NCBI GenBank assembly: GCA_963662285.2 | Contig: CAXXMV010000006.1 | Span: 1,056,001 to 1,120,000 of the forward strand | Source: a bacterium | GTDB taxonomy: Bacteria; Hinthialibacterota; Hinthialibacteria; Hinthialibacterales; Hinthialibacteraceae | Direction of reading: 5' to 3' | Length of the DNA: 64,000 bases | In this document: in pieces, positions 1 through 64,000 of the stretch | How positions within the stretch are numbered: the first letter of the stretch is position 1 | How the letters are laid out: the number at the start of each line of letters is the position of its first letter | Notes under the pieces: generated by a model | Databases searched by the model: none | What the model saw: only the letters and a program-made list of their open reading frames with translations | Told to the model about the DNA's origin: nothing | Program-made: the position numbers and the translations under genes

Positions 1-22
1 TTCACAAGCGTCAGGATACAGA

Positions 23-207
23 TTGTTGGCAGGTCTTCGGACTTGTAGGCTTTAAGAATGGTTAGGTTTTCTAATCCCCACTGCTTCCCGGTTTATATAT
101 AAACCAGTGCTTTACTGTGGGTTTCGTTCCTACATACCGCTGCGGGGCAGTTCCAGATTTTCACAGGATTCCCTCTTATGAAGCATCAATATGCTTCGAA
201 CCAACAA
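23..207 (-). promoter_or_regulatory. Cobalamin (B12) riboswitch; the regulated gene lies beyond the left edge of the window
   Basis: The minus strand carries the B12-element motifs in order: GGT..., AAGAGGGAATCCTGTGAAAATCTGGAACTGCCCCGCAGCGGT, GCACTGG...CCGGGAAG, AAGTCCGAAGACCTGCC. Closing stem is TTGTTGG/CCAACAA. Confidence 0.93.
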
Positions 208-215
208 CGGTATAC

Positions 216-243
216 ATTATATAGGGTATTTATTGTATGTCAA
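216..243 (-). promoter_or_regulatory. Sigma70-type promoter driving the riboswitch transcript
   Basis: Minus strand TTGACA-16 bp-TATAAT immediately upstream of the riboswitch 5' end. Confidence 0.75.
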
Positions 244-269
244 CCACAAAATATAGTATTTTAGGTTGA

Positions 270-1706
270 TCAAGTGGCGGCGAGCGCAAGTTGAGGGCAG
301 AGGATATCGATAACATCTGCTGCGGAGTATGATAATTCTCCTTCTTTGAGAAAGCGAGTTACCAAGGATAGTTCAATGCCGGTAGTAATAATAGCTTTTT
401 CCAAATACCCGCTGGAGCGCATTTGAGCTAAGCCGATGCCAGCGAGAAGACCGTTGCAAAGGCATTTGCGGCCTTCTAATTCTTTGGGATCGCCGGATTT
501 TCTGATGAAATTATCAGCCGGTTCAGCCGGGCAGCGATAGATGATTTTATCGTCATCCTGTTTAACTGGAGTGCGTAGAAATCCTAAATCGCAAATCCTG
601 GGTCTAGCCTCATAGACCTTTTGATCGGAAACGGTATCGTCCATCTGGAAAACCTTAAACGGATATCCTGTGGGAGATGCTTTCGGATCAGTGAAGACTT
701 TGGCTTTACCTTCAACAATCATTTGAATGATTTTCTTCTTATAATCATTTCTGATGCCGGATTCATTGCAAAAGGCGAATGGCGTGCCGATTTGCACTCC
801 CTTGGCGCCCTGGTCAAGCGCTTCCTGAACTTTGGCTGGTTCGCCATAAGACCCAGCTAACCAGAAAGGTAAACCAAGTTTGCTTATCTTTTCAATATCG
901 ATGAAATCCTTATCGCCATAGATTGGTTCACCCTTTGCATCAATATTCAGTTTCCCACGTGGAGGAGCATTATGGCCTCCGGCGCAAGCTTTCTCGATGA
1001 TGAAGCCATCGACTTTGCCGGTTGATTTTCGTTTGAGAGATATTGCCAGTGTTGCTGATGAGACGATAGCCAGGAATTTAGGGCGTTCGAGTGGTTTTGG
1101 CAAATCGCCGATGACATCTTTTGGTTTGAAAGTCATCTGGAATTTGTCATCGGCGTCAGCATTTTCAACGTGGATGCGAATGGATGCTTCTTTGTGGTCT
1201 ACATATTTATCCAGAACGCCGGGGATTTCGCGTGGTATGCCGGCGCCCATAATGACGTAATCTATCCCGGCCAACATGGCGCCATAAATAGAGGCGAGAT
1301 TGGGGAGTTGAATTTTTTCTAATAAATTAATCCCGACAGGATTGTTGTGACCTTCTTTGGCGAGAAATACTTCGCAGAAATTACCAACAACAGTTAACTG
1401 AAGTCGTTCCTTTAGACTATTGAGGTTATACATCGGCAATGTTTTGAAACTTTGTTTCTCTTTTTTACCGTCTTTAATGAAGTATTTTTTATAGATCCAT
1501 TGAGCAATATCCTGATTAGGAAAATGATCCAAAGCGCGTTTTATATGTCCGCCAAAGTCTCCGAGTTGCAGACGCCTGGTTAAGACTGTATCTAGAAAAG
1601 TACCGGAAATAACGCCTAGTTGATTTAACTTAGAAACTGCGTTGGCAAGCACCCAGTTCGATACGCCTACGCCCATACCGCCTTGAATGATGACAGGATA
1701 ACTCAT
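270..1706 (-). CDS. Nitronate monooxygenase / 2-nitropropane dioxygenase-family flavin oxidoreductase
   Basis: N-terminal PVIIQGGMGVGVS, GAGIP, AGGHN and GAKGVQIGTPF motifs; 478 aa. Confidence 0.88.
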   Translation of the reverse strand: MSYPVIIQGGMGVGVSNWVLANAVSKLNQLGVISGTFLDTVLTRRLQLGDFGGHIKRALDHFPNQDIAQWIYKKYFIKDGKKEKQSFKTLPMYNLNSLKERLQLTVVGNFCEVFLAKEGHNNPVGINLLEKIQLPNLASIYGAMLAGIDYVIMGAGIPREIPGVLDKYVDHKEASIRIHVENADADDKFQMTFKPKDVIGDLPKPLERPKFLAIVSSATLAISLKRKSTGKVDGFIIEKACAGGHNAPPRGKLNIDAKGEPIYGDKDFIDIEKISKLGLPFWLAGSYGEPAKVQEALDQGAKGVQIGTPFAFCNESGIRNDYKKKIIQMIVEGKAKVFTDPKASPTGYPFKVFQMDDTVSDQKVYEARPRICDLGFLRTPVKQDDDKIIYRCPAEPADNFIRKSGDPKELEGRKCLCNGLLAGIGLAQMRSSGYLEKAIITTGIELSLVTRFLKEGELSYSAADVIDILCPQLALAAT

Positions 1707-1980
1707 GTGATTTTGTAATTTCCTTTATCGGGTATATCGCCTATAAATACTTAGAACTTTTTTAGTCAATCTTTGTTTCATTAAAGTCAAGGAATCTAAA
1801 TATAGATAACCTATTTATACCCGAAGGAACTTGTGTTACTGCGAGTAAATAATATTTTTTAATACACCTCATATATCCAAGTTAGGTACAAATAAACGAA
1901 TATACGATTAGAAGAAGATTTTAACCGTAATTTTAAAGCATAAAAGCCCTGTTAAAGAAGAGAAGCCCTTATTAGAGAGT

Positions 1981-2760
1981 TTAACTCTTTTCTCCGGGAA
2001 TATTCAAAAAACCTGGTTTGACAGGAATTGGAGGTATATTTGCTTCCAAGATAGATGGTTTGAGGTAATTCTTCAAGTAAAAACCGGGATTTCTTGTTTC
2101 TGGAAACTTGTCACTTAAACCAATGATTCTGTCTAGAGAAATATAATAGCGGAAAGCGAGAAAAGAAACTAACTGAAACAGTGATTTTTCCTGTTCTTCA
2201 GAAACCATAGTTTTATCGTAATTACCTAGTAAAGCAATAGTTAGATAACCATCCAGGTCCATTTGTTCTTTGGAACGTCTGGATAAACGCTTCAAGAGAA
2301 TTTCTTCTTGTGGAATATCGCCGGATCTAAAGGTAAATGAGTCTTCTTTATGCAATTCAGCCGGGATACTTTCTTCCCGTCCAACAAATATCTTACCGGT
2401 TGGTTCAATGAAGAAATGGAAAGGTAAATCGCCGCCGCCGTGTTTTTTCTCATATCTTTTTAAGAGGTTTGACATATAGGTTAATGCGGTTTCGCCAGAG
2501 TAATCTGCGCCGGTATCCATTATAACAATGCCTTTTACCTTGTGGCTGCTGAAAGAGCCTGATGGGAGTTCGCCAAGTGACGCCCTTGGGATTGATCTGG
2601 GCTGAATTGGTTTATCGTGAAACATCTCGACTAAACCGTATTTATCATCAAGAGACACGCATGATGATAAGAGAAAGATTGGTAAAAGCAACATAACATT
2701 TTTGATATTCAGGTAGGATAACATTTTTGTTTTATAGGGCTTAGGTACAAGATAATTCAT
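1981..2760 (-). CDS. PGRP / N-acetylmuramoyl-L-alanine amidase (Amidase_2)-like lipoprotein, probably catalytically inactive
   Basis: Lipobox LLSSC; fold motifs HFFIEPTGKIFVGR, IALLGNYD, EQEKSLFQLV, RIIG..D..ETRNPG; the Zn-ligand positions are substituted. Confidence 0.7.
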   Translation of the reverse strand: MNYLVPKPYKTKMLSYLNIKNVMLLLPIFLLSSCVSLDDKYGLVEMFHDKPIQPRSIPRASLGELPSGSFSSHKVKGIVIMDTGADYSGETALTYMSNLLKRYEKKHGGGDLPFHFFIEPTGKIFVGREESIPAELHKEDSFTFRSGDIPQEEILLKRLSRRSKEQMDLDGYLTIALLGNYDKTMVSEEQEKSLFQLVSFLAFRYYISLDRIIGLSDKFPETRNPGFYLKNYLKPSILEANIPPIPVKPGFLNIPGEKS

Positions 2761-2955
2761 AAGATTACTTTCTGATTTAGTATATTCATTATTGATGAAT
2801 AGAATTTTACCAGAGGTTTTACCGCTGGTTTTATAATTCTATAAGAAATATTCCTAATAATATAGATATACTATAGAATCGTTTATGTCACAAGCATTAC
2901 AAAAATATAGTAAGATAATCAGCAAAGAGGTATCAACCAATCATGTTGAACTCAT

Positions 2956-3384
2956 CTAAGAGGCGCCTGATCGTCCTTCGGTGTTTTGGTGGTTTGAAGA
3001 TTTGATTTCGGCGCGCAACTGGTCTAATTCATTGTTTAATAAAGTTATCTCTTGTATAGCATCTTTCAACTTAAATGAGAAATCTGTGATTTTTACGGAA
3101 AACTGTAAATTCATCAGAAGCAGGAAAAAAATTGCCAGGAATAAAACCGCCGAAGTTGTCATGCCAGCCCCTATGAATTTAGTAAACCATTCCAGGTAAG
3201 GATATAACCATAAAAATGAGATGGCAAAGACGCCGATGGCTATCCAGATGGCGGAGTATTGTTCCAAGATTTTCCTGCGCCGCACCAATTCGATAATGAT
3301 GCATAACAGGATTAGACCAGATGTTATTATGAAGATTTGCTGGCGTAAAGGAATTTCAAGGCTATTCATTTTAATATTCTCCAC
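2956..3384 (-). CDS. DUF2304-family membrane protein
   Basis: IIELVRRRKILEQYSAIWI motif, three TM segments, C-terminal coiled coil (LKDAIQEITLL). Confidence 0.8.
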   Translation of the reverse strand: MENIKMNSLEIPLRQQIFIITSGLILLCIIIELVRRRKILEQYSAIWIAIGVFAISFLWLYPYLEWFTKFIGAGMTTSAVLFLAIFFLLLMNLQFSVKITDFSFKLKDAIQEITLLNNELDQLRAEIKSSNHQNTEGRSGAS

Positions 3385-3416
3385 AAATTTTTGTGATCAA
3401 GAGAAACTTTTCGATT

Positions 3417-5798
3417 TTACAGTTCCGCCTTAGGCGATAGCGTAATAGCGATTCTATTGTTATCCGAGATGTTAACTCCGGTTTTACACGCCGGAAAAAT
3501 TAAGCGGAAAAGGCATCCCTTGGCTGGAAGATTTTCAACTTCGATTTTTCCTGCATGGCTGTCTATGATCTGATGTACAAGAGATAATCCTAGTCCGGTT
3601 CCTCTATCTTTTGATGTATAAAAGGGATCGAAAATCTTATCAATTTGTTCAGGCGTAATGCCTTGACCCTGATCTTCAATATCAATGGCGATTTCACCGG
3701 ATGAATAGGGATAGGCTCGTAATGTGATTTTTCCCCCATCCGGCATGGCTTCTTGAGCGTTAATGAATAGATTCAGGAAAGCCTGCCTGCATAGATTGAC
3801 GTCAACCGCTATTTGAGGAAGGTCATCAGCGCATTGCGTAGTTAGAGTATATGATTCATTGTCCTGCTGTTTATCGAAATATTCTTCCATCAAGCGCAAT
3901 AGTTCATCAACGGGTAACGTTTCCAGGTTAGGCGAAGGAGGGCGGGCGAAGACGAGAAAATCGTTAACCACGCGAGACAAACGGCGCACTTCGCCCACGA
4001 TGAACTCTGATAAACCTTCTTCACCAGGTTGATCGCCAAAGCGGTTGCGCAGCAGTTCGGCTGAACCTTGAATGATTCCCAGCGGGTTGCGTATTTCATG
4101 CGCCAATCCAGCCGACATGCGTCCCAGAGCTGCCAGGCGGTCTTGCCGACGCACTTGTTCTTCCAGGTGTCGTATAGTAGTTAAATCATGAAAAGTAACC
4201 ACTAATCGTTTCAATTCGTCTTTTTCAAGCACAGGAACAAGGCTTACCTGCAAGGAAAGGATGCTATCACCGCATTCATAGAGGATTTCATTTTCCTGTT
4301 TGGAAATTTTATGATGCAAAGTATATGTGACCAGATTGGTGAAAGAGGAACTTTCAATGACGTCGCTAATATGCTTGTCTTTCCAATCCGAGATTTGCAG
4401 GATGCGTTCTCCAACCTGATTGATGTGGCTGATTTGGCCTTCCTGGCTGATGCTCATCACGCCGGTATTGATATTTGCAAGGATGCTTTGAAGAAAATGC
4501 TGAGTCTCAGCCAATTCGAGGTTGCTGAATTCCAATTCATCGGTTTTATCACGTAGTTGGGCTATTTGGTGTTGTATTCTGGCTGCAAGTTGGTTGAAAG
4601 TTGAACTGAGCAGGCGTTGTTCTTCCGTACCCTGTTTTTTCACGCGAACGTCGAAGTCGCCTTCCGCCATGCATCGGGCCGCTCCGGCAAGTTCATTGAT
4701 TGGTTTAGAGATGGTTCTAGCAAAAAGAACTGCTGCAATTACGATGATTATCAATGTAACTCCATAAGCCACTGTGAGCGAATAACCGATAATACCAAGA
4801 ATACTGGTTATGGGGATGCCTAAAGCGATGATGGCGCTTAGTTCATGCCGATGATTAACGACGGGGAGTAATTTCATCTGCATGGGAACAGTGGTTATGG
4901 CTTCGGCGCTGTTATCTGGAGGCGGCTCATGATCCTTTTGTAGAGATATAGGCGTCAGGCGGAATCGAGCAGGCCATCCGGTATCGTCGGGATCAATTTG
5001 CACTCTATCGATATTTATTTCCTGAAATTCTTTATAAGGTTCAAAGCCGAATAATCTGGCGATTTGATCCCCGGTTAAATAATTCTCAAATAGTTTTGGC
5101 TGAGGATAAAGAAGAACCGGCTGAGGATCATATCTTTTGACATTGAGAACCGGAGGACGTAATGGATCGTCGGGGAACTTTTCGATAAGAAGCGTTTTTA
5201 AGAATAAACCTCCAATGGTTTTAATCTCAGAGATATGTTCTCCCTTAACAATATCCTGGATTGCATAGCAATAGAGTTTATTGTTCTCTTCATATAACAA
5301 TCCCTTGTTTGCCCATTTTTTCATATCCTGATAAGGTTTGTTAGGAAATAATTGTATAGGATATTGTGGATACTTTAATGTTCGTTGTCTGAGTGAATCA
5401 GTATCCCTTTTCCACAATTGAGGATTCGATTGCCATAATGCTCGTTTCCAATTCTCAGGTACTTTCTTCCACAATTCCTCTTCCCAAAAATTAATATTTG
5501 TTAAAACGTTTGTATCATCCAGCGATTCGGATAATTCCAATAACTCCACTAGATTGGGGCGTGTTGCAAAACGTTCCTGTAAGTATTGCGCAAGAGGTAA
5601 GAGAACTTCGGTTCCTGGAACACTTCGGTGAAAATTTATATCCCGCAAAATTTCATCAGCGGTTTTCTCCAGCCATTGGGTGCGTACTTTTTGATTGCGA
5701 ATCTGGAGAGTGTAATAAGAGACTAAAGCGAGGGGGCACATCGCTATAATAGCGACGCCGAGGAAAGCGGCAATAAGTCTGCTTCTCAATCGTTTCAT
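3417..5798 (-). CDS. Membrane sensor histidine kinase (periplasmic sensor, HAMP, PAS, HisKA, HATPase; NtrB/NtrY-like)
   Basis: Two TMs; HAMP (KPINELAGAARCMAEGDF); H-box AHEIRNPL; N-box NLFINAQEAM; G-boxes DQGQGI and GTGLGL. Confidence 0.92.
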   Translation of the reverse strand: MKRLRSRLIAAFLGVAIIAMCPLALVSYYTLQIRNQKVRTQWLEKTADEILRDINFHRSVPGTEVLLPLAQYLQERFATRPNLVELLELSESLDDTNVLTNINFWEEELWKKVPENWKRALWQSNPQLWKRDTDSLRQRTLKYPQYPIQLFPNKPYQDMKKWANKGLLYEENNKLYCYAIQDIVKGEHISEIKTIGGLFLKTLLIEKFPDDPLRPPVLNVKRYDPQPVLLYPQPKLFENYLTGDQIARLFGFEPYKEFQEINIDRVQIDPDDTGWPARFRLTPISLQKDHEPPPDNSAEAITTVPMQMKLLPVVNHRHELSAIIALGIPITSILGIIGYSLTVAYGVTLIIIVIAAVLFARTISKPINELAGAARCMAEGDFDVRVKKQGTEEQRLLSSTFNQLAARIQHQIAQLRDKTDELEFSNLELAETQHFLQSILANINTGVMSISQEGQISHINQVGERILQISDWKDKHISDVIESSSFTNLVTYTLHHKISKQENEILYECGDSILSLQVSLVPVLEKDELKRLVVTFHDLTTIRHLEEQVRRQDRLAALGRMSAGLAHEIRNPLGIIQGSAELLRNRFGDQPGEEGLSEFIVGEVRRLSRVVNDFLVFARPPSPNLETLPVDELLRLMEEYFDKQQDNESYTLTTQCADDLPQIAVDVNLCRQAFLNLFINAQEAMPDGGKITLRAYPYSSGEIAIDIEDQGQGITPEQIDKIFDPFYTSKDRGTGLGLSLVHQIIDSHAGKIEVENLPAKGCLFRLIFPACKTGVNISDNNRIAITLSPKAEL

Positions 5799-5960
5799 AG
5801 TCTCTGGAACGCGTTTAATACCTTTTCAATAATTAAAGCGGAACAATCAAATACGCCATATTATACCAAATTAAACATTTGTTTCGCCCTCTTTGGTGAG
5901 GAAATGCGAAAAAGAAATTAAACAATGGGGGAATATAAACAGTTATTTGTATAATTAGTA

Positions 5961-7025
5961 TTATTGCCAGACGCCCGGGATGATTTCATTGCATTTAGGA
6001 CATGCGCCATTGGTTACATTATTTTGACTGACGCGGAAGCCGCATCGCTCAACTAATAGCGCATTGCATTTAGGGCAATAGGTGTTTTCCCATTCAGGCG
6101 CATGTCCATGAACGTTACCCACATAGACGAAGCGTAATCCTGCTTCTTTGCCGATATTGCCCGCATTTAGCAGAGTTTTTAGTCGAGTATTTCCTACGCC
6201 ATACATTTTATAATTCTCGTGAAACGCGGTTACATGCCAGGGGATATTCTTATCGACCGAAGCGATGAAACGGGCGATATCACGCAACTCCGCTGTTGAG
6301 TCATTCAACTCAGGAACCACGAGGGTCACTATCTCCACCCAGAAATTGTTCTGGTGCAGCAGGCCAATGGTTTGCAGAACCGATTCAAGCGAGCCGCCCA
6401 TTTTCTGGTAACTTCTGGGTTGGAAACATTTTAAGTCAACCTTGAAGCCATCCACCCACGGTTTGAGATACTGGATAATTTCAGGCGTTCCGTTGCCATT
6501 GGAAACGTAGGAAGTGTGGAGTCCAAGCTGTTTGGCATGGCGGAATATTTCGACTGCCCATTCGGATGTGATCAGCGGCTCATTATAAGTGCTGGTAACG
6601 GTTTTAGCGCCGCATCGTATTGTCAGATCAACCATTGCTTCGGCTGTGATAAGGCGGATTCCTCCTCCGGCGTTTTCATCGCGAATGGCTTGTGAGGTTT
6701 GCCAGTTTTGGCAAAATGAACAGTGCAGGTTGCAGCCCATCATGCCAAAACTCATGGCGTCGGTTCCCGGCATGAAATGGAAGAAAGGTTTTTTTTCTAT
6801 CGGATCGCAGTTGTAACCCGCTGTGTAACCAAATGGAACCTTCAATTGGCCATTTTGATTGAATCTAACTTTACAGACGCCGGATCGATTATTCTTGATC
6901 AAACAGCGGATGCCGCAAGCGTGACAACGGATGGCGTTATCTTTCTCTGGTGTGAATAATATTCCATTGCTTACGTGTTGGGCTAGTTGTTTTTCCAGTG
7001 TTATAGAATCTGATTGTTCATTCAT
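5961..7025 (-). CDS. amrS: AmmeMemoRadiSam system radical SAM enzyme
   Basis: N-terminal CxxCxxxC...C, DPIEKKPFFHF, radical-SAM CNLHCSFCQNW, TYNEP, C-terminal CPKC...CPKC. Confidence 0.92.
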   Translation of the reverse strand: MNEQSDSITLEKQLAQHVSNGILFTPEKDNAIRCHACGIRCLIKNNRSGVCKVRFNQNGQLKVPFGYTAGYNCDPIEKKPFFHFMPGTDAMSFGMMGCNLHCSFCQNWQTSQAIRDENAGGGIRLITAEAMVDLTIRCGAKTVTSTYNEPLITSEWAVEIFRHAKQLGLHTSYVSNGNGTPEIIQYLKPWVDGFKVDLKCFQPRSYQKMGGSLESVLQTIGLLHQNNFWVEIVTLVVPELNDSTAELRDIARFIASVDKNIPWHVTAFHENYKMYGVGNTRLKTLLNAGNIGKEAGLRFVYVGNVHGHAPEWENTYCPKCNALLVERCGFRVSQNNVTNGACPKCNEIIPGVWQ

Positions 7026-7119
7026 GACAATATTTTATGCGATTATAAAATAATTTTCCAGAAGGGCTTTACCAAAGCTTAAAGAGTTGTAATATCTTGA
7101 CGTTAGAAAAAAGCAGTAT

Positions 7120-7207
7120 GCCGGAGTGGTGGAATTGGTAGACGCGCTAGGTTCAGGACCTAGTGTCCTTTTTGGACGTGGGAGTTCGACTCTCCCCTTC
7201 GGCACCA
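7120..7207 (+). tRNA. tRNA-Leu (anticodon CAG)
   Basis: Acceptor stem GCCGGAG/CTTCGGC, D-loop GGAATTGGTAGAC, anticodon arm CTAGG-TTCAGGA-CCTAG, long variable arm, T-loop GTTCGACTC, encoded CCA. Confidence 0.97.
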
Positions 7208-7354
7208 TTTAAATAACTTAATATGCTTGACATACAATCATATCTTTCCAATCCCCCAAATAACTATTTCAAATTCTAAAAACAACTGGTTATATTGTTT
7301 TCCGTTGTTTCCACTTTTAGGCTTAAGGATTTTTGGCGCCAACGATGAATCCTA

Positions 7355-10300
7355 TTACTCGTAAGTGAGTATCAGTTTCCAACTTTCAAGAACAGGATTT
7401 CCTTCTCCTAACCAGTCTTCAAGCATAAGCGTCCATTCACCTAGTGATCTTTCGGACGGTACATCTTCGTCGAGAATATAAATCCACATACCTTGTTTCG
7501 TTCCAGGTACTGCATCGAAGAAGTCGTACCATTCACCCGATGGCAATACCAGATTAATAATTATTTCTTCCCATTCCGAACACGTGACTGTAATTTCCGC
7601 TCTGAAATGCGTAAGAACACGATCAGTTGTACAGTTAATCACGCGTGTTAGTGTATCGAGTTCAAATGTATTTAAATCAAGAGATGGAATGGGTACGCCC
7701 GCCTGGTCTTCGAGTATCTCCGATTGGGGGCCTGTTGAGGGCGGCGGAGTGGGAGTCGGAGTCCAGGGTTTAGGTGTTGGCGTCCTTGTCGGGATTCTTG
7801 TTGGCGTAGCAAGTTTGGTCGGGGTAGGAGTGTTCGGTTTTGGTATCAGGATACTGGTTGGCGTTGGGTATAACATTGATGGAGAATCGCTAAACATAGA
7901 AGCGGAGAACGAAGCGCCCGGCTCCATGATAAAGGCTTCCATACGATCAATCAGTACAAGGCTGCTGCCTCCCGCGCCTCCAGCGACCTGGATAAAGGGC
8001 GTGATCCACTCACAGGCATCGGGCTGATACACCACACAAATACGCCCTTCTCGATCAACGTAACTGGATGAATTAGCGAGTTGAGTCAAAGCAAGGGAAC
8101 CATCAACGTTAATTTGTTTGAGAACGTCTCCCTTAAGAGCTCCCATAAAGATAGATGCATTAGGTGAATTTGCCCGTAGAGTCGTCCGGATTAGCGCAGA
8201 GCATCCTTTGGAGTTTATCGCTGTCTCTGCTAATAGGTAGATTATTTCATTATTGTTAACCAGAAGGCCTATTCCTTTTCCATCGTTCGAGGAGGGAATC
8301 TGGTTTGCTGAAATAGAATACTGTGGAATAACTGCTCCTGGTGCAGCGCCGCCAAATCCGCCGGGAATCTCTACCCAGGAGTTTGAGGCCAAGGTCGATC
8401 CATTGAATTCATAAACGACTGACGGTTGTGGTTGGTTTCCTGAAAGGCTCCCTCCTGATATTGGATTCGGTTGGTTACTGAACATGGAAGAGCAGAACGA
8501 ATAATCGCTATGCATCACAAAAACTTCCACTCGATCAATCATCACATTGGTTGTACCCTCCGTTTTTCCAGCGACCTGGATAAAGGGCGTAATCGACCCA
8601 CCGGAATCGGGTTGATAAACTACGCAAATCTGACCTTCTTTATTAACGAAATTGGATGCGCTTGCACATTGATCATATGCAATCGAACCATCCATTTGAC
8701 CTTTCAGGACGCCCAAAACAACTGATGCGTCGGGCGCGTTAGCGCGCAAAGTCATCCGGATAAGGGCGGGTAGGCCGCCTGCGTCTATAGTCGTTTGCGT
8801 TAATAAAAATGCGACTTCGTTCGGCTTAACAAGCACGGCAAGCCCTTTATTGTCCACTGATGATGGAATCTGATCTCCGGTGATGGGGAAGCATGGGAAA
8901 ATCGATCCCGACGCGGCGCTACCGAAACCGCCGGGAATCTCTCCCCATCCGTTGGCTTCCAAGGTTGCCTGGTTGAACTCAAAAACGGCCTTCGGCTGAG
9001 GGGCTTCTCCAGGTATGACAGCTTCTTTTGGCGTTGGCGTCATTGTATGCGTCGGCGTGGGGCGTTTCGTTGGTGTGCGTGTCGGAGTGAAGGTGCGCGT
9101 CGGAGTGAATGTGCGTGTCGGTGTGGGGGTTGAAGGCTCGACATTTGTTATGGGCATTGGAACGATCTTTAGATTGTCAAACTCCAATTGTTGAGCATAT
9201 AGTTGGATTCCTACATATCCTTTTTGGTATTCGTGATCGACGCCAGAGATAGTCAATCCATCATCCCGTGTAAACTTGAATAAACCGTCTTTGACTTCTA
9301 ACGTCAAATGCATTCTTGTCTGTTCGGGATATGGTATATAGTCATCCTTCAAAAATGAGATCAATTGGTACCAGGGTGTATTATCACTGAATCGTTTGGA
9401 AATCTTTAAGAAGGGTCCGTCGACCCCATCAAGAGAATTCTGCGGCCAAATATCATTGATCATTATTACGCGGTAGTGACGGTCTGTGCCTGTATAAGCC
9501 CAAACTAGTCCAATCCCATCATCGTCATTGGCAACGGTATCAATCTCAAGCCGGAAATTCGTAAACTGCTGTTTTTTATAGATGAGAAATGTCCCCATAA
9601 GGCATGTGTCGTCAACATTACCCCAAATATTAGAACCTTGATAAAGTGCATAGCCGTCAAGCCCCAATTGGCTCTTACGGATCTCCCATGTAGGTGGTTC
9701 CGAAAAACCCAACGATACATCAGTGATAACCTGCCAACCATTAAGGCTTCGATCCTCAAAATTGAAAATGATCGATTCTTCCCCGGATGGAAGTGGTGTG
9801 GGTGTCTTAGTCGGCGTGAATGTCCGCGTCGGTGTTGGAGGCGCAGGATCTGAGTCAGATTCGATCAGTACACGGAATGTATAATTCCAAGGCTTGTTTT
9901 TATCTGCAGGGGCGGTATATCCAAAATTCTCCAAATACAACAAAATTTTGTAAGTTCCGGCAGAGAGTTGAAAGCGTCCGGTGGCCTTCTCATTCGGATT
10001 GGCAATGACTTTTGATGAATTGAGTGATGGAAGATAGGCGACTTCTGAGTTATCATCTGCGTCGAAGATCGTTCCACCAATAGCCGTACCTCCTTCCGTG
10101 TGTCCTGTCAGGGTGGTATCGATCCAACTGTCCGAGTTGAGTTTCAGCGTGTACCAGTCTCTCATATCCATTTGTGCGGGATCGACGGAATAATCTTTAT
10201 ACCCCAAGTGCCCATGGTTGCCTCCGCTACTGATATTCGGGGCGCCCGCTGCATTATCAGTGGATGCGGGGTCATCCGGTATCGGGTCCTGCTTGTAGTT

Positions 10301-10792
10301 GGTTCGCAAGGTGTATTCCCATTTGCCGTAGTGACAACCCTGGTAGTAAAAGATGTATACACAAATATAGTACTGCCCGGCCTTCAGGCGGATTTCTTTC
10401 TCTCTGATTTCGCCAGCTCTGGCATCAACAGCGCCTAATGTATTATCAGAGAAATATTTACCGCTTTGGCCCCAGATCGAAAATCCTATCCAACACCCGT
10501 TCTCTGTATAGGCGGAGAGAGTGGTTGTGAGCCAACCATCCTCCGGTATATTGAATACATACCAATCGCGCTTATCATCAATTGGGGGGGTGCTATACTC
10601 GTTAACTTCCAAATCGTCGCTAAATGATGAGCCAACATTCATAGTATTGGCAAAAGCTCGATCATCATCCGCTTCCGCCTGTCCGAAAGTTTGCATGCCG
10701 CCCATAAGAATGATGATTGCCGTAAGCGTTGAAACGAAAATAAATCTCGAGGTTATCCAGAAAAAAAGAACCGTTCTCATGCGAAAATTCAT
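7355..10792 (-). CDS. Large secreted modular protein: two PPC-like domains, thrombospondin-C-terminal/lectin-like domain, two tandem unknown domains, Pro/Thr linkers, C-terminal proprotein-convertase P-domain-like module
   Basis: Signal peptide; DKRDWYVF and DMRDWYTL repeats; NDDDGIGLVWAY; PTPT linkers; duplicated EFN...WxEIPGGFG domain; GEWTLMLED...LESWKLIL at the end. Confidence 0.65.
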   Translation of the reverse strand: MNFRMRTVLFFWITSRFIFVSTLTAIIILMGGMQTFGQAEADDDRAFANTMNVGSSFSDDLEVNEYSTPPIDDKRDWYVFNIPEDGWLTTTLSAYTENGCWIGFSIWGQSGKYFSDNTLGAVDARAGEIREKEIRLKAGQYYICVYIFYYQGCHYGKWEYTLRTNYKQDPIPDDPASTDNAAGAPNISSGGNHGHLGYKDYSVDPAQMDMRDWYTLKLNSDSWIDTTLTGHTEGGTAIGGTIFDADDNSEVAYLPSLNSSKVIANPNEKATGRFQLSAGTYKILLYLENFGYTAPADKNKPWNYTFRVLIESDSDPAPPTPTRTFTPTKTPTPLPSGEESIIFNFEDRSLNGWQVITDVSLGFSEPPTWEIRKSQLGLDGYALYQGSNIWGNVDDTCLMGTFLIYKKQQFTNFRLEIDTVANDDDGIGLVWAYTGTDRHYRVIMINDIWPQNSLDGVDGPFLKISKRFSDNTPWYQLISFLKDDYIPYPEQTRMHLTLEVKDGLFKFTRDDGLTISGVDHEYQKGYVGIQLYAQQLEFDNLKIVPMPITNVEPSTPTPTRTFTPTRTFTPTRTPTKRPTPTHTMTPTPKEAVIPGEAPQPKAVFEFNQATLEANGWGEIPGGFGSAASGSIFPCFPITGDQIPSSVDNKGLAVLVKPNEVAFLLTQTTIDAGGLPALIRMTLRANAPDASVVLGVLKGQMDGSIAYDQCASASNFVNKEGQICVVYQPDSGGSITPFIQVAGKTEGTTNVMIDRVEVFVMHSDYSFCSSMFSNQPNPISGGSLSGNQPQPSVVYEFNGSTLASNSWVEIPGGFGGAAPGAVIPQYSISANQIPSSNDGKGIGLLVNNNEIIYLLAETAINSKGCSALIRTTLRANSPNASIFMGALKGDVLKQINVDGSLALTQLANSSSYVDREGRICVVYQPDACEWITPFIQVAGGAGGSSLVLIDRMEAFIMEPGASFSASMFSDSPSMLYPTPTSILIPKPNTPTPTKLATPTRIPTRTPTPKPWTPTPTPPPSTGPQSEILEDQAGVPIPSLDLNTFELDTLTRVINCTTDRVLTHFRAEITVTCSEWEEIIINLVLPSGEWYDFFDAVPGTKQGMWIYILDEDVPSERSLGEWTLMLEDWLGEGNPVLESWKLILTYE
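9041..9132 (-). repeat. Coding tandem repeat (18-bp unit, TRTFTP/PTPT linker)
   Basis: gtcggagtgaaggtgcgc / gtcggagtgaatgtgcgt units inside the Pro/Thr linker. Confidence 0.7.
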
Positions 10793-10964
10793 GATAGGCC
10801 TCCATTGGCTTCCAGTGTTTCACACTTACTGGATAGTATATGGATTTGATATTTTTTGTGGGCTGAAAATGCAGGCAGGTTAGTTTTGGTACTATAGGAG
10901 GACAGAGGCATGCTTGAATCCTCTGAGTAAGCGTCTCCAGAAGCAGCCCTATTATATTTACAAA

Positions 10965-10994
10965 ATTATGATCCTATTTAGGATGGAATGTCAA
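10965..10994 (-). promoter_or_regulatory. Putative sigma70 promoter for the secreted modular protein
   Basis: Minus strand TTGACA-18 bp-CATAAT, with an ATCCT-N4-AGGAT inverted repeat in the spacer. Confidence 0.45.
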
Positions 10995-11057
10995 CAGTTC
11001 TCCCCTTATTATGCCAAGATATATGCCTTTTAACTATTAAGTAAGGGGATAGGATAT

Positions 11058-12563
11058 TCATTCGGCCAGGCTGTTAGGTAAGACTATTTGGTAATGATCC
11101 AGCAAAGTTCCTTCGGCCAGGTATAATCCTAAGATTGCTTTTCTAAGGTCAATTTGAGCATCGCTTTCATCCAGTTGAGATGCGATTAAATCCCGCTGCG
11201 TTGTAAGAACTAAAAGATTGGTTGATTTACCGACGCGGAATTTTTCCAATTCAGCTTGATATTTCGCTTTCTGAAGATGAGTGGCTCTTTGCGTGGCGGA
11301 AATTTGCCGTTTGGCGCGAATCAGTTCGGCGGAGGCCATACGAACATCAAGTTCAACCAATTGTTTGAAATTATCATAAGCGATTTGGGCTTTTTCCTTG
11401 TTATTAATAACGCGGGCATGACGGGCTTTAGCGGCGCGGTTTCCCAAAGGCATGGAGAATGAAAATCCCGTACGGGCGTCATAATTCTCTTCTATGATTT
11501 TGCTAAAGGAATTATTAAATGAATCTGCATATCCGGTTTTGCCCAGGGTAATAAAAAAATCGAGTTGCGGCAACAAACCGTTTTTGGTTCTTACAAGTTG
11601 AATATCCTGTGTTTCTATTTCAATGCGAGCCTGATATAGGTCAGGCCGAGTCGAACAAGCGACGGCAATATGTTTTTCTATGGAGCCTTCATCGAATTCA
11701 TCGATGTCGGGTGAATTCGTCAACTGGACATCTAAATCCCAGAAATCATTCAAGGGAGGATTAATGGATTGAAGAAGACGCAAGGTCGATTTATGTATAG
11801 CGCTCTGAGCGTCGATGACTGATTTTTCCCGGAGAGCCACTTCACCTTCAGCAGCAGCCAGATCAATTTCTGCAAGTTCGCCAACTTCTATACGGTCTTT
11901 GGTCTCCTGAAGTTGTTTTTCGGCAAGTTCCATGGAAGTGGTATGAATGCGTAATTCTTCTTTAGCTGAAAGAAGGTTCCAATAATTTTCTTCTACCTGG
12001 GCGATGAGAGCCAGGATAAATCCCCGTAATTCGTACAGGGATAATTCAAGGTTTTTTTCCGCAAGATGAACTCCCACCAGATTGGTATTTTCACCGAATC
12101 CCTTTAAGGCCGGTATTATAATATCGGCGCCTAAACGGGAAGAAAACAACTTGGTGTAAACATTCGATTCGCGTTCTGTGGTTGATAATCCAAACTCCAT
12201 TTCCACGCCAATGGGTAAGCGTTTTGATACGCCGGTAGAGGAGTCGTACTGCCGGTTGGTCACAGACCGGAATTCTCCAACGCCAGAAGATCGTTGTCCA
12301 TCGGAGTCAGAAAAAGTGAAACCTGTATTAAGGGATGAATCAAAAGAAGCCTGTTCTTCGCTGACAAAAGTACGGGCCGTCTCCAGTCCATATTTTTCTA
12401 CCGATAAAGAGCGGTTGTTTTCCAGAGCCATCACAATACTCTCCCGTACAGTGAGTTGCAGTGTGGAGGATGAGGTCGGCGCATCGGCGTCCGTCCAGGC
12501 GAGTTCAAGGATGCTTAACAGTAAACAGAGAACAATTATAAGATGGATAGGTTTGTTATTCAT
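11058..12563 (-). CDS. TolC-family outer membrane efflux protein
   Basis: Signal peptide; LTVRESIVMALENN; two OEP helical repeats; last gene of the RND operon. Confidence 0.9.
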   Translation of the reverse strand: MNNKPIHLIIVLCLLLSILELAWTDADAPTSSSTLQLTVRESIVMALENNRSLSVEKYGLETARTFVSEEQASFDSSLNTGFTFSDSDGQRSSGVGEFRSVTNRQYDSSTGVSKRLPIGVEMEFGLSTTERESNVYTKLFSSRLGADIIIPALKGFGENTNLVGVHLAEKNLELSLYELRGFILALIAQVEENYWNLLSAKEELRIHTTSMELAEKQLQETKDRIEVGELAEIDLAAAEGEVALREKSVIDAQSAIHKSTLRLLQSINPPLNDFWDLDVQLTNSPDIDEFDEGSIEKHIAVACSTRPDLYQARIEIETQDIQLVRTKNGLLPQLDFFITLGKTGYADSFNNSFSKIIEENYDARTGFSFSMPLGNRAAKARHARVINNKEKAQIAYDNFKQLVELDVRMASAELIRAKRQISATQRATHLQKAKYQAELEKFRVGKSTNLLVLTTQRDLIASQLDESDAQIDLRKAILGLYLAEGTLLDHYQIVLPNSLAE

Positions 12564-12594
12564 TTTTCCTTGCCAGGTATCAAAGTAGTGAAAT

Positions 12595-15500
12595 TTATTC
12601 AGGTTGTAAGTTTATATCCTTTTTTCGTTCGAACATTAAATAGAAGATGGGAATAATAACTAATGTAATGATACTCGAACTGAGCAATCCCCCAATTACT
12701 ACCCGCGCCATTGGCGCCTGCACTTCGCCGCCTTCACCCAAGCCCAGCGCCAAAGGAAGCAATCCTACTGCGGTAGTTAATGTGGTCATCAGAATGGGGC
12801 GTAACCGGCGGCGTGCGCTTTCTTCTATGGCTTCCAGAATAGGCATACCATCCCGGCGTCGTAACAGGTTTGTGTAATCCACCAGGATAATTGCATTATT
12901 TACCACAATCCCGACCAGCATAATACAGCCGATAAACGATTGCAGGTTGAAGGTGGTATCGGTAATGATAAGCGTTATAACAACGCCGATAGTAGCAAGT
13001 GGAATAGCGAACATGACCACAAAAGGATCTATCAGCGATTCGAATTGCGATGCCATGACCATATAAACCAATAAAATAGCCAGGCAAAATCCGAATAATA
13101 GTTCCTTAAAGGACTTTTGTTGTTCTTCGTAATCGCCGCTGGGTTGAATCTCAAAATCAGCCGGTTTGGGAATGGCGTCAATTCGCTTTTTTATATCACC
13201 AATCACCGAACCTAAATCCCGGTCAGCTATATTGCCGGACACGGTTATAGTTCTTTGTTGATCCTCGCGTTCAATCTGAACCGGACCTTCACGTCTTTCG
13301 ATATTGACCACATTTTTGAGAACGATGCTTTTGCCTTGCGCATTGGCGACCGTCATATCGAGTACATCCGCAATCGCAAGCCGGTCGGTCTCCTTCAATC
13401 GAACCAGGATTTTGTATTCATCCCCGCCTTCACGAAACATCGTCGAACTGGTTCCGGAAAGGCTGGTTTCAATGGCGCTTGCAATCCGTGAGACCGAAAG
13501 CCCTAATGCAGAAGCTTTGGCGCGGTCAATGCGAACTATTTCTTCCGGTTGACCTTCTTCACGGCTGATACGAACATCCGTGATGCCTTCCACTTGCTCC
13601 ATCTCATCTTTTACCCTTAAGGCCAATTGTCTCGCTATATCCAAGTCATATCCCCTGACTTGAACTTCCGCCGCTTCTTCTCCTCCAGCAATCATTCGCA
13701 ACAGGAATAGGCCCTGGCCTTCACGCACGCGAATCACGATACCGGGAATATGTTCTAATAATGGACGTAAATCCTGGCATACTTTCGCACTGGATCGAAA
13801 ACGTTGACCGACTGGAACCAATGTTGCGCGCACCTCGCCGACATGTCCTCCTGAACCGCCTCTACCACTGGCGCCAACGCGGGTGTATATTACGGTTGCT
13901 TCGGGTATGGCTTCTCGGACGATTTTCTCTATTTCCTGGAATGTTGCATCAACCACCTCAATCCGCGTCCCGACCGCCATTTCTCCGCTTACCCGAACCT
14001 CCGATTCATCGGCTTTAGGCATCAATTCCACACCGACTTTACCGGTCATCCAGATACTTCCACCCAAGAGGATAAGCACCAGAAGAATTACTATATAACG
14101 AAAGCGAATGGCTGTATGCAGAAAAATAATGTATTCGCGTTCCAGAAAAGACATGAATTTATTGTTGTGGTTTTGAGCGGTTTTCTTCTGAATTTTAAGA
14201 AAGCGTGATGACAAGACAGGGATAAGAGTAAGCGCAACCACCAGCGAACAGAATAACGCAAAAACCACTACCACCGCCAATTGCCTGAAGGTGACGCCAG
14301 ACATTCCTCTGACGAACAGAACTGGTAAAAAAACGACGATAGTCGTCAGAGTACTGGCGAAGATCGCAGTTGATACTTCTTCCGTCCCCAGTAGCGCTGC
14401 ATTGAACTTTTTCTTCCCGCTCTCCAGGTGACGGTAAATATTTTCCAGTACGACGATGGCGCTATCAACCAGCATCCCCACTCCAAGCGCCAGTCCCCCA
14501 AAGGTCATGATATTTAAGGTAAAACCGCAAAAATACATCAACGCAAATGTGGCCATGATCGAGATGGGGATGGCAACGAAGATCACAAATGTACTGCGGA
14601 TATTCCGTAAAAATAAATAGAGAATCACAATTGACAAAAGCGCTCCATAAAAAGCGGCGTTTCTGACATTGCCAATCGCCCGCTTAATATATAGCGAACT
14701 GTCCAGAGTCGGGAAAACATGTAATTGAGGAAAATCTTCATTAATGCGATCAATTTCAGCAAGAGCGGCTTCTGCAACTTGAACGGTATTGCTGCCGGAT
14801 TGTTTATTTATCGCCATTCTCAAAACAGGTACTCCGCCTGAGCGGTAAATGTATGTGATCTCTTCATAAGAATCAGTGACCGTTCCAATATCTTTCAACA
14901 GAATAGGAACAGCATCGCGCATCTGAACAACTGTGTTTTTAATTTCGTCCAGGGTTTGATATTCACCTTCGGTGCGAACCTGCGATTCGAGATACCCCTC
15001 ATCCACTTTTCCGGCGGGTAGATTAATATTTTCCATACGCAAGGCATTCAAAACCGTATCCAGGGACATATCAAGGGAGGTTAATTTATGGCTATCCAAG
15101 TCAACATGAATTTCTCTTCGTAATCCACCGCGAACATCAACCGCAGCGACGCCGGGGATGCGTTCCAGACGGGATTTCACTTGATGCTCGACTACATCGC
15201 GTAATTCAACAGGGTCTAATTTGCCGGAAACGCCAAGATAGAGCACTGGAAATGAGGATAAATCGAATTTGTAAATTCGAGGGGAATCAGAATCTTCCGG
15301 CAGATGATCGCGGATTCTATCCACACGCGTTCTAACATCATTAGCAGCATCATCAATATCTATGCCCCAGACGAAACTTACTCGAACCCGGCTATTGCCT
15401 TCAGAAGAAGTCGAAATTATTTTTTCCACTCCCTGAATTGAACTTACAGCTTCTTCGACTGGCCGGGTAATCAGTTGCTCCATCTCTTTTGGACCAACGT

Positions 15501-15657
15501 TGGCGTATTCTGTGGCGACAGTAATACTAGGCCAGGTAATATCAGGCATTAAATCAATAGGTAAACGCATGAAGGAGATGATTCCAAACAGAATCACCAT
15601 GATAAAAAACATGAAAGTTGTTATGGGACGATTGACAGCGAAATGAGAAATTTTCAT
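12595..15657 (-). CDS. RND efflux permease (AcrB/AcrD/AcrF family)
   Basis: MKISHFAVNRP start; GMLVDSAIVVLENI; GIVVNNAIILVD; RLRPILMTTLTT; 1020 aa. Confidence 0.95.
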   Translation of the reverse strand: MKISHFAVNRPITTFMFFIMVILFGIISFMRLPIDLMPDITWPSITVATEYANVGPKEMEQLITRPVEEAVSSIQGVEKIISTSSEGNSRVRVSFVWGIDIDDAANDVRTRVDRIRDHLPEDSDSPRIYKFDLSSFPVLYLGVSGKLDPVELRDVVEHQVKSRLERIPGVAAVDVRGGLRREIHVDLDSHKLTSLDMSLDTVLNALRMENINLPAGKVDEGYLESQVRTEGEYQTLDEIKNTVVQMRDAVPILLKDIGTVTDSYEEITYIYRSGGVPVLRMAINKQSGSNTVQVAEAALAEIDRINEDFPQLHVFPTLDSSLYIKRAIGNVRNAAFYGALLSIVILYLFLRNIRSTFVIFVAIPISIMATFALMYFCGFTLNIMTFGGLALGVGMLVDSAIVVLENIYRHLESGKKKFNAALLGTEEVSTAIFASTLTTIVVFLPVLFVRGMSGVTFRQLAVVVVFALFCSLVVALTLIPVLSSRFLKIQKKTAQNHNNKFMSFLEREYIIFLHTAIRFRYIVILLVLILLGGSIWMTGKVGVELMPKADESEVRVSGEMAVGTRIEVVDATFQEIEKIVREAIPEATVIYTRVGASGRGGSGGHVGEVRATLVPVGQRFRSSAKVCQDLRPLLEHIPGIVIRVREGQGLFLLRMIAGGEEAAEVQVRGYDLDIARQLALRVKDEMEQVEGITDVRISREEGQPEEIVRIDRAKASALGLSVSRIASAIETSLSGTSSTMFREGGDEYKILVRLKETDRLAIADVLDMTVANAQGKSIVLKNVVNIERREGPVQIEREDQQRTITVSGNIADRDLGSVIGDIKKRIDAIPKPADFEIQPSGDYEEQQKSFKELLFGFCLAILLVYMVMASQFESLIDPFVVMFAIPLATIGVVITLIITDTTFNLQSFIGCIMLVGIVVNNAIILVDYTNLLRRRDGMPILEAIEESARRRLRPILMTTLTTAVGLLPLALGLGEGGEVQAPMARVVIGGLLSSSIITLVIIPIFYLMFERKKDINLQPE

Positions 15658-15667
15658 CCAGTTTTTC

Positions 15668-16813
15668 CTATTTATCTTTGGATGTATTAACTACAATGGA
15701 ATCTCCATCACTTAAAAGGTGTTGCCCCATAACAATAACTTGCTCACAGGGCTGTTCGCTGGTTATTTCAGTTAATTGGGGATTAGAAATTCCTTTGGTG
15801 ATTGGAATAAATCTGGTGGTGGTTTGGTTGGCATCCGGAACAAAGACGCCCAGCTGGGTTTCTCTTTTAACAATGGCATGGCTAGGCGCCAGCATGACAT
15901 TTTTACGGATGCCATATTGAATTCGAACTCTTGCGAACATACCAGGCTTGAGAAGCAGGTGTGAGTTTTCAAATTCGATCTCTGTCTCTGCGGTTCTGGT
16001 GTCAGGGTCGAGAATAGGAGCGATGCGGGTCACTTCTCCTTCGAAAATCTGATTGGGATAGGCATCCACCTTTAGAATTGCTTTCAAACCAATCAGAACT
16101 TTGGCGTAATCACGCTCAACCACGCTGATAACCGTTTTTACCACAGACATATTTGCTAAAGAGACAATGGGAGTTGATGCAGACATCATGGCGCCTTCAT
16201 CAACATAACGTTTTCCGACAAATCCGGTGATTGGAGAATTGATTTGGGTATAGGAGAGCCTGGTTTGCGCCGCTCGAAGGGCAGCTTCCTGTTGAGTGAT
16301 GCTGGCTTCCGCCACTCTTTTACGTCCCAGAAATTTGGCCACTTCCGATTCAGAGGTCTCCAGCTCGGTTTCTGCGGCCACTTTTCTTTGGCGGAGAGTT
16401 TTGATGCGTTCCAGCTCGTTTTGAGCAGTAGCAACCGAGGTATTGATCTCTTCAAGCGCGGCTCTTGCCACTAATAATCTGGCTTTGGCCTCATCAACTT
16501 CATTTTTGATCTCTTCATCATCCAAAGTCGCCAATAATTGGCCTTGCTCAACTTTATCGCCGAGATCAACATAAATCTTATTGACCAGACCGGAGATTTT
16601 AGGAGACACGGAAACTTCGGCATTTCCCGCTAAGGCGCCGGTAAATTCCGCTGTATCTTCAATGTCTCCAATGGTAATATTTTCGCATATTACAGCAATT
16701 GGCGTTTTGCCCCGTTTTAACGATTTTTCTTTAGATGATGCGAATAAAATGAGTTTCCATATTACAAGAGCCGCTAAAACTAGAACAAATGATATCAGAA
16801 TAATTTTTCTCAT
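15668..16813 (-). CDS. RND efflux periplasmic adaptor (membrane fusion protein)
   Basis: N-terminal TM; lipoyl halves (VDLGDKVEQGQLLA / INSPITGFV); coiled coil; LLKPGMFARV. Confidence 0.93.
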   Translation of the reverse strand: MRKIILISFVLVLAALVIWKLILFASSKEKSLKRGKTPIAVICENITIGDIEDTAEFTGALAGNAEVSVSPKISGLVNKIYVDLGDKVEQGQLLATLDDEEIKNEVDEAKARLLVARAALEEINTSVATAQNELERIKTLRQRKVAAETELETSESEVAKFLGRKRVAEASITQQEAALRAAQTRLSYTQINSPITGFVGKRYVDEGAMMSASTPIVSLANMSVVKTVISVVERDYAKVLIGLKAILKVDAYPNQIFEGEVTRIAPILDPDTRTAETEIEFENSHLLLKPGMFARVRIQYGIRKNVMLAPSHAIVKRETQLGVFVPDANQTTTRFIPITKGISNPQLTEITSEQPCEQVIVMGQHLLSDGDSIVVNTSKDK

Positions 16814-17426
16814 GATTTTCCGGATAATATAGAATTTAATTGTTTCATATCAGAATGAAAAGGATCAAAATATTAGTCATAAATGTTCAAGCAATTGTTC
16901 CTTTAAACCTTTTATTCAAAGATATTTGAATATTCTTCTATAGAGTGATTTTCATAATAATGTTCTGATTCGTGATCCGAAAATCCAGAAAAGATTGGTT
17001 TTTCAAAGAGCAAACATATTAATAAACGAATATAATTTTGATAATCGCTCTAGAATTTAATGCCACCTGAATAATAAGACTGAGCTGACCTCCAGGTCTA
17101 GTACTCCAGAAGGTTCTTTTTAAGTAAAATCAGGGTGTATAGTTTTATGTTTATTTATGGGTCGGTTTTAAGAGATATTCTTTTAATTACCTTAGGTTAA
17201 GCGCTAAAATATGCATTATTTTGTTTTTGATTAATGGCTTCCCTTTACATTAGGAAAAAAATATGCCCAAATAGATAATATAAATCACTATATTAATATA
17301 TTCTGGTAGATATCATAAATCATCCATAATTATTAATTATTAAATCCTCCCTTTGTAGAGGGGAATCTGCGTATTTTTTTATTACTTAAACCTCAATGAG
17401 GAATCTTAAAAATAGTAAAGGGGAAT

Positions 17427-18203
17427 ATGTCTATGAAAAAGATGTTAGGTCTAGTAGTTCTATGTGCTTGTATGCTTCTTTTAGTTACAGGAGTTGAGGC
17501 GCAAGTGGTCAAAGAGATTAATTTCTCTGCAGCTGAAGGTTATGTGGACGGATTGCTGATTGGACAGCCAGCCAATAGTGATTCAAAGTGGACTGCTGCC
17601 AGCGAAGCCCAGGGTGTGGATACTTTTATGGTAGAGAACGAAGCCATGCTCGTTCATCCTGATGGAACAGGAACGATTTGGCTTAATATCAGTTTCCCGG
17701 TCCAACATACCGGTTTTCTTACCGCTACCTGGGATTGGCAATATTTTGGACCACCGGAAAAGCATATGGATTTAGGTTTTACAATCGGCGATTTAGCCAA
17801 TTACCTGGTCGATGGCGATCCATACACCGTGTTTAACGAACAAAGCGCCATCACCCGCATGGGCGATCTTATCGATGCTCGAAACGGCGATTGGGTCGGC
17901 GGCGGCAGTTGGGAATCAGCGAATGGCGTTGAATACCGGGATGGAGTATTGGTTCATATGCGCATGGTCGTTGACATCCAAGAATGGTATTTTGACATCT
18001 ACGCACAAAGAGATGGTGAAGAGGAAGCTTTGGTGGCGGATGATTTTCTTTTCCGTCGCGCAACTTCAGGAGAAACCGATGGAGTGAATGGGATAACCTT
18101 GTGGTTGAATGGCGGCGATCCTGAAACCAGCGTTGTTCTGGATAACATTCTCCTGGTCGGTCCTGAACCAATCGCGTCTGTTGATAGTTGGGATTTATTT
18201 TAA
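17427..18203 (+). CDS. Secreted hypothetical protein (beta-sandwich-like) with C-terminal SVDSWDLF tail
   Basis: RBS AAGGGG; signal peptide ending VEA|Q; acidic, beta-rich body. Confidence 0.7.
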   Translation: MSMKKMLGLVVLCACMLLLVTGVEAQVVKEINFSAAEGYVDGLLIGQPANSDSKWTAASEAQGVDTFMVENEAMLVHPDGTGTIWLNISFPVQHTGFLTATWDWQYFGPPEKHMDLGFTIGDLANYLVDGDPYTVFNEQSAITRMGDLIDARNGDWVGGGSWESANGVEYRDGVLVHMRMVVDIQEWYFDIYAQRDGEEEALVADDFLFRRATSGETDGVNGITLWLNGGDPETSVVLDNILLVGPEPIASVDSWDLF

Positions 18204-18272
18204 TCCTTCATTCCATAAAAAATATTATTTAGATGGAATGATGTTAGATTGATCTTAAGAGTATTGGATTAT

Positions 18273-18303
18273 CCGGGACGCAACTCAACAGGCTGCGTCC
18301 CGG
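18273..18303. terminator. Hairpin between convergent genes (terminator or REP-like)
   Basis: CCGGGACGCA-N11-TGCGTCCCGG perfect 10-bp inverted repeat. Confidence 0.55.
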
Positions 18304-18310
18304 TTGTAGT

Positions 18311-19699
18311 TTATAGGTTATTTTTTTGCGTCAGGATTGGATAAGCAGGTGACGGCGTATACGCTTTTTCAAAGATGTCTTCAATCTGTGAAACGATATG
18401 GGGATGTTGATGAGCGATGTTGTCTGATTCGCTGATATCGTTTTTTAGATCGTATAATTCAATAGGCGAACCAATGCCATTGCGGATGCCTTTCCAGTCT
18501 CCCATGCGGGCTGCTTGCAAGTATTTTTTTCTGGCGTGTCCATAATCCCAATAGAGATATTTGTGTTGTTGCTTTTGTTCTTTTCCAAGCAGGGAAGGGA
18601 GGATGGATATTCCATCGATGTTATCGGGAGCGTCAGTTCCCGCCAGTTCAGCCAAGGTTGGCATGATATCCCAAAAGGCAAAGGGCTGGTGGTTGGAATG
18701 ATTGGCTGGTACATGACCAGGCCACCGAACGATCATTGGTATCCTGATTCCCCCTTCGTACATTGAACGTTTTGCGCCCCGCAGTGGTCCGGCGCTATTA
18801 AAGAACGATGGTTTGTGTAAAGCCTCAACCGATGGCCCGTTATCGCTGGTGAAAAACAGAATGGTGTTATTGTCGATGTTTAATTCTTTCAACCGTTTTA
18901 AGATGCGTCCAACGTCGCGATCCATCCGCGTCACCATAGCGGCGTAATTTTTTTCGACCTGCGGCCAATCACGGCTGCTGTATGGTTCGTCGCTGGGCAC
19001 GATTTGTGAGTCGGGCGAATCCTCTGGATAATCCGACCAATGGGGGATGGTGTAAGCCAGATACAGAAAGAATGGTTTCTCTTTTGATTCATCGATAAAG
19101 TTTAAGGCGCGATCTGTGAAAAGGTCATGGGTGTATTCTTGTTTCTGTTCACCCCGGTTTCCTGAGAGTAGTTTGATGCGGTCATTATCCCAGAGGTAAT
19201 CTGGATAGTAGAAATGCGCCTGATCCTGATCTAAGTGACCGAACCAGTCATCGAATCCCTGATCGTTGGGTTTGCCTTCTGATCCATGAACGCCCAGGCT
19301 CCATTTACCAACGCATCCGGTTCGATATCCGGCTTGGCGCAGCACTTCAGCAATAGTGATATCAGAATCAAGCAGGAAGGTTCCGTGAGGGATATTGTCG
19401 CGCAGCCGACTATGTCCATTATGCATTCCTGTCATCAAGCAGCATCGTGATGGAGCGCATACTGTGGAACCGGCGTAAGTCTGCGTGCATCGCGTTCCCT
19501 CAAGCGCCATCTGGTCGATGCAGGGCGTTTGAATCATTTTCTGACCATAACAGCCCAGGTCGCCATATCCTAAATCATCCGCCATTATGAAAATGATGTT
19601 TGGTTTGTTTTTGGAATCAGCGAAAGCATTATTGGGGTATGGGATTGAATTCAATAGTAGAGATGACGCTGCGCCGGATAAGAAAGTTCTACGTTTCAT
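18311..19699 (-). CDS. Arylsulfatase (formylglycine-dependent, Cys-type), Tat-exported
   Basis: Tat motif MKRRTFL (likely start 19699; ORF track starts 19711); PNIIFIMADDLGYGD; CAPSR; GKW; SDNG; YEGGIRIP. Confidence 0.93.
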   Translation of the reverse strand: MKRRTFLSGAASSLLLNSIPYPNNAFADSKNKPNIIFIMADDLGYGDLGCYGQKMIQTPCIDQMALEGTRCTQTYAGSTVCAPSRCCLMTGMHNGHSRLRDNIPHGTFLLDSDITIAEVLRQAGYRTGCVGKWSLGVHGSEGKPNDQGFDDWFGHLDQDQAHFYYPDYLWDNDRIKLLSGNRGEQKQEYTHDLFTDRALNFIDESKEKPFFLYLAYTIPHWSDYPEDSPDSQIVPSDEPYSSRDWPQVEKNYAAMVTRMDRDVGRILKRLKELNIDNNTILFFTSDNGPSVEALHKPSFFNSAGPLRGAKRSMYEGGIRIPMIVRWPGHVPANHSNHQPFAFWDIMPTLAELAGTDAPDNIDGISILPSLLGKEQKQQHKYLYWDYGHARKKYLQAARMGDWKGIRNGIGSPIELYDLKNDISESDNIAHQHPHIVSQIEDIFEKAYTPSPAYPILTQKNNL

Positions 19700-20042
19700 G
19701 TACTTCTCCAAAAATAAAATTTAACGAAAAAGTTAGAAGGGCATAATCTATAACTTAAAAGAATACACTTGAAAAAGAATTATATATCACAGATATGCCG
19801 TTGACGTAAGAATGACTGACATTTATCTATTATTTTTCAATATTAGAGGTAAAACAGAATGTTTGCTTGACAAAAGGGTGAATATATGGGAGATTGAGTA
19901 TTCCAATTATTTGGAACTTTATGTTTTGCCTTGGCATCTTCAGGGATTTGGAAACTGTATTTGATAAAAATACGTTTCCTGACTCACTTGAACGAACAAA
20001 TCGCTCAAGATTAAACCAACCGATTTAACAGGAGATGATATT

Positions 20043-20135
20043 ATGGCGAAAAAGGACAAAGATAAGAAGGATAAGAAAAAAGACAAGAAGAAAGATAAAA
20101 AAAAGAACAAGAAGAAAGACAAGAAGAAAAAGTAA
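20043..20135 (+). CDS. 30-aa Lys/Asp-rich micro-protein MAKKDKDKKDKKKDKKKDKKKNKKKDKKKK
   Basis: Strong RBS AGGAG 8 nt before the ATG; mixed AAA/AAG and GAC/GAT codons; upstream TTGACA at 19867; downstream intrinsic terminator. Confidence 0.7.
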   Translation: MAKKDKDKKDKKKDKKKDKKKNKKKDKKKK

Positions 20136-20224
20136 CTAGAATTTGTTGAATGAATCACAGTGCAGTTACGGTTGCGTATATTGCAGACTTCTTATGGTAG
20201 ACTAAAACATATTTAGAATCCCAG

Positions 20225-20252
20225 GAGAGATTTTCGGTCTCTCTTTTTTTTT
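20225..20252 (+). terminator. Rho-independent terminator
   Basis: GAGAGA-TTTTCGG-TCTCTC followed by nine T. Confidence 0.75.
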
Positions 20253-20270
20253 GTTTAAGATACATGAACT

Positions 20271-20618
20271 TTATGCTGCGGGACAGGCGACTTTTTTCCA
20301 GATTTCTTCCTGATCCCGGCAGTTGTCCGATAATACGAATGGAGTGACAGTGGCGTCATTGCGTTTCATGGTCATATTGCGGTACTGGTTTAAGCAATAG
20401 GCCGGTAGATCAACAGTGATTTCGCTGTGTGGAGGGATTTCCAGTTCGGTATTTTCTGCCAGAGCGGCGTTTTGCAGCCCCATAGAAGGAAGCAGGATTT
20501 CAAAGCAACGCCCTTTTTCCAAAAAAATAGTTTGCGGTTCAGCAGTTGGATTTTCTAACTCAAGATGGACGGATAGAAAAGGAGGAATCATTTTATTAAT
20601 CCTTTTGGTTTGAATCAT
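20271..20618 (-). CDS. Small hypothetical protein (PAYCLN and QEEIW motifs)
   Basis: 115-aa ORF overlapping the end of the upstream gene; beta-rich. Confidence 0.55.
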   Translation of the reverse strand: MIQTKRINKMIPPFLSVHLELENPTAEPQTIFLEKGRCFEILLPSMGLQNAALAENTELEIPPHSEITVDLPAYCLNQYRNMTMKRNDATVTPFVLSDNCRDQEEIWKKVACPAA

Positions 20619-21723
20619 GTTTTTGAGATAGATGATATTGAGGCCAGATCATTCGTTTTGGCCTTTGGTTCATCTGTGGTAAATCAGGCGACTGGTATGA
20701 TCCCTCAATCCATGCATTTTTAAGAATGACGCGGCTATTGTTCATTGCTTCCGGTAAACTTCCCACTCGAACCGATGGATAAAAATGGAGTGAATTGGCG
20801 TTGTGAATTTCAAAACTGTCATCTCCATCACGCCAACCGGATATTAGATTTACATCTTTGTTGCATGCTATAAGTAATGAGCGTCCCCCAACGGTTTTGC
20901 CTTTATCCTTCTTGCGTCCGATGGGAACGTCTTGATATGCGCGACGGCTAATATCTTCAGCTTTTTCTTCCTTTAGAATATTAATAATATTTTTAGTCGG
21001 TTCCATGGAAATTCTTTGCCCGGGCAAAGGCAGGTTGATGACGTTATCCAGTTGCTTGCGTTCTTTTTTTACTTCTGGAGGTAAGTTATCTTCTTCTTTA
21101 TCAAGGTATTCCAATGCATGACGAGTGGGCCGGTTTATGAGGCGCTCCAGGTTCTCTTCGAATTGCGTCATCCAAGCTGTTTCCGGTTCGCGCACCACGG
21201 CGCATTGACCCTCCTTAAAGAATGGATAGAAGCATGTGCTTTTGAATTCTTTACGGAGAAATGAAAGGCTATTCCATAATTCTTCATCAATCAGGAATAA
21301 TGGGCCGCCTAGTTGATAGATTGCTGAGTCGATCTGGTTGGTATCCAGCACCTGAGTATTATTTCCATAGGTTATATAAAATAGAAGTGGAAAATGTCCT
21401 ATTTTGGGAACTATGATTTCAGTCCACTTGCGCATGACTTCTATGGCGATTTTCTCGTCCGGTACATTCTGCTGATTGAGTTGGCAGATGAGTTTTTTTT
21501 CTGATGAGATTAATACAGTGCATAGCGCGTCTGGATTTTGGCCTATAGCTTGACGCAGACTTTTGCATCTATCCTGCATCCATGATTTTGGATCAGCATC
21601 AGCGAGAAAGTCGTTTAGTCTATCTTCTGAATAACGGGAAACAATAAATACGGTTAATATTGCTGACATATTCCAACCTTCTATACTACAGTCTTCCAAC
21701 ACAAAAGAATCCATATTGTACAT
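20596..21723 (-). CDS. Hypothetical cytoplasmic protein
   Basis: 375-aa ORF, no motif recognised. Confidence 0.6.
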   Translation of the reverse strand: MYNMDSFVLEDCSIEGWNMSAILTVFIVSRYSEDRLNDFLADADPKSWMQDRCKSLRQAIGQNPDALCTVLISSEKKLICQLNQQNVPDEKIAIEVMRKWTEIIVPKIGHFPLLFYITYGNNTQVLDTNQIDSAIYQLGGPLFLIDEELWNSLSFLRKEFKSTCFYPFFKEGQCAVVREPETAWMTQFEENLERLINRPTRHALEYLDKEEDNLPPEVKKERKQLDNVINLPLPGQRISMEPTKNIINILKEEKAEDISRRAYQDVPIGRKKDKGKTVGGRSLLIACNKDVNLISGWRDGDDSFEIHNANSLHFYPSVRVGSLPEAMNNSRVILKNAWIEGSYQSPDLPQMNQRPKRMIWPQYHLSQKHDSNQKD

Positions 21724-21825
21724 GCATTACATCTACGTACAAAATAGTATTTAATTAAGAGAAACAAATCGATATCATTCAAGAATATGTTATTACGAAT
21801 TGGATTTGTAAAATAGAGTAGTCTA

Positions 21826-23742
21826 CTATTTTCCCGGCCAATCCCAATTTACTAAATCATCGCTCCAGGCCATCCCCATACTGGCATAACCATGCGCGCC
21901 TATTGCCTTTAGTCCATCTTTTGAACTGCCGTGAAAGAACATGACGCACTTTCCTATAGTTGGATTATCCCGTAGATCAACCACTGTCGCCGCAGTTAAT
22001 CTGCCTTGCGCCCAGGGCCATTGTTTTTGCCCCAGGGTAATGAGTTGAACGTCATCGCCCCACTGTTCTATGTTTTGGGACCGTTTGACGCCAATGCCAT
22101 TTTGAGGTGAATGGAACATGATGAATTCTTCATAGTCTTTGAGGACCGTTACATTTTCTCCAGCTTTTCTATGACCCGCGTATGTCCAGTTTTTCAGGTC
22201 ATACGAATATGAGAGGCTGACGCCGTTTTGTTTGTAGAAACACCACCACTTGCCATCGGCGTCTTGAAACAGGTAGGGATCAATCATACGTCCCATATCT
22301 TCAACTGGAATATCAGCGCCCTTAACCGCTAATAATTCAGGTTGAGACCATTGTTCTAAATCATTGCTGCGCATGATCCAGATGCGTGATGTTTGATTGC
22401 CCCATTTTTCCAGATTGGGCGTGGGGTAGGTTTGCAGGCAGATTAACCATTGATTATCAAAGCGGATGATATTTCCCGGACTGGAATAATTCAGATCACG
22501 GTCGCGGGGCGTGATAGTGCGGGGAAAAGTCCAATGGATCAGGTCGCGGCTTTTGCTGTAGGCCGTCATATTATAATAACCGCCATCCGCAGTTGATTCT
22601 GATAGGGTGAAATATAGATAGAAGGTTTGGTTGTGATAGACCACCGCCGGATCGCGGTAAGCGAATTTGGAGTCTCCCTGGAAAATTATGGGAGAGGTTA
22701 TATCACTCCAGCTAATTTTTGGGGGTAGTTTATGGTCAGATGGTTTTACGCCAGTCTTATGTCCATTGAAACCAATTGGATTTGGATTGTATTCGCCGAT
22801 CAAATCCACATTAGATTTTTCTGGGATATCTTTTTCCATGCCCAGACCCCAATAGCATGCGTTTACTATAAGGCGTCTGAAACCTTCGTTTTTAAAATCA
22901 TCTCCATGTCCCATGGTAGAAGTGAATACTCTTGATTCTTTCCCTTTGGCGCCGGTATATGTCTTGGCCCAGGCAACGGGAACTAGTTCTTTATCAGAAT
23001 TGGGGGGATCATTTGGATTCATACCGGTTAAAACTTGACCCATGATAAGTGGTTGGCAATCACCGTTTAAGGTTGTGATTCCATAAACATCTGAAGGTCC
23101 CCAGATATCCCGGCAACCTTTGACAATTGGGTGTTGCTCCATCCCTTCAGCAATATGGCCGCGCGTGCTTTCTACTTGATGGCTGCCATAGTGTTTGATC
23201 CATGTTTCCCCCAGGATTTGCCGACCGAATCCGCCATAGAAGTCGTTTCCTTTATATCTGTAATCATATCTGATATAGGTTTTACTATTGTCATCAATCT
23301 TGAAAGCAGCTACCGTCGGTCTTATGCCGATCATGGGTTTTCCGGAGTTGGTGTAATCAACAATGCATTTCATCTGTTCATCGGGTAAATCCCGGAAGCG
23401 GATAAAAATGATCATCAAATCGGCGGATTGGAGAAGATCAAGCCCAGGTATATTGTCGCTCTGATAAGGATTTATGGTTCCATCCTTACGGTCTATAGCG
23501 AAGAGCACCGTGCATTTGAATCCATGACGCAGCGCCAGAATTTTGGCTAATTGGGGCATTGATTCTTCTGATCGATATTCCTCATCGCCTGTAACCAAGA
23601 CGATATGCTTGCCATTTCCCGCGCCGTTGGCGCCTTCAAACGAAATCCATTGATCAGCCGCCTGGGTCTGGTGAATCAAGTAAAAAAAGGTTCCGGTGAA
23701 TAACCAGAACCAGATAGATATCTTAATGTAATACTGTTTCAT
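21826..23742 (-). CDS. Secreted ThuA-like domain fused to a five-bladed beta-propeller glycoside hydrolase (GH32/GH43-like clan)
   Basis: Signal peptide; HIVLVTGDEEYRSEE and RVFTSTMGH (ThuA-like); YRDPAVV, YSSPGNII, MIDPYL, AWSDDLVNW (propeller GH). Confidence 0.75.
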   Translation of the reverse strand: MKQYYIKISIWFWLFTGTFFYLIHQTQAADQWISFEGANGAGNGKHIVLVTGDEEYRSEESMPQLAKILALRHGFKCTVLFAIDRKDGTINPYQSDNIPGLDLLQSADLMIIFIRFRDLPDEQMKCIVDYTNSGKPMIGIRPTVAAFKIDDNSKTYIRYDYRYKGNDFYGGFGRQILGETWIKHYGSHQVESTRGHIAEGMEQHPIVKGCRDIWGPSDVYGITTLNGDCQPLIMGQVLTGMNPNDPPNSDKELVPVAWAKTYTGAKGKESRVFTSTMGHGDDFKNEGFRRLIVNACYWGLGMEKDIPEKSNVDLIGEYNPNPIGFNGHKTGVKPSDHKLPPKISWSDITSPIIFQGDSKFAYRDPAVVYHNQTFYLYFTLSESTADGGYYNMTAYSKSRDLIHWTFPRTITPRDRDLNYSSPGNIIRFDNQWLICLQTYPTPNLEKWGNQTSRIWIMRSNDLEQWSQPELLAVKGADIPVEDMGRMIDPYLFQDADGKWWCFYKQNGVSLSYSYDLKNWTYAGHRKAGENVTVLKDYEEFIMFHSPQNGIGVKRSQNIEQWGDDVQLITLGQKQWPWAQGRLTAATVVDLRDNPTIGKCVMFFHGSSKDGLKAIGAHGYASMGMAWSDDLVNWDWPGK

Positions 23743-23781
23743 TATAATAAGGTCTTTCTATTAAAATTGCGTCGTTATCAA

Positions 23782-23915
23782 CCCTCTCCTAAACTCTCCC
23801 AATCTTGGGAGAGGAATGTTAGACTAAAGTGTTTAGTATGACTAAGTCAAAATTATATAACTGGTTATATGCCAAAACCCCTCTCCCCCAAGCATGGGTG
23901 AGAATTCAAGAGGGG
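23782..23915. repeat. Pair of inverted GC-rich REP/BIME-like palindromes
   Basis: ccctctcctaaactctcccaatcttgggagagg and a degenerate, oppositely oriented cccctctccccaagcatgggtgagaattcaagagggg. Confidence 0.4.
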
Positions 23916-23982
23916 ATTGTTATATGAATCCTTTTCATAAATAATCAAAATCCTAATTGAACTGCTGTTCAGGGGATTATGA

Positions 23983-25296
23983 TTATACCTCAAGTTTCCA
24001 TGGTTTGCGGTAAGGTCTTCTGAGCCATGAATTCAGTTCTGGGTGGTTGGTGATTCTCTCATTTTCGCCATCCCATACCAGGCGCTCGCCCGTTCTGTAG
24101 GCAATGCTGCCTAAATGGCAGATATTGGATGCTTTATGACATACTTCCACATCGCAGACGCAACGTTCGCGCGTTTTTAATTTTGTCAGGAAATCCATGA
24201 CATGCCGAGTATTCATGTCCAGGTGATCTACCGTTTTATCTATGGCTGGGGTTCCCTTACCGAAAGGTTCTTTTTCCGGCCAGACGATAAGCCGGTCGCG
24301 ATCCAGGAAAAGAGTCCCTTTTGATCCATAGAATTCAATGCCGTATCCGTCCCAGGTGGCCATTTTAGGTTGATGAGGTGGATCAAAAGCATTGCCGGAG
24401 CGGAGGGTGAACTCAACCAGGCAATCTTTGAATTTGAAGATAGTATCCAGCGTGTCGGGCGTTTCGGAGCAATCGGTGAAGAAGAATTTCCCACCCTCAG
24501 CGGATATGGAAAGCGGGTCGCTCTGCTGTATGCCCCATAGAACGATGTCTAGCTGATGGACTCCCCAATCTGTCATCCAACCGCCGTCGGTATCCCAGAA
24601 CCAGCGGAAACCGCCGTGGCATCTTTGGGGGAAATAGGGACGTTTGGGTAATGGTCCCAGCCAGAAATCCCAATCCAGTTCCTTGGGTGGTTCGGTAAAC
24701 CTGGCTTGTCCCATGCCTTGGGGATTATTATTACGCAGGCTCCAGCTTTTGGCTTTTTGGATATTACCTATGTAGCCTTCATGTAGTAACTTGACGCCTT
24801 CCTGGAAATTTTCGGCGGAATGAGATTGGGTTCCGCATTGCACCACGCGGTTGTATTTCCGGGCTGCTTTGATCATCTGCTGACCTTCCCAAACTGTAAC
24901 AGCCAAGGCTTTTTCGCAGTAGATATCCAACCCCGCTTTGCAGGCATCGACGAATGGCAGTGCATGCCAATGGGGAGGCGTGGCGATGATAACCGCATCT
25001 AATCCTTTATGTTCTAAAAGGTTACGATAATCCTTATAGGTTTTGACGTCTTCGCCTCCGGCGAGTTCCTGTCCTACTTTAAGACGATTCTGGTCAATAT
25101 CGCATACTGCCAGGAAATTAGCGTCGCATTTGAGGAATTCACGAATAAGGTCTTTTCCCCGGCCGCTGCATCCAATTAAACCAACATTAACCTGCTCATT
25201 GGCTCCCAGTACATTGATGGCTGGCGCTGAAGCCAGAAAAACGGAAGCGCCGGTTGCAACCCGGTTAAATTGTCTCCGTGAAATATCGTTATTCAT
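23983..25296 (-). CDS. Gfo/Idh/MocA-family oxidoreductase, Tat-exported
   Basis: SRRQF Tat motif; VGLIGCSGRG; IATPPHWH; YCEKA; DWGVHQLD. Confidence 0.93.
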   Translation of the reverse strand: MNNDISRRQFNRVATGASVFLASAPAINVLGANEQVNVGLIGCSGRGKDLIREFLKCDANFLAVCDIDQNRLKVGQELAGGEDVKTYKDYRNLLEHKGLDAVIIATPPHWHALPFVDACKAGLDIYCEKALAVTVWEGQQMIKAARKYNRVVQCGTQSHSAENFQEGVKLLHEGYIGNIQKAKSWSLRNNNPQGMGQARFTEPPKELDWDFWLGPLPKRPYFPQRCHGGFRWFWDTDGGWMTDWGVHQLDIVLWGIQQSDPLSISAEGGKFFFTDCSETPDTLDTIFKFKDCLVEFTLRSGNAFDPPHQPKMATWDGYGIEFYGSKGTLFLDRDRLIVWPEKEPFGKGTPAIDKTVDHLDMNTRHVMDFLTKLKTRERCVCDVEVCHKASNICHLGSIAYRTGERLVWDGENERITNHPELNSWLRRPYRKPWKLEV

Positions 25297-25450
25297 TATT
25301 TTCTCCCAATAATTAAATGTAATCGATTATCAAGTTATTTTATTTCCTTAAATCTACAGCAATGCATTACCCCTGAATAGATGAAAAGAGTGAATTTTTT
25401 CATAATCTCTCTAATCATAACAATCAAATAATACAAAGTTTTTTTAATTT

Positions 25451-25466
25451 GGGCATAGAGGTTGCA
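25451..25466 (+). promoter_or_regulatory. Sigma54 (-24/-12) promoter of flgK-flgL
   Basis: GGGCATAGAGGTTGCA: GG-N10-GC spacing matching TGGCAC-N5-TTGCW, ~100 bp upstream of flgK. Confidence 0.7.
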
Positions 25467-25567
25467 ATATATCCAATAAATCCTCTTTCCAGGCAAGAGA
25501 ATCGGCAAAATTTGCCGGTTTTTGCCTGTGTAATATGGATAAATAATCCGAAAAACTGGATGAAGAC

Positions 25568-28500
25568 ATGGTTACCCTCTTTGGAATACTAAATGTTGGC
25601 GCTCGTGGATTGAGCGCAGCTCAATCCGGGCTTAATACCGCAGGTAATAATGTCGCCAACGTTAACAATGAAGCATATTCACGCCAACGGATTGTTCAGA
25701 CTACGATCGATCCGATCATGTTTCCCAATGGAGCGGCAGGGCAGGGAGTAAGCGTCGTAACCATTGAACGTATTAGAGATATGCTTTTGGAAACTCAGAT
25801 CAATAATGCGACCAGTGATAAGAATTTCAATGAACAACTGAATTCGATTATTGATCGAATCGGATCAATAATGAATGATCCATTGACTACGATATCCGAT
25901 ACTTCGAATAACAGCTCAAATGGAGGGCTGAATAATCTTTTATCCAATTTTTTTGATGCTTTCCATGAACTAACAAATTCTCCGGAAGCGCCTGAAGTCC
26001 GTTCAGCTGTGGTGGAAAGCGCGCGAACATTAGCAGAGTCATTTTCTTCCATCGCGAACGATTTTGGCTCATTGCGTAGTGACCTTAATGAACAAGTAAA
26101 ATTTTATACAGCGGAAATAAACCAAAAAACGCAGGAGATTGCCAGTCTAAATGAAAGGATTGCGGCGGCGGAGGGAGGCAGCAAGGTAAATGCCAATGAT
26201 TTTCATGACCGGCGCGATAAACTAGTTACAGAACTCTCAGAAATTGTTCCGATAAAAGTTATTGATAATCCTAATGGGACAATAAACGTCTCAATTGCCG
26301 GCCAAGCTGTTGTAGATAATGTCAATGCCACAATGCTCCAATTAGAAAGCGTTGATACTGAGAACCTTGATATCGTCAGTATTCGCATCGGCGCAGGGGG
26401 CATGGATGTCATAGATAAAGATATCAGAAACGGAAAACTGGGCGCCATCCTTGACGCCCGCGACCGTCTTGTGCCATCTCTTCAGGATCAGATTGATGAA
26501 TTAGCTCGCGGCGTTATGTATGAAGTAAATAAAATTCACTGTGGTTCTTCCGGCGTTGAGGGATATGACAAAGTCACCAGTAACTTTGATTTTCCGCAAG
26601 GTGCTGAAGATGAGGATAGTATAATAACGCTGGATCGAATTTTCAATAATCCGGTATTATCCAGTAGGAAAAGCATAGGTAATAGTCCATACCCGGTGCA
26701 AAATGGAACGTTCTCCATCAGGGTGGCGGATGAAGATAATAAGGCTCGTGATGTTTTTGATGTAAATATTAACGTCGAAGACACCTTGAATGATATAGTT
26801 GAACGTATAGACCGCAGTGATGGTGTAGTAAGCAGCGTTCGTTCATCACTGAAGTTTGATCCGGTTTATATTGCAAAGGTGCAGGGTAATTTAGGAGCGG
26901 ATGCAACTGAATTGCCTGGCGCAATTGCTTCGTTTGCGTCATTAGAAGGGAAGCCAATTGCAGAGGCAGCAGGTGATTATACCTTCGATATTCGTCTGCG
27001 GAATCCAGCGGGAAGTGAAGTGGATTCCGACCCGAATACGAGTGGCATTAATCCCTTTACGGTTACGATCAACAGCGCAATGACGCTGCAAGAGGTGGCC
27101 GCTGAAATACAGAATACCGGCGCCGGTAGAATCCGTGCGCAATTAGTAACCAGTACTACTGATCCCGATAGTACCGTTTTGCGGATAGAGGCAATTGAGA
27201 GAGGCGCCACAATCTCTTTTGAAAATGATAATTCCGGAATTGTCCAAGGTTTTGACTTTCCTATAACTGATCCATCTGTTCCCTTGATTGGCGGCAATGC
27301 GACAAAAACGCAAACCGTTTTTACCGGAGACTCAGCGGACTCTTTGCTGGGAGCGGGCGGCCCGAATTTTAACACAGTTTACGCCGGACCTCCTCCGACT
27401 ATTATCGGCGAAGGCAGTTTTGATTTTGTTATAGTTGATAACAATAATATTCCCGTCATGCATACCATTGACATTGCGGCGGCTGGCGTGAATACGCTGG
27501 ATGAACTGGCTGCGCAAATGGAGGGATTTGATAACAATATCAATGTGGAAATTACAGCCGATAATGAATTCATCATTACAGCTGATAATAATCGCTCATT
27601 CTTTTTCCGCAATGATACCACCGGTCTGGTGGAAGCGATGGGCTTTTCTGAAATTGATGGATTCGGAAAGATAGGCGACCAGCCATTTCAGGAAGGCAGT
27701 TTCGAAATAATAGTTGCGGAAAAAGATGGTAAAGTTACTCATATAGTTGAGGTTCCGGTTCAAGCGGATTCATCCAAAACGGGCGGTGTTTTTACGCTTA
27801 ACGATATTGTTGAGCAGATAAATCGCACAACTAGTGATTATAGCGCTCCTTTAAGGGCTTCTATCGTGAGCGATCCAAGCGACCCAACTAAAAATCAATT
27901 GCAAATTAAATCAGAAGAAGGTTATGAATTTACATTTCGCAGTGACGACAGCCTTCTTCTTTCCGCGCTAGGTTTTACAAATGGTCCGGTTTTGGCCGCA
28001 ACCGGAGATAATCCGATACTAGGCGCGGATCAGACTATATCGATTGGAGATTCAATCGGCGGCATCGTGCGGGCGCAGATTATAAACAACGATATCATAG
28101 AGATTTCAACTACGGATAATGATCAAATAACCTTTGTTGGTGATAGCAGTTATTTCCTGGCAGCTGTCGGCATCAATTCGTTGTTCAATGGAACTGATGC
28201 GTTATCAATGGAAATAAACCAGGATATAAAGAAAAATAATAATCTACTGGGAGCTTCGAAAGACGGTGCACGGGGAAATAACGAATCAGCGTTGGCTATA
28301 GCGCAATTGCAAGACAAGATTGTTATCGACAAGATGACGCTGAACGAGTTTTACCGCTCAGCAGTAGCCAGTCTGGGCAACGAGGGAAGCCGCACCAGAC
28401 AGTTTCTTCAAACGACTGAAGATATCCTGCGCGAACTGGAAACATTGCGCGAACAAAATTCCGGAGTATCTCTGGATGAGGAATCTCTCAATATTATCCG

Positions 28501-28588
28501 TTTTCAACAAGCCTATCAGGCATCAGCGCGTTTTATCTCCACAATCGATGGCCTGATTGATGTAATCATCAATCAAATAGGCGCCTAA
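25568..28588 (+). CDS. flgK: Flagellar hook-associated protein 1, extended (1006 aa)
   Basis: GLSAAQSGLNTAGNNVANVNNEAYSRQR N-terminus; SGVSLDEESLNIIRFQQAYQASAR C-terminus. Confidence 0.93.
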   Translation: MVTLFGILNVGARGLSAAQSGLNTAGNNVANVNNEAYSRQRIVQTTIDPIMFPNGAAGQGVSVVTIERIRDMLLETQINNATSDKNFNEQLNSIIDRIGSIMNDPLTTISDTSNNSSNGGLNNLLSNFFDAFHELTNSPEAPEVRSAVVESARTLAESFSSIANDFGSLRSDLNEQVKFYTAEINQKTQEIASLNERIAAAEGGSKVNANDFHDRRDKLVTELSEIVPIKVIDNPNGTINVSIAGQAVVDNVNATMLQLESVDTENLDIVSIRIGAGGMDVIDKDIRNGKLGAILDARDRLVPSLQDQIDELARGVMYEVNKIHCGSSGVEGYDKVTSNFDFPQGAEDEDSIITLDRIFNNPVLSSRKSIGNSPYPVQNGTFSIRVADEDNKARDVFDVNINVEDTLNDIVERIDRSDGVVSSVRSSLKFDPVYIAKVQGNLGADATELPGAIASFASLEGKPIAEAAGDYTFDIRLRNPAGSEVDSDPNTSGINPFTVTINSAMTLQEVAAEIQNTGAGRIRAQLVTSTTDPDSTVLRIEAIERGATISFENDNSGIVQGFDFPITDPSVPLIGGNATKTQTVFTGDSADSLLGAGGPNFNTVYAGPPPTIIGEGSFDFVIVDNNNIPVMHTIDIAAAGVNTLDELAAQMEGFDNNINVEITADNEFIITADNNRSFFFRNDTTGLVEAMGFSEIDGFGKIGDQPFQEGSFEIIVAEKDGKVTHIVEVPVQADSSKTGGVFTLNDIVEQINRTTSDYSAPLRASIVSDPSDPTKNQLQIKSEEGYEFTFRSDDSLLLSALGFTNGPVLAATGDNPILGADQTISIGDSIGGIVRAQIINNDIIEISTTDNDQITFVGDSSYFLAAVGINSLFNGTDALSMEINQDIKKNNNLLGASKDGARGNNESALAIAQLQDKIVIDKMTLNEFYRSAVASLGNEGSRTRQFLQTTEDILRELETLREQNSGVSLDEESLNIIRFQQAYQASARFISTIDGLIDVIINQIGA

Positions 28589-28603
28589 TTAAGGTGAATT
28601 ATC

Positions 28604-31333
28604 ATGGTTCGAATTACGCAAAATCTAATAAGCGACCGGACGTTATTCAATCTTCAGCGAGGTATCAAGAGGTATACTGATGCTCAGAATGTTGTATCTA
28701 CCGGACAGAGGATCACCAAGCCGGTGGATGATCCTATCGGCTTCCCGGTAGCGTTGAATCTTCGATCTTCGATTCAGCAGGGGCGCAGTTTTCAACGCAA
28801 TGTGGAATCGGCTCGTGGTAATCTTGAGTTGACTGAAACCACCATGAATAGTTTGACTGAGACGCTGCAAAGCATACGCAGTTTAAGCGTGCAAGGTGGA
28901 AACAGTATTGATCCTAATGCCCGGATTTCCATTGCTGAACAAATAGCGGAATTATACGGACATATCTATGATCTATCCAATACTGATTACAAAGGCCAAT
29001 CAATCTTTGGCGGCAGCGTTACTGATGGAAACGCTTTTAGCGTAAAAGATAATGCGATTATTTATAATGGCGATGATTTTGAACGAAACATGATGATCAG
29101 CAAGAATGCGCAAATCACCAATAACCTGAATGGCTTCGATACCTTCCTGCATACTCCTAACCAGATCACCGGAGCAGTGAGCATTGAAGATGTTTCCGCG
29201 CCTTTATATCAACAATTAAGCAAAGCCAATCCCAATTTCACCAATCTTCCTGCGGTGACTGATGGTCCTCAGGGAGCGTTGGTTGATCCGTCGCCCAATC
29301 CGAACAATAGCCCTACTGAATTGCCCAACCAGTATGCCTCGTTTGAAATATATGGTAATGAAATTCGCGTTGATATTTCAACCGATTCGCTGGAAGATGT
29401 TGTTGATCGAATTAATGTGCAAGTAGAGGATGTCACTGCCAGCATTAATGAACGGAACCAGTTGGTAATTACATCAAAAAGAACCGATGGACTTGACTTA
29501 AGTGATGGTGAACGGCAACTGGGTTTTGAACCGGATACTCCCAATGGCTTAAATTTATTGAGCGCCTTGGGGATGAATCGGGTAGTGGAAAGTTCGCGTC
29601 CGCTAACCCGTGGGTATCCCGCAACCGATCCGATTACTGATGGAACTATCAGTCCCGCTCCAGCCAGGGGCGGAGTAAGCGTAAAGAATAGTTCTTTTCT
29701 TTTTGCGGGAACCAATAATGGTCCTTATGATAATCCTGCTGTTCCTTTCGGAGATAACCTGGCAATAACCAATATCGATTCTGAAGGGAATGACGCCTAT
29801 CTCGCCAATGGCGATCCTGATTTTATTAATGAACTGGAAGCGATTCGGATTACTATTGATGACGAGGTGATTGATATCGACTTACGCGCATTAACGGAAG
29901 GTCGCGATTTCGATGCAGTGGTTGGTAATGATGACGATATGCCTGGTTCGACGGTAGAGGATCTACTGGAACTTATAAATAATCATCCCGCCCTTAAAGG
30001 GAGAGCGACAGCGTATATCAATGCAGACCAAAGCGGGATCAGTTTATCCGCAACCAGCAGTACTGATGTGTTTAAGGTGGATAACGTTCGCAAATTATTT
30101 GGCCGCGACATAACTCAGAGTGTCGCCATTGACGCCGTAACCAGTGATGTTACGGTGACCGACGCCGGAAGAATTTCAATGGATACCAAACTGGATGATC
30201 TGCCCGGCGCATTGGTCGATCCGGTTGACGGTAGTTTGGGAGTGCGCCGTGATGCGCCGCCTCCAATAGGCAGTGAGCCTAATCCAAACCGGGGATTAAT
30301 CGCCATTTCCAATGATGGAGATAATGTCGGCATCGATCTGCAGGATGCAGAAACTATCGGTGATGTGATTCGGGCTATTAATGATTCAAAAGTCGGCGTT
30401 GAAGCGCGCATCAATGAAAGCGGAACCGGCATCAATATTGTTTCTCTTCGAGCTGGTGAGGGTGAGTTGAGCATCGTCGACATGTTTGACGGAACTCTGG
30501 CCCGTGATTTAGGTTTGTTCAGTCCTCCAGCGCCGGTCCGGGTGCAATCCAGTGCTGGTTTAGCTGAAACCGACATTCTGGGCGCCTCATTCGGGACTAT
30601 GTCGAATGGTTCGTTTGATATAGAAGTGCGTGATGGAGCTGGAAGAACGCTTGATACATACACCATTGACGCCACTACCACGGATACCATAGAGAGCCTG
30701 GTGAAGAAAATTGATGAGTCGGATGGCAAAGCCGGGCCGGGCGGCGGTTTGATCTCAGCCTATTATAGCGGCGGCGAAATAAATATCGTCAGTAATTATG
30801 ATGGTCATGTAATTGTTATAGATCCAGCCAATGATACAACTGGAACCGACGCCGCTTCACGGATAACCAATCTGCTGGATATTGATGCTTATACATTTAC
30901 TCTTGAAACTGATACGCCAGCCACGGCTTATGAAAGCAAACAGAATACTGCTTCGATTATGGGAATCAGCGCCGATGGCGATGTTAATGAAATAGAAGAA
31001 CAGAATATTTTTAATACTGTAAAAAGCCTTGAAAATGCTCTCCGGCAAGATGACACGGAGGGGATTTCGCAAGCATTAACCAATATTGATAAAGACCTGG
31101 AAGCGATTCTTAATAAACGAACCACTCTGGGCGCTCGAATCAACCGCCTGGACGCAACCTCAGCTAATTTGCAGGATGGCGAAGATTTTATGCGCCAGGA
31201 ACTATCCAGCATTGAAGATGCGGATTTGGCCGCATCGGTCTCAGAAATGACCTTGGCGCAGAATGCCTTCAATGCGGCGCTATCAGCGTCATCAAACGTG
31301 ATCCAACAGTCGTTGATGGATTTTCTTCGGTAG
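28604..31333 (+). CDS. flgL: Flagellar hook-associated protein 3, extended (909 aa)
   Basis: MVRITQN...STGQRITKPVDDP N-terminus; LGARINRL...LSSIEDAD...QQSLMDFLR C-terminus; directly after flgK. Confidence 0.9.
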   Translation: MVRITQNLISDRTLFNLQRGIKRYTDAQNVVSTGQRITKPVDDPIGFPVALNLRSSIQQGRSFQRNVESARGNLELTETTMNSLTETLQSIRSLSVQGGNSIDPNARISIAEQIAELYGHIYDLSNTDYKGQSIFGGSVTDGNAFSVKDNAIIYNGDDFERNMMISKNAQITNNLNGFDTFLHTPNQITGAVSIEDVSAPLYQQLSKANPNFTNLPAVTDGPQGALVDPSPNPNNSPTELPNQYASFEIYGNEIRVDISTDSLEDVVDRINVQVEDVTASINERNQLVITSKRTDGLDLSDGERQLGFEPDTPNGLNLLSALGMNRVVESSRPLTRGYPATDPITDGTISPAPARGGVSVKNSSFLFAGTNNGPYDNPAVPFGDNLAITNIDSEGNDAYLANGDPDFINELEAIRITIDDEVIDIDLRALTEGRDFDAVVGNDDDMPGSTVEDLLELINNHPALKGRATAYINADQSGISLSATSSTDVFKVDNVRKLFGRDITQSVAIDAVTSDVTVTDAGRISMDTKLDDLPGALVDPVDGSLGVRRDAPPPIGSEPNPNRGLIAISNDGDNVGIDLQDAETIGDVIRAINDSKVGVEARINESGTGINIVSLRAGEGELSIVDMFDGTLARDLGLFSPPAPVRVQSSAGLAETDILGASFGTMSNGSFDIEVRDGAGRTLDTYTIDATTTDTIESLVKKIDESDGKAGPGGGLISAYYSGGEINIVSNYDGHVIVIDPANDTTGTDAASRITNLLDIDAYTFTLETDTPATAYESKQNTASIMGISADGDVNEIEEQNIFNTVKSLENALRQDDTEGISQALTNIDKDLEAILNKRTTLGARINRLDATSANLQDGEDFMRQELSSIEDADLAASVSEMTLAQNAFNAALSASSNVIQQSLMDFLR

Positions 31334-31360
31334 AATTGCTTGGTATTTATTAATCCATTA

Positions 31361-31389
31361 TCCGGCAATAAGAAAATCATATTGCCGGA
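31361..31389. terminator. Hairpin between flgL and the convergent TPR gene
   Basis: TCCGGCAATA-N9-TATTGCCGGA inverted repeat. Confidence 0.55.
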
Positions 31390-31426
31390 TTTGTTATTCT
31401 GATTAACGGGGAATCACATTAGGCGA

Positions 31427-31753
31427 CTACATTTTACCCATGCTAAGATGGCGTGAAGCATTCATGGCTTCTTCCGCTTCGGGAATCATGCCTTTTTTAA
31501 CGAACACGCGCGACAGGTTGGTATAAACCAGCGGTTCATGCGAATCAAATTCCGCTGCTTTTTTCGCTGCTTCCAATGCGTTATCAAAATCTTCCATTTG
31601 TTGATATGCAATAGAGATGGCCAGATAAATCTCTCCATCATTGGAGTCTTCTTCTAAGGCTTTTTTATATAGCTCAATGGCTTCTTCGTTTTTGCCTTCG
31701 TCGAAGAGATCGAGTCCCTTGCTGTATAATTCTTCTTTGGCTCCCATGATCAC
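31427..31753 (-). CDS. Tetratricopeptide repeat protein
   Basis: TPR-like helices (EEAIELYKKAL, DNALEAAKKA, PEAEEAM); RBS AGGAG. Confidence 0.85.
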   Translation of the reverse strand: MIMGAKEELYSKGLDLFDEGKNEEAIELYKKALEEDSNDGEIYLAISIAYQQMEDFDNALEAAKKAAEFDSHEPLVYTNLSRVFVKKGMIPEAEEAMNASRHLSMGKM

Positions 31754-32015
31754 TCCTGGATTTTATTTATTAGTTTGTGCGTCAAATATTATCTCTTGCT
31801 TATTATATATATTGTAACACGCAAATCATTGTAGCACGTTCATAATGAAATTCGATTGATGTTTGCACAGTTTGTTATTTTTTGAAGGTCTTACGTCGAA
31901 ATAATTCGTTTTTATTTTCAAATATTTTAGGATTCTGAAGTACATGGTTTTTCAGGATTTTCCTGCACGAGAGATTAAAATTATCAGAAGAAGCGTACTT
32001 TTGTTTAAAGCATTG

Positions 32016-32045
32016 TTGACAAACTCAAATACTCAATGTGATAAT
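32016..32045 (+). promoter_or_regulatory. Putative sigma70 promoter (extended -10)
   Basis: TTGACA-18 bp-GATAAT, with TGn immediately before the -10. Confidence 0.55.
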
Positions 32046-32126
32046 CGATTGCCAAAAAGAAATGAAGGACGATTTTTGTTTCATATAGGGAATATTGGAT
32101 TCCATTCAACATAATCGCATGATGCG

Positions 32127-32966
32127 ATGAAAGAGGTGATAATGAGTACTTTTTTGCATGAAAAAATACGTCTTATTATTCGACCTATCGCTTTGACTAT
32201 CTTGTTTCCCGTATTAGGATTCTTGATCTGTCTTTTGCTCAAACTATTTTGCCATATTGAGATTCCCCGGTTAATCCAGTCGATCATTAATTTCCCGATT
32301 GCTGCATTGGCTGCGTTCGTATTGTTCCCGCGAGTGTTGGGCATTCCCTTTGGCAAAATTCCAGTGAAGGATTTTAATCAGAAGATAGGCTTATATCTTC
32401 CTGGCAGCGCCTGGAAACACATTATACTTGGAGTGATGCTCGCTGCATGTACGTTGTCGGGTATGCTGGTTGCATCGATTATTTCGAGAAAATATATCCT
32501 GAACTACGGGGCCATTACTCTGACTCACCTGATTTTCGCTTTGAATCCCGGCCTCTGGGAAGAAGTGTTCTACCGGGGCATCCAGATGCTGATTCTGTTG
32601 GGTTTAACAAAATCCATCCGGAAGGCTGTTGTTATTCAGGTTGTTCTTTTCGGTCTTTTGCATATAAAGGGTTTTGATTTATCTGCGTTGATTGATGCTG
32701 TTTCTGTTATAGTCATAACCATTGGTTTTACTTATACGGCATACAAGACCGGGACTTTGATAGCCGGGATAGTGTTCCATTATTTACATGATGCTTTATT
32801 ATTCTTTGTGCAGATACCAGGCGGCGTAGAGTGGAGCAATTCTGACAGGATTTGGTTTTACGCTCTGTTGTGGTTGATGGTTGGATTTGGGTGCCTGGTG
32901 ACAAAAATGGCAGCGGAGAAATTTAATGTCCGAACTTCAAGTGGATTATATACGATAAAAATATGA
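32127..32966 (+). CDS. CPBP (CAAX/Abi)-family intramembrane metalloprotease
   Basis: EEVFYRG, FGLLH and HYLHD motifs; multiple TMs; start may be 32142. Confidence 0.88.
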   Translation: MKEVIMSTFLHEKIRLIIRPIALTILFPVLGFLICLLLKLFCHIEIPRLIQSIINFPIAALAAFVLFPRVLGIPFGKIPVKDFNQKIGLYLPGSAWKHIILGVMLAACTLSGMLVASIISRKYILNYGAITLTHLIFALNPGLWEEVFYRGIQMLILLGLTKSIRKAVVIQVVLFGLLHIKGFDLSALIDAVSVIVITIGFTYTAYKTGTLIAGIVFHYLHDALLFFVQIPGGVEWSNSDRIWFYALLWLMVGFGCLVTKMAAEKFNVRTSSGLYTIKI

Positions 32967-34540
32967 AATCTCGAATTGAATGGCTTATTTTACTGATAAT
33001 CGTTCTTGCTTTCGCCCTGCGGTTTATTGGTTTATCTCGTAATCCGCCTGGTTTATTCCGCGACGAAGCCGATAAGGGTTATACCTCTTATTGCCTTTTA
33101 GAGACGGGCATGGATCAGAGTGGACGATGCTGGCCTCTTTTTGTTAAGGCGATGAATGTCACTACGTCTTCGCTCTATCAATATGTAGATATTCCATTTA
33201 TCGCCATGTTTGGTTTGAGCGAAACAGCAGTGCGGCTTCCGGCATGTTTAGCAGGGGTTGCATCTGTATTGGTGGTTTATCTTCTGGCGCGTTCTCTTTG
33301 GGGATCGACTATTGGTTTATGGGCCGCGCTTTTTATATGTTTGTCGCCCTGGAGCATCTTGCTCAGTCGATGGGCTAACCAGTCAATTCTGTTGACGGTG
33401 AGCGTTCCATTGGGGATTTATTTCTTTCTTAGAGAAGGGAATCGAAAATTTCCCTCTGTATCTCATGCTTTGCTGTCGAGCCTGTGTTTTCTAGTCGCTC
33501 TTTACACCTACGCCCCGGCGCGGTTATTTGCGCCGGTGTTGTGCGTCTTGATCTGGGCCGCCTCGTTTTCAAAGAGCAATTTATCTGCTGCAAACCGAAG
33601 CATATACCTGAAATCATTGATAGCGTTCTTTGCTCTTTTCGCTGTGGGGTGTTGTCCGTTAGCTTACCATCTTCTATTTGAAGTGAAACAAAGCGCCGCA
33701 CGGCTTTCAAATATTTGGATATTCGATCAACCGTTGTCAGGAGCGGTTATCGAGTGGCTTAAGAATTACATGCTTCATCTATCTCCCGGTTTCCTTTTTT
33801 TGAATGGCGACGGAAACCTACGCCATAATACTAATGTATTCGGACAGGCTCATTGGTATATTTTTCCGTTGCTGGTTGCCGGGATAATCCAGGCTGTGCG
33901 GCGCCGCTCACGCATTGACCGGGTGTTGCTGGTTTGGTTCTTCTGTTTTCCTATCGCCGCCGCCTGCACCCGTGAGAGCATCCCCCATGCGCTGCGCAGC
34001 GTTTTCGCCATACCGGTTTTGCAGGTGATGGCAGCTTATGGCATTGTTGCGTTGTATCAATGGAAGAATGAAATATCCATCCGGATATCCAGGGAAACCA
34101 TAAAAACCTGCGTGGTGGTATGGTTAATAGCGCTTGTTCTTTTTCCCTTGATCTTTCAGTATGATTTAATGTTTCGCTATCCGAAATACGCCGCTCTGGA
34201 CTGGGAATATGGCTATAAGGATGCGTTGCATTGGTATAATGAACATAATAGTGAAGCCGATAAAATCATCGTCTCCGGATTGGCGGAATACCCCTATGTG
34301 TTTTTTCTATTCTATGGCGAATATTCGCCTGAGCAGTGGATCAAGCAGCAAAACATAGAAAATGTCGAGTTTTATCCTATTGGCAAGCCAGTACAATCCG
34401 TATTGGATAAATCCCAGGGGCGCATATTATATTTACTGCGTCAGGAAGAATTGCCCATAGCCCCATCGGAGCAATTAATAAGATTGCCCAACGGTCAGGT
34501 GATTTGGAAATGGGTGGCCTGGGGTAAACGTCATGACTGA
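32963..34540 (+). CDS. ArnT/PMT-like GT-C membrane glycosyltransferase
   Basis: PPGLFRDEA; FGLSETAVRLP; SPWSILLSR; many TMs; ATGA overlap with the upstream gene. Confidence 0.85.
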   Translation: MKSRIEWLILLIIVLAFALRFIGLSRNPPGLFRDEADKGYTSYCLLETGMDQSGRCWPLFVKAMNVTTSSLYQYVDIPFIAMFGLSETAVRLPACLAGVASVLVVYLLARSLWGSTIGLWAALFICLSPWSILLSRWANQSILLTVSVPLGIYFFLREGNRKFPSVSHALLSSLCFLVALYTYAPARLFAPVLCVLIWAASFSKSNLSAANRSIYLKSLIAFFALFAVGCCPLAYHLLFEVKQSAARLSNIWIFDQPLSGAVIEWLKNYMLHLSPGFLFLNGDGNLRHNTNVFGQAHWYIFPLLVAGIIQAVRRRSRIDRVLLVWFFCFPIAAACTRESIPHALRSVFAIPVLQVMAAYGIVALYQWKNEISIRISRETIKTCVVVWLIALVLFPLIFQYDLMFRYPKYAALDWEYGYKDALHWYNEHNSEADKIIVSGLAEYPYVFFLFYGEYSPEQWIKQQNIENVEFYPIGKPVQSVLDKSQGRILYLLRQEELPIAPSEQLIRLPNGQVIWKWVAWGKRHD

Positions 34541-34625
34541 TTGTGCGCCTGACCTGGACGAAAATGATGCGTAAAGTATAAATAGAGTTATATGGATTAG
34601 TTGTTTGGACAGAAAGTAGGTTTGC

Positions 34626-35399
34626 ATGGACATTTGCCAAATCGCGCAGGAAATGCGTCCGGTGGTATATCAGGCTGGAGAAATCGCCAAGCGGTATTTT
34701 TCCAACGTAATAGCTGAACGTAAAGCGGATCGCAGCATGGTCACGGTTGCGGATAGAGAAGTTGAATTATTCTTGAAACAGGAGATTGAACAGCGCTTTC
34801 CTGAACATGGCGTATTGGGCGAAGAGTTTGGCCACCACCAGCTGGATAACTCTGATTATATATGGGTGCTTGATCCGATTGACGGCACGGCGCCCTTTGT
34901 CTATGAATTACCGGTCTGGTGCATCTCGGTGGGACTTTTATATAAAAAGAAGCCGGTGTTGGGTTTTGTTTATCTGCCCGTTGTGGATGAATTATACTGG
35001 GCCTACGAAGGCAGTCACGCCCATGTCAACGACCGGATTATCAATGTCGCCGAGCCTTGTGAGATGGATCGCGCCACCTGCATCGTGGCGCCATCCGCGA
35101 CGGTAAGAGGCTTTTCCATGCAATACAAAGGCCGGGTGTTGTCATTTGGATCGGCGGCGGCGCATATGTGCTATGTGGCGCGGGGCAACCTGCATGGCGG
35201 CATCCTCATGCAGGTGCGCATCTGGGATATTGCGGCATCGGCGGCCATCATAAATGCGGCCGGGGGAGAGATGCGTTATCTAGGTGACGGGGAAATTGAA
35301 TTCGGCCAACTGATCGACGGCAGAAAAATGGAGCCATTTTTAATCGGACATTCGCATAATGTCGATAAACTTGCGGGATTGTTAGTTTCTAAAGCGTAG
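34626..35399 (+). CDS. Inositol monophosphatase-family protein
   Basis: VTVADREVE, GEE, WVLDPIDGT, WDIAA motifs. Confidence 0.9.
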   Translation: MDICQIAQEMRPVVYQAGEIAKRYFSNVIAERKADRSMVTVADREVELFLKQEIEQRFPEHGVLGEEFGHHQLDNSDYIWVLDPIDGTAPFVYELPVWCISVGLLYKKKPVLGFVYLPVVDELYWAYEGSHAHVNDRIINVAEPCEMDRATCIVAPSATVRGFSMQYKGRVLSFGSAAAHMCYVARGNLHGGILMQVRIWDIAASAAIINAAGGEMRYLGDGEIEFGQLIDGRKMEPFLIGHSHNVDKLAGLLVSKA

Positions 35400-35594
35400 T
35401 TACTCTCAATAAATTGCTTATGTTATTTTTATGATTTCTTTGTATCATGCACCTAAGTGCAATTATCAGAATCATATTCGTTTAATATCATGTTTGATTC
35501 TCGAAAAAGACAATCTTTTCTATTTTTCTCTCTAATTATGCGCCAAATCGACGATATCAAAGCGGAACGTTGTATGATCCCAGGTATGATCTAG

Positions 35595-36683
35595 TTATTC
35601 TATATCTTCTTTTACAGGTAATCTGATAATAAAAGTAGAGCCTTTTCCCTCTTCGCTTTTGAAACTTAAATTCCCATTATGCGCTTCAATGATCCGCTTG
35701 GTTATGGCTAAACCCAAGCCCGTACCTTTTTCTCCCTTGGTGGTAAAAAATGGTTGCCAGATTTTATCCTGTATGTCTGTAGGGATTCCACATCCTGTAT
35801 CGATAATATTGATCGTAATTTCTTTTTTATTGGAATTTACTTCAATAATCACGGAACCTTCTCCGTTCATGGCGTGGGCGGCATTTCGCAATAAATTGAT
35901 TAATACTTGAATGATTCGATCCTGGTCGCAGATAAAACAAGGATCGTCAGGATTTGTTATTTCATATTGGATGTGTTTAGTTTCTGGATCGAATTCGAGA
36001 ATGCTTAAAACCGGTACAAGTAATTTAGAAACGGCAATAGATTCCTGTTTCAAGGTCTCGCACGTCTGTTTCCCATACGATTTTATTTCGTTCAGGATAG
36101 TCAATATCCGGTCTCTAGCCATAACCACCTGATTGGAGACCTTATTGATCAATTCATCGTCTGGATGCATCTGTTGAATGAGTTGCACGCCCATCAATAC
36201 ACTAAGTTGGTTACGTACTTCATGGTTGATGCCGCTAGCCACCTGACCGACGGTCGCCAGTTTTTCCAACCGCACCACATCGTCTAATAATCTCCGATTT
36301 TCAATAGTTAATTCCAAATTTTCAAGCGCCCTTTTTACCGTGATCAATAAATCATTCGGATCCCATGGTTTATTGATATAGCGATAGACGCGGCCAGTGT
36401 TTATCGCCCCGATCAAATCATCAACATCAGTAAAACCAGTAAGAATGATGCGTACAATTCCCGGACATAATTCAATACTTTTTTCAAGGAATTCAACACC
36501 GGACATTCGCGGCATGCGTTGATCGCTAACAATCAGAGAGACCTGATGGGTTTGCAACAATTCCAGTCCTTCCGCTCCGCTTAAAGCCGTCAAGACTTCA
36601 TAATCTTTTCTCAAAACGCGCCGAAGCGCATCAAGGTTATATTCTTCATCATCCACACAGAGAATCGTATGCTTGAAACTCAT
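35595..36683 (-). CDS. Hybrid receiver-histidine kinase (REC-HisKA-HATPase)
   Basis: LCVDDE, SDQRMP, KPW; HEVRNQL; NLLRNAAHAM; GTGLGL. Confidence 0.92.
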   Translation of the reverse strand: MSFKHTILCVDDEEYNLDALRRVLRKDYEVLTALSGAEGLELLQTHQVSLIVSDQRMPRMSGVEFLEKSIELCPGIVRIILTGFTDVDDLIGAINTGRVYRYINKPWDPNDLLITVKRALENLELTIENRRLLDDVVRLEKLATVGQVASGINHEVRNQLSVLMGVQLIQQMHPDDELINKVSNQVVMARDRILTILNEIKSYGKQTCETLKQESIAVSKLLVPVLSILEFDPETKHIQYEITNPDDPCFICDQDRIIQVLINLLRNAAHAMNGEGSVIIEVNSNKKEITINIIDTGCGIPTDIQDKIWQPFFTTKGEKGTGLGLAITKRIIEAHNGNLSFKSEEGKGSTFIIRLPVKEDIE

Positions 36684-36720
36684 TTTAATTTCTCCTGAAT
36701 ATAATAAAATAAAATAGAAT

Positions 36721-37305
36721 TCATTTGAATTTTTTTAATACTGTCAACAAACGGTTGATATCTACCGGTTTGATAATGAAATCGGTAGTTCCCCATTTCA
36801 AGGCTTCTTGTAAATAGTTCTTTTTCGGATTACCGGTCATAATAACCACCGGTGTTGTTGTATCGGTTTCCCTGATTATCCGGAGCGCATCCAAACCACT
36901 CATTTTTTTCATCTCGATATCCATTAAGACAAGGTCGGGTTGAACATCGTGGAATATACCTACGGCTTCCAGACCGTTGCCCGCCTCGGCCACAACATTA
37001 TAACCGTTAAGAATTAAAGTCCGCTTGATCATTTCACGGATGAAAACCACATCATCGACAATCATTATGGTGTTAATTGTTTTAGGGGATGAAATGGCCT
37101 GATCTTCATCAGGAACAACTGGCTTGGGCGCTAGAAAGGCAAGGGGTTCTTCCTGGGTTTCAACGCCCATGTGTTTGCGCCATTTTATGATTGTTTGCCG
37201 GAGATCATCGGTATCAATGATTCCGGAGTTGATCAGCACATCCGCTAATGCATATACAAATACTTGTTCAGTTTCCGAAGAAGGCTTCTCACTATTTTCA
37301 TTCAT
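36721..37305 (-). CDS. CheY-like response regulator with a short N-terminal helical domain
   Basis: IMIVDD, LMDIEM, MTG, KP; ~75-aa N-terminal extension. Confidence 0.88.
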   Translation of the reverse strand: MNENSEKPSSETEQVFVYALADVLINSGIIDTDDLRQTIIKWRKHMGVETQEEPLAFLAPKPVVPDEDQAISSPKTINTIMIVDDVVFIREMIKRTLILNGYNVVAEAGNGLEAVGIFHDVQPDLVLMDIEMKKMSGLDALRIIRETDTTTPVVIMTGNPKKNYLQEALKWGTTDFIIKPVDINRLLTVLKKFK

Positions 37306-37374
37306 GGTGACAATTTATTCTCCCTTAAAATATAGGGTAAGAGTGGTTTTCATCATAACATTCTGATTCGCCAT

Positions 37375-39456
37375 TTAAGGACGAATTGGTAAATTGAGAG
37401 TAAACAGAGCACCTTTTCCTGGTTCACTTATAACCGCTATACTACCCCCATGCTGTTCGATAATACTATATGAGATAGATAATCCTAAACCGGTTCCTTC
37501 ACCTACCGATTTTGTCGTGTAGAAAGGATCAAATATTTTCTCTTGGATATCAAGGGGGATTCCTTTGCCGTCATCACGAATTTCCACTACGGCCTTATCA
37601 TCATCCCGGTAGGTCGTGATCCAAACATTGCCCTGGCCTTCAATGGCCTGTTCTGCATTCGCTAATAGATTCAGGAAAACTTGATTGATCTGCCCAGGGG
37701 AACATTGCAGGAGAGGAATGTCGCCGTAATCTTTATGGATGGTTACATGTTCTTTGTAACGGTGGATCAGCAAATTGAGAGAACCATCGATTGCTTCGTG
37801 GATATCGTAAACTGAACGATAACTCTCATCCACGCGAGAATACTGGCGCAGATCAGCCACAATCTGCGCGATACGGTTCGAGCCATCGTCAAAAGAGCGA
37901 ATCAGTTTTTCCACATCATCTTTGGCGTAATCCAAATCCGCTTTGCGATAGGCCTCATCGAATAGGGAGCGAAGTTCATTGGGCAATTGTTCTTTTCTTT
38001 CGTATATGTCATCCACAATATTCTTATATCCAAACAAGTATTCTTTTAAGGAAGGGATGTTGCTTTTAATGAAATTGCTGGGATTATTGATTTCGTGGGC
38101 GATTCCCGCAACCAATTGCCCCAGAGAGGCCATTTTTTCCGAACGCAGCAATTGTTCCTTGGTGCGTTGAATCCGGTCATAACTTTTATATAGCATGATA
38201 AAAAGCCCGGCGGCGAATATTAAGATAAACAGGAACAACGTCATTAACCAAACGCCCGACATCTGCATGGGGACTCGAATATTAGCGGGCAAGGTTTGCA
38301 AAAAACGTTCAATGGAGTGGTATTGATCTTCATTGATAGATATGAGAAGAACGACCATTACGAAAAGTACAAATCCCTGTGTGAGAATCGGGAAGAAAAA
38401 CCAACAAGAACGGCTAATACTGAAATCCTGCATTTTTCTTTGACTTAAATTATCTCTATCTTCCATGGGATTTGATAGAAACATGAAAATCAATAAACAG
38501 TAGAGTCCGGATATTATAGCAAATGCAGCGCTTGGCCCGATTCTCTCTGGAATTTGGATATTGAGAATAATATCTGAAATTCCTATAAGACCTCCACATA
38601 AACCAGCCAGGAACAGGGTAACGGTCAATAATTCACCCTGTGGCATTTTTCGCAAGAACCCAGTTTTCGATTTCATTCCATAGAAGAGAGTTCCCCATAA
38701 AAGAACAATCAAACCTAGTAATACTGGATGGTGATCTGCTTGGATAAGATAGTATCCGAGTGCAAGCGATATGAAGATTCCTAGCCCGAATCCCAGTCGG
38801 CGCCATTTAATAGCAATCAAATATACCCACAGGCTGGAGCCAAAAACCAATAACAAGGAAGGCGTATCCACAAAATCCAAAATGCTGCTTCCCAGTAGGA
38901 TAGCCAATAGAAATAAGGTACTTAAAAGAATGTATCCTATGGAAACCGGAACGAGCGAACGTCTGACTTTCGTCTCATGGCAATGTTTCTTGGTTATTGC
39001 TGACGATCTGTTCATTAATAAAGCGGGGATCGGTAAAAGAAGACAAAAAGCAATTGAATATAAGAAAGTCAGCATACTTACGGCCAACGAAGCGGCAAGA
39101 TAATCCAAACTACTTAAACTACCGAGTATCTGAACGATCCCGATACTGTTTCCCAAAGCTCCGATAATCAGTAAGTTACGAATGACGCAATGCCAAAAAT
39201 AATCCCGATAAAACCGATCCTGTTTCGGTGACCGCCGATCAATCAAACTCGATGCTGCTTCTTTCATATCCCGAATCGAAAATTGGGTCCAGGTTAGTAA
39301 AAATCCACCTCCCAATGTCATGGTTAAAGAGGGATAGTCAATAAAAGACATAAATCCCACATCAAGAAACGCATAGCTGATTAATATCCCCACTAGCAGG
39401 ACAAGAAACAGAATAGCCAGGATAGCTGGAAAAAACCTTTGAAGCTCAGTATTCAT
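37375..39456 (-). CDS. Multi-TM histidine kinase with two tandem MotA/TolQ/ExbB-like membrane modules
   Basis: FIDYPSLTMTLGG...GALGNSIGIVQILGSL...LAVSMLTFLYS and FVDTPSLLLVFG...GLCGGLIGISDII...IGPSAAFAIISGLY; kinase motifs AHEINNP, NLLANAEQAI, GTGLGL. Confidence 0.8.
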   Translation of the reverse strand: MNTELQRFFPAILAILFLVLLVGILISYAFLDVGFMSFIDYPSLTMTLGGGFLLTWTQFSIRDMKEAASSLIDRRSPKQDRFYRDYFWHCVIRNLLIIGALGNSIGIVQILGSLSSLDYLAASLAVSMLTFLYSIAFCLLLPIPALLMNRSSAITKKHCHETKVRRSLVPVSIGYILLSTLFLLAILLGSSILDFVDTPSLLLVFGSSLWVYLIAIKWRRLGFGLGIFISLALGYYLIQADHHPVLLGLIVLLWGTLFYGMKSKTGFLRKMPQGELLTVTLFLAGLCGGLIGISDIILNIQIPERIGPSAAFAIISGLYCLLIFMFLSNPMEDRDNLSQRKMQDFSISRSCWFFFPILTQGFVLFVMVVLLISINEDQYHSIERFLQTLPANIRVPMQMSGVWLMTLFLFILIFAAGLFIMLYKSYDRIQRTKEQLLRSEKMASLGQLVAGIAHEINNPSNFIKSNIPSLKEYLFGYKNIVDDIYERKEQLPNELRSLFDEAYRKADLDYAKDDVEKLIRSFDDGSNRIAQIVADLRQYSRVDESYRSVYDIHEAIDGSLNLLIHRYKEHVTIHKDYGDIPLLQCSPGQINQVFLNLLANAEQAIEGQGNVWITTYRDDDKAVVEIRDDGKGIPLDIQEKIFDPFYTTKSVGEGTGLGLSISYSIIEQHGGSIAVISEPGKGALFTLNLPIRP

Positions 39457-39572
39457 AGGCTTTCTTTCCTTTTCAATATTTAATGATCGATAACATAAGT
39501 ATCCCTAAGCGTTAGTTGCAGCATTATTTATAGCAATATTGACAATCATTGAAATATAAAGACAATTGCATA

Positions 39573-40649
39573 TTATTCGTATTCTTTTGTAAGTTTTAAA
39601 ATCTCATCCAAGTTTTCACAAAAGAGATCAGTTAAATCTGGATCAAAATGCTTCCCTTTTTCCTCTCTTATAATTTCAATTACTTTCTCATGAGGAAAGG
39701 CTTCTTTGTAAGGCCGCTTACTGGACAGAGCATCATAAACGTCCGCAAGCGCGCATATTCGGCCAGAGAGTGGAATATCTTCCCCCTTAAGCTGCTTTGG
39801 ATATCCCTTTCCATTCCACTTTTCATGATGGGAAAGGGCGATTATTTCCCCGGTTTGGATCAATTCAGAGGCAGAATCATTCAAAATACTGGCGCCAATC
39901 GTCGTATGTTTTTTAATGATTTCATATTCATCAACTGTTAACTTAGCGGGTTTAAGAAGGATATGATCGGGAATTCCAAGTTTGCCTACATCATGCATGG
40001 GACTGGCGAGTCGTATCAATTCAACATCATTTGCAGGAAGATTGAGTTTTAGGGCTATAAACTCACAGATCAAGCTAATTCGTTGTATGTGATTCCCTGT
40101 ACATTCATCTTTATATTCGGCAGCGATCACCAAACGCCGAATAGTATCTAAATGAGCTTGATGAGATTGTCGCTGGGCTGCGACCATTTCGTCGAGCGCT
40201 TTGCGCAGTGAAGCCGTACGTTGGTCGATTTTTGCTTCGAGTTCTTTTTGATAAATTTTTATAGCATCCTGCGCTTCTTTTTGTCTCAACAAAGAAGCCG
40301 TACGAATCCGTAATTCTATTTCATCAACAGGTTTGCAGATAAAATCACTGGCCCCCGCTTGCACAGCGCGAAGTTGATCTTCTTTTGATGTATTGCCAGT
40401 TACAACGCAAATAGGGATATCACGAACATCGGCGTCTTCCCGGATTCGCCGAACTACTTCAAAACCATCCATTCCGGGCATTTGTATATCGGTTAAAACC
40501 AGATCGATATCGAGTTTTACTTTGGCTAAAGCTTCGAATCCATCCTGAGCGGTTTCCGTTTCATGCCCGTGAAAATTCAAAATCGTGGCAAGCATATCAC
40601 GCAAGGCCTGTTCGTCGTCAACAATCAAAATACGTTTGGGAGAAGCCAT
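39573..40649 (-). CDS. Response regulator with HD-GYP c-di-GMP phosphodiesterase domain (RpfG-like)
   Basis: REC (ILIVDD, TDIQMP, KP); HDVGK; HHEKWNGKGYP; DVYDALSSKRPYK. Confidence 0.93.
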   Translation of the reverse strand: MASPKRILIVDDEQALRDMLATILNFHGHETETAQDGFEALAKVKLDIDLVLTDIQMPGMDGFEVVRRIREDADVRDIPICVVTGNTSKEDQLRAVQAGASDFICKPVDEIELRIRTASLLRQKEAQDAIKIYQKELEAKIDQRTASLRKALDEMVAAQRQSHQAHLDTIRRLVIAAEYKDECTGNHIQRISLICEFIALKLNLPANDVELIRLASPMHDVGKLGIPDHILLKPAKLTVDEYEIIKKHTTIGASILNDSASELIQTGEIIALSHHEKWNGKGYPKQLKGEDIPLSGRICALADVYDALSSKRPYKEAFPHEKVIEIIREEKGKHFDPDLTDLFCENLDEILKLTKEYE

Positions 40650-40911
40650 GAAATCCTCGGAATCGCTTTAATATAATGGATTATAGAATTCACGCCAATT
40701 GAGTTGCAGCGCCCCTTTTTATTTGTACAAAACTAACGGTCAAACCTTTGCGTAATGCAAATCAAGGGTGGATATCAATTTTTGGACTGCAATTAATTGC
40801 TGTCGAGAGATAGTCGCTCGAATTCCATGCTTAGATTCTCCCATAAAAAAATATGCTTGTCTATTGATCATATACCAATCTACTTCTGGTAATCGCTCTT
40901 ATTATGTTTTT

Positions 40912-42105
40912 TTAATTCGACTTAATTGGCAGTGACACAATAAATTTCGACCCTTTACCCATTTCGCTCTCCACCGCGATTCTTCCCTCATGTTGTTCAA
41001 TAATGCTGTAAGAAAGAGAAAGGCCCAGGCCAGTACCTGAACCAACCGGTTTTGTTGTAAAGAAGGGATCAAATATCTTGGATAGATTCTCTTTAGGAAT
41101 ACCAACGCCATTATCACGGATAGTAATTGTGATATTATTATCCTGATATCCGGTAAGCACCCAAATATCACCTCCGCTCTGATTAAATTCTATAGCGTTC
41201 TTGAGGATGTTAAAAAAAACTTGATTGATTTGACCGGGAGAACAGCGAGTCAGCGGGAATGATTTATATTCTTTATGTATGTTTATTTGATCTTTATAGA
41301 GAGGATAAAGCAATGTAAGCGACGAATCGATTGCTTCTTGAATATTGAAGGAAGAATAGTAGTCATCATCGACTTTGGAATATAGACGAAGATTATACAG
41401 GATACTGGCTATGCGATTTGAACCTTCATCAAAAGAGTCAAGAATTTTTTTTATGTCATCTAAATCATAATCGATCTCTTTCATCTTTTGCGGCAGATTT
41501 ATTTTTTTTAATACATCTTCAGGAATCTTTTGTTGATTATCAACAATAATTTTTACAAAAGAAAACAAATCCTGAATATCTTCCTTAAGCGGTTGTATAT
41601 TGCTTTTAATAAAGTTAACCGGATTATTAATCTCATGACACAATCCCGCAACAAGTTGCCCCAGAGACGCCATTTTGTCGGTTTGTATCAATTGCTGCTT
41701 TCGTAATTGGATCTGTTCTTCCATGCTTTTACGTTCTAGAACCCGGTTCAGGACTTGCAACAGATAATCCAAATCCAACGGTTTGGTAACAAAATCCGAT
41801 GCGCCGTTTTTCATGGCTTCAATAGCGCGTTCAACTGTCCCATAGGCTGTCATTATCACAACCGGGATATGAATTTTACGTTTTTGCAGTTCTGCTAACA
41901 GTTCAAGGCCATTGATTTCAGGCATCATGATATCAGAAATAATAATCGACGGCGTGCAGCTTTCTAATTTCGTTAATGCATCGGATCCATTGGATGCCGT
42001 GATTGTTTCAAAACCTTCCAACTCAAGAAAATCGCAGAGACTCAAACGGATATCTTCTTCATCGTCAATCACAAGCAATGGAATTTTATGTTCGATATCT
42101 CTCAT
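40912..42105 (-). CDS. Hybrid receiver-histidine kinase
   Basis: LVIDDE, SDIMMP, KP; [19 protein letters not shown]; GTGLGL. Confidence 0.92.
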
Positions 42106-42108
42106 GGT

Positions 42109-42477
42109 TTACTCCTTATCAATAAGATGTCTGATAGCAGAGAGTAGAAAATCTTCATCAAAAGGTTTGAGCAATACCTCATCAGCGCCCAATTTCCTGG
42201 CTAGTTCTCTCGTTCCTCTTTGAGAGGAGGCGCTGACGATCACAACCGGTAGGTCGGGATGATTTTTTTTAATCCTTTGGAGCACTTCTATACCATCGAT
42301 GCCCGGTAATTTAATATCTAAAATAACCAGATCGGGAATTTTGGTTTCCAACCAGATCAGTGCATCTTCACCGGTTCCCACCAATTCTGAGGCATAGCCC
42401 TCAAACTCCAGCAAGTCGACCATACTTTCAGCGAGTTCCAGTTCATCGTCTACGATTAAAATTTTTGTTTCTGACAT
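42109..42477 (-). CDS. Single-domain response regulator
   Basis: ILIVDDE, LDIKLP, VSA, KPF; 122 aa. Confidence 0.92.
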   Translation of the reverse strand: MSETKILIVDDELELAESMVDLLEFEGYASELVGTGEDALIWLETKIPDLVILDIKLPGIDGIEVLQRIKKNHPDLPVVIVSASSQRGTRELARKLGADEVLLKPFDEDFLLSAIRHLIDKE

Positions 42478-42486
42478 AATTACTCT

Positions 42487-44088
42487 CTATTTAGGTTGAA
42501 TGGGTAAATTCAAAGTAAAAGTTGATCCCTTGCCCAATTCGCTTTCAACTGCCAGCGATCCTTCATGCATTTCTACTAGTTCTTTGACGATCGAAAGGCC
42601 CAGTCCGCTGCCGATGGCGCATTTTTGCGATTCCGCCGTACGGTAGAAACGTTCCCAGATTCTCAATCGATCCTGGGCTGACATACCAATTCCCGTATCA
42701 GTTATAGATAAAACAAGGCGATGGTTATCATTTCTCGTTAGGTTGATAATTACACGGCCATTTTCCGGTGTGTATTTGATCGCATTCCCTATCAATTCTC
42801 CCACAATGCGTTCCATTTTACCAGCATCAACCTTAATCTTGTACGAATCATCCTGGATTACTTTTTGCAGAGTGATTTTCTTTTGATCGGCGGCGGATTG
42901 GTTTTCTTTCACCACATTCTTAACCAGTGTATCGAAGGGCGTTTCGGTTTTTTCAAGAATCATCCTGCCGGACTCTATGCGATTCAGATCAAGAACATCA
43001 TTAATCAGATTGGTCAGACGGTTGACGGCTCCTTGTGCGCGATCCAGGACGTGTTGTTGTTTATCGGTCAGGCCTCCGCCCACACCGCGCATGAGATTAT
43101 CCAGATTGAGTTTTATGGTGGTCAGCGGCGTGCGCAGGTCATGCGAAGCTTGCGAAACAAAGACCGATTTCATCCGGTCCAGTTCCATCAGTTTTTCATT
43201 GGCCTGGACGAGTTCTTCATTGGCCTCATGCAATTCAGCCGTCCGCCGCTCGACCCGGTCTTCCAGTTCTTCACGCGCCTTGATCAAAGCGGTATCCCGT
43301 TCCTGTATCTGATCCAGCATATCGTTGAACACGTGAATTAACTGGCCGATTTCATCATTCCCTTGCGATTGAGCGCGAATGGAATAATTGCCTTGGTTGG
43401 AAATACCTTCCGCTGTTCTTGATAAAAGCAATACCGGTTCTGTAATCATACGCATCAAGCGCATTGCCAACAAATATGCTAATGTCAAAGATACAATTAA
43501 CACAAGTATGGTTATAAAAATAATATTAATTAATCGTCTGTTTAATTCTGTCAAATCACAGATGATTTCCATTTTGCCTTTGTGAATTGACGATCCATCC
43601 GAATAATCAAATAATTTTGATACTTGAATATAATCACGGGAGAATCGATAGTCGTGATCTTCGTGATCCAAGGGGGGGATATTATATACAGGTGTTTTTA
43701 CTAATTCTTTTAAGTCTTCAACGATTTCGGGCTTAAAATCCTGAATCGGCGAATTGATACTTTCTCCCTCAGTAAGCGCCCGGTCATATAAAGCAAAAAT
43801 TTCACGATCTTCACGAATGTATAGTCGGGCGGCAATGATTCTTTTATCTTTTCCAAGTTTCTCTAGAATATCGCATGCATCCTTTGGTACATTAAATTCA
43901 AGAGGCGCTTCGCAAAGAGAACACATAATTTCCGCTTGGATTAATAATCCGGATGCCATTTCCTTCTTAATCACTTCTTTTTCATAAATAATAAACATTA
44001 AAAAAGCCAGCAGCGCTGCCAGGCTGCATGATAAGATTACGATTAACGAGAGTTTTCGTTTTATGGACCAATCGCGTATGGGTCTCAT
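42487..44088 (-). CDS. Sensor histidine kinase with CHASE8-like (YfiN-type) periplasmic domain and HAMP
   Basis: SIKRKL-TM; QAEIMCSLCEAPLEFN...ACDILEKL...IIAARLY; HAMP (GNYSIRA...DEIGQLIHVFNDML); SHDLRTPL; GSGLGL; directly after the YfiR-like gene. Confidence 0.88.
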   Translation of the reverse strand: MRPIRDWSIKRKLSLIVILSCSLAALLAFLMFIIYEKEVIKKEMASGLLIQAEIMCSLCEAPLEFNVPKDACDILEKLGKDKRIIAARLYIREDREIFALYDRALTEGESINSPIQDFKPEIVEDLKELVKTPVYNIPPLDHEDHDYRFSRDYIQVSKLFDYSDGSSIHKGKMEIICDLTELNRRLINIIFITILVLIVSLTLAYLLAMRLMRMITEPVLLLSRTAEGISNQGNYSIRAQSQGNDEIGQLIHVFNDMLDQIQERDTALIKAREELEDRVERRTAELHEANEELVQANEKLMELDRMKSVFVSQASHDLRTPLTTIKLNLDNLMRGVGGGLTDKQQHVLDRAQGAVNRLTNLINDVLDLNRIESGRMILEKTETPFDTLVKNVVKENQSAADQKKITLQKVIQDDSYKIKVDAGKMERIVGELIGNAIKYTPENGRVIINLTRNDNHRLVLSITDTGIGMSAQDRLRIWERFYRTAESQKCAIGSGLGLSIVKELVEMHEGSLAVESELGKGSTFTLNLPIQPK

Positions 44089-44098
44089 TTTATCACCT

Positions 44099-44716
44099 TC
44101 ACTCTCCCTTGTTTTTAGGCAATGCAGATTTCAATAAACTGGAATTTACTTTGAAATTCGATCGTTTGGCCGCAGCGAGATTAAAGATATAGCGGATGCG
44201 TTTCTTTTCAACCTTAAATTCAATATGTCCATTCGCATCATCAGTAAAGCCTTCAAAATCGCCAATGTATAACGTGGGGAAACCTTTCGATTTTTCATTA
44301 AGCGCTTGTAAACCACTGCGATCTTTGCCGGTTATTTTTTTCAGAACATCCTCGGAAGGAATCAACAAAATATGACAAGTCCCGAAATCGTTCAATGAAG
44401 TAACCTTCTTGGTTATGATTTTACGATTTTTTGATATTTTAGCTTTCAAGTTTTTGTCTCCATTGATCAGTTTCGCGGAGTCATTAATCAACTTCAAATA
44501 TGTATTTGCCTTGGAATCATTTCCTAACAGACCGATTACAATTTCCGGCTTATCCGCAGAAAAGGCTTCTGCCGGCCATTCAATGTATTTAATGAAATTG
44601 AATATATAGGAACTCTTTATTTCAAAAGGAGTGCGCTCCTGCGAATACCCGGAGGATGCAGTAAGTACCGCAATCACTATTAATCCTATGTGAGATAATA
44701 ACCTGTGTTTCATCAT
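44099..44716 (-). CDS. YfiR / DUF4154-family periplasmic regulator
   Basis: Signal peptide; EIKSSYIFNFIKYIEWP; CHILLI; IEF...RIRYIFNLAAAKRSNFKVNSSLLK. Confidence 0.88.
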   Translation of the reverse strand: MMKHRLLSHIGLIVIAVLTASSGYSQERTPFEIKSSYIFNFIKYIEWPAEAFSADKPEIVIGLLGNDSKANTYLKLINDSAKLINGDKNLKAKISKNRKIITKKVTSLNDFGTCHILLIPSEDVLKKITGKDRSGLQALNEKSKGFPTLYIGDFEGFTDDANGHIEFKVEKKRIRYIFNLAAAKRSNFKVNSSLLKSALPKNKGE

Positions 44717-44744
44717 TGTTTTAGAAATTTATCCTAAAGATCCC

Positions 44745-46823
44745 TTAAAAGCGATACGTCAGTTTTGCGTAAACGCCGCGTTCGACTTCGGAATATTTTG
44801 TATACCAGCCATTTGCTTCATGCGTCTGATCGTCGAGCAAGTTAGTTCCAACGACGCTTATTTCAAAGTTGTCGCTTGGCTTCCACCCTAATCGTATGTC
44901 CAGTCGCCCGTGTTGTGGTATCCGCCAATTATTGATTTCATCGATCCAGTAATAGGAAGCATCCAACTTCACGTCCCTCGTAATATCGAAATAGGAGTTG
45001 ATTTTAATTTGATGGTGAGGTGACGAATCCTCAAGGAAGTAAAAAAGCAAATCGTTTGAATTGTTCTTGCGGTGCAACTGAATTTCCAACGCCGAGTAAC
45101 TGGTCGTTAGTTTCCAATAATCGGTGATCTGCGCGTTGGCGGCTAATTCCACGCCATAGGTTTCTCCCGTGATATTATTGTGACTATACCCATCCACAAT
45201 ATAATACATAATAGGATTTGTATATAAAGTTGGATTGCTATAGTCGCCGTCGATTGTAGCATAATCATCAATCAGAGTGTAAAATGCAGAAAGATCGAAA
45301 GATAACTTCCGCGACGCTTGCAACCTTTGACCTAGTTCAAAAGATAAAATGCTTTCTGATTTTAATCGATCACCATTTTGTAACTGCAATAGCATGGGAA
45401 TCATGCTGCCTTGATAAGGATAATCAAGCGTATACATGAAAAATTCTTCATCACTATGTCCCTTGTAATAATGTTGAGCGGATCGAGCAATGGACGCCCA
45501 AAGCGTGTATTGTTCGTAGGGAGTATAAATTAATTTAACGCTGGGTTGATAATCAAAATCGGAATAATCGCTATACTGAAACTGCGAGCCGTACAACAAC
45601 CTCAGTTTATCTTCAACGATTGTGAAATTATCTTGAAAAAATGCAGTAAATGTTTGATCATTGGAATGTAATGGATCATACGTACAAAATCCATTATGTA
45701 TATCATCGGACACAAGCCTATATCCACTACCAACGATGAAATCATGATTGGGAAATGGAGTAAACTGGTATTCAAAATCGGTCTTAAAAGTATGATAATT
45801 GACGTTCACAACTATATCGTGATCTAACGAAAAATAATCGTAATAAGTTAGCCATTTCATCCTGGAACCATCGTCATAGGCGTGATCCCATTGAACCAGG
45901 AAATCGAGATTTTTTTTATCTTTTTCATAACGATTTTTTACTTGATATAATTCAGGGGGGATATATACATTCGGCCAAGACACCCAAACGTCGTCTTTAC
46001 GCGCATCGCCTTGAAAGGTCAATGCGTCCTGCTCGGAAAGTTCCCAATCAATGCGAAAACCGGCATGTCCCAAGGACCAATCATCCACAAAATCCTTTCC
46101 ATCGACCGTATTATTACTGTCGACGTCCTTATAAGCACCGTAAACTCGATAGAAGGCATTTTCGCTTATTTTCCCGCCATATCGAAAAACGCTTTTGTAT
46201 AAGTCCGTCCCTGCGACGCCAGAGATAAGACCTCCTTGCGAGTATTTCGCATGCTTTGTAATAACATTAATAACGCCATTGCCTGAATTCGTTCCCCAAA
46301 GCGTCCCCCCCGGTCCTCGAATGATTTCAATTCTTTCTATGTCTTCCAAAGGATAGTCCTGAATACTCCAGAAAACTCCACCCCAATTTAAATAGTTCAC
46401 TTGACGTCCATCGATTAATACCAAAAGATCGACGCAATATTCGTTCGCCAGACCTCTTGAACTGACTAGCCATGTGCTGGAATCAGCATTACCAACGAAC
46501 AATCCGGGAACCATGCGTAATAGATCGGGGATGTTAGTGGCGGCGGAGCGGGAGATATCCGTGGCTGTTATGACATAGGCGGCAGCGGGGGTTTCCCATA
46601 CTTTCTGTGGCGTCTTGGAGGCAAGCGAGATATATTCTTGAATAATGATTTCCGACAGTTCATCGATATCTTTCAGAAGCAGTTCCTTCATGCCGCTTGA
46701 TGAGTCCTCTTCGACTGCATCAACAGGAAGAGTGAAAAGAATGAATATAATCGCCAGGCAAGCGATTTGCCGCAATAGCTGGTTAACGCTAAATAGAGAA
46801 TTTTTTCGTATAGTTTCATCCAT
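44745..46823 (-). CDS. TonB-dependent receptor, array copy 6
   Basis: Plug motifs TPAAAYVIT, LVLIDGR, IERIEIIRGPGGTLWG; C-terminal KLTYRF. Confidence 0.92.
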   Translation of the reverse strand: MDETIRKNSLFSVNQLLRQIACLAIIFILFTLPVDAVEEDSSSGMKELLLKDIDELSEIIIQEYISLASKTPQKVWETPAAAYVITATDISRSAATNIPDLLRMVPGLFVGNADSSTWLVSSRGLANEYCVDLLVLIDGRQVNYLNWGGVFWSIQDYPLEDIERIEIIRGPGGTLWGTNSGNGVINVITKHAKYSQGGLISGVAGTDLYKSVFRYGGKISENAFYRVYGAYKDVDSNNTVDGKDFVDDWSLGHAGFRIDWELSEQDALTFQGDARKDDVWVSWPNVYIPPELYQVKNRYEKDKKNLDFLVQWDHAYDDGSRMKWLTYYDYFSLDHDIVVNVNYHTFKTDFEYQFTPFPNHDFIVGSGYRLVSDDIHNGFCTYDPLHSNDQTFTAFFQDNFTIVEDKLRLLYGSQFQYSDYSDFDYQPSVKLIYTPYEQYTLWASIARSAQHYYKGHSDEEFFMYTLDYPYQGSMIPMLLQLQNGDRLKSESILSFELGQRLQASRKLSFDLSAFYTLIDDYATIDGDYSNPTLYTNPIMYYIVDGYSHNNITGETYGVELAANAQITDYWKLTTSYSALEIQLHRKNNSNDLLFYFLEDSSPHHQIKINSYFDITRDVKLDASYYWIDEINNWRIPQHGRLDIRLGWKPSDNFEISVVGTNLLDDQTHEANGWYTKYSEVERGVYAKLTYRF

Positions 46824-46868
46824 AATTCATTCTCCTGACATTGCTTCATTTTACTATTACAAAAATCA

Positions 46869-48926
46869 TCAAAACCGATACGTCAATTTGCCGTATACGC
46901 CGCGCTCGACTTCGGTGTAGGCTGTATACATCCCATTCGCTTCGTGCGTCTGACTATCAAGTAAATTGGTCCCAACAAGGCTTATTTCCAATTGTTTAGA
47001 TGGTTCCCAGCCCAACCGCACATCAAGTCGTCCATGCGGTGGGATTCCCCAATTATTGATTTCATCAACAAAGTAATAGGATGCATCCAGTTTCACATCT
47101 TTTGTTATATCTAAATACGAATTTATTTTGAACTGATGATGGGGTGAACTATCTTCCAGAAAATACCACACGAAATCATTAGAATTATTCTTGAGATGTA
47201 ACTGAATATCTAATGCCGAGTAACTGGCCATCAGTTTCCAGGAATCCGTGATGTTTGCGTTTGCAGCCAGTTCCACACCATATGTTTCACCATCTATATT
47301 GTTTCCCGGGAAAGCGAAAACTATTAAATGTGGAATCGGATCGGCAAAAAAGACTGGCTGATCCCAATTCGTATCAGCTGTTAGATGGTCTTCTAAAATA
47401 TTATAAAAAGCAGAGAATTCGAATGACAGATATCTCGTTGCTTGAAGCCGTTGACCGATTTCGAAGGTGAGTTTGTTTTCTGAATTCGCATGTCCTTCAT
47501 CACAAAAAGAAGCCAACATCGGGATCGTACCTGAGCCGTAAGGAAAATCCAGTGCGTAAAAAATAAAACTATTCTCATTCATAACTCTGTAGTAATGATT
47601 AGCAGATCGAGTAACGGACGTCCAAACCGTATATTGTTCGTATGGAGTATAAACTAATTTAGCGCTGGGCTGATAATCAAAATCGGAATAATCGCTGTAT
47701 TGAAATTGAGAACCCAACGAAAGTTTCAGTTTATCTTCGATGATGGTGTAATCATCTTGAATGAAAGCAGTAAATGTCTGATCGTTAGCGCTAGGCGGTT
47801 CGTAATGCAATGCGCCATTTTTAACATCATCTGATACAAGGCGATATCCACTCCCTATGATAAATTCATGATCGGGGAAAGGATTAAACTGGTATTCAAA
47901 ATCCGTTTTAAACGTATGATAATTTAAATTTACTACATAATCATTGTCCAAATTAAAATAGTCGTAATACGTAAGCCATTTCATTTTGGATTCATCATCA
48001 AACGCATGATCCCATTGAACCAGTAAATCCAATCCTTCTTTATCTTTGATATAACGGTTTTTAACTGGGAAGAATGGTTCTTCCCGGACTCCAGGAGAAA
48101 AATGAGTAAACCAGGCATTATCTTGATATGCAGTTCCTTGAAAAGTAAGTTCATTCTGATCGGAGGGCTGCCAATCAATTCGAAAACCAGCTTTGCCATA
48201 CGACCAATCATCCACAGAATTGTTACCATTCCCATCTTTGAATGAATCAACGTCTTTATAAGTACCATAGACGCGGTAAAAAGCATCTTCGCCCATCTTT
48301 CCGCCATGCCGGAAAACGCCTTTATATAAATCCGTCCCGGCGATGCCAGAAAGAAGCCCACCCTGCGTATTTTTGGTGTGCTTGGTAATAATATTAATGA
48401 CGCCATTACCTGAATTCGTGCCCCATAACGTGCCGCCAGGCCCACGAATAATTTCTATTCTCTCTATGTCTTCAAGTGGATAATCCTGAATACTCCAAAG
48501 GACGCTGCCCCAACTTAAAAAGTTCACTTGACGGCCATCAAGTAATACCAGCGTATCAATCCCGTATTCATTCGCCAGACCTCTTGCTCCAACGATCCAG
48601 GTGCTGGAATCCGTATTACCGACGAACATACCCGGTACCATGCGTAATAGATCGGGGATATTTGTCGCAGCAGAACGAGATATATCCGTGGCTGTGATTA
48701 CATAAGCGGCGGCAGGCGTTTCCCAGACTTTCTCAGGTCTCTTGGATGCGAGCGAGATATATTCCTGAACGATGATATCCCCCAATTCGTCGATGTCGGT
48801 TTCAAGCATCGATCTCAAGCGCTCGTCTGAACTCTCTTCGGCGGCGGTGAGTGGAAGAGTGAAACAGCAAATCAGTAACACAAATACGCTTGTTTGCAGC
48901 AACCTCTTGTTGTGTTGTACCATCAT
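46869..48926 (-). CDS. TonB-dependent receptor, array copy 5 (different signal peptide)
   Basis: Same plug and barrel motifs; ends KLTYRF. Confidence 0.92.
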   Translation of the reverse strand: MMVQHNKRLLQTSVFVLLICCFTLPLTAAEESSDERLRSMLETDIDELGDIIVQEYISLASKRPEKVWETPAAAYVITATDISRSAATNIPDLLRMVPGMFVGNTDSSTWIVGARGLANEYGIDTLVLLDGRQVNFLSWGSVLWSIQDYPLEDIERIEIIRGPGGTLWGTNSGNGVINIITKHTKNTQGGLLSGIAGTDLYKGVFRHGGKMGEDAFYRVYGTYKDVDSFKDGNGNNSVDDWSYGKAGFRIDWQPSDQNELTFQGTAYQDNAWFTHFSPGVREEPFFPVKNRYIKDKEGLDLLVQWDHAFDDESKMKWLTYYDYFNLDNDYVVNLNYHTFKTDFEYQFNPFPDHEFIIGSGYRLVSDDVKNGALHYEPPSANDQTFTAFIQDDYTIIEDKLKLSLGSQFQYSDYSDFDYQPSAKLVYTPYEQYTVWTSVTRSANHYYRVMNENSFIFYALDFPYGSGTIPMLASFCDEGHANSENKLTFEIGQRLQATRYLSFEFSAFYNILEDHLTADTNWDQPVFFADPIPHLIVFAFPGNNIDGETYGVELAANANITDSWKLMASYSALDIQLHLKNNSNDFVWYFLEDSSPHHQFKINSYLDITKDVKLDASYYFVDEINNWGIPPHGRLDVRLGWEPSKQLEISLVGTNLLDSQTHEANGMYTAYTEVERGVYGKLTYRF
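46903..47078. repeat. 176-bp direct repeat, copy A (3' end of receptor copy 5)
   Basis: Reads identical to 51120..51295; part of a longer ~570-bp near-identical block (~46505..47078 vs ~50722..51295). Confidence 0.85.
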
Positions 48927-48967
48927 TCATTCTCCACAATTTCGCTGACTTACATTACAAAAAAAAA

Positions 48968-51040
48968 TCAAAACCGATACGTCAGTTTGACGTACACGCC
49001 GCGCTCGACCTCCGAGGGTTTTCTATACACCGCCTTTGCCTCATGCGTTTGATCGTCCAGCAAATTCGTTCCGACCAGACTTATTTCCAAATTGTTTTTT
49101 GGTTTCCAACCCAAGCGGATATCGAGTCTTCCGTGTTGGGGTATTCCCCATCCTTCTATTTCATCGATAAAGTATAAGAAGGCGTCCAATTTAACGTCTT
49201 TCGTTAGATCGAAATAAGATTGAATGGATGCCTGATGGTGAGGTGATGAATTTTCTAGAGAATAATAATAAAAATCATTCGAGTTGTTCTTATGATGGAA
49301 CTGAATATCTAATACGGAATAACTGGCCATTAACTTCCAAAAATCGGTAATTTGTTCCGTCATGGACAGTTCCGCACCATACGTTTCTCCATTGATATTA
49401 TTACCCCAATATTCATAAACAACATAATGGGGAAGGGGATCCATATAGTAAGAAACGCGATCGTAATCCGCATCTAGAGTGATGAAATCATAGATCGTCG
49501 TGTAAAATGCCGTTAGATCGAACGATAGATTTCTTGTAGCCCGATATCGTTGACCTAATTCATACGATAGGATACTTTCAGACTTTAATCGTTCGCTATA
49601 ATTGACATACAATAACATGGGAATCCCATCCGGCGCAGACGTTGTAAGATTCGGCCACGATGAATCATAATTAAGGGGAAAATAATGTTGGGCGGAACGA
49701 GTGATAGAGGCCCAAATTGTATACTTTTCTGTTGGTGTATATACTAATTTGGCGCTGGGTTGGTAATCGAAATCAGAATAGTCGCTATATTGAATCTGAA
49801 TGCCGAGTGATAGTTTAAGTAGGTCTTCTGCAATAGAATAATTATCTTCGATAAAAACGCTTCCCGTTTGATCGTTGGCGTGACTGGAATTATATACGAT
49901 CGTTCGATCGGTCATATCGTCCATCGTAAGCTGATATCCACTTCCCACGATAAATTCATGATTGGAAAAGGGAGTAAACTCGTACTGAACGTTCGTTTTA
50001 ATATCGTGGTAATTGAACTTGGAAACAAAGTCATTGTCCAATAAAAAGTAGTTATAATAAGTATGCCATTTAATCTTAGAATCATCGTCTAATGTACGTT
50101 CCCAGAGAACTTGCAAATCAAGGCCCCTTTTATCGTATTCATATCGAGATTTAACAGGGAAAATTTCGGGAAGATCAATTTCTGGAATATACCAGGCGTA
50201 CCACACGTCGTTTTGAAATATCTCGCCTTGGAACGTAACATCGTCCTTTTCTGAAGGTGCCCAATCGATGCGAAAGCCGCTTTTGGCGTTAGACCAATCA
50301 TCGACGGAATCCTCTCCATTCGGAAATTTGAAACTATCGGCGTCACGATAAATCCCATATATACGATAATAAGCATCGTCCCCCATTTTCCCGCCGTATC
50401 GGAACACGCTTTTATACAAATCCGTCCCGGCGACGCCGGAAATCAAACCGCCTTGTGTGTCTTTCGCATGTTTTGTGATGATATTGATGACGCCGTTACC
50501 GGAATTCGTTCCCCAAAGCGTGCCGCCCGGACCTCGAATGATTTCTATACGTTCGATGTCCTCTAATGGATAATCAAGAATGTCCCAAAACATTCCGCCC
50601 ATTACTAAATCGTTTGTTTCGCGTCCGTCAAGTAAAATAAGTAATTCTGTAGTGTGCTCGGTTGCCAATCCTCGGGATCCGATTACCCATGTGTTTGAAT
50701 CCCCTCTTCCAACGAACAAACCGGGAACCATGCGCAGGAGATCGGGGATGTTGGTCGCGGCGGAGCGGGAGATATCCGTGGCTGTTATGACATAGGCGGC
50801 GGCGGGGGTTTCCCATACTTTCTGTGGCGTCTTGGATGCGAGCGAGATATATTCTTGAACGATGATTTCCGACAGTTCATCGATATCTTTCAGAAGCAGT
50901 TCCTTCATGCCGCTTGATGAGTCCTCTTCGACTGCATCAGCAGGAAGAGTGAAAAGCATGAATAGAATCGCCAGGCAAGCGATTTGCCGCAATAGCTGGT
51001 TAACGCTAAATAGAGAATTTTTTCGTATGGATTCATACAT
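48968..51040 (-). CDS. TonB-dependent receptor, array copy 4
   Basis: Same plug and barrel motifs; ends KLTYRF. Confidence 0.92.
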   Translation of the reverse strand: MYESIRKNSLFSVNQLLRQIACLAILFMLFTLPADAVEEDSSSGMKELLLKDIDELSEIIVQEYISLASKTPQKVWETPAAAYVITATDISRSAATNIPDLLRMVPGLFVGRGDSNTWVIGSRGLATEHTTELLILLDGRETNDLVMGGMFWDILDYPLEDIERIEIIRGPGGTLWGTNSGNGVINIITKHAKDTQGGLISGVAGTDLYKSVFRYGGKMGDDAYYRIYGIYRDADSFKFPNGEDSVDDWSNAKSGFRIDWAPSEKDDVTFQGEIFQNDVWYAWYIPEIDLPEIFPVKSRYEYDKRGLDLQVLWERTLDDDSKIKWHTYYNYFLLDNDFVSKFNYHDIKTNVQYEFTPFSNHEFIVGSGYQLTMDDMTDRTIVYNSSHANDQTGSVFIEDNYSIAEDLLKLSLGIQIQYSDYSDFDYQPSAKLVYTPTEKYTIWASITRSAQHYFPLNYDSSWPNLTTSAPDGIPMLLYVNYSERLKSESILSYELGQRYRATRNLSFDLTAFYTTIYDFITLDADYDRVSYYMDPLPHYVVYEYWGNNINGETYGAELSMTEQITDFWKLMASYSVLDIQFHHKNNSNDFYYYSLENSSPHHQASIQSYFDLTKDVKLDAFLYFIDEIEGWGIPQHGRLDIRLGWKPKNNLEISLVGTNLLDDQTHEAKAVYRKPSEVERGVYVKLTYRF

Positions 51041-51085
51041 AATTCATTCTCCCGTCATTGCTTCATTTCACTATATCAAAAATCA

Positions 51086-53161
51086 TCAAAACCGATATGT
51101 CAGTTTGCCGTATATGCCCCGCTCGACTTCGGTGTAGGCTGTATACATCCCATTCGCTTCGTGCGTCTGACTATCAAGTAAATTGGTCCCAACAAGGCTT
51201 ATTTCCAATTGTTTAGATGGTTCCCAGCCCAACCGCACATCAAGTCGTCCATGCGGTGGGATTCCCCAATTATTGATTTCATCAACAAAGTAATAATTGG
51301 CATCAAATTGGATATCTTTGGTGATATTGAGATAGGACTGTAATTTAAATTGATGGTGAGGAGAGGCGTCTTCGAGAAAATAAAAAACGATATCTGTTGA
51401 ATTTGGTTTACGATGTAATTGAATATCGATTGCGGAGTAACTGGCCATGAGTTTCCAGTAATCGGTAATTTGCGCGTTGGCAGCCAGTTCTACTCCATAG
51501 GTTTCTCCATCAATATTATTTCCTGGATAGCCATATAAAACAATATGAGGAATTGGATCGGTGAATGAAATTTGATTATTCCAATCAATATCGGCTGTAC
51601 AATGATCATCAATAAAGTTATAAAAAACTGAAAGATCGAGAGACAGGTTACTAAATGCCTGAAGCCTTTGCCCGATTTCAAAGGTGAGAATGCTTTCAGA
51701 ATCCGCTTTTCCATCATAACTAAAATGAACCCGCATGGGGGGCGTCCCTTGTCCATATAGATCATAAAATGTCAAATAAGGCCAACTACATTCACTATGC
51801 GCCCGGTAATAATGTTGAACTGACCGAGTAATGGATGCCCAGATTGTATATTGTTCATATGGAGTATAGGCTAATTTTGCGCTGGGTTGATAATCGAAAC
51901 CGGAATAATCGCTATATTGGAATTGAGAACCGTAATAAAAATTTAGTTTGTCATCAATGATTGTGTAATTATCCTGGATAAAGGCAGTAAATGTTTGATC
52001 GTTTGCGCTTTGAGGTCTATATTCCAAAAAACCATCAACAGTATCATCTGATATTATCCGGTACCCGCTTCCGATAACGAAATCATGATTTGAAAAAGGC
52101 GTAAACTGGTATTGATAATCTGTTTTAAATGTATGGTAATTTAGATTCGATATAAAATCATTGTCCAATGAAAAATAGTCGTAATAAGTAAGCCATTTCA
52201 TCTTGGAACCGTTATTAAATGTGCGGTTCCATTGAACCATCAAATCCAGTCTATCTTTATCCTTAATATATCGATCTTTCATAGGATCGAATTGGGGATT
52301 GGCTTTTCCTGTCCAATTAAACCAAGCGTCATCTTGATATACTCCGCCTTGAAAAGTAAATTCATCTTGTTCAGAAGGCTCCCAATCGACTCGGAAACCC
52401 GCTTTTCCTAACGCCCAATCATCGACCGACTCTTGTCCATTAACATCCTTAAAGGCGTCAACATCTTTATATGCCCCAAAAATACGAAAAAAAGCATCTT
52501 CTCCCATTTTCCCACCATACCGGAACACGCTTTTATATAAATCAGTACCAACCAAGCCTGATAGAAGTCCTCCTTGAGTGTCTTTTGAATGCTTTGTAAT
52601 TATGTTAATAACGCCGTTTCCGGAATTCGTTCCCCAAAGCGTACCTCCCGGGCCACGAATAATTTCGATCCTTTCAATATCCTCCAATGGATAATCCTGA
52701 ATACTCCATAAAACTCCACCCCAATTTGTAAAGTTCGCTTGGCGGCCATCAATCAATACAAGCAAATCAACTGCGTATTCATTTGCCAATCCCCTAGATC
52801 CAACGATCCATGTACTCGAATCAGCTTGTCCGACAAACAAGCCGGGAACCATGCGTAATAGATCGGGGATGTTAGTGGCGGCGGAGCGGGAGATATCCGT
52901 GGCTGTTATGACATAGGCGGCGGCGGGGGTTTCCCATACTTTCTGTGGCGTCTTGGATGCGAGCGAGATATATTCTTGAACGATGATTTCCGACAGTTCG
53001 TCGATATCTTTAAGAAGAAGTTCTTTTAGTCCACTGGATGCGTCCTCTTCGACGGCATCAGCAGGAAGAGTGAAAAGCATGAATAGAATTGCCAGGCAAG
53101 CAATTTGCCGCAATAGTCGGTTAACACTAGATCGAGAATTTTTTCGTATGGATTCATACAT
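51086..53161 (-). CDS. TonB-dependent receptor, array copy 3
   Basis: Same plug and barrel motifs; ends KLTYRF. Confidence 0.92.
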   Translation of the reverse strand: MYESIRKNSRSSVNRLLRQIACLAILFMLFTLPADAVEEDASSGLKELLLKDIDELSEIIVQEYISLASKTPQKVWETPAAAYVITATDISRSAATNIPDLLRMVPGLFVGQADSSTWIVGSRGLANEYAVDLLVLIDGRQANFTNWGGVLWSIQDYPLEDIERIEIIRGPGGTLWGTNSGNGVINIITKHSKDTQGGLLSGLVGTDLYKSVFRYGGKMGEDAFFRIFGAYKDVDAFKDVNGQESVDDWALGKAGFRVDWEPSEQDEFTFQGGVYQDDAWFNWTGKANPQFDPMKDRYIKDKDRLDLMVQWNRTFNNGSKMKWLTYYDYFSLDNDFISNLNYHTFKTDYQYQFTPFSNHDFVIGSGYRIISDDTVDGFLEYRPQSANDQTFTAFIQDNYTIIDDKLNFYYGSQFQYSDYSGFDYQPSAKLAYTPYEQYTIWASITRSVQHYYRAHSECSWPYLTFYDLYGQGTPPMRVHFSYDGKADSESILTFEIGQRLQAFSNLSLDLSVFYNFIDDHCTADIDWNNQISFTDPIPHIVLYGYPGNNIDGETYGVELAANAQITDYWKLMASYSAIDIQLHRKPNSTDIVFYFLEDASPHHQFKLQSYLNITKDIQFDANYYFVDEINNWGIPPHGRLDVRLGWEPSKQLEISLVGTNLLDSQTHEANGMYTAYTEVERGIYGKLTYRF
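51120..51295. repeat. 176-bp direct repeat, copy B (3' end of receptor copy 3)
   Basis: Reads identical to 46903..47078. Confidence 0.85.
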
Positions 53162-53206
53162 AATTCATTCTCCCGTCATTGCTTGATTTTGCTATATCAA
53201 AAATCA

Positions 53207-55285
53207 TCAAAACCGATATGTCAGTTTGCCGTATACGCCCCGCTCGGCTTCGGTATATTTCGTGTATATACCGGTGGCTTCATGCGTTTGATCGTTAAGC
53301 AAATTCTTTCCAACGACGCTCACTTCCAACTTATCGGTTGGCTTCCATCCAAGTCTGAGATCGAGCCTTCCATGCGTAGGAATTCTCCAATTGTTAATTT
53401 CATCGATCCAATAATAAGATGCATCAAACTGAATATCTTTGGTGAGATCGAAATAGGAATTAATTTTGAACTGATGATGGGGAGAGGCGTCTTCTAGAGA
53501 ATAAGAAAAGATATCCATAGAATTATGTTTACGGTGCAATTGTATATCCAAGGCCGAGTAACTGGCCATCAGTTTCCAAGAATCTGTGATTTGCGTGTTA
53601 AGCGCCAGTTCTGCTCCATAAGTTTCTCCATCAATATTATTGCCTACATATGAATCTACTATATAATGAATAATCGGATCATTGAATAGAATGGGATGTT
53701 CAAAATCCGGATCGACTGTCATATTATCTTTAATCATATTGTAAAATGTGTTGAGTTCGATGGATAAGTTCTTATTCGCTTGAAGCCTTTGGCCGATTTC
53801 GAAAGATAAAATATTTTCTGAACCCGCATGACCTTCATAACTTAAACGCATAAGCATAGGGATGTTTGAACCGGGGAAATAATCGGCTAAATTAGTATAA
53901 CTTTCCTCATTTTCTCCCCGGTAATAATGTTGGGCGGATCGAGTAATGGCCGCCCAAAGCGTATACATTTTTGTTGGAGTATAAGTTAATTTTACGCTGG
54001 GCTGATAATCAAAACCGGAATAATCGCTGTATTGGAGTTGAGTGCCTAAAGATAGGTTTAGCTTTTCTTCAATAATTGTGTAGTTATCTTGAATGAAAGC
54101 TGTGAATGTTTGATCGTTGGCGCTTGGCGGCTCGAATTCACACCATAAATCCGGTTCAACTTCATCCGATACGAGCCGATATCCGCTTCCCACAATGAAT
54201 TCATGATTTGGAAAAGGATCGAACTGGTATTGAAAATCCGTTTTCAAAGTCTGATATTTCCAATATGCGAGAAAATCATTTTCTAGTGAAAAATAGTCGT
54301 AATAAGAAAGCCATTTCATCTTGGATCCGTCTTCAAAAGTATGGTCCCATTGAACCTGCAAATCGAAACCTTTCTTATCTTTTTCGTATCTCTCTTTGAC
54401 AGGATATAATTCTGAAGGAAGATAATTTGGAGTATGCCAATTGAACCAAACGTCATCTTGAAACGCGTCTCCTTGAAATGTAAGTTCATCCTGCTGAGAA
54501 AACTGCCAATCGATTCGAAATCCCGCCTTAGCTAACGACCAATCATCTACTGAATGGCTTCCGTCCACATCGTTGAATGAATCGACGTCTTTATATGTTC
54601 CGTACAGTCTGTAAAAAGCATCGTCGCCCATTTTCCCGCCATATCGGAATGTCCCTTTATACAAATCCGTCCCTACAATACCGGAAAGAAGACCCCCCTG
54701 TGTGTCTCTGGCATGTTTTGTGATGATATTGATGACGCCGTTACCGGAATTGGTACCCCAAAGCGTACCCCCCGGTCCCCGGATGATTTCAATTCGCTCG
54801 ATGTCTTCCAATGGATAATCTTGTACATTCCAAAATATCCCTCCCCAAATATAATTATTCACTTGGCGGCCATCAATCAATACCAACAAATCAACCGCGT
54901 ATTCGTTCGCCAAGCCTCGGGTACCAACAATCCATGTACTTGAATCTGCGTTGCCGACAAACAAACCGGGTACCATACGCAGAAGATCGGGGATATTTGT
55001 AGCAGCGGAGCGGGAGATATCCGTAGCGGTGATGACATAAGCGGCGGCGGGCGTTTCCCAGACCTTCTCCGGCCTCTTGGAGGCAAGCGAGATATATTCT
55101 TGAACGATGATATCCCCCAGTTCGTCGATATCTTTAAGAAGAAGTTCTTTTAGTCCACTGGATGCGTCCTCTTCGACGGCATCAACAGGAAGAGTGAACA
55201 GCATGAATAGAATCGCCAGGCAAGCGATTTGCCGCAATAGCTGGTTAACGCTAAATAGAGAATTTTTTCGTATGGATTCATACAT
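53207..55285 (-). CDS. TonB-dependent receptor, array copy 2
   Basis: Start moved to 55285 (MYESIRK, RBS GGAG) by comparison with copies 3 and 4; ends KLTYRF. Confidence 0.92.
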   Translation of the reverse strand: MYESIRKNSLFSVNQLLRQIACLAILFMLFTLPVDAVEEDASSGLKELLLKDIDELGDIIVQEYISLASKRPEKVWETPAAAYVITATDISRSAATNIPDLLRMVPGLFVGNADSSTWIVGTRGLANEYAVDLLVLIDGRQVNNYIWGGIFWNVQDYPLEDIERIEIIRGPGGTLWGTNSGNGVINIITKHARDTQGGLLSGIVGTDLYKGTFRYGGKMGDDAFYRLYGTYKDVDSFNDVDGSHSVDDWSLAKAGFRIDWQFSQQDELTFQGDAFQDDVWFNWHTPNYLPSELYPVKERYEKDKKGFDLQVQWDHTFEDGSKMKWLSYYDYFSLENDFLAYWKYQTLKTDFQYQFDPFPNHEFIVGSGYRLVSDEVEPDLWCEFEPPSANDQTFTAFIQDNYTIIEEKLNLSLGTQLQYSDYSGFDYQPSVKLTYTPTKMYTLWAAITRSAQHYYRGENEESYTNLADYFPGSNIPMLMRLSYEGHAGSENILSFEIGQRLQANKNLSIELNTFYNMIKDNMTVDPDFEHPILFNDPIIHYIVDSYVGNNIDGETYGAELALNTQITDSWKLMASYSALDIQLHRKHNSMDIFSYSLEDASPHHQFKINSYFDLTKDIQFDASYYWIDEINNWRIPTHGRLDLRLGWKPTDKLEVSVVGKNLLNDQTHEATGIYTKYTEAERGVYGKLTYRF

Positions 55286-55330
55286 AATTGATTCTCCCGT
55301 CATTGCTTCATTTTACTATTACAAAAATCC

Positions 55331-57412
55331 TCAAAACCGATACGTCAGTTTGCCGTATACGCCGCGCGGGACTTCGGAAGCGAAATGCCAATATGCTGAC
55401 AATTCTTCTCGATGGCGGTCATCCAAAATATTATGCGCTGCAATGCTCATTTCCAAATTTTGGGTAGGTTTCCAACCTAATCGCATATCGAAGCGAGTAT
55501 AAGCTGGAATATCTTGACGATTATCGACAAAATAGAGAGAGGCGTCTAATTCCAAATCCCACGGAAGGTCAAGATAGGAATGGAATTTAATTTGATTGTG
55601 AGGGAAATTAGTCTCTCTCCCATCATCATCTCCTAAAAGAAAGCCGCCGGGCGCCATATGCCATTCAAGATCCAATGCTGCGTAACTGGCTAATAAACGC
55701 CAATAATCAGTTACCTTTGAATCAATAACAAACTCCACGCCGTATGTCTCACCATCCATACTATTTGAATATGTATATTGTAATTCATAATATGGGGGTG
55801 GGCCTGCACGTAAAACCGGATCGAGAGTATCCGCTGTCCACAGATCATTATCATTTTTATAAAATGCCGTCAAATCAAACGAGAATCGTTCATTTAGCCG
55901 AATTCGTTGACCGATTTCAAACGATTGAAAATTCTCGGATTTCTTCATTGGGTAGTCAGATCCAAAAAAATAAATCGGAGGCAAAGCAGGATCATAGGGA
56001 TTTTCAAAACATAATATACCATAATACGCTCCCTCTTCTGATCGGCTGGGAATTCTTACGGCGCGTGAAACAGAAGCCCAGGTTGTATAGTTTTGATTGG
56101 GTGTATACGCCAGCCTTGCCGATGGTTGAAACTCAAAGCCAGTGTAATCATTATGCTCAAGTTTAGCGCCTATAGTAAAATCAATATCTTCGCAAATGTT
56201 GATCGTATCTTGTAAAAAGGTCGAAATGAGTTGCGGCGTATCAGGTTTTGGATGAAATTCGATAAATTTATTAGTATAATCATCAAATAAAACACGGTAA
56301 TTAATGCCTATGATGGCATCGTGATGTGGGAAAGGACTAAAGCGATACTGGCCATCAAGATCAAAAATATGAGATTCGAAGCCAAACATTATATCAAAAT
56401 CGTACGCGAAATAATCGTAATAGATCTGTAATTTTAAGTCGGAGTCGTCTTGAAGGCTCTTATCCCAATTCAATAAAAAACTAACGGCTTCCTGATTCAC
56501 GCTAACGCCATGATAATCAATTCGATAAGGTGGTCCAATCACTGGACGTGTTGTGGAATTATGATTCAAACCGTTTAATGCGTTTACCTGAAACATAAAT
56601 GCGTCGTCATCAGTAGGATTCCAATCAAATCTAAATCCGGCTTGTTCCATGTTCCAATCATCATGTGCATCATTACCTAACTCATCTTTGAATTCGTCCA
56701 CATCCCTGTATTTACCGTAAACGCGATAATACAAGTCCTTGTTAATTGCTCCTCCATATCGTACGCCGCCTCCAATTTCGTTAGTTCCTCCCAATATGTT
56801 GAGAAATCCACCTTGAGTTTCTTTGGCATGCTTTGTAATAATATTTATAACGCCATTTACTGCATTTGACCCCCATAAAGTCGCGCCCGGTCCACGAATG
56901 ACTTCAATTTGTTCGATATCTTCCAAAATGTAGTCTTGCGCGTTCCAAAAAGTGCCTGATAGTACAGGACTATACACAGAACGCCCATCTATCATGACCA
57001 ATAAATCTCTTGTTAAGAGCCATGTGTAACCACGCGAGCCGATCGTCCATGTATTTGCGTTCATATTACTGACGAGAAAGCCGGGAACCATACGCAAAAG
57101 ATCAGGTATGGTAGTGATACCTGAGCGGCGAATTTCCGTCGAAGAAATGACATACGCAGCAGCAGGCGTTCCCCACAACTTATCTTCTTTCTTGGAGGCG
57201 CTATAGATATAGACAGGAATATCCCCCAGTTCATCGATATCGGTCAGAAGAAGTTCCTTTAAACTCTCATCAGAAGAACTTTGAGATTCTTGAGCAAAAC
57301 ATTGAAAGAGTAACATGGATGATAATGAAAAGAGAATAAAAAAATATAATACAGAATATCGAATTGATGCCGCGTAAAAAGACATCTCATTCTGTTTTTT
57401 TGAATTGAGCAT
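55331..57412 (-). CDS. TonB-dependent receptor, array copy 1 (most divergent)
   Basis: Likely start 57412 (GGGAGAAGAGAT-ATG); SASKK...TPAAAYVISSTEIRRSG; IEQIEVIRGPGATLWG; ends KLTYRF. Confidence 0.92.
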   Translation of the reverse strand: MLNSKKQNEMSFYAASIRYSVLYFFILFSLSSMLLFQCFAQESQSSSDESLKELLLTDIDELGDIPVYIYSASKKEDKLWGTPAAAYVISSTEIRRSGITTIPDLLRMVPGFLVSNMNANTWTIGSRGYTWLLTRDLLVMIDGRSVYSPVLSGTFWNAQDYILEDIEQIEVIRGPGATLWGSNAVNGVINIITKHAKETQGGFLNILGGTNEIGGGVRYGGAINKDLYYRVYGKYRDVDEFKDELGNDAHDDWNMEQAGFRFDWNPTDDDAFMFQVNALNGLNHNSTTRPVIGPPYRIDYHGVSVNQEAVSFLLNWDKSLQDDSDLKLQIYYDYFAYDFDIMFGFESHIFDLDGQYRFSPFPHHDAIIGINYRVLFDDYTNKFIEFHPKPDTPQLISTFLQDTINICEDIDFTIGAKLEHNDYTGFEFQPSARLAYTPNQNYTTWASVSRAVRIPSRSEEGAYYGILCFENPYDPALPPIYFFGSDYPMKKSENFQSFEIGQRIRLNERFSFDLTAFYKNDNDLWTADTLDPVLRAGPPPYYELQYTYSNSMDGETYGVEFVIDSKVTDYWRLLASYAALDLEWHMAPGGFLLGDDDGRETNFPHNQIKFHSYLDLPWDLELDASLYFVDNRQDIPAYTRFDMRLGWKPTQNLEMSIAAHNILDDRHREELSAYWHFASEVPRGVYGKLTYRF

Positions 57413-57761
57413 ATCTCTTCTCCCATGAAATAAAGGATAATAAACATTAACATAAATCAATCGATAGATAAATAGAATATATGTTTTTGGAATAGTAATA
57501 ATAATTTGATTTAATTTAAAATTGGATGAGAATCATGAAAATTATCTGAAAAATAAGTTAAATTCTATTCATTTCATTTCCCTTAAGTCATGTAATAATA
57601 GATTCTTATATGGATAAAGTAGTGAAAAGCCGGGTTGCAGCCATTATTTTGATTAAACGAACTTCTGGGGGTAGGTTGGAGCGCAAAACGGCCTCTACGC
57701 AAATAGTCCACTGCTGCATTCAACCTGCCAGGATAATCTGCAGTTTAGAGCGTTTGTCAAA

Positions 57762-57840
57762 ATTATGTTCATTTCTTATTCTGATGCGGCGGGGCGATTC
57801 TTTTCCCTGTCTCTGGATGAAATTCATTAGGCAATGCTTT
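57762..57840. repeat. Imperfect ~80-bp direct repeat of 60704..60780 (transposase relic)
   Basis: Shared core ttattctgatg-ggcggggcgattcttttccctgtctctggat. Confidence 0.7.
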
Positions 57841-58282
57841 GGATGGAGGGATATCCTTGGTTTCTTTGATCCATAAGTCCTCTATTCTGCACGCACGTTG
57901 CTGACAAACAGTGGTTCAGCGGCGAAAGCGCAAAATGACAAAAAAAGGAATCCTATCAATAAGATAGTTCTCAAATACATCAAGCGTGATCAGGCTATAG
58001 TAATACTCCGAACATGGTTTGAATAATTGAATATAAGCAATCTCAAAAAGTATTAGGCCCCTGATTAGAACTATCAGTCATTTATCTTATCAGAAGATAT
58101 GGCTTCTTGAAAAGACTACTTAAATATTTTAAAAAACCGTAGACTTCTCAATTTATTTCTGGAACAATATGCAATGATTCATGAAGACTCTAACCGCAAC
58201 AGGTAGTTAGATAACGTAATCCATTCTGTTTGGAAAGACATCATAACTCATCTAATCTCAACGAAGACAGAATTTTTCGGGA

Positions 58283-60523
58283 GTGTCGGATGATATGAAC
58301 ACTCAAAACAAGCAATCTAAACGGGAAAACCTATCGTGGATCGACGATTTTTGGGGCGGATTGGCCGCTATGCTGGTGGCCTTGCCTTCCGCCATCGCCT
58401 TTGGGGTTCTCGTTTATACGGCGCTGGGTTCTGAATACGCCGGGCAAGGAGCTATGGCTGGTATACTTGGTGCGGCTGCACTCGGTATTACAGCGCCGTT
58501 GTTTGGACGCACGGGTGGATTAATTTCGGCGCCCTGCGCACCAGCCGCCGCAGTTCTTTCGGCACTGGTGGCGGGGCTTATGACCGAAAATTACGGGAAT
58601 GGCTTTGATGCTGACAGCATTATCGCTCTGATGGCGTTGACCGCCTTGTTCTCGGCGGGTCTGCAAATCTTCTACGGCGCCATCGGTGGGGGACGGTTAA
58701 TCAAGTTTATTCCCTACCCGGTAGTTAGCGGCTATCTATCCGGGGTGGGGGTGCTTATTGCCCTGGGACAGCTCCCCAAGTTATTTGGTCTGGCAAAAGG
58801 AACACCGCTCATTCAGGGATTGATCTCCCCGGAACTTTGGCAATGGCACGGGCTGGTTGTTGGACTTGTCACCATGACGGTGATGGCGATCGCGCCACGC
58901 ATTACGGTAAAAGTACCTGCCGCCATTCTTGGCCTCCTAAGCGGTTTACTCGCCTATTTCGTACTCGCCTTTTTTTTTACGAATCTTCTAGAAATACAGA
59001 ATAATCTGCTTATTATTGGTCCGATCCAAACTTCAGGTTCATTTTTTGACGTTGTAGCCGATCGTGCGAAATCACTGTTGTCGATTAATCTCATCTCTGT
59101 CCAGCTTGTTATCATTCCGGCTCTTACCCTTTCGGTTCTCTTGTCCATCGATACGTTGAAGACTTGCGTGGTGCTCGATGTTCTGACCCATAACCGGCAT
59201 AAATCAGACCGTGAACTCATGGGTCAAGGGATTGGCAATCTTATGGCCTTTTTGTCAGGTGGTATGCCCGGTGCGGGAACGATGGGACCGACTCTGGTCA
59301 ATGTGACCAGCGGCGGCCGCACTCCGCGCTCTGGTTTTCTTGAAGGCGCATTTGTCATCCTAGCGCTCCTGCTCCTTGCCCGGCTGATCGCCTGGGTGCC
59401 CATTGGCGCTCTTGCTGGAATTCTGTTGATTATTTCCTTCCGAATGTTTGACTGGAGTATGTTCCGGCTGTTGCGCTACTCCACCGGGCGCTTGGATTTT
59501 GCGGTCATCGCCGTCGTAATTCTTGTCTCCGTGACCGTGGACTTGATCGCGGCTTCCGGAGTCGGCATCGGTCTCGCTATCCTCTTGTTTATCCGGGATC
59601 AGATTAGGGGATCCGTCATCCGCCGTAAGATGTATTTGAATCAAACTTCTTCCAAAACCCGTCGTCTGGCGGCAGAGCGTACGTTGCTCAACCAATATGG
59701 AGACCAAGGAGTTTTTTGCGAACTGCAGGGCAATCTTTTTTTTGGCACCACCGATCAACTTTTTTCTCAATTAGAGTCGGATTTGCAAACAAGACAATTC
59801 ATTCTCTTGCACTTACACCGCGTGCAATCGATCGATTACACGGCGGCGCATCTATTTAAGCAGATGCATTCGCAATTGGCAGAGCGCGGCGGGCGGCTCT
59901 TGTTGAGCGGCATGTCTTCCGTTCTGTTTGACCAGCATGACTTCGAGTATTACCTGATCCAACTGGATACTGATAATGATCACGGCGTTTTAGTTATGGA
60001 AACACTCGACAACGCCTTAGAATGGATTGAAGATAGCATTCTGGAAACGGCGGGAGCGCCAAAAAAAGACGAGGAGCGGTTGCTTGAACTGAATGAGTTT
60101 GACCTGTTCCGCGATTTCGATGAGAAAATAATGAGTGGGATTTCTGCTTGCATGCACGAGTTAAGCGTTAAAAAGGGACAAAAGATTTTCTCCGAGCACG
60201 ACCATGGAGATGAGATTTACCTGGTTCGCCGGGGCAGCGTCCGTATCCTTTTACCCCTGGAAGGGAAAAGGCGCTTTCATGTTGCCACTTTTGGTCAAGG
60301 AGACTTTTTCGGCGAATTGGCCTTTCTTGATTGCGGCGTCCGCTCTGCCGATGCCGAAGTAAAGGTTGATACTGATCTTTATGTACTCTCCCGCCCGCGT
60401 TTCGACGTGCAGGCGCAGTCCGATACTGATTTTGGTGTTAAAGTTTTCGCCCGGCTGGCTCTAGAAATTGCTCATCGTCTTCGTCAGACCGATGTGGAAC
60501 TACAAGCGCTTGAGGAGCGTTAA
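58283..60523 (+). CDS. SulP/SLC26-family anion transporter with STAS and cNMP-binding domains
   Basis: GGLAAMLVALPSAIAFG; KFIPYPVVSGY; RELMGQGIGN; LQGNLFFGT (STAS); FFGELAFLD...RSAD (cNMP). Start may be 58295. Confidence 0.92.
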   Translation: MSDDMNTQNKQSKRENLSWIDDFWGGLAAMLVALPSAIAFGVLVYTALGSEYAGQGAMAGILGAAALGITAPLFGRTGGLISAPCAPAAAVLSALVAGLMTENYGNGFDADSIIALMALTALFSAGLQIFYGAIGGGRLIKFIPYPVVSGYLSGVGVLIALGQLPKLFGLAKGTPLIQGLISPELWQWHGLVVGLVTMTVMAIAPRITVKVPAAILGLLSGLLAYFVLAFFFTNLLEIQNNLLIIGPIQTSGSFFDVVADRAKSLLSINLISVQLVIIPALTLSVLLSIDTLKTCVVLDVLTHNRHKSDRELMGQGIGNLMAFLSGGMPGAGTMGPTLVNVTSGGRTPRSGFLEGAFVILALLLLARLIAWVPIGALAGILLIISFRMFDWSMFRLLRYSTGRLDFAVIAVVILVSVTVDLIAASGVGIGLAILLFIRDQIRGSVIRRKMYLNQTSSKTRRLAAERTLLNQYGDQGVFCELQGNLFFGTTDQLFSQLESDLQTRQFILLHLHRVQSIDYTAAHLFKQMHSQLAERGGRLLLSGMSSVLFDQHDFEYYLIQLDTDNDHGVLVMETLDNALEWIEDSILETAGAPKKDEERLLELNEFDLFRDFDEKIMSGISACMHELSVKKGQKIFSEHDHGDEIYLVRRGSVRILLPLEGKRRFHVATFGQGDFFGELAFLDCGVRSADAEVKVDTDLYVLSRPRFDVQAQSDTDFGVKVFARLALEIAHRLRQTDVELQALEER

Positions 60524-60681
60524 AGCACGTTTTCCGGCTTTCCTGGATCACATTGTTTTAGCCAGCGGCGTCCACTTTGACAATTCCGGAAGTATAAAAA
60601 AAATCTCCTTCTAGTGAACCTATCATAGTACGAAAAGAAGGAGATTAAAATAACATATTAGAACTTAAATATTTTCGTTGG

Positions 60682-61447
60682 TTATGCAAATTTTATAGAG
60701 AAGATTATGCTCTTTTTTATTCTGATGAGGCGGGGCGATTCTTTTCCCTGTCTCTGGATAAAATCCATGTGCAACGCTTTATCGGCCATGCGGATGCGGG
60801 GACGCCAGCCTTTCAATATTTTCTGGATGCCCGTGTAATGCTTGGTGTGAGGATCGTAGTAGAAATCCCGTTGCGCGGGAGCGTCAACCTCGTTGGCATT
60901 GAAACGCAGCAGTTGTTCAACGGTGTCCGTGGTTGACAAATATCCCAATTGAACCCGTTGGCCATGTACGGATCGCTTCCCCCGAAAGCGTGTGATTAAA
61001 TATCTGTTCGATTTCCTGTCGCATGCGCTGGCTGTAATTATATTTGGTTTCCTGGTAGATGACGTGAAACCTCATGCGGATTTAGGATTGGATAGACGGC
61101 GTCGATTTTTTGCGTGAGCTGCGGCCAGCCAGAACTCTGGACAATTCATCGTGATCGCCTTTTTTTAAGGCGTCGCCCCACCGCTTCATGGTTTTGGGAT
61201 CGATCCCGAAAACTTGATGCAAGACCGTCGTTTTCAGTTTGGCGTTATAGAGCCGGGCCACCATCAACTTATATTGAACATGCTCCCGGTCATCCGGGAT
61301 GGTCTCTAATATTAATGCGCTAAAATAGACATGCAAAATATTATTTTCTGCATCTTTATAAACGCTAAATACCGGATTTCTTTTATCAACGCCTAAGATG
61401 GCTTGCAATGAGTGGGAATAATGAATCATAAAATCCTCCCTTTCCAA
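60682..61447 (-). pseudogene. Fragmented transposase (IS relic): N-terminal HTH piece 61082..61447 and internal piece 60682..60948
   Basis: RLYNAKL...VFGIDPKTMKRWGDAL helix-turn-helix; FYYDPHTKHYTG...ILKGW...DKALHMDFI segment; reading frame broken and shortened. Confidence 0.7.
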
Positions 61448-61565
61448 GTTGTTCTTTACGAGAAGATTTTATGGGATATGCAGATTTATGTAAATTTTAC
61501 CTATTTATCAGGATTTGTTTTTGCGATTTTTAGGGGGGATTTTTAGGCTATTTAGTGAGTTCTGA

Positions 61566-61823
61566 AACTGGAAAAACAATGTTGAGCCGAATAATTCCTT
61601 TAACCGCTGCAATATATACGGCGTAAAAAATGCTCCGGAAGGATTTATAGAATGGTGCAAATTCCGCGGCAGTGTTGAGATAAAAACCGATGTAGAATGG
61701 GGAAAATACAAAAACCCCTTAACTCCGGCGCCGGATATTATGAAATTTCAACCTGAAACTTCTATTGATGTTAAGGTAATGATTAAAGAGATTAATGAGC
61801 AAGAAACAATCAGACCGCATTGA
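61566..61823 (+). pseudogene. Start-less 3' gene remnant next to the IS relic
   Basis: 85-codon open frame NWKNNVEP...CNIYGVKNAPEGFIEWCKFRGSVEI...RPH*, no initiation codon at its 5' end. Confidence 0.4.
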
Positions 61824-61936
61824 GTTAAAGTGGTTTTCAAAACAACGGCCCTAGTTACAATCCGCAGAAGCTAATAAAAAAATTGGTTTCTGCGGATATT
61901 ATAGACGTTATCAACCGAAAAAAAATCAGGGAATCT

Positions 61937-62197
61937 CTATACAAGAAATAGGAAACCGATGATAGCGATTGCCCACCAAAGAAAACCTTCAACAGCCTTA
62001 TCCAACAACCAGAAATAGATTAATGAAATAATAAATACGATAGGGCAGTAAAATATTAATTCCTGAAATGGTATGCCAGCGAAAAAACTCAATACAAATA
62101 CAAGTAAAGAATAGATTAATGCGCACCAATAAGGTTTCATATCACGCATTAGTTGAATTAACGCGCTGATAATCACTATTTTTAGTAGAAGAATCAT
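61937..62197 (-). CDS. Small integral membrane protein
   Basis: 86 aa, almost wholly hydrophobic; RBS AAGGA. Confidence 0.6.
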   Translation of the reverse strand: MILLLKIVIISALIQLMRDMKPYWCALIYSLLVFVLSFFAGIPFQELIFYCPIVFIISLIYFWLLDKAVEGFLWWAIAIIGFLFLV

Positions 62198-62418
62198 GAT
62201 CTAATATTGTCCTTTTCATCAATTCAACATTATTTTTATTCTCAACGAGTAAATCGGTAGATATATATTTAAATAGGTTGAACCGAATAGTAAACGCTTC
62301 TTCTCAATTGCGTCCAAGATAATTCGCTTTATAGAAAGGCTGATAAGGGAGAGATTTCTCTTCAGAATCAATAAGCCTACTACTGAAGTCAATCATGAAT
62401 TATAAATTTTCAATCAAG

Positions 62419-62452
62419 ATGCAGGGACGAACCAATGCGTCCGTCCCTGCAT
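62419..62452. repeat. REP-like palindrome or terminator hairpin
   Basis: ATGCAGGGACG-N12-CGTCCCTGCAT. Confidence 0.5.
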
Positions 62453-62586
62453 TATTGTATTACCAGTTATCTCAACTAACGGCTTTATGGGCTTTGGTTA
62501 TGGCGTCGATTACGCGGTTGTTCATTTCCCGGGTGAATTTTGGTCCTATCCTGACTTGTACGAAGGTCGGGCTTTATCATATTATA

Positions 62587-63990
62587 CTATTCTATGAATT
62601 CAAGAATCCCCCATGAAAATGGCTGGTTCCACCTAAAGGTTTGTCCAGCCCATGACCAACCTTTACTTCTAATATAATCAACAGGCTCGATCAGACAAAC
62701 ATTAAAACGAATTTCATGACCTACAGCCATGCTTTTTACGGGTAAGTATTTTGTTTCAATAAGAACCTCAACCAACATACTGTTTCCAAGAGGTTTGCCC
62801 TTGGCTAAGCCAACAATTTGATTGCTGTTGTTTACTACACGGGCTTCTTTTCCTTTCTGTTCTTTTGGAAAATATACAGAATAAATTGGATTTTGTGGAG
62901 ATGCTAATAAAGCACTCGATTCAGTAGAAAGCATTACTATAAATCGGTCGCACATCCAATCATCTTTTGATGATCCAGGATTAGGCGACTTTTTTGTAAA
63001 CTCAAATGAAATATATAATCCTTTGTCTGTCAATAATATATTTACATCTCTTTTTTCTCTATCATTGGTTTCACGTATCACATGATCAGAACCTTTATAG
63101 CCTTGTTGCATTACAAGAGAGGCGCTATTTAACCAATCATCAATATTTCCATCTATAATAGGATCGTTATGGCTTCTTCTAATTTTCAAACGGGGGATAG
63201 AAGACATAAAATAATGATTTTTAAGAATGTTCGCTAATGGATGTTTCCAGATTCTTCCAGGTTCATTGGTCATAACAAGGTCATCACCATCGAAACAAAT
63301 GGCTTCACTCTGCCCTAAAACTGCATATATGAAGTGTGTAATAGGATTCAGCAAGTCGCTTTCTTTTTCTACATCGTAGATACCAATCCCATCGTATGTC
63401 ATTACAGCGAGTTTCTTGTTTTGAGATGAATATGATGCGCCCGTTACAACACTTGGTATATTTATTTCTCCAATTTTCCGTAAGTAATTTGTTTCCCCTT
63501 CGACGCAAGCATCTAAACAAAAAATCTCTTGCTCCTTACTGTTTTGACTATTCGTCTCCACTTTAGTAATAATATAAATTTTACAGTTCATATAAAAAAC
63601 AGCTTCGCAGTTACGTGGTTTTTGATCGGGATAACACACGTCAAATGTCTTGAAATTTGTGGTTTTATCTATGTTTTCTGCTAGTGGTGAGAGAATATGG
63701 ATTTGAATATATTTTCGTTGAGAACGGTTATCACCAAAATCGGCAATGTAAATATTGCCCTCATCATCTTTGGCCATTCCTTCCCAATCCATTTTTTCCG
63801 GGCGTCCTTCCAGACCTAGCTGTTTTATCCTCTCAGGTTTATACAAATTTGGCGCATCTTCATCAGGCAATCCATTTAAATGAACAACCTGCAAAATGTT
63901 TCCCTGAAGGTCAAAGCGAAAGATATATGGAAAATGATCATTGATCCCCCAATATTCATATGTTTTATGGGCAGGTATAATTCCAGACAT
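62587..63990 (-). CDS. Beta-propeller (SdiA-regulated/phytase-like) plus CBM9/DOMON-like domain protein; probably truncated at its 5' end by the window edge
   Basis: DWEGMA...IYIADFGDN, NCEAVF, QSEAICF..LVMTNE; PIIDGNIDDW; frame stays open to position 64000. Confidence 0.65.
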   Translation of the reverse strand: MSGIIPAHKTYEYWGINDHFPYIFRFDLQGNILQVVHLNGLPDEDAPNLYKPERIKQLGLEGRPEKMDWEGMAKDDEGNIYIADFGDNRSQRKYIQIHILSPLAENIDKTTNFKTFDVCYPDQKPRNCEAVFYMNCKIYIITKVETNSQNSKEQEIFCLDACVEGETNYLRKIGEINIPSVVTGASYSSQNKKLAVMTYDGIGIYDVEKESDLLNPITHFIYAVLGQSEAICFDGDDLVMTNEPGRIWKHPLANILKNHYFMSSIPRLKIRRSHNDPIIDGNIDDWLNSASLVMQQGYKGSDHVIRETNDREKRDVNILLTDKGLYISFEFTKKSPNPGSSKDDWMCDRFIVMLSTESSALLASPQNPIYSVYFPKEQKGKEARVVNNSNQIVGLAKGKPLGNSMLVEVLIETKYLPVKSMAVGHEIRFNVCLIEPVDYIRSKGWSWAGQTFRWNQPFSWGILEFIE

Positions 63991-64000
63991 CCCATGAACA

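Follow-up and report, generated by a model that had tools for sequence, protein, structure and literature searches.

The locus at positions 35595 to 57412 of the analysed window, a DNA stretch of 64,000 nucleotides, raises the question whether six tandem genes for TonB-dependent receptors (TBDRs), a gene for a YfiR-like periplasmic protein and a series of genes for two-component signalling proteins represent a new sensory system, as the original prediction had proposed, and how far along the DNA such a system would extend. Examination of the open reading frames (ORFs) confirmed 14 genes that are all co-oriented on the minus strand and follow each other in the order of Table 1. The domain assignments of the original prediction were likewise correct according to Pfam, with the scores for CHASE8 in HK1 and for MotA in kinase 3 lying below the respective cut-offs.

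Table 1. Features of the 14-gene block, with positions in the window
Feature	Position	Strand	Evidence
TBDR1, older paralog	55331..57412	-	Pfam Plug + barrel; NF053590 547.2 bits
TBDR2, young paralog	53207..55303	-	Pfam; NF053590 472.1 bits
TBDR3, young paralog	51086..53161	-	Pfam; NF053590 447.8 bits
TBDR4, young paralog	48968..51040	-	Pfam; NF053590 451.7 bits
TBDR5, young paralog, own signal peptide sequence	46869..48926	-	Pfam; NF053590 441.5 bits
TBDR6, adjoins the YfiR-like gene	44745..46823	-	Pfam; NF053590 447.8 bits; AlphaFold model
YfiR-like periplasmic protein (DUF4154), signal peptide, single Cys	44099..44716	-	Pfam, NCBIfam, fold
HK1: TM, periplasmic YfiN-type (CHASE8-like) sensor, TM, HAMP, HisKA, HATPase	42487..44088	-	Pfam, NF053592
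REC1, stand-alone receiver	42109..42477	-	Pfam Response_reg 100 bits
REC-HK2 (REC-HisKA-HATPase)	40912..42105	-	Pfam; last gene common to orthologous loci
Intergenic gap of 262 bp, probable unit boundary	40650..40911	-	Spacing
REC-HD-GYP response regulator	39573..40649	-	Pfam HD_5 109.5 bits + REC
Kinase 3: membrane N-terminus of ~430 aa + HisKA-HATPase	37375..39456	-	Pfam + paralog comparison
REC2, receiver with 77-aa N-terminal extension	36721..37305	-	Pfam
REC-HK4 (REC-HATPase)	35595..36683	-	Pfam; L122 ortholog

The question of novelty can be answered by means of NCBIfam. Because this resource already models the TBDR (NF053590, TOL_0244 family TonB-dependent receptor), the YfiR-like protein (NF053591, TOL_0243 family YfiR-like periplasmic protein) and the associated kinase (NF053592, sensor histidine kinase, YfiR-like protein-associated), the locus is not a new system but an expanded and divergent copy of a widespread cassette of TBDR, YfiR-like protein and CHASE8 sensor kinase. 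The modelled trio shares protein types, gene order and tight spacing with the locus, in which the predicted distances of 28 bp between TBDR6 and the YfiR-like gene and of 10 bp between the latter and HK1 were verified. NF053590 is by far the best NCBIfam match of all six TBDRs, with scores below its cut-off of 645 bits, to which TBDR1 comes closest. The best match of the YfiR-like protein is NF053591 (75.8 bits, E 3.5e-21, under the cut-off of 125), and NF053592 is the only YfiR-linked sensor-domain match of HK1 in NCBIfam (137.2 bits, E 6e-40, under the cut-off of 194). Members scoring above the NCBIfam cut-offs are present in relatives of the same phylum. Unlike the modelled trio, the locus contains six TBDR genes instead of one, and the kinase is non-hybrid, with REC and REC-kinase proteins encoded by separate genes. 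No experimental work on any member of the cassette or of the trio was found in the literature.

The distribution of the cassette was surveyed in 79 loci that were seeded with a TBDR and represent many phyla, and in 16 DUF4154-seeded loci of relatives. Triads of TBDR, YfiR and kinase genes, which had been expected to exist elsewhere, are frequent: a YfiR-like gene is located directly downstream of the TBDR gene in 61 of the 79 TBDR-seeded loci, and a sensor gene comes next in 49 of these 61, with five of the 61 ending at a contig edge. The DUF4154-seeded loci comprise 13 with the complete order (one with a weak TBDR match), one with the YfiR-like and sensor genes only and two with the TBDR and YfiR-like genes only, so that the latter pair can persist without an adjacent kinase gene. 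The genes almost touch each other, as the distance between the TBDR stop and the YfiR-like start has a median of -7.5 nt (74 pairs) and that between the YfiR-like stop and the start of the sensor ORF one of -1 nt (61 pairs). Tandem TBDR genes elsewhere number one in 56 loci, two in four loci and four in a single locus. The array of six is accordingly the largest of the survey, and its copy number is the unusual part of the locus, in agreement with the original prediction; the genome of the window contains six TBDRs of this family and one DUF4154 gene. The 51 genes located downstream of sensors encode 28 REC, six GGDEF/EAL and four HDOD proteins, and among the matches listed for them there was no DNA-binding family with at least two members. 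Among the 66 genes that immediately follow a YfiR-like gene (HK1 counted), 8 specify fused GGDEF-EAL proteins, and most other cassettes encode hybrid kinase-REC-Hpt proteins. The outputs of the cassette are thus seldom transcriptional.

The spacing and the conservation of the downstream genes bear on the extent of the unit. A spacing of 41-45 bp had been predicted for the TBDR array, which holds true for TBDR2 through TBDR6 (45, 45, 41 and 45 bp) but not for TBDR1 and TBDR2, separated by 27 bp. Gaps of 9 bp (HK1 to REC1) and 3 bp (REC1 to REC-HK2) continue the compact arrangement. A GGGAGAA motif is located 6 nt 5' of the ATG of TBDR1 at position 57412; a scan for promoters and terminators returned sites no more numerous than in shuffled sequence, and an Rfam search of the 262-bp gap yielded no match. 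The original prediction had regarded all 14 genes as one system, in which HK1, kinases 2 to 4 and the receivers would form a phosphorelay that ends in the HD-GYP phosphodiesterase. Although the 14 genes are co-oriented without an opposing gene between them, the c-di-GMP domains counted above recur in other cassettes and REC-HD-GYP-like genes immediately follow the sensor in locus L071, we regard this extent as unlikely. In the orthologous loci L031, L032 and L034, two TBDR genes, the YfiR-like gene and the counterparts of HK1, REC1 and REC-HK2 (T T Y SK R KR) are followed by unrelated genes; REC1 is kept after HK1, and REC-HD-GYP is absent. The genes for kinase 3, REC2 and REC-kinase 4 form a separate three-gene cluster on another contig of a relative (L122, REC-HK4 ortholog with 499 bits), kinase 3 stands without these partners in L120 and L121, and gaps of 262 bp ahead of REC-HD-GYP and 116 bp ahead of kinase 3, of which the original prediction made no mention, divide the parts. 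Since the orthologous loci stop after REC-HK2, the kinase 3 module is separate in a relative and the 262-bp gap intervenes, gene order and spacing indicate that the block is composite, with a core of TBDR1 to TBDR6, the YfiR-like gene, HK1, REC1 and REC-HK2.

Among the genes beyond this core, REC-HD-GYP can be assigned to the HD-GYP proteins on the basis of the HDVGK and GKGYP motifs in its sequence and its HD_5 match, with 196.7 bits against NF053512 (cut-off 400). Kinase 3 consists of 693 aa, and its membrane N-terminus is made of two MotA/ExbB-related halves. The designation MotA-like was justified only in part: the match to Pfam MotA_ExbB (PF01618) remained at 16 bits (E 0.01), under the cut-off of 22.9, and the ortholog in L121 reached 21.3 bits, but paralogous small ORFs with MotA_ExbB scores of 49.4 and 37.8 bits, present in the same genome, share 35-36% identity with the first half of the membrane region.

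The YfiR-like protein belongs to the DUF4154 family (81.7 bits versus a Pfam cut-off of 24.9), as the proposed HMM check confirmed, and the family profile detected YfiR in the PDB with an E value of 8.8e-8. The structural model (pLDDT 92.1) has the YfiR fold, with YfiR chains as the best Foldseek matches (E 1.3e-8, TM 0.71-0.76 on the target), followed by small substrate-binding proteins and by individual lobes of those belonging to ABC systems (5z6v, 6k1y, 3lft with L-Trp, CD0873). The aromatic residue aligned with F162 of PaYfiR is a tyrosine in the window and a phenylalanine in most relatives, within an IRF/IRY-x-I-N stretch, and the sensors contain a near-invariant phenylalanine (F65) in an 'AALxF'-like stretch. 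Passages of PMC3375315 describe both aromatic sites as a conserved contact between YfiR and YfiN, and judging from the aligned residues this interface appears to be kept in the cassette. HK1 contains the Pfam domains HAMP, HisKA and HATPase, and its CHASE8 score amounts to 21.2 bits over the full length and to 22.9 bits when the N-terminus is taken by itself (cut-off 27); CHASE8 is present in 61 of 65 HK1 homologs encoded downstream of YfiR-like genes (E ≤1e-4). A GGDEF domain was not found in HK1 by Pfam, and the C-terminal output is formed by HisKA-HATPase. The idea that a kinase replaces the GGDEF output was therefore right with respect to the domains but not with respect to novelty, as kinase outputs in YfiR/YfiN pairs without YfiB were already described in 2012 in a part of PMC3375315.

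All six TBDRs consist of a Plug domain and a TonB_dep_Rec barrel according to Pfam, and the identity matrix corroborated their paralogy: TBDR2 to TBDR6 are 62-72% identical to each other, whereas TBDR1, the deepest branch of the local clade in the tree, shares 41-44% identity with them. In the five young paralogs the plug (identity 0.85) and the N-terminal segment (0.79) are well conserved, the extracellular loops L3, L5, L7 and L8 are most diverged (0.28-0.35), and the barrel turns on the periplasmic side lack conservation (0.51, n=29 residues). The high conservation of the plug is expected from transport alone. The AlphaFold model of TBDR6 (pLDDT 87.5) is a 22-strand barrel with plug and short periplasmic turns, and its top Foldseek matches are PirA, Cir, FepA, ChuA and BtuB at 14-18% identity. 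A special N-terminal signalling domain was not found on the TBDRs, including the STN domain, for which Pfam gave no match at E ≤0.01, and their LSLEELMNIEV..VTSVSK-like N-terminal motif also occurs in TBDRs of the family without a YfiR-like neighbour. Judging from sequence and model, the TBDRs have the appearance of complete transporters, in which neither plug nor barrel nor TonB-box region is missing, and TonB and ExbB are encoded elsewhere in the genome (three matches to TonB_C and seven to MotA_ExbB). As predicted, genes for TonB, ExbB/D, ABC transporters, SusD, ECF sigma or anti-sigma factors were not detected among the 22 other ORFs of the window (Pfam, E ≤1e-5), six of which are without any Pfam match.

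With respect to the function of the core, we tentatively favour a model, conceivable though somewhat short of probable, in which a ligand-bound TBDR would capture the YfiR-like protein from HK1 and thereby switch the kinase, six receptors acting on one YfiR-like protein and one kinase. Domain content, synteny, the pattern of the paralogs and the YfiR fold and family of the small protein are shown by the data, while we infer each binding and signalling step: as YfiR does with YfiN, the periplasmic YfiR-like protein would bind to the CHASE8-type sensor of HK1 and hold the kinase in one state. A ligand on the TBDR may expose the periplasmic face consisting of the N-terminal/TonB-box region and the plug, and this face could capture the YfiR-like protein, the role of YfiB in YfiBNR, whereupon HK1 would be switched. 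Phosphate would then be transferred to REC1 and REC-HK2, which may correspond to the hybrid kinase-REC-Hpt proteins divided over separate genes. The pathway probably ends in a second-messenger or behavioural response and not in a transcriptional one, with the neighbouring REC-HD-GYP as a possible target. Because the young paralogs keep the plug and the N-terminus and have diverged in the loops, several ligands could act via one YfiR-like protein and one kinase, which fits the earlier proposal that different cues are funnelled through one YfiR. The family assignments, the synteny and tight packing across phyla, the aligned aromatic residues and the many-to-one layout speak for the model; the lack of a signalling domain on the TBDRs, their transporter-like build, the sharing of their N-terminal motif with TBDRs outside such cassettes, the variable periplasmic turns and the scores below the NCBIfam and CHASE8 cut-offs speak against it.

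A complex prediction with residues 37-692 of TBDR6, residues 26-205 of the YfiR-like protein and three controls gave weak support for a contact. The pair scored 0.47 versus 0.00 for the best control, a value in a range where the majority of predictions are wrong if the contact was not likely from the outset, and the prediction gave no interface. The runs agreed in at least 78% of contacts, with a pLDDT of at least 80 for the partners. In the calibration 116 of 157 solved complexes and 2 of 215 mismatched pairs attained the mark; scores ≤0.60 accounted for only 18 of the 157 solved complexes and for both of the passing mismatches. The score is unlikely to reflect memory of a TBDR-YfiR complex, since the matching solved structures contain YfiR alone or with YfiB.

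The TBDRs could instead serve solely for TonB-driven import. What they bring in, or a moiety shared by six related compounds such as a metal, would then be bound in the periplasm by the YfiR-like protein or the CHASE8 sensor, and this binding, without contact to the receptor, would switch HK1. The complete set of plug, barrel and TonB-box region, the likeness to Cir, PirA, FepA, ChuA and BtuB, the TonB and ExbB genes of the genome and the resemblance of the YfiR-like model to substrate-binding proteins are consistent with this reading, and the adjacency of TBDR and YfiR-like genes equally fits a transporter and its periplasmic binder. Moreover, a section of PMC6304351 reports that TOL_0244, the namesake TBDR, increased sevenfold in the proteome on the n-C28 alkane, and reads it as an uptake protein. 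We nevertheless consider import followed by sensing rather unlikely, as six receptors with strongly diverged loops would have to supply ligands recognised by one small binder, no inner-membrane transporter was found by Pfam among the 14 genes and the 22 flanking ORFs, and the complex score, weak as it is, favours contact.

Even less probable, in our estimation, is a mere neighbourhood in which the TBDRs constitute a nutrient-uptake array and the YfiR-like protein and HK1 a YfiR/YfiN-type envelope-stress sensor that is only co-located in the operon or regulates it. That a TBDR gene is succeeded by a YfiR-like gene in 61 of 79 loci spread over many phyla, their stop and start codons nearly touching, would be difficult to account for if the two had no function in common. 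A DNA-binding regulator is absent from the 14-gene block and uncommon in other cassettes, so that transcriptional control of the TBDRs by the YfiR-like/HK1 pathway is not evident. These observations have to be set against reports in parts of PMC3375315 that YfiR/YfiN pairs function in many species without an outer-membrane partner, and against the 14 of 79 seeded loci that lack a YfiR-like gene next to the TBDR. Furthermore, several relatives contain more TBDRs of the family than DUF4154 genes (10 versus 2 in genome G011 and 8 versus 3 in G009), and many of these TBDRs are therefore without an adjacent YfiR-like gene.

The capture model can finally be compared with known systems. For PaYfiR, disulfide-based redox sensing has been reported, a mechanism that cannot apply to the YfiR-like protein of the window with its single cysteine. 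As in YfiBNR (TpbB/DgcN), known from Pseudomonas aeruginosa and E. coli, a DUF4154/YfiR gene is located beside the gene for a HAMP-containing membrane sensor, whose periplasmic part in HK1 is of the YfiN type (CHASE8-like). The aromatic residues that Malone et al. described as contacts are retained, and the putative operon also includes genes for an outer-membrane protein. The locus differs from YfiBNR by the histidine kinase output of HK1 in place of GGDEF and by the TBDRs, which stand where YfiB would: neither the 14 genes nor the 22 ORFs flanking them encode a member of the YfiB (OmpA/Pal-like lipoprotein) family. TonB-dependent transducers such as FecA and FpvA, on the other hand, possess an N-terminal STN domain and act with ECF sigma and FecR-like anti-sigma factors, whereas the TBDRs of the window are without STN, no ECF sigma or anti-sigma gene is present and the proposed relay would consist of a soluble periplasmic protein and a kinase. 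It is a doubtful generalization that TBDRs without a dedicated signalling domain serve as trans-envelope transducers by ligand- and TonB-dependent capture of a soluble YfiR-like inhibitor from a CHASE8 kinase, and that six loop-diversified receptors share one such protein and kinase. If true, TBDRs would signal by another route in addition to that of FecA and anti-sigma factors, and the genome of the window would contain an array in which many sensors converge on one kinase and several cues from the cell surface are integrated.

The window locus comprises 14 open reading frames (ORFs) that follow one another in the same orientation along the minus strand, between positions 57412 and 35595, and the co-oriented block described in the original prediction was thus confirmed by the ORF map and the Pfam assignments of the deduced proteins. 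In gene order, the intergenic gaps measure 27, 45, 45, 41, 45, 28, 10, 9, 3, 262, 116, 69 and 37 bp. These values include the predicted distances of 28 bp between TBDR6 and the YfiR-like gene and of 10 bp between the latter and HK1, whereas the spacing of 41-45 bp ascribed to all genes for TonB-dependent receptors (TBDRs) applies from TBDR2 to TBDR6 (45, 45, 41 and 45 bp) but not to TBDR1 and TBDR2, which are 27 bp apart; the two larger gaps (262 and 116 bp) were absent from that description. The expected DUF4154 domain was recovered with its Pfam profile, and a match to the likewise expected CHASE8 domain was found in HK1, but its score, 21.2 bits for the whole protein and 22.9 bits when the N-terminus was scanned by itself, stays below the Pfam cut-off of 27. 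As had been stated, TonB, ExbB/D, ABC transporter, SusD, ECF and anti-sigma families are not represented among the Pfam matches of the 22 other ORFs of the window, six of which have no Pfam match; elsewhere in the genome, TonB_C yielded three matches and MotA_ExbB seven.

Domain composition of the 14-gene block, in gene order
Feature	Window coordinates	Strand	Size or architecture	Assignment
TBDR1-6 (tandem TonB-dependent receptors)		minus	six proteins, 685-698 aa	Pfam Plug and TonB-dependent receptor barrel
YfiR-like protein		minus	205 aa	Pfam DUF4154 (YfiR/HmsC-like), 81.7 bits
HK1 (kinase with YfiN-type sensor)		minus	533 aa	Pfam HAMP, HisKA, HATPase; sub-threshold CHASE8
REC1		minus	122-aa receiver	Pfam
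REC-HK2		minus	REC-HisKA-HATPase	Pfam
REC-HD-GYP		minus		Pfam; HDVGK and GKGYP in sequence
Kinase 3	37375-39456	minus	693 aa, about 430 N-terminal residues membrane-embedded	
REC2		minus	receiver with 77-aa extension	
REC-HK4		minus	REC-HATPase	Pfam

Scans of window positions 35000-45000 showed no excess of promoters (29 sites versus a shuffle mean of 27.9) or terminators (10 sites versus 8.9 in shuffles), and the Rfam search of positions 35000-58600 returned zero matches at E<=1 and hence no riboswitch before TBDR1. With respect to the surrounding genes, a divergently oriented gene (58283-60523, plus strand) located 870 bp upstream of TBDR1 encodes a SulP permease with fused STAS and cyclic-nucleotide-binding domains. 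The region 25568-31333 (plus strand) contains unusually long flagellar genes, encoding a FlgK-like protein of 1006 aa and a flagellin-like protein of 909 aa that carries Flagellin_IN motifs, and a 1145-aa ORF with zero Pfam matches at E<=1e-5 (7355-10792, minus strand) adjoins an RND efflux operon (OEP, AcrB, HlyD) at 11058-16813.

The genetic composition of the locus was compared with that of 79 plus 16 sampled loci, along with 35 genomes of the phylum and three further genomes, the GTDB phylum of the window having only 35 genomes. A word-based homolog search with the YfiR-like protein returned the query itself only. DUF4154 was detected at 17 places in 13 of 41 relatives' genomes, the window's own counted, and up to 20 kb around each of the 16 foreign places was mapped by means of HMMs derived from the window proteins. 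The order TBDR, YfiR-like protein, sensor kinase was present in 13 of these 16 loci, including one (L029) with a weak TBDR match only; two loci (L022, L026) contain TBDR and YfiR-like genes only, and one (L030) YfiR-like and sensor genes only. The loci L031 and L032, whose TBDRs score 1025-1098 bits against TBDR6, are orthologs of the window locus and consist of two TBDR genes, the YfiR-like gene, the sensor kinase, a REC protein and a REC-kinase, followed by unrelated genes.

Additionally, a cross-phylum profile search with the TBDR alignment was performed on one genome per species, and the best 79 of 483 relatives were kept as loci, a design that leaves YfiR-kinase pairs lacking a TBDR outside the count. 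Going by the record titles, these loci span Nitrospinota, Nitrospirota, Planctomycetota, Acidobacteriota, Verrucomicrobiota, Thermodesulfobacteriota, Bdellovibrionota and several proteobacterial groups, and two maps in the survey are duplicates (L034 of L031, L072 of L026). A YfiR-like gene is present in 65 of the best 79 loci and absent in 14, three of which are cut right after the TBDR. The TBDR gene immediately precedes the YfiR-like gene, in the same orientation, in 61 of the 65 loci (other order in four), and the gene following in these 61 loci is a sensor in 49 cases, a gene on the opposite strand in six and an unrelated gene in one, with the contig edge reached in five. The genes are closely packed, with a median of -7.5 nt from TBDR stop to YfiR-like start (74 pairs) and of -1 nt from YfiR-like stop to sensor start (61 pairs), start positions being approximate. 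The triads presumed to exist elsewhere were indeed found. Variant arrangements comprise four loci with a family TBDR after the sensor kinase, instead of or besides before the YfiR-like gene (L042, L065, L066, L087), and two in which the YfiR-like gene precedes the TBDR gene (L046, L083).

The proposal of a candidate new system did not hold, as the trio is already modelled in NCBIfam by three families named for this neighbourhood. The window TBDRs score 442-547 bits against NF053590 ('TOL_0244 family TonB-dependent receptor', cut-off 645), the YfiR-like protein 75.8 bits against NF053591 ('TOL_0243 family YfiR-like periplasmic protein', cut-off 125) and HK1 137.2 bits against NF053592 ('sensor histidine kinase, YfiR-like protein-associated', cut-off 194). 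Strong matches below the curated cut-offs mark the window cassette as a divergent relative and not as a member by the curators' thresholds. Among the sampled copies of this known and catalogued cassette, that of the window is the largest, and it is combined with a second signalling module. Searches of the literature on DUF4154, YfiR-like, TOL_0243/TOL_0244, CHASE8 and TonB-dependent receptor found no study of the trio. The cassette is catalogued and present in many phyla, but its mode of action has apparently been shown by nobody.

The genes directly downstream of the YfiR-like genes encode a rather uniform sensor with variable outputs. CHASE8, the class to which the YfiN periplasmic domain is now assigned (PMC8085984), was detected at E<=1e-4 in 61 of the 65 foreign genes. 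Together with HK1 (66 genes), HisKA is present in 60, REC in 48, Hpt in 34, a fused GGDEF-EAL in eight and MCP in one. Among 51 genes located further downstream, REC occurs in 28, GGDEF/EAL in six and HDOD in four, and no DNA-binding family with at least two members is among those listed. Domains related to c-di-GMP thus recur in other cassettes.

The block after REC-HK2 is outside the conserved unit, and the original view of all 14 genes as one system appears improbable. The orthologous loci stop at REC-HK2 and lack this block, 262 bp precede REC-HD-GYP in the window, and in a relative's genome (L122) kinase 3 is grouped with REC2 and REC-HK4 in a separate cluster of three genes, on a contig other than that of the orthologous cassette; L120 and L121 contain kinase 3 without REC2 and REC-HK4. 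The membrane region of kinase 3 consists of two halves, and at other places in this genome and in related ones a pair of neighbouring small ORFs is found, with one ORF of the pair matching each half. The designation 'MotA-like' is supported through these intermediates only: paralogs of the first half pass Pfam MotA_ExbB with 49.4 and 37.8 bits, whereas the L121 ortholog reaches 21.3 bits and kinase 3 itself 16 bits. A word-based search with its N-terminus gave the query only, and the ESM Atlas provided no usable match. The region has the appearance of two neighbouring small MotA/ExbB-related ORFs that became fused to a histidine kinase, and MotA-like sensor modules of two-component systems may form a family. 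Unfused pairs of such ORFs are present at other places in the same genome (L123:7934-8929; L124:6203-7505), in L123 beside a REC protein and a kinase.

The six-fold receptor array is the unusual part of the locus, as had been suggested. A single TBDR gene precedes the YfiR-like gene in 56 loci, two in four loci and four in one locus (L075, whose genome has one more copy), and the largest array elsewhere within the phylum comprises two; six is consequently the largest array among the loci and genomes sampled. Six family TBDR copies also occur in the genome of L079 (G042), all of them dispersed. The window genome combines six tandem TBDRs with a single DUF4154 gene, a layout that contrasts with genomes multiplying whole cassettes. 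The surplus of family TBDRs over DUF4154 genes in two genomes (10 versus 2 in G011, 8 versus 3 in G009) indicates that many family TBDRs lack an adjacent YfiR-like gene.

A quick maximum-likelihood tree of 46 TBDRs with SH-aLRT support placed the six window TBDRs, the L033 receptor and two L031 copies in one clade (support 100), with TBDR1 as the first branch. TBDR2-6 form a group (89) whose sister group is the pair of L031 copies (99), which indicates that the five copies arose in the window lineage. The arrays of L075 (four), L098 (two) and L055 (two) are each monophyletic, and tandem expansion of TBDRs has thus taken place repeatedly. L033:1512-3641, the foreign receptor most closely related to the TBDR2-6/L031 clade (48% identity to TBDR1, HMM score 1000), is not followed by a YfiR-like gene. 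Within window positions 44700-55420, the junctions comprise the spacer and the initial ~315 nt of a gene, over which TBDR2, 3, 4 and 6 share 88-93% identity; outside the junctions the TBDR genes are 49-76% identical, and the signal peptide of TBDR5 differs. These homogenised junctions suggest recombination, gene conversion or unequal crossing-over between the repeats.

When residues 451-489 are assigned to a single long extracellular loop, the TBDR6 model (pLDDT 87.5) represents a barrel of 22 strands, and under this reading every periplasmic turn has 2-5 residues. Mean pairwise identity among TBDR2-6 is 0.85 in the plug, 0.79 in the segment between signal peptide and plug, 0.71 in the strands, 0.51 in the periplasmic turns (29 residues) and 0.52 in the extracellular loops overall, decreasing to 0.35, 0.28, 0.34 and 0.35 in loops L3, L5, L7 and L8. 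The identity of the periplasmic turns does not support them as a conserved docking face. The pattern mapped on the model agrees with receptors that have an inner face in common and diversified ligand binding, and high plug conservation would also be expected from transport alone. Foldseek matched generic transporters (PirA, Cir, FepA, ChuA, BtuB) at 14-18% identity, from which no ligand class was deduced. The window TBDRs contain no STN domain in Pfam. The N-terminal family motif LSLEELMNIEV..VTSVSK, in the window DIDELGDIIVQEYISLASK, was considered as a YfiR-specific signalling motif and discarded, since the same consensus occurs both in 19 family TBDRs that lack a neighbouring YfiR-like gene and in 81 non-window TBDRs that have one (87 including the six of the window).

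A complex of TBDR6 (residues 37-692) and the YfiR-like protein (residues 26-205), predicted with a separate alignment for each, was classed as 'weak support' with a score of 0.47 (runs 0.47, 0.48 and 0.43), whereas the highest-scoring of three controls reached 0.00. Contact agreement between runs was at least 78% and partner pLDDT at least 80, and the output gave no interface. Among solved complexes 116 of 157 pass the mark, compared with 2 of 215 mismatches, and passing scores up to 0.60 comprise only 18 of the 157 solved complexes and both passing mismatches. Together with the strong synteny, the score gives a mild push towards a TBDR-YfiR contact, short of proof. The preferred mechanism, put forward tentatively, is that ligand-bound TBDRs would capture the YfiR-like protein and the YfiN-type kinase would thereby be released. 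Mere co-location of the receptors with the YfiR-like protein and kinase appears improbable.

Import of a ligand followed by its sensing in the periplasm is a somewhat less likely alternative to the preferred mechanism. The sole study found on a namesake gene reports a sevenfold increase of TOL_0244 in the proteome on n-C28 alkane and reads the protein as an uptake protein (PMC6304351). The interpretation of the locus given in the original prediction is supported in part. Control of the kinase by the receptors through the YfiR-like protein, if true, would represent an undescribed route of signal transfer from the cell surface to the cytoplasm. With six receptors of conserved plug and diverged ligand loops that share the genome's only YfiR-like gene, the window locus provides a useful natural experiment in which receptor-specific inputs and the common relay are separable genetically or in reconstitution.

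A profile of 17 YfiR-like proteins matched YfiR in the PDB (E 8.8e-8), and the model of the window protein (pLDDT 92.1) has YfiR chains as best structural match (E 1.3e-8), with small substrate-binding proteins and individual lobes of ABC binding proteins ranking next. A disulfide-based redox switch, as reported for PaYfiR, cannot operate in the window protein, which has one Cys. The position aligned with F162 of PaYfiR is aromatic, with Y in the window and F in most relatives, and the cassette sensors retain a near-invariant Phe (F65) within a stretch resembling AALxF. YfiR/YfiN pairs without YfiB, with kinase, HPT, GGDEF-EAL or MCP outputs, are described by Malone et al. 2012 (PMC3375315), where an F162-type aromatic and the sensor Phe are the two sites named as the conserved contact.

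Follow-up and report, generated by a model that had tools for sequence, protein, structure and literature searches.

Every characterised member of the MotA/ExbB/TolQ/ZorA superfamily is, to our knowledge, an ion-driven motor. ExbB/ExbD, TolQ/TolR and ZorA/ZorB keep the aspartate of their B subunit and do mechanical work, ZorAB being a case of a motor in a non-motility role. Another set of membrane proteins, the intramembrane-sensing kinases (DesK, the LiaS/NsaS types, MASE or 5TM/7TM kinases), have their input within the membrane, little in the way of an extracytoplasmic domain, and a last helix that runs into the DHp domain. The histidine kinase considered here, P0001, displays these three traits, and differs from such kinases by an input domain of stator origin.

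Its closest described counterparts are the 5:2 stators PomA/PomB and MotP/MotS (PDB 8brd, 8bri, 8gqy, 6ysf; PMC10374538). According to PMC10374538, Na+ is handled by PomB D24, by the carbonyl of PomA P151 and by PomA T158, T185 and T186, and placing Ala at any single one of the three Thr abolishes PomAB motility; residues R88, E96 and D114 of PomA, which contact FliG, are those that matter for torque. P0001 shares with these stators the four-helix fold of the A subunit, a D-x-x-S motif ahead of TM2 and, in TM3/TM4, the glycines and the tyrosine; the A units are also followed by a helix, probably of B type, whose topology is N-in. It departs from them in carrying A, A' and a B-like helix on one chain, which is coupled to a kinase instead of FliG, and in lacking the torque domain, the aspartate of PomB D24, P151, the full Thr triad and a peptidoglycan-binding domain. 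It is a homologue of PomA/PomB, but one without defining features of a working stator, and judged by its sequence it is a true histidine kinase. The other 5:2 ion motors have in common with the relatives of P0001 their membership of superfamily PF01618; ExbB, TolQ and ZorA are nonetheless all far more distant from this family than is PomA.

The kinase and its two PomA-type modules

By all its motifs, the reading frame of P0001 encodes an intact NtrB-type histidine kinase (Table 1). Pfam places HisKA at aa 445-544 and HATPase_c at aa 589-692 of the full-length protein, both above cut-offs, and alignment locates the conserved His at H454 (codon 38095-38097) and finds the N, G1, F and G2 boxes intact. 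The traits of class I histidine kinases, HisKA with its conserved His and HATPase_c with these four boxes, are all there, and are shared with NtrB/AtoS-type kinases, from which P0001 differs by its sensor. The best NCBIfam match of the core is to NF038348 (AtoS, E 8.5e-80); it lies under all the curated cut-offs shown because the sensor of P0001 is unrelated to those of the AtoS-type proteins. Besides the membrane bundle, Pfam reveals no other input domain. Among the neighbours, the protein with a receiver and a HD domain is one that we take to be a phosphodiesterase of the HD-GYP type. A further receiver is encoded at 42109-42477. A scan for promoters and terminators stood at chance level (29 promoters against 27.1). 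Elsewhere in the window, by which we mean the whole 64-kb stretch of DNA analysed, FlgK- and FlgL-like genes at 25568-31333 indicate that the host has flagellar genes.

Table 1. Features of the P0001 gene and of its neighbours in the window (aa, residues of P0001).
Feature	Coordinates	Strand	Basis
Sensor histidine kinase gene P0001, 693 aa: putative pseudo-stator sensor and histidine kinase	37375..39456	-	ORF and Pfam
Mini-PomA module 1 (A type, aa 10-147), with four membrane helices and a cytoplasmic domain shortened by about 64 aa	39016..39429	-	Profiles, structure match, alignment
Mini-PomA module 2 (A' type, aa 168-330)	38467..38955	-	Profiles, structure match, alignment
Insertion of two hydrophobic helices in module 2 (aa 220-265), at former torque-domain site	38662..38799	-	Sequence, model
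Membrane helix in cis, probably derived from MotB/PomB (aa 351-375)	38332..38406	-	Family-level comparison
Short linker (aa 376-400), presumably periplasmic; a short helix occupies the place of the MotB plug	38257..38331	-	Pfam, model; predicted topology
Return membrane helix (aa 401-425) into kinase coiled coil, putative output helix	38182..38256	-	Sequence, model
Kinase core of P0001, HisKA and HATPase_c	37378..38181	-	Pfam, alignment
Receiver and HD-domain protein, candidate phospho-acceptor	39573..40649	-	Pfam; 116 bp upstream of P0001 gene
Receiver-domain protein, candidate phospho-acceptor	36721..37305	-	Pfam; 69 bp downstream of P0001 gene
Receiver and kinase hybrid, last gene of same-strand run	35595..36683	-	Pfam, spacing

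A preliminary description, made from the DNA letters, had noticed in this frame two copies of a MotA-like pair of motifs, and they are readily located: FIDYPS from aa 38 and FVDTPS from aa 195, GALGNSIG from aa 99 and GLCGGLIG from aa 285. It took them for a sensor of stator origin, made of two MotA/ExbB-like modules at aa 30-147 and 187-333, devoid of the torque domain and fused to HisKA/HATPase. Two modules there are, and the stator origin, the missing domain and the fusion stand; the limits, however, are better drawn at about aa 10-147 and 168-330, the sensor runs on to aa 425, past the end then given, and the likeness is to PomA/MotP and not to ExbB. Compared with one another, the modules are only weakly alike (Smith-Waterman score 52, reached by 17 of 2000 shuffles). 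Separately, each matches stator A subunits: the NCBIfam PomA model gives E 1.9e-4 for aa 1-160 and E 1.2e-10 for aa 161-345, and a phmmer search of the PDB with the sensor returns PomA/MotA chains in eight rows out of eight (best E 8.6e-7). The same description had also advised searches with MotA_ExbB profiles. The Pfam model of that name is sub-threshold on the sensor alone (16 bits against a cut-off of 22.9, E 0.01) and absent from the scan of full-length P0001; its cut-off is passed in two stretches by the homologous kinase P0005 (E 1.6e-13). Profiles made from the family reach PomA/MotA at E 1e-34 to 1e-5 (about 1e-30 for PomA) and ZorA at E 0.5-1.4, with no ExbB/TolQ chain at E <= 10. For P0001 and for the eight relatives tested, the top-ranking models are those of PomA, MotP or MotA, tolQ appearing once (E 0.053). 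These comparisons place the sensor as a homologue of the MotA/TolQ/ExbB superfamily, its likeness extending over TM3-TM4, and make its modules PomA/MotP-type, not ExbB/TolQ-type. The sensor is not of the MASE or 5TM/7TM type, the alternative then envisaged: no Pfam or NCBIfam model of these types matched it at E <= 10.

Modelling and fold comparison, likewise advised, point to the same family. An AF2 model of aa 1-430 (pLDDT 84.6, pTM 0.85) has MotA/PomA as its six best matches in VIA (Z 8.4-11.2, rmsd 2.0-4.2, 111-151 residues aligned), all six falling in module 1, which matches 8gqy with Z 11.2, rmsd 3.9 and 151 residues aligned; Foldseek puts PomA at rank 1, with nothing at E <= 0.001. For a separate model of aa 161-430 (pLDDT 80.1), rows 1-12 of Foldseek are stator A chains (E 0.017-0.19, none <= 0.001). 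In VIA, MotA comes out with Z 7.8-8.9, level with the helix bundles of Cys-loop proteins, so that module 2 is less well supported by fold than by sequence. The modelled fold is MotA-like, then, less securely for module 2 than for module 1. The 50 VIA rows of the two models contain no ExbB/TolQ chain, which is still compatible with a shared fold.

Missing residues and a MotB/PomB-like helix

When residues are mapped onto PomA of V. parahaemolyticus (L003), the span from D31 to G154, 123 aa in the reference, shrinks to 59 in module 1 and to 88 in module 2, where it includes an inserted hairpin. According to this alignment, the cytoplasmic torque domain (the region of R88, E96 and D114) is deleted from both modules. 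At the place where module 2 has its insertion, the other three kinase fusions also have insertions, and most standalone tandems have none. The ion path is depleted as well. None of 146 mini-modules keeps an equivalent of PomA P151, which all 12 canonical proteins have, and P0001 shows L and F there; the triad T158, T185, T186 is complete in eight of the 146 and in none of the eight modules of the kinases. At these three positions P0001 displays N103, T130 and F131 in module 1 and G289, S316 and G317 in module 2. What is left consists of the packing residues G154, G157, G161 and Y188, of a T or S at the T185 position (120 of 146 modules, all eight of the kinases) and, in module 1 of two of the four kinases, of T158. 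Conserved charges have newly appeared: Arg93 of module 1 sits at the position of PomA D148, where 31 of 32 A-type modules have Arg, and A'-type modules have a P-x-E-D motif after TM4. Both the A-type Arg/Asn and this A'-type motif are conserved.

It had further been remarked that the gene has no MotB/ExbD partner beside it. No MotB-like ORF was indeed seen in the 64-kb window, but the counterpart of the partner is probably fused in cis. The helix at aa 351-375, which corresponds to the last helix of the standalone tandems, probably derives from the transmembrane helix of MotB/PomB, as a series of comparisons made at the level of the family suggests. A profile built from eight MotB/PomB helices of annotated loci gives a mean score of 10.4 to 66 tails of the family, of 3.2 to the first helix of the same proteins and of 2.5 to 32 unrelated membrane helices. 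Shuffling within the helix yields p <= 0.05 for 16 of the 66 tails, which are mutually related and therefore not independent draws, as compared with seven of the 66 control first helices and none of the 32 unrelated ones; the tail of P0001 by itself is not significant (p 0.19). With hhalign, tails and MotB/PomB are matched at a probability of 50% (E 1.6e-4), the control reaching 0.3%. A blind test was made with an HMM of 65 tails, P0102 and all MotB being excluded, on the 479 ORFs of the window and of 14 loci. The family's own three tails came first, and MotB/PomB (eight labelled by motif and three recognised by eye, two of these three being unannotated ORFs directly after motA) occupied ranks 4, 5, 7, 8, 10, 12-15, 20 and 67: ten of these 11 helices lie within ranks 4-20, with weak E values of 0.024-4. 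A profile of the subfamily that contains the kinases ranks them less well, the eight labelled MotB appearing at 6-72 of 292. The tail of P0001, left out of a profile made from 24 standalone tails, is matched by it at E 1e-7, which makes these tails homologous. P0102 matches Pfam MotB_plug (E 1.4e-5) and MotS (E 0.0096), the one case among 21 proteins with a single module and a tail. To be sure, the tails of the family may be of mixed origin, because that of P0101 continues into a FliL domain. The idea that the first helix of the kinases is a copy of the tail helix was considered separately and ruled out (ranks 15-98 of 113).

The helix has no ion-binding aspartate: hhalign sets T359 of P0001 against PomB D24. 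The helix window is free of D/E in 55 of the 66 tails, the other 11 including E or D at its ends, whereas eight of eight MotB have D/E in it. No OmpA-like peptidoglycan-binding domain was found in P0001 by Pfam, and only about 25 aa separate the tail from a return helix which, among tandems, exists only in the four kinase fusions. In the model of aa 161-430, the stretch from about model residue 111 to 270, which comprises TM3, TM4, the tail and the return helix, aligns as a unit to four-helix membrane bundles, an indirect argument for the B-like helix. We infer a topology where both modules end on the cytoplasmic side, the B-like helix crosses outward, some 25 aa lie outside, and the return helix comes back to enter the coiled coil of the kinase.

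Relatives, split and fused

An exhaustive phmmer search with aa 1-345 as query, run on 1.84 billion representatives at E <= 0.001, yielded 115 proteins including P0001, 103 of them shortened forms. They were distributed by an automatic classification, where fragments account for some of the singles and a few proteins could be in the wrong class, into four proteins with tandem, tail and kinase, 38 with tandem and tail, one tandem without tail, 24 single modules with tail, 36 single modules and 12 canonical MotA. Pfam MotA_ExbB (PF01618) is detected at E <= 0.01 in 101 of the 114 relatives. The stator-kinase architecture, a search for which had been proposed, recurs: it accounts for four of the 115 (P0001, P0002, P0003 and P0005), and 99 of the 103 shortened forms are without kinase. 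When P0002, P0003 and P0005 are compared with P0001, identity is 26-32% over the sensor and 50-59% over the kinase core, and the whole bundle of about 430 aa, with both modules, the B-like helix and the return helix, is present in all four.

In a tree of modules (139 of 159 rows after dropping 20 gappy ones, 108 columns, quick search), A proteins that stand alone, P0009 for example, form a group with module 1 (SH-aLRT 98), and A' proteins that stand alone and carry the tail, for example P0109, form one with module 2 (SH-aLRT 97). The idea that the modules arose by a recent tandem duplication was rejected, because they belong to distinct groups and each group includes split-gene relatives of its own. 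Since they group with different standalone proteins, the A/A' unit is, on this phylogeny, a heteromeric pair, which may be split over two genes, fused, or fused to a kinase. A scan of GTDB with one narrow motif gave 37 matches and two confirmed loci, L001 and L002; it returned no kinase fusion and missed even the genome of the window, and it is uninformative about the range of the family. Both loci have the order ECF-type sigma factor, single-pass putative anti-sigma factor, A, and A' with tail, L002 encoding P0009 and P0109 exactly; the anti-sigma assignment is suggested by position and hydropathy, without Pfam support. The loci are close kin (their neighbouring enzyme I is 78% identical) and amount to about one observation. 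No motB was found in either beside the split pairs. Genes in such a sigma operon can be outputs instead of sensors.

Other searches added little. Word-index searches for homologues (about 8000 candidates) retrieved P0001 alone, or P0001 and P0019, and no longer fusion; given that number of candidates, fusions to other outputs may exist. The nearest Atlas clusters hold unnamed proteins of 238-341 aa (scores 0.89-0.90), with PF01618 on 25-34% of the members in two of them, which is a lead only. The sensor of P0001 has no match on plasmids, where a single-module relative matched 20 records that, by their annotation or by their alignment, are full-length MotA/PomA; nor did GenBank phages or PADLOC give a match. 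A full-text search of the literature, limited to main texts and to few subscription papers, yielded no description of a MotA-derived kinase sensor or of a fusion of MotA to a MotB helix. The pseudo-stator family was not found in print. P0001 appears to be a sensor kinase on a repurposed motor module.

What the membrane bundle may do

The preliminary description had suggested that the sensor may report the ion-motive force. By means of an ion flow this is unlikely, because the aspartate of the B helix, P151 and two of the three threonines of the Na+ site are lost. We tentatively favour, at somewhat less than even chances, a reading where the input of P0001 is a pseudo-stator, self-contained and unable to conduct, that serves as an intramembrane sensor. 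A single chain unites two cut-down PomA-type subunits, A and A', with a probable PomB-type helix deprived of its aspartate, and this helix would rest against TM3/TM4 as in a stator, passing no ions and driving no rotation. Some perturbation of the inner membrane (membrane stress, a hydrophobic ligand or a helix entering the bundle) would shift it relative to the A cage, and this movement, transmitted by the short outer linker, would reach first the return helix and then the coiled coil of the DHp. The phosphorylation of H454 would be set in this way, followed by that of the neighbouring receivers, among them the receiver-HD protein, whose likely role is in c-di-GMP turnover. A kinase dimer would bring together four A-like modules and two B-like helices, instead of the 5:2 of stators; this is an argument of symmetry, two A modules per chain not fitting five subunits in any simple way. 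Co-folding of two copies of aa 1-430 scored 0.00 in both runs, with no controls folded, and is uninformative about a dimer or a 4:2 assembly.

The same anatomy might be read otherwise. The vestigial PomA site could bind Na+ without letting it pass, or sense the membrane potential, the kinase then reporting salinity or the sodium-motive force. The closest relatives are the Na+-type PomA and MotP; the T or S so widely kept at the T185 position could be part of a residual cation site, G154 is retained, module 1 of two of the kinases keeps T158, and the Arg that replaces D148 might serve as a charge sensor. We consider this unlikely, however: the B-like helix has no aspartate, P0001 has N and G at T158, F and G at T186, and the three-Thr site, complete in no kinase module, varies from one to the next. 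An anchoring role is also improbable. Here the bundle would be no sensor, only a membrane anchor, scaffold or stress-protection protein (the output of a sigma regulon when standalone) that localises or dimerises the kinase. The rarity of kinases among the shortened forms, the place of the split genes in a sigma operon and a sensor that diverges much faster than the kinase core would all suit it, but not the conservation of the entire 430-aa bundle in the four fusions, B-like helix and added return helix included, nor that of the A-type Arg/Asn and the A'-type P-x-E-D, nor the lack of any other input domain in the kinase.

There is, finally, the possibility that the A modules bind in trans a genuine MotB/PomB, or some other protein with a single membrane pass (an anti-sigma factor, ExbD or TonB, for instance), so that the kinase would report stator assembly or the status of the TonB system. 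The host has flagellar genes, the split orthologues adjoin their putative anti-sigma factor, one member of the family is fused to FliL, and TonB-dependent receptors are nearby. Yet the B site appears to be filled in cis, neither the window nor L001 and L002 have a motB, and likeness to ExbB/TolQ is lacking. The receptors, in view of which the preliminary description thought a TonB link notable, form a unit of their own: six of them, closely spaced, stand ahead of a YfiR-like gene and of a kinase that has HAMP and a weak hit to CHASE8, with gaps of 3-45 bp, and 262 bp then intervene before the P0001 kinase group. Their likeness is to the TOL_0244 type (E 6.4e-134, under the cut-off, for the one of six tested), which PMC6304351 describes as close to OmpS, an alkane-detecting receptor. 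No TonB receptor figures among the listed ORFs of L001 or L002. Shared signalling is possible, because the P0001 core has 52% identity with the core of the hybrid kinase 40912-42105; nothing ties the P0001 sensor itself to TonB, and the link is not supported. Binding of a partner in trans has, to our mind, a small probability.

To return to the pseudo-stator as an intramembrane sensor, it can be given a wider scope, which we regard as rather doubtful. A widespread family, with PomA and the PomB helix fused and stripped of ion and torque residues, would provide a modular membrane sensor, acting on a kinase in cis here and on an ECF/anti-sigma pair in trans elsewhere. It would possibly form a closed 4:2 ring, where all working motors have 5:2, and may read Na+ or potential through the vestigial site. 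In P0001 the membrane core of a motor has apparently been kept, its engine removed, and the remainder wired to a two-component kinase. If this is true, we have here a new sensor domain, a rotary motor turned receptor, and many short proteins that score as a 'MotA/TolQ/ExbB proton channel' would be channels in name only. The single-chain A-A'-B fusions would offer a direct test of stator assembly other than 5:2, and of the purpose of the 5:2 asymmetry.

Sensor relatives and their loci

Several sensor relatives retrieved by phmmer continue beyond the tail, the probably MotB/PomB-derived helix that follows the mini-PomA module(s). C-terminal to it lies a FliL domain in P0101 and a MotB plug-like segment in P0102, soluble regions extend past it in P0072 and P0110, and acidic or proline-rich stretches with cysteine residues terminate P0034, P0060, P0070 and P0073.

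In the two close-kin loci with the split sensor, L001 and L002, an operon-like run is preceded upstream by a gene cluster that reads as hpf/PTS IIA/HPr kinase/HPr/enzyme I. Several plasmid-collection records, namely L003 (NZ_CP099936.1, with the Vibrio parahaemolyticus PomA), L008, L011 and L014, may be chromosomes or fragments carrying a plasmid label, because their gene content looks chromosomal or their length reaches 2.6–4.9 Mb.

Features of the window and of the split loci
Sequence	Feature	Coordinates	Strand
Window	1145-aa ORF	7355–10792	−
Window	FlgK-like (1006 aa) and FlgL-like (909 aa) genes	25568–31333	+
Window	Six tandem TonB-dependent receptor genes	44745–57460 (first receptor, 55331–57460)	−
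Window	Two short ORFs	60682–61447	−
L001	ECF-type sigma, putative anti-sigma, mini-PomA, mini-PomA+tail	6549–9000	
L002	Same run	6503–8997	

Other genes of the window

The FlgK-like and FlgL-like proteins are of unusual length, large insertions separating their conserved ends. An RND efflux operon sits upstream of the 1145-aa ORF, which has no Pfam match at E ≤ 1e-4. The two short ORFs give the impression of transposase fragments.

TonB-dependent receptors

Five of the six receptors share 62–73% pairwise identity, and the first is 42–44% identical to them; the one of the six that was compared resembles the TOL_0244/OmpS type. The receptors are followed by a YfiR-like gene and by a kinase that has a HAMP domain and matches CHASE8 weakly. 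The arrangement has the appearance of an outer-membrane sensing array that has expanded.
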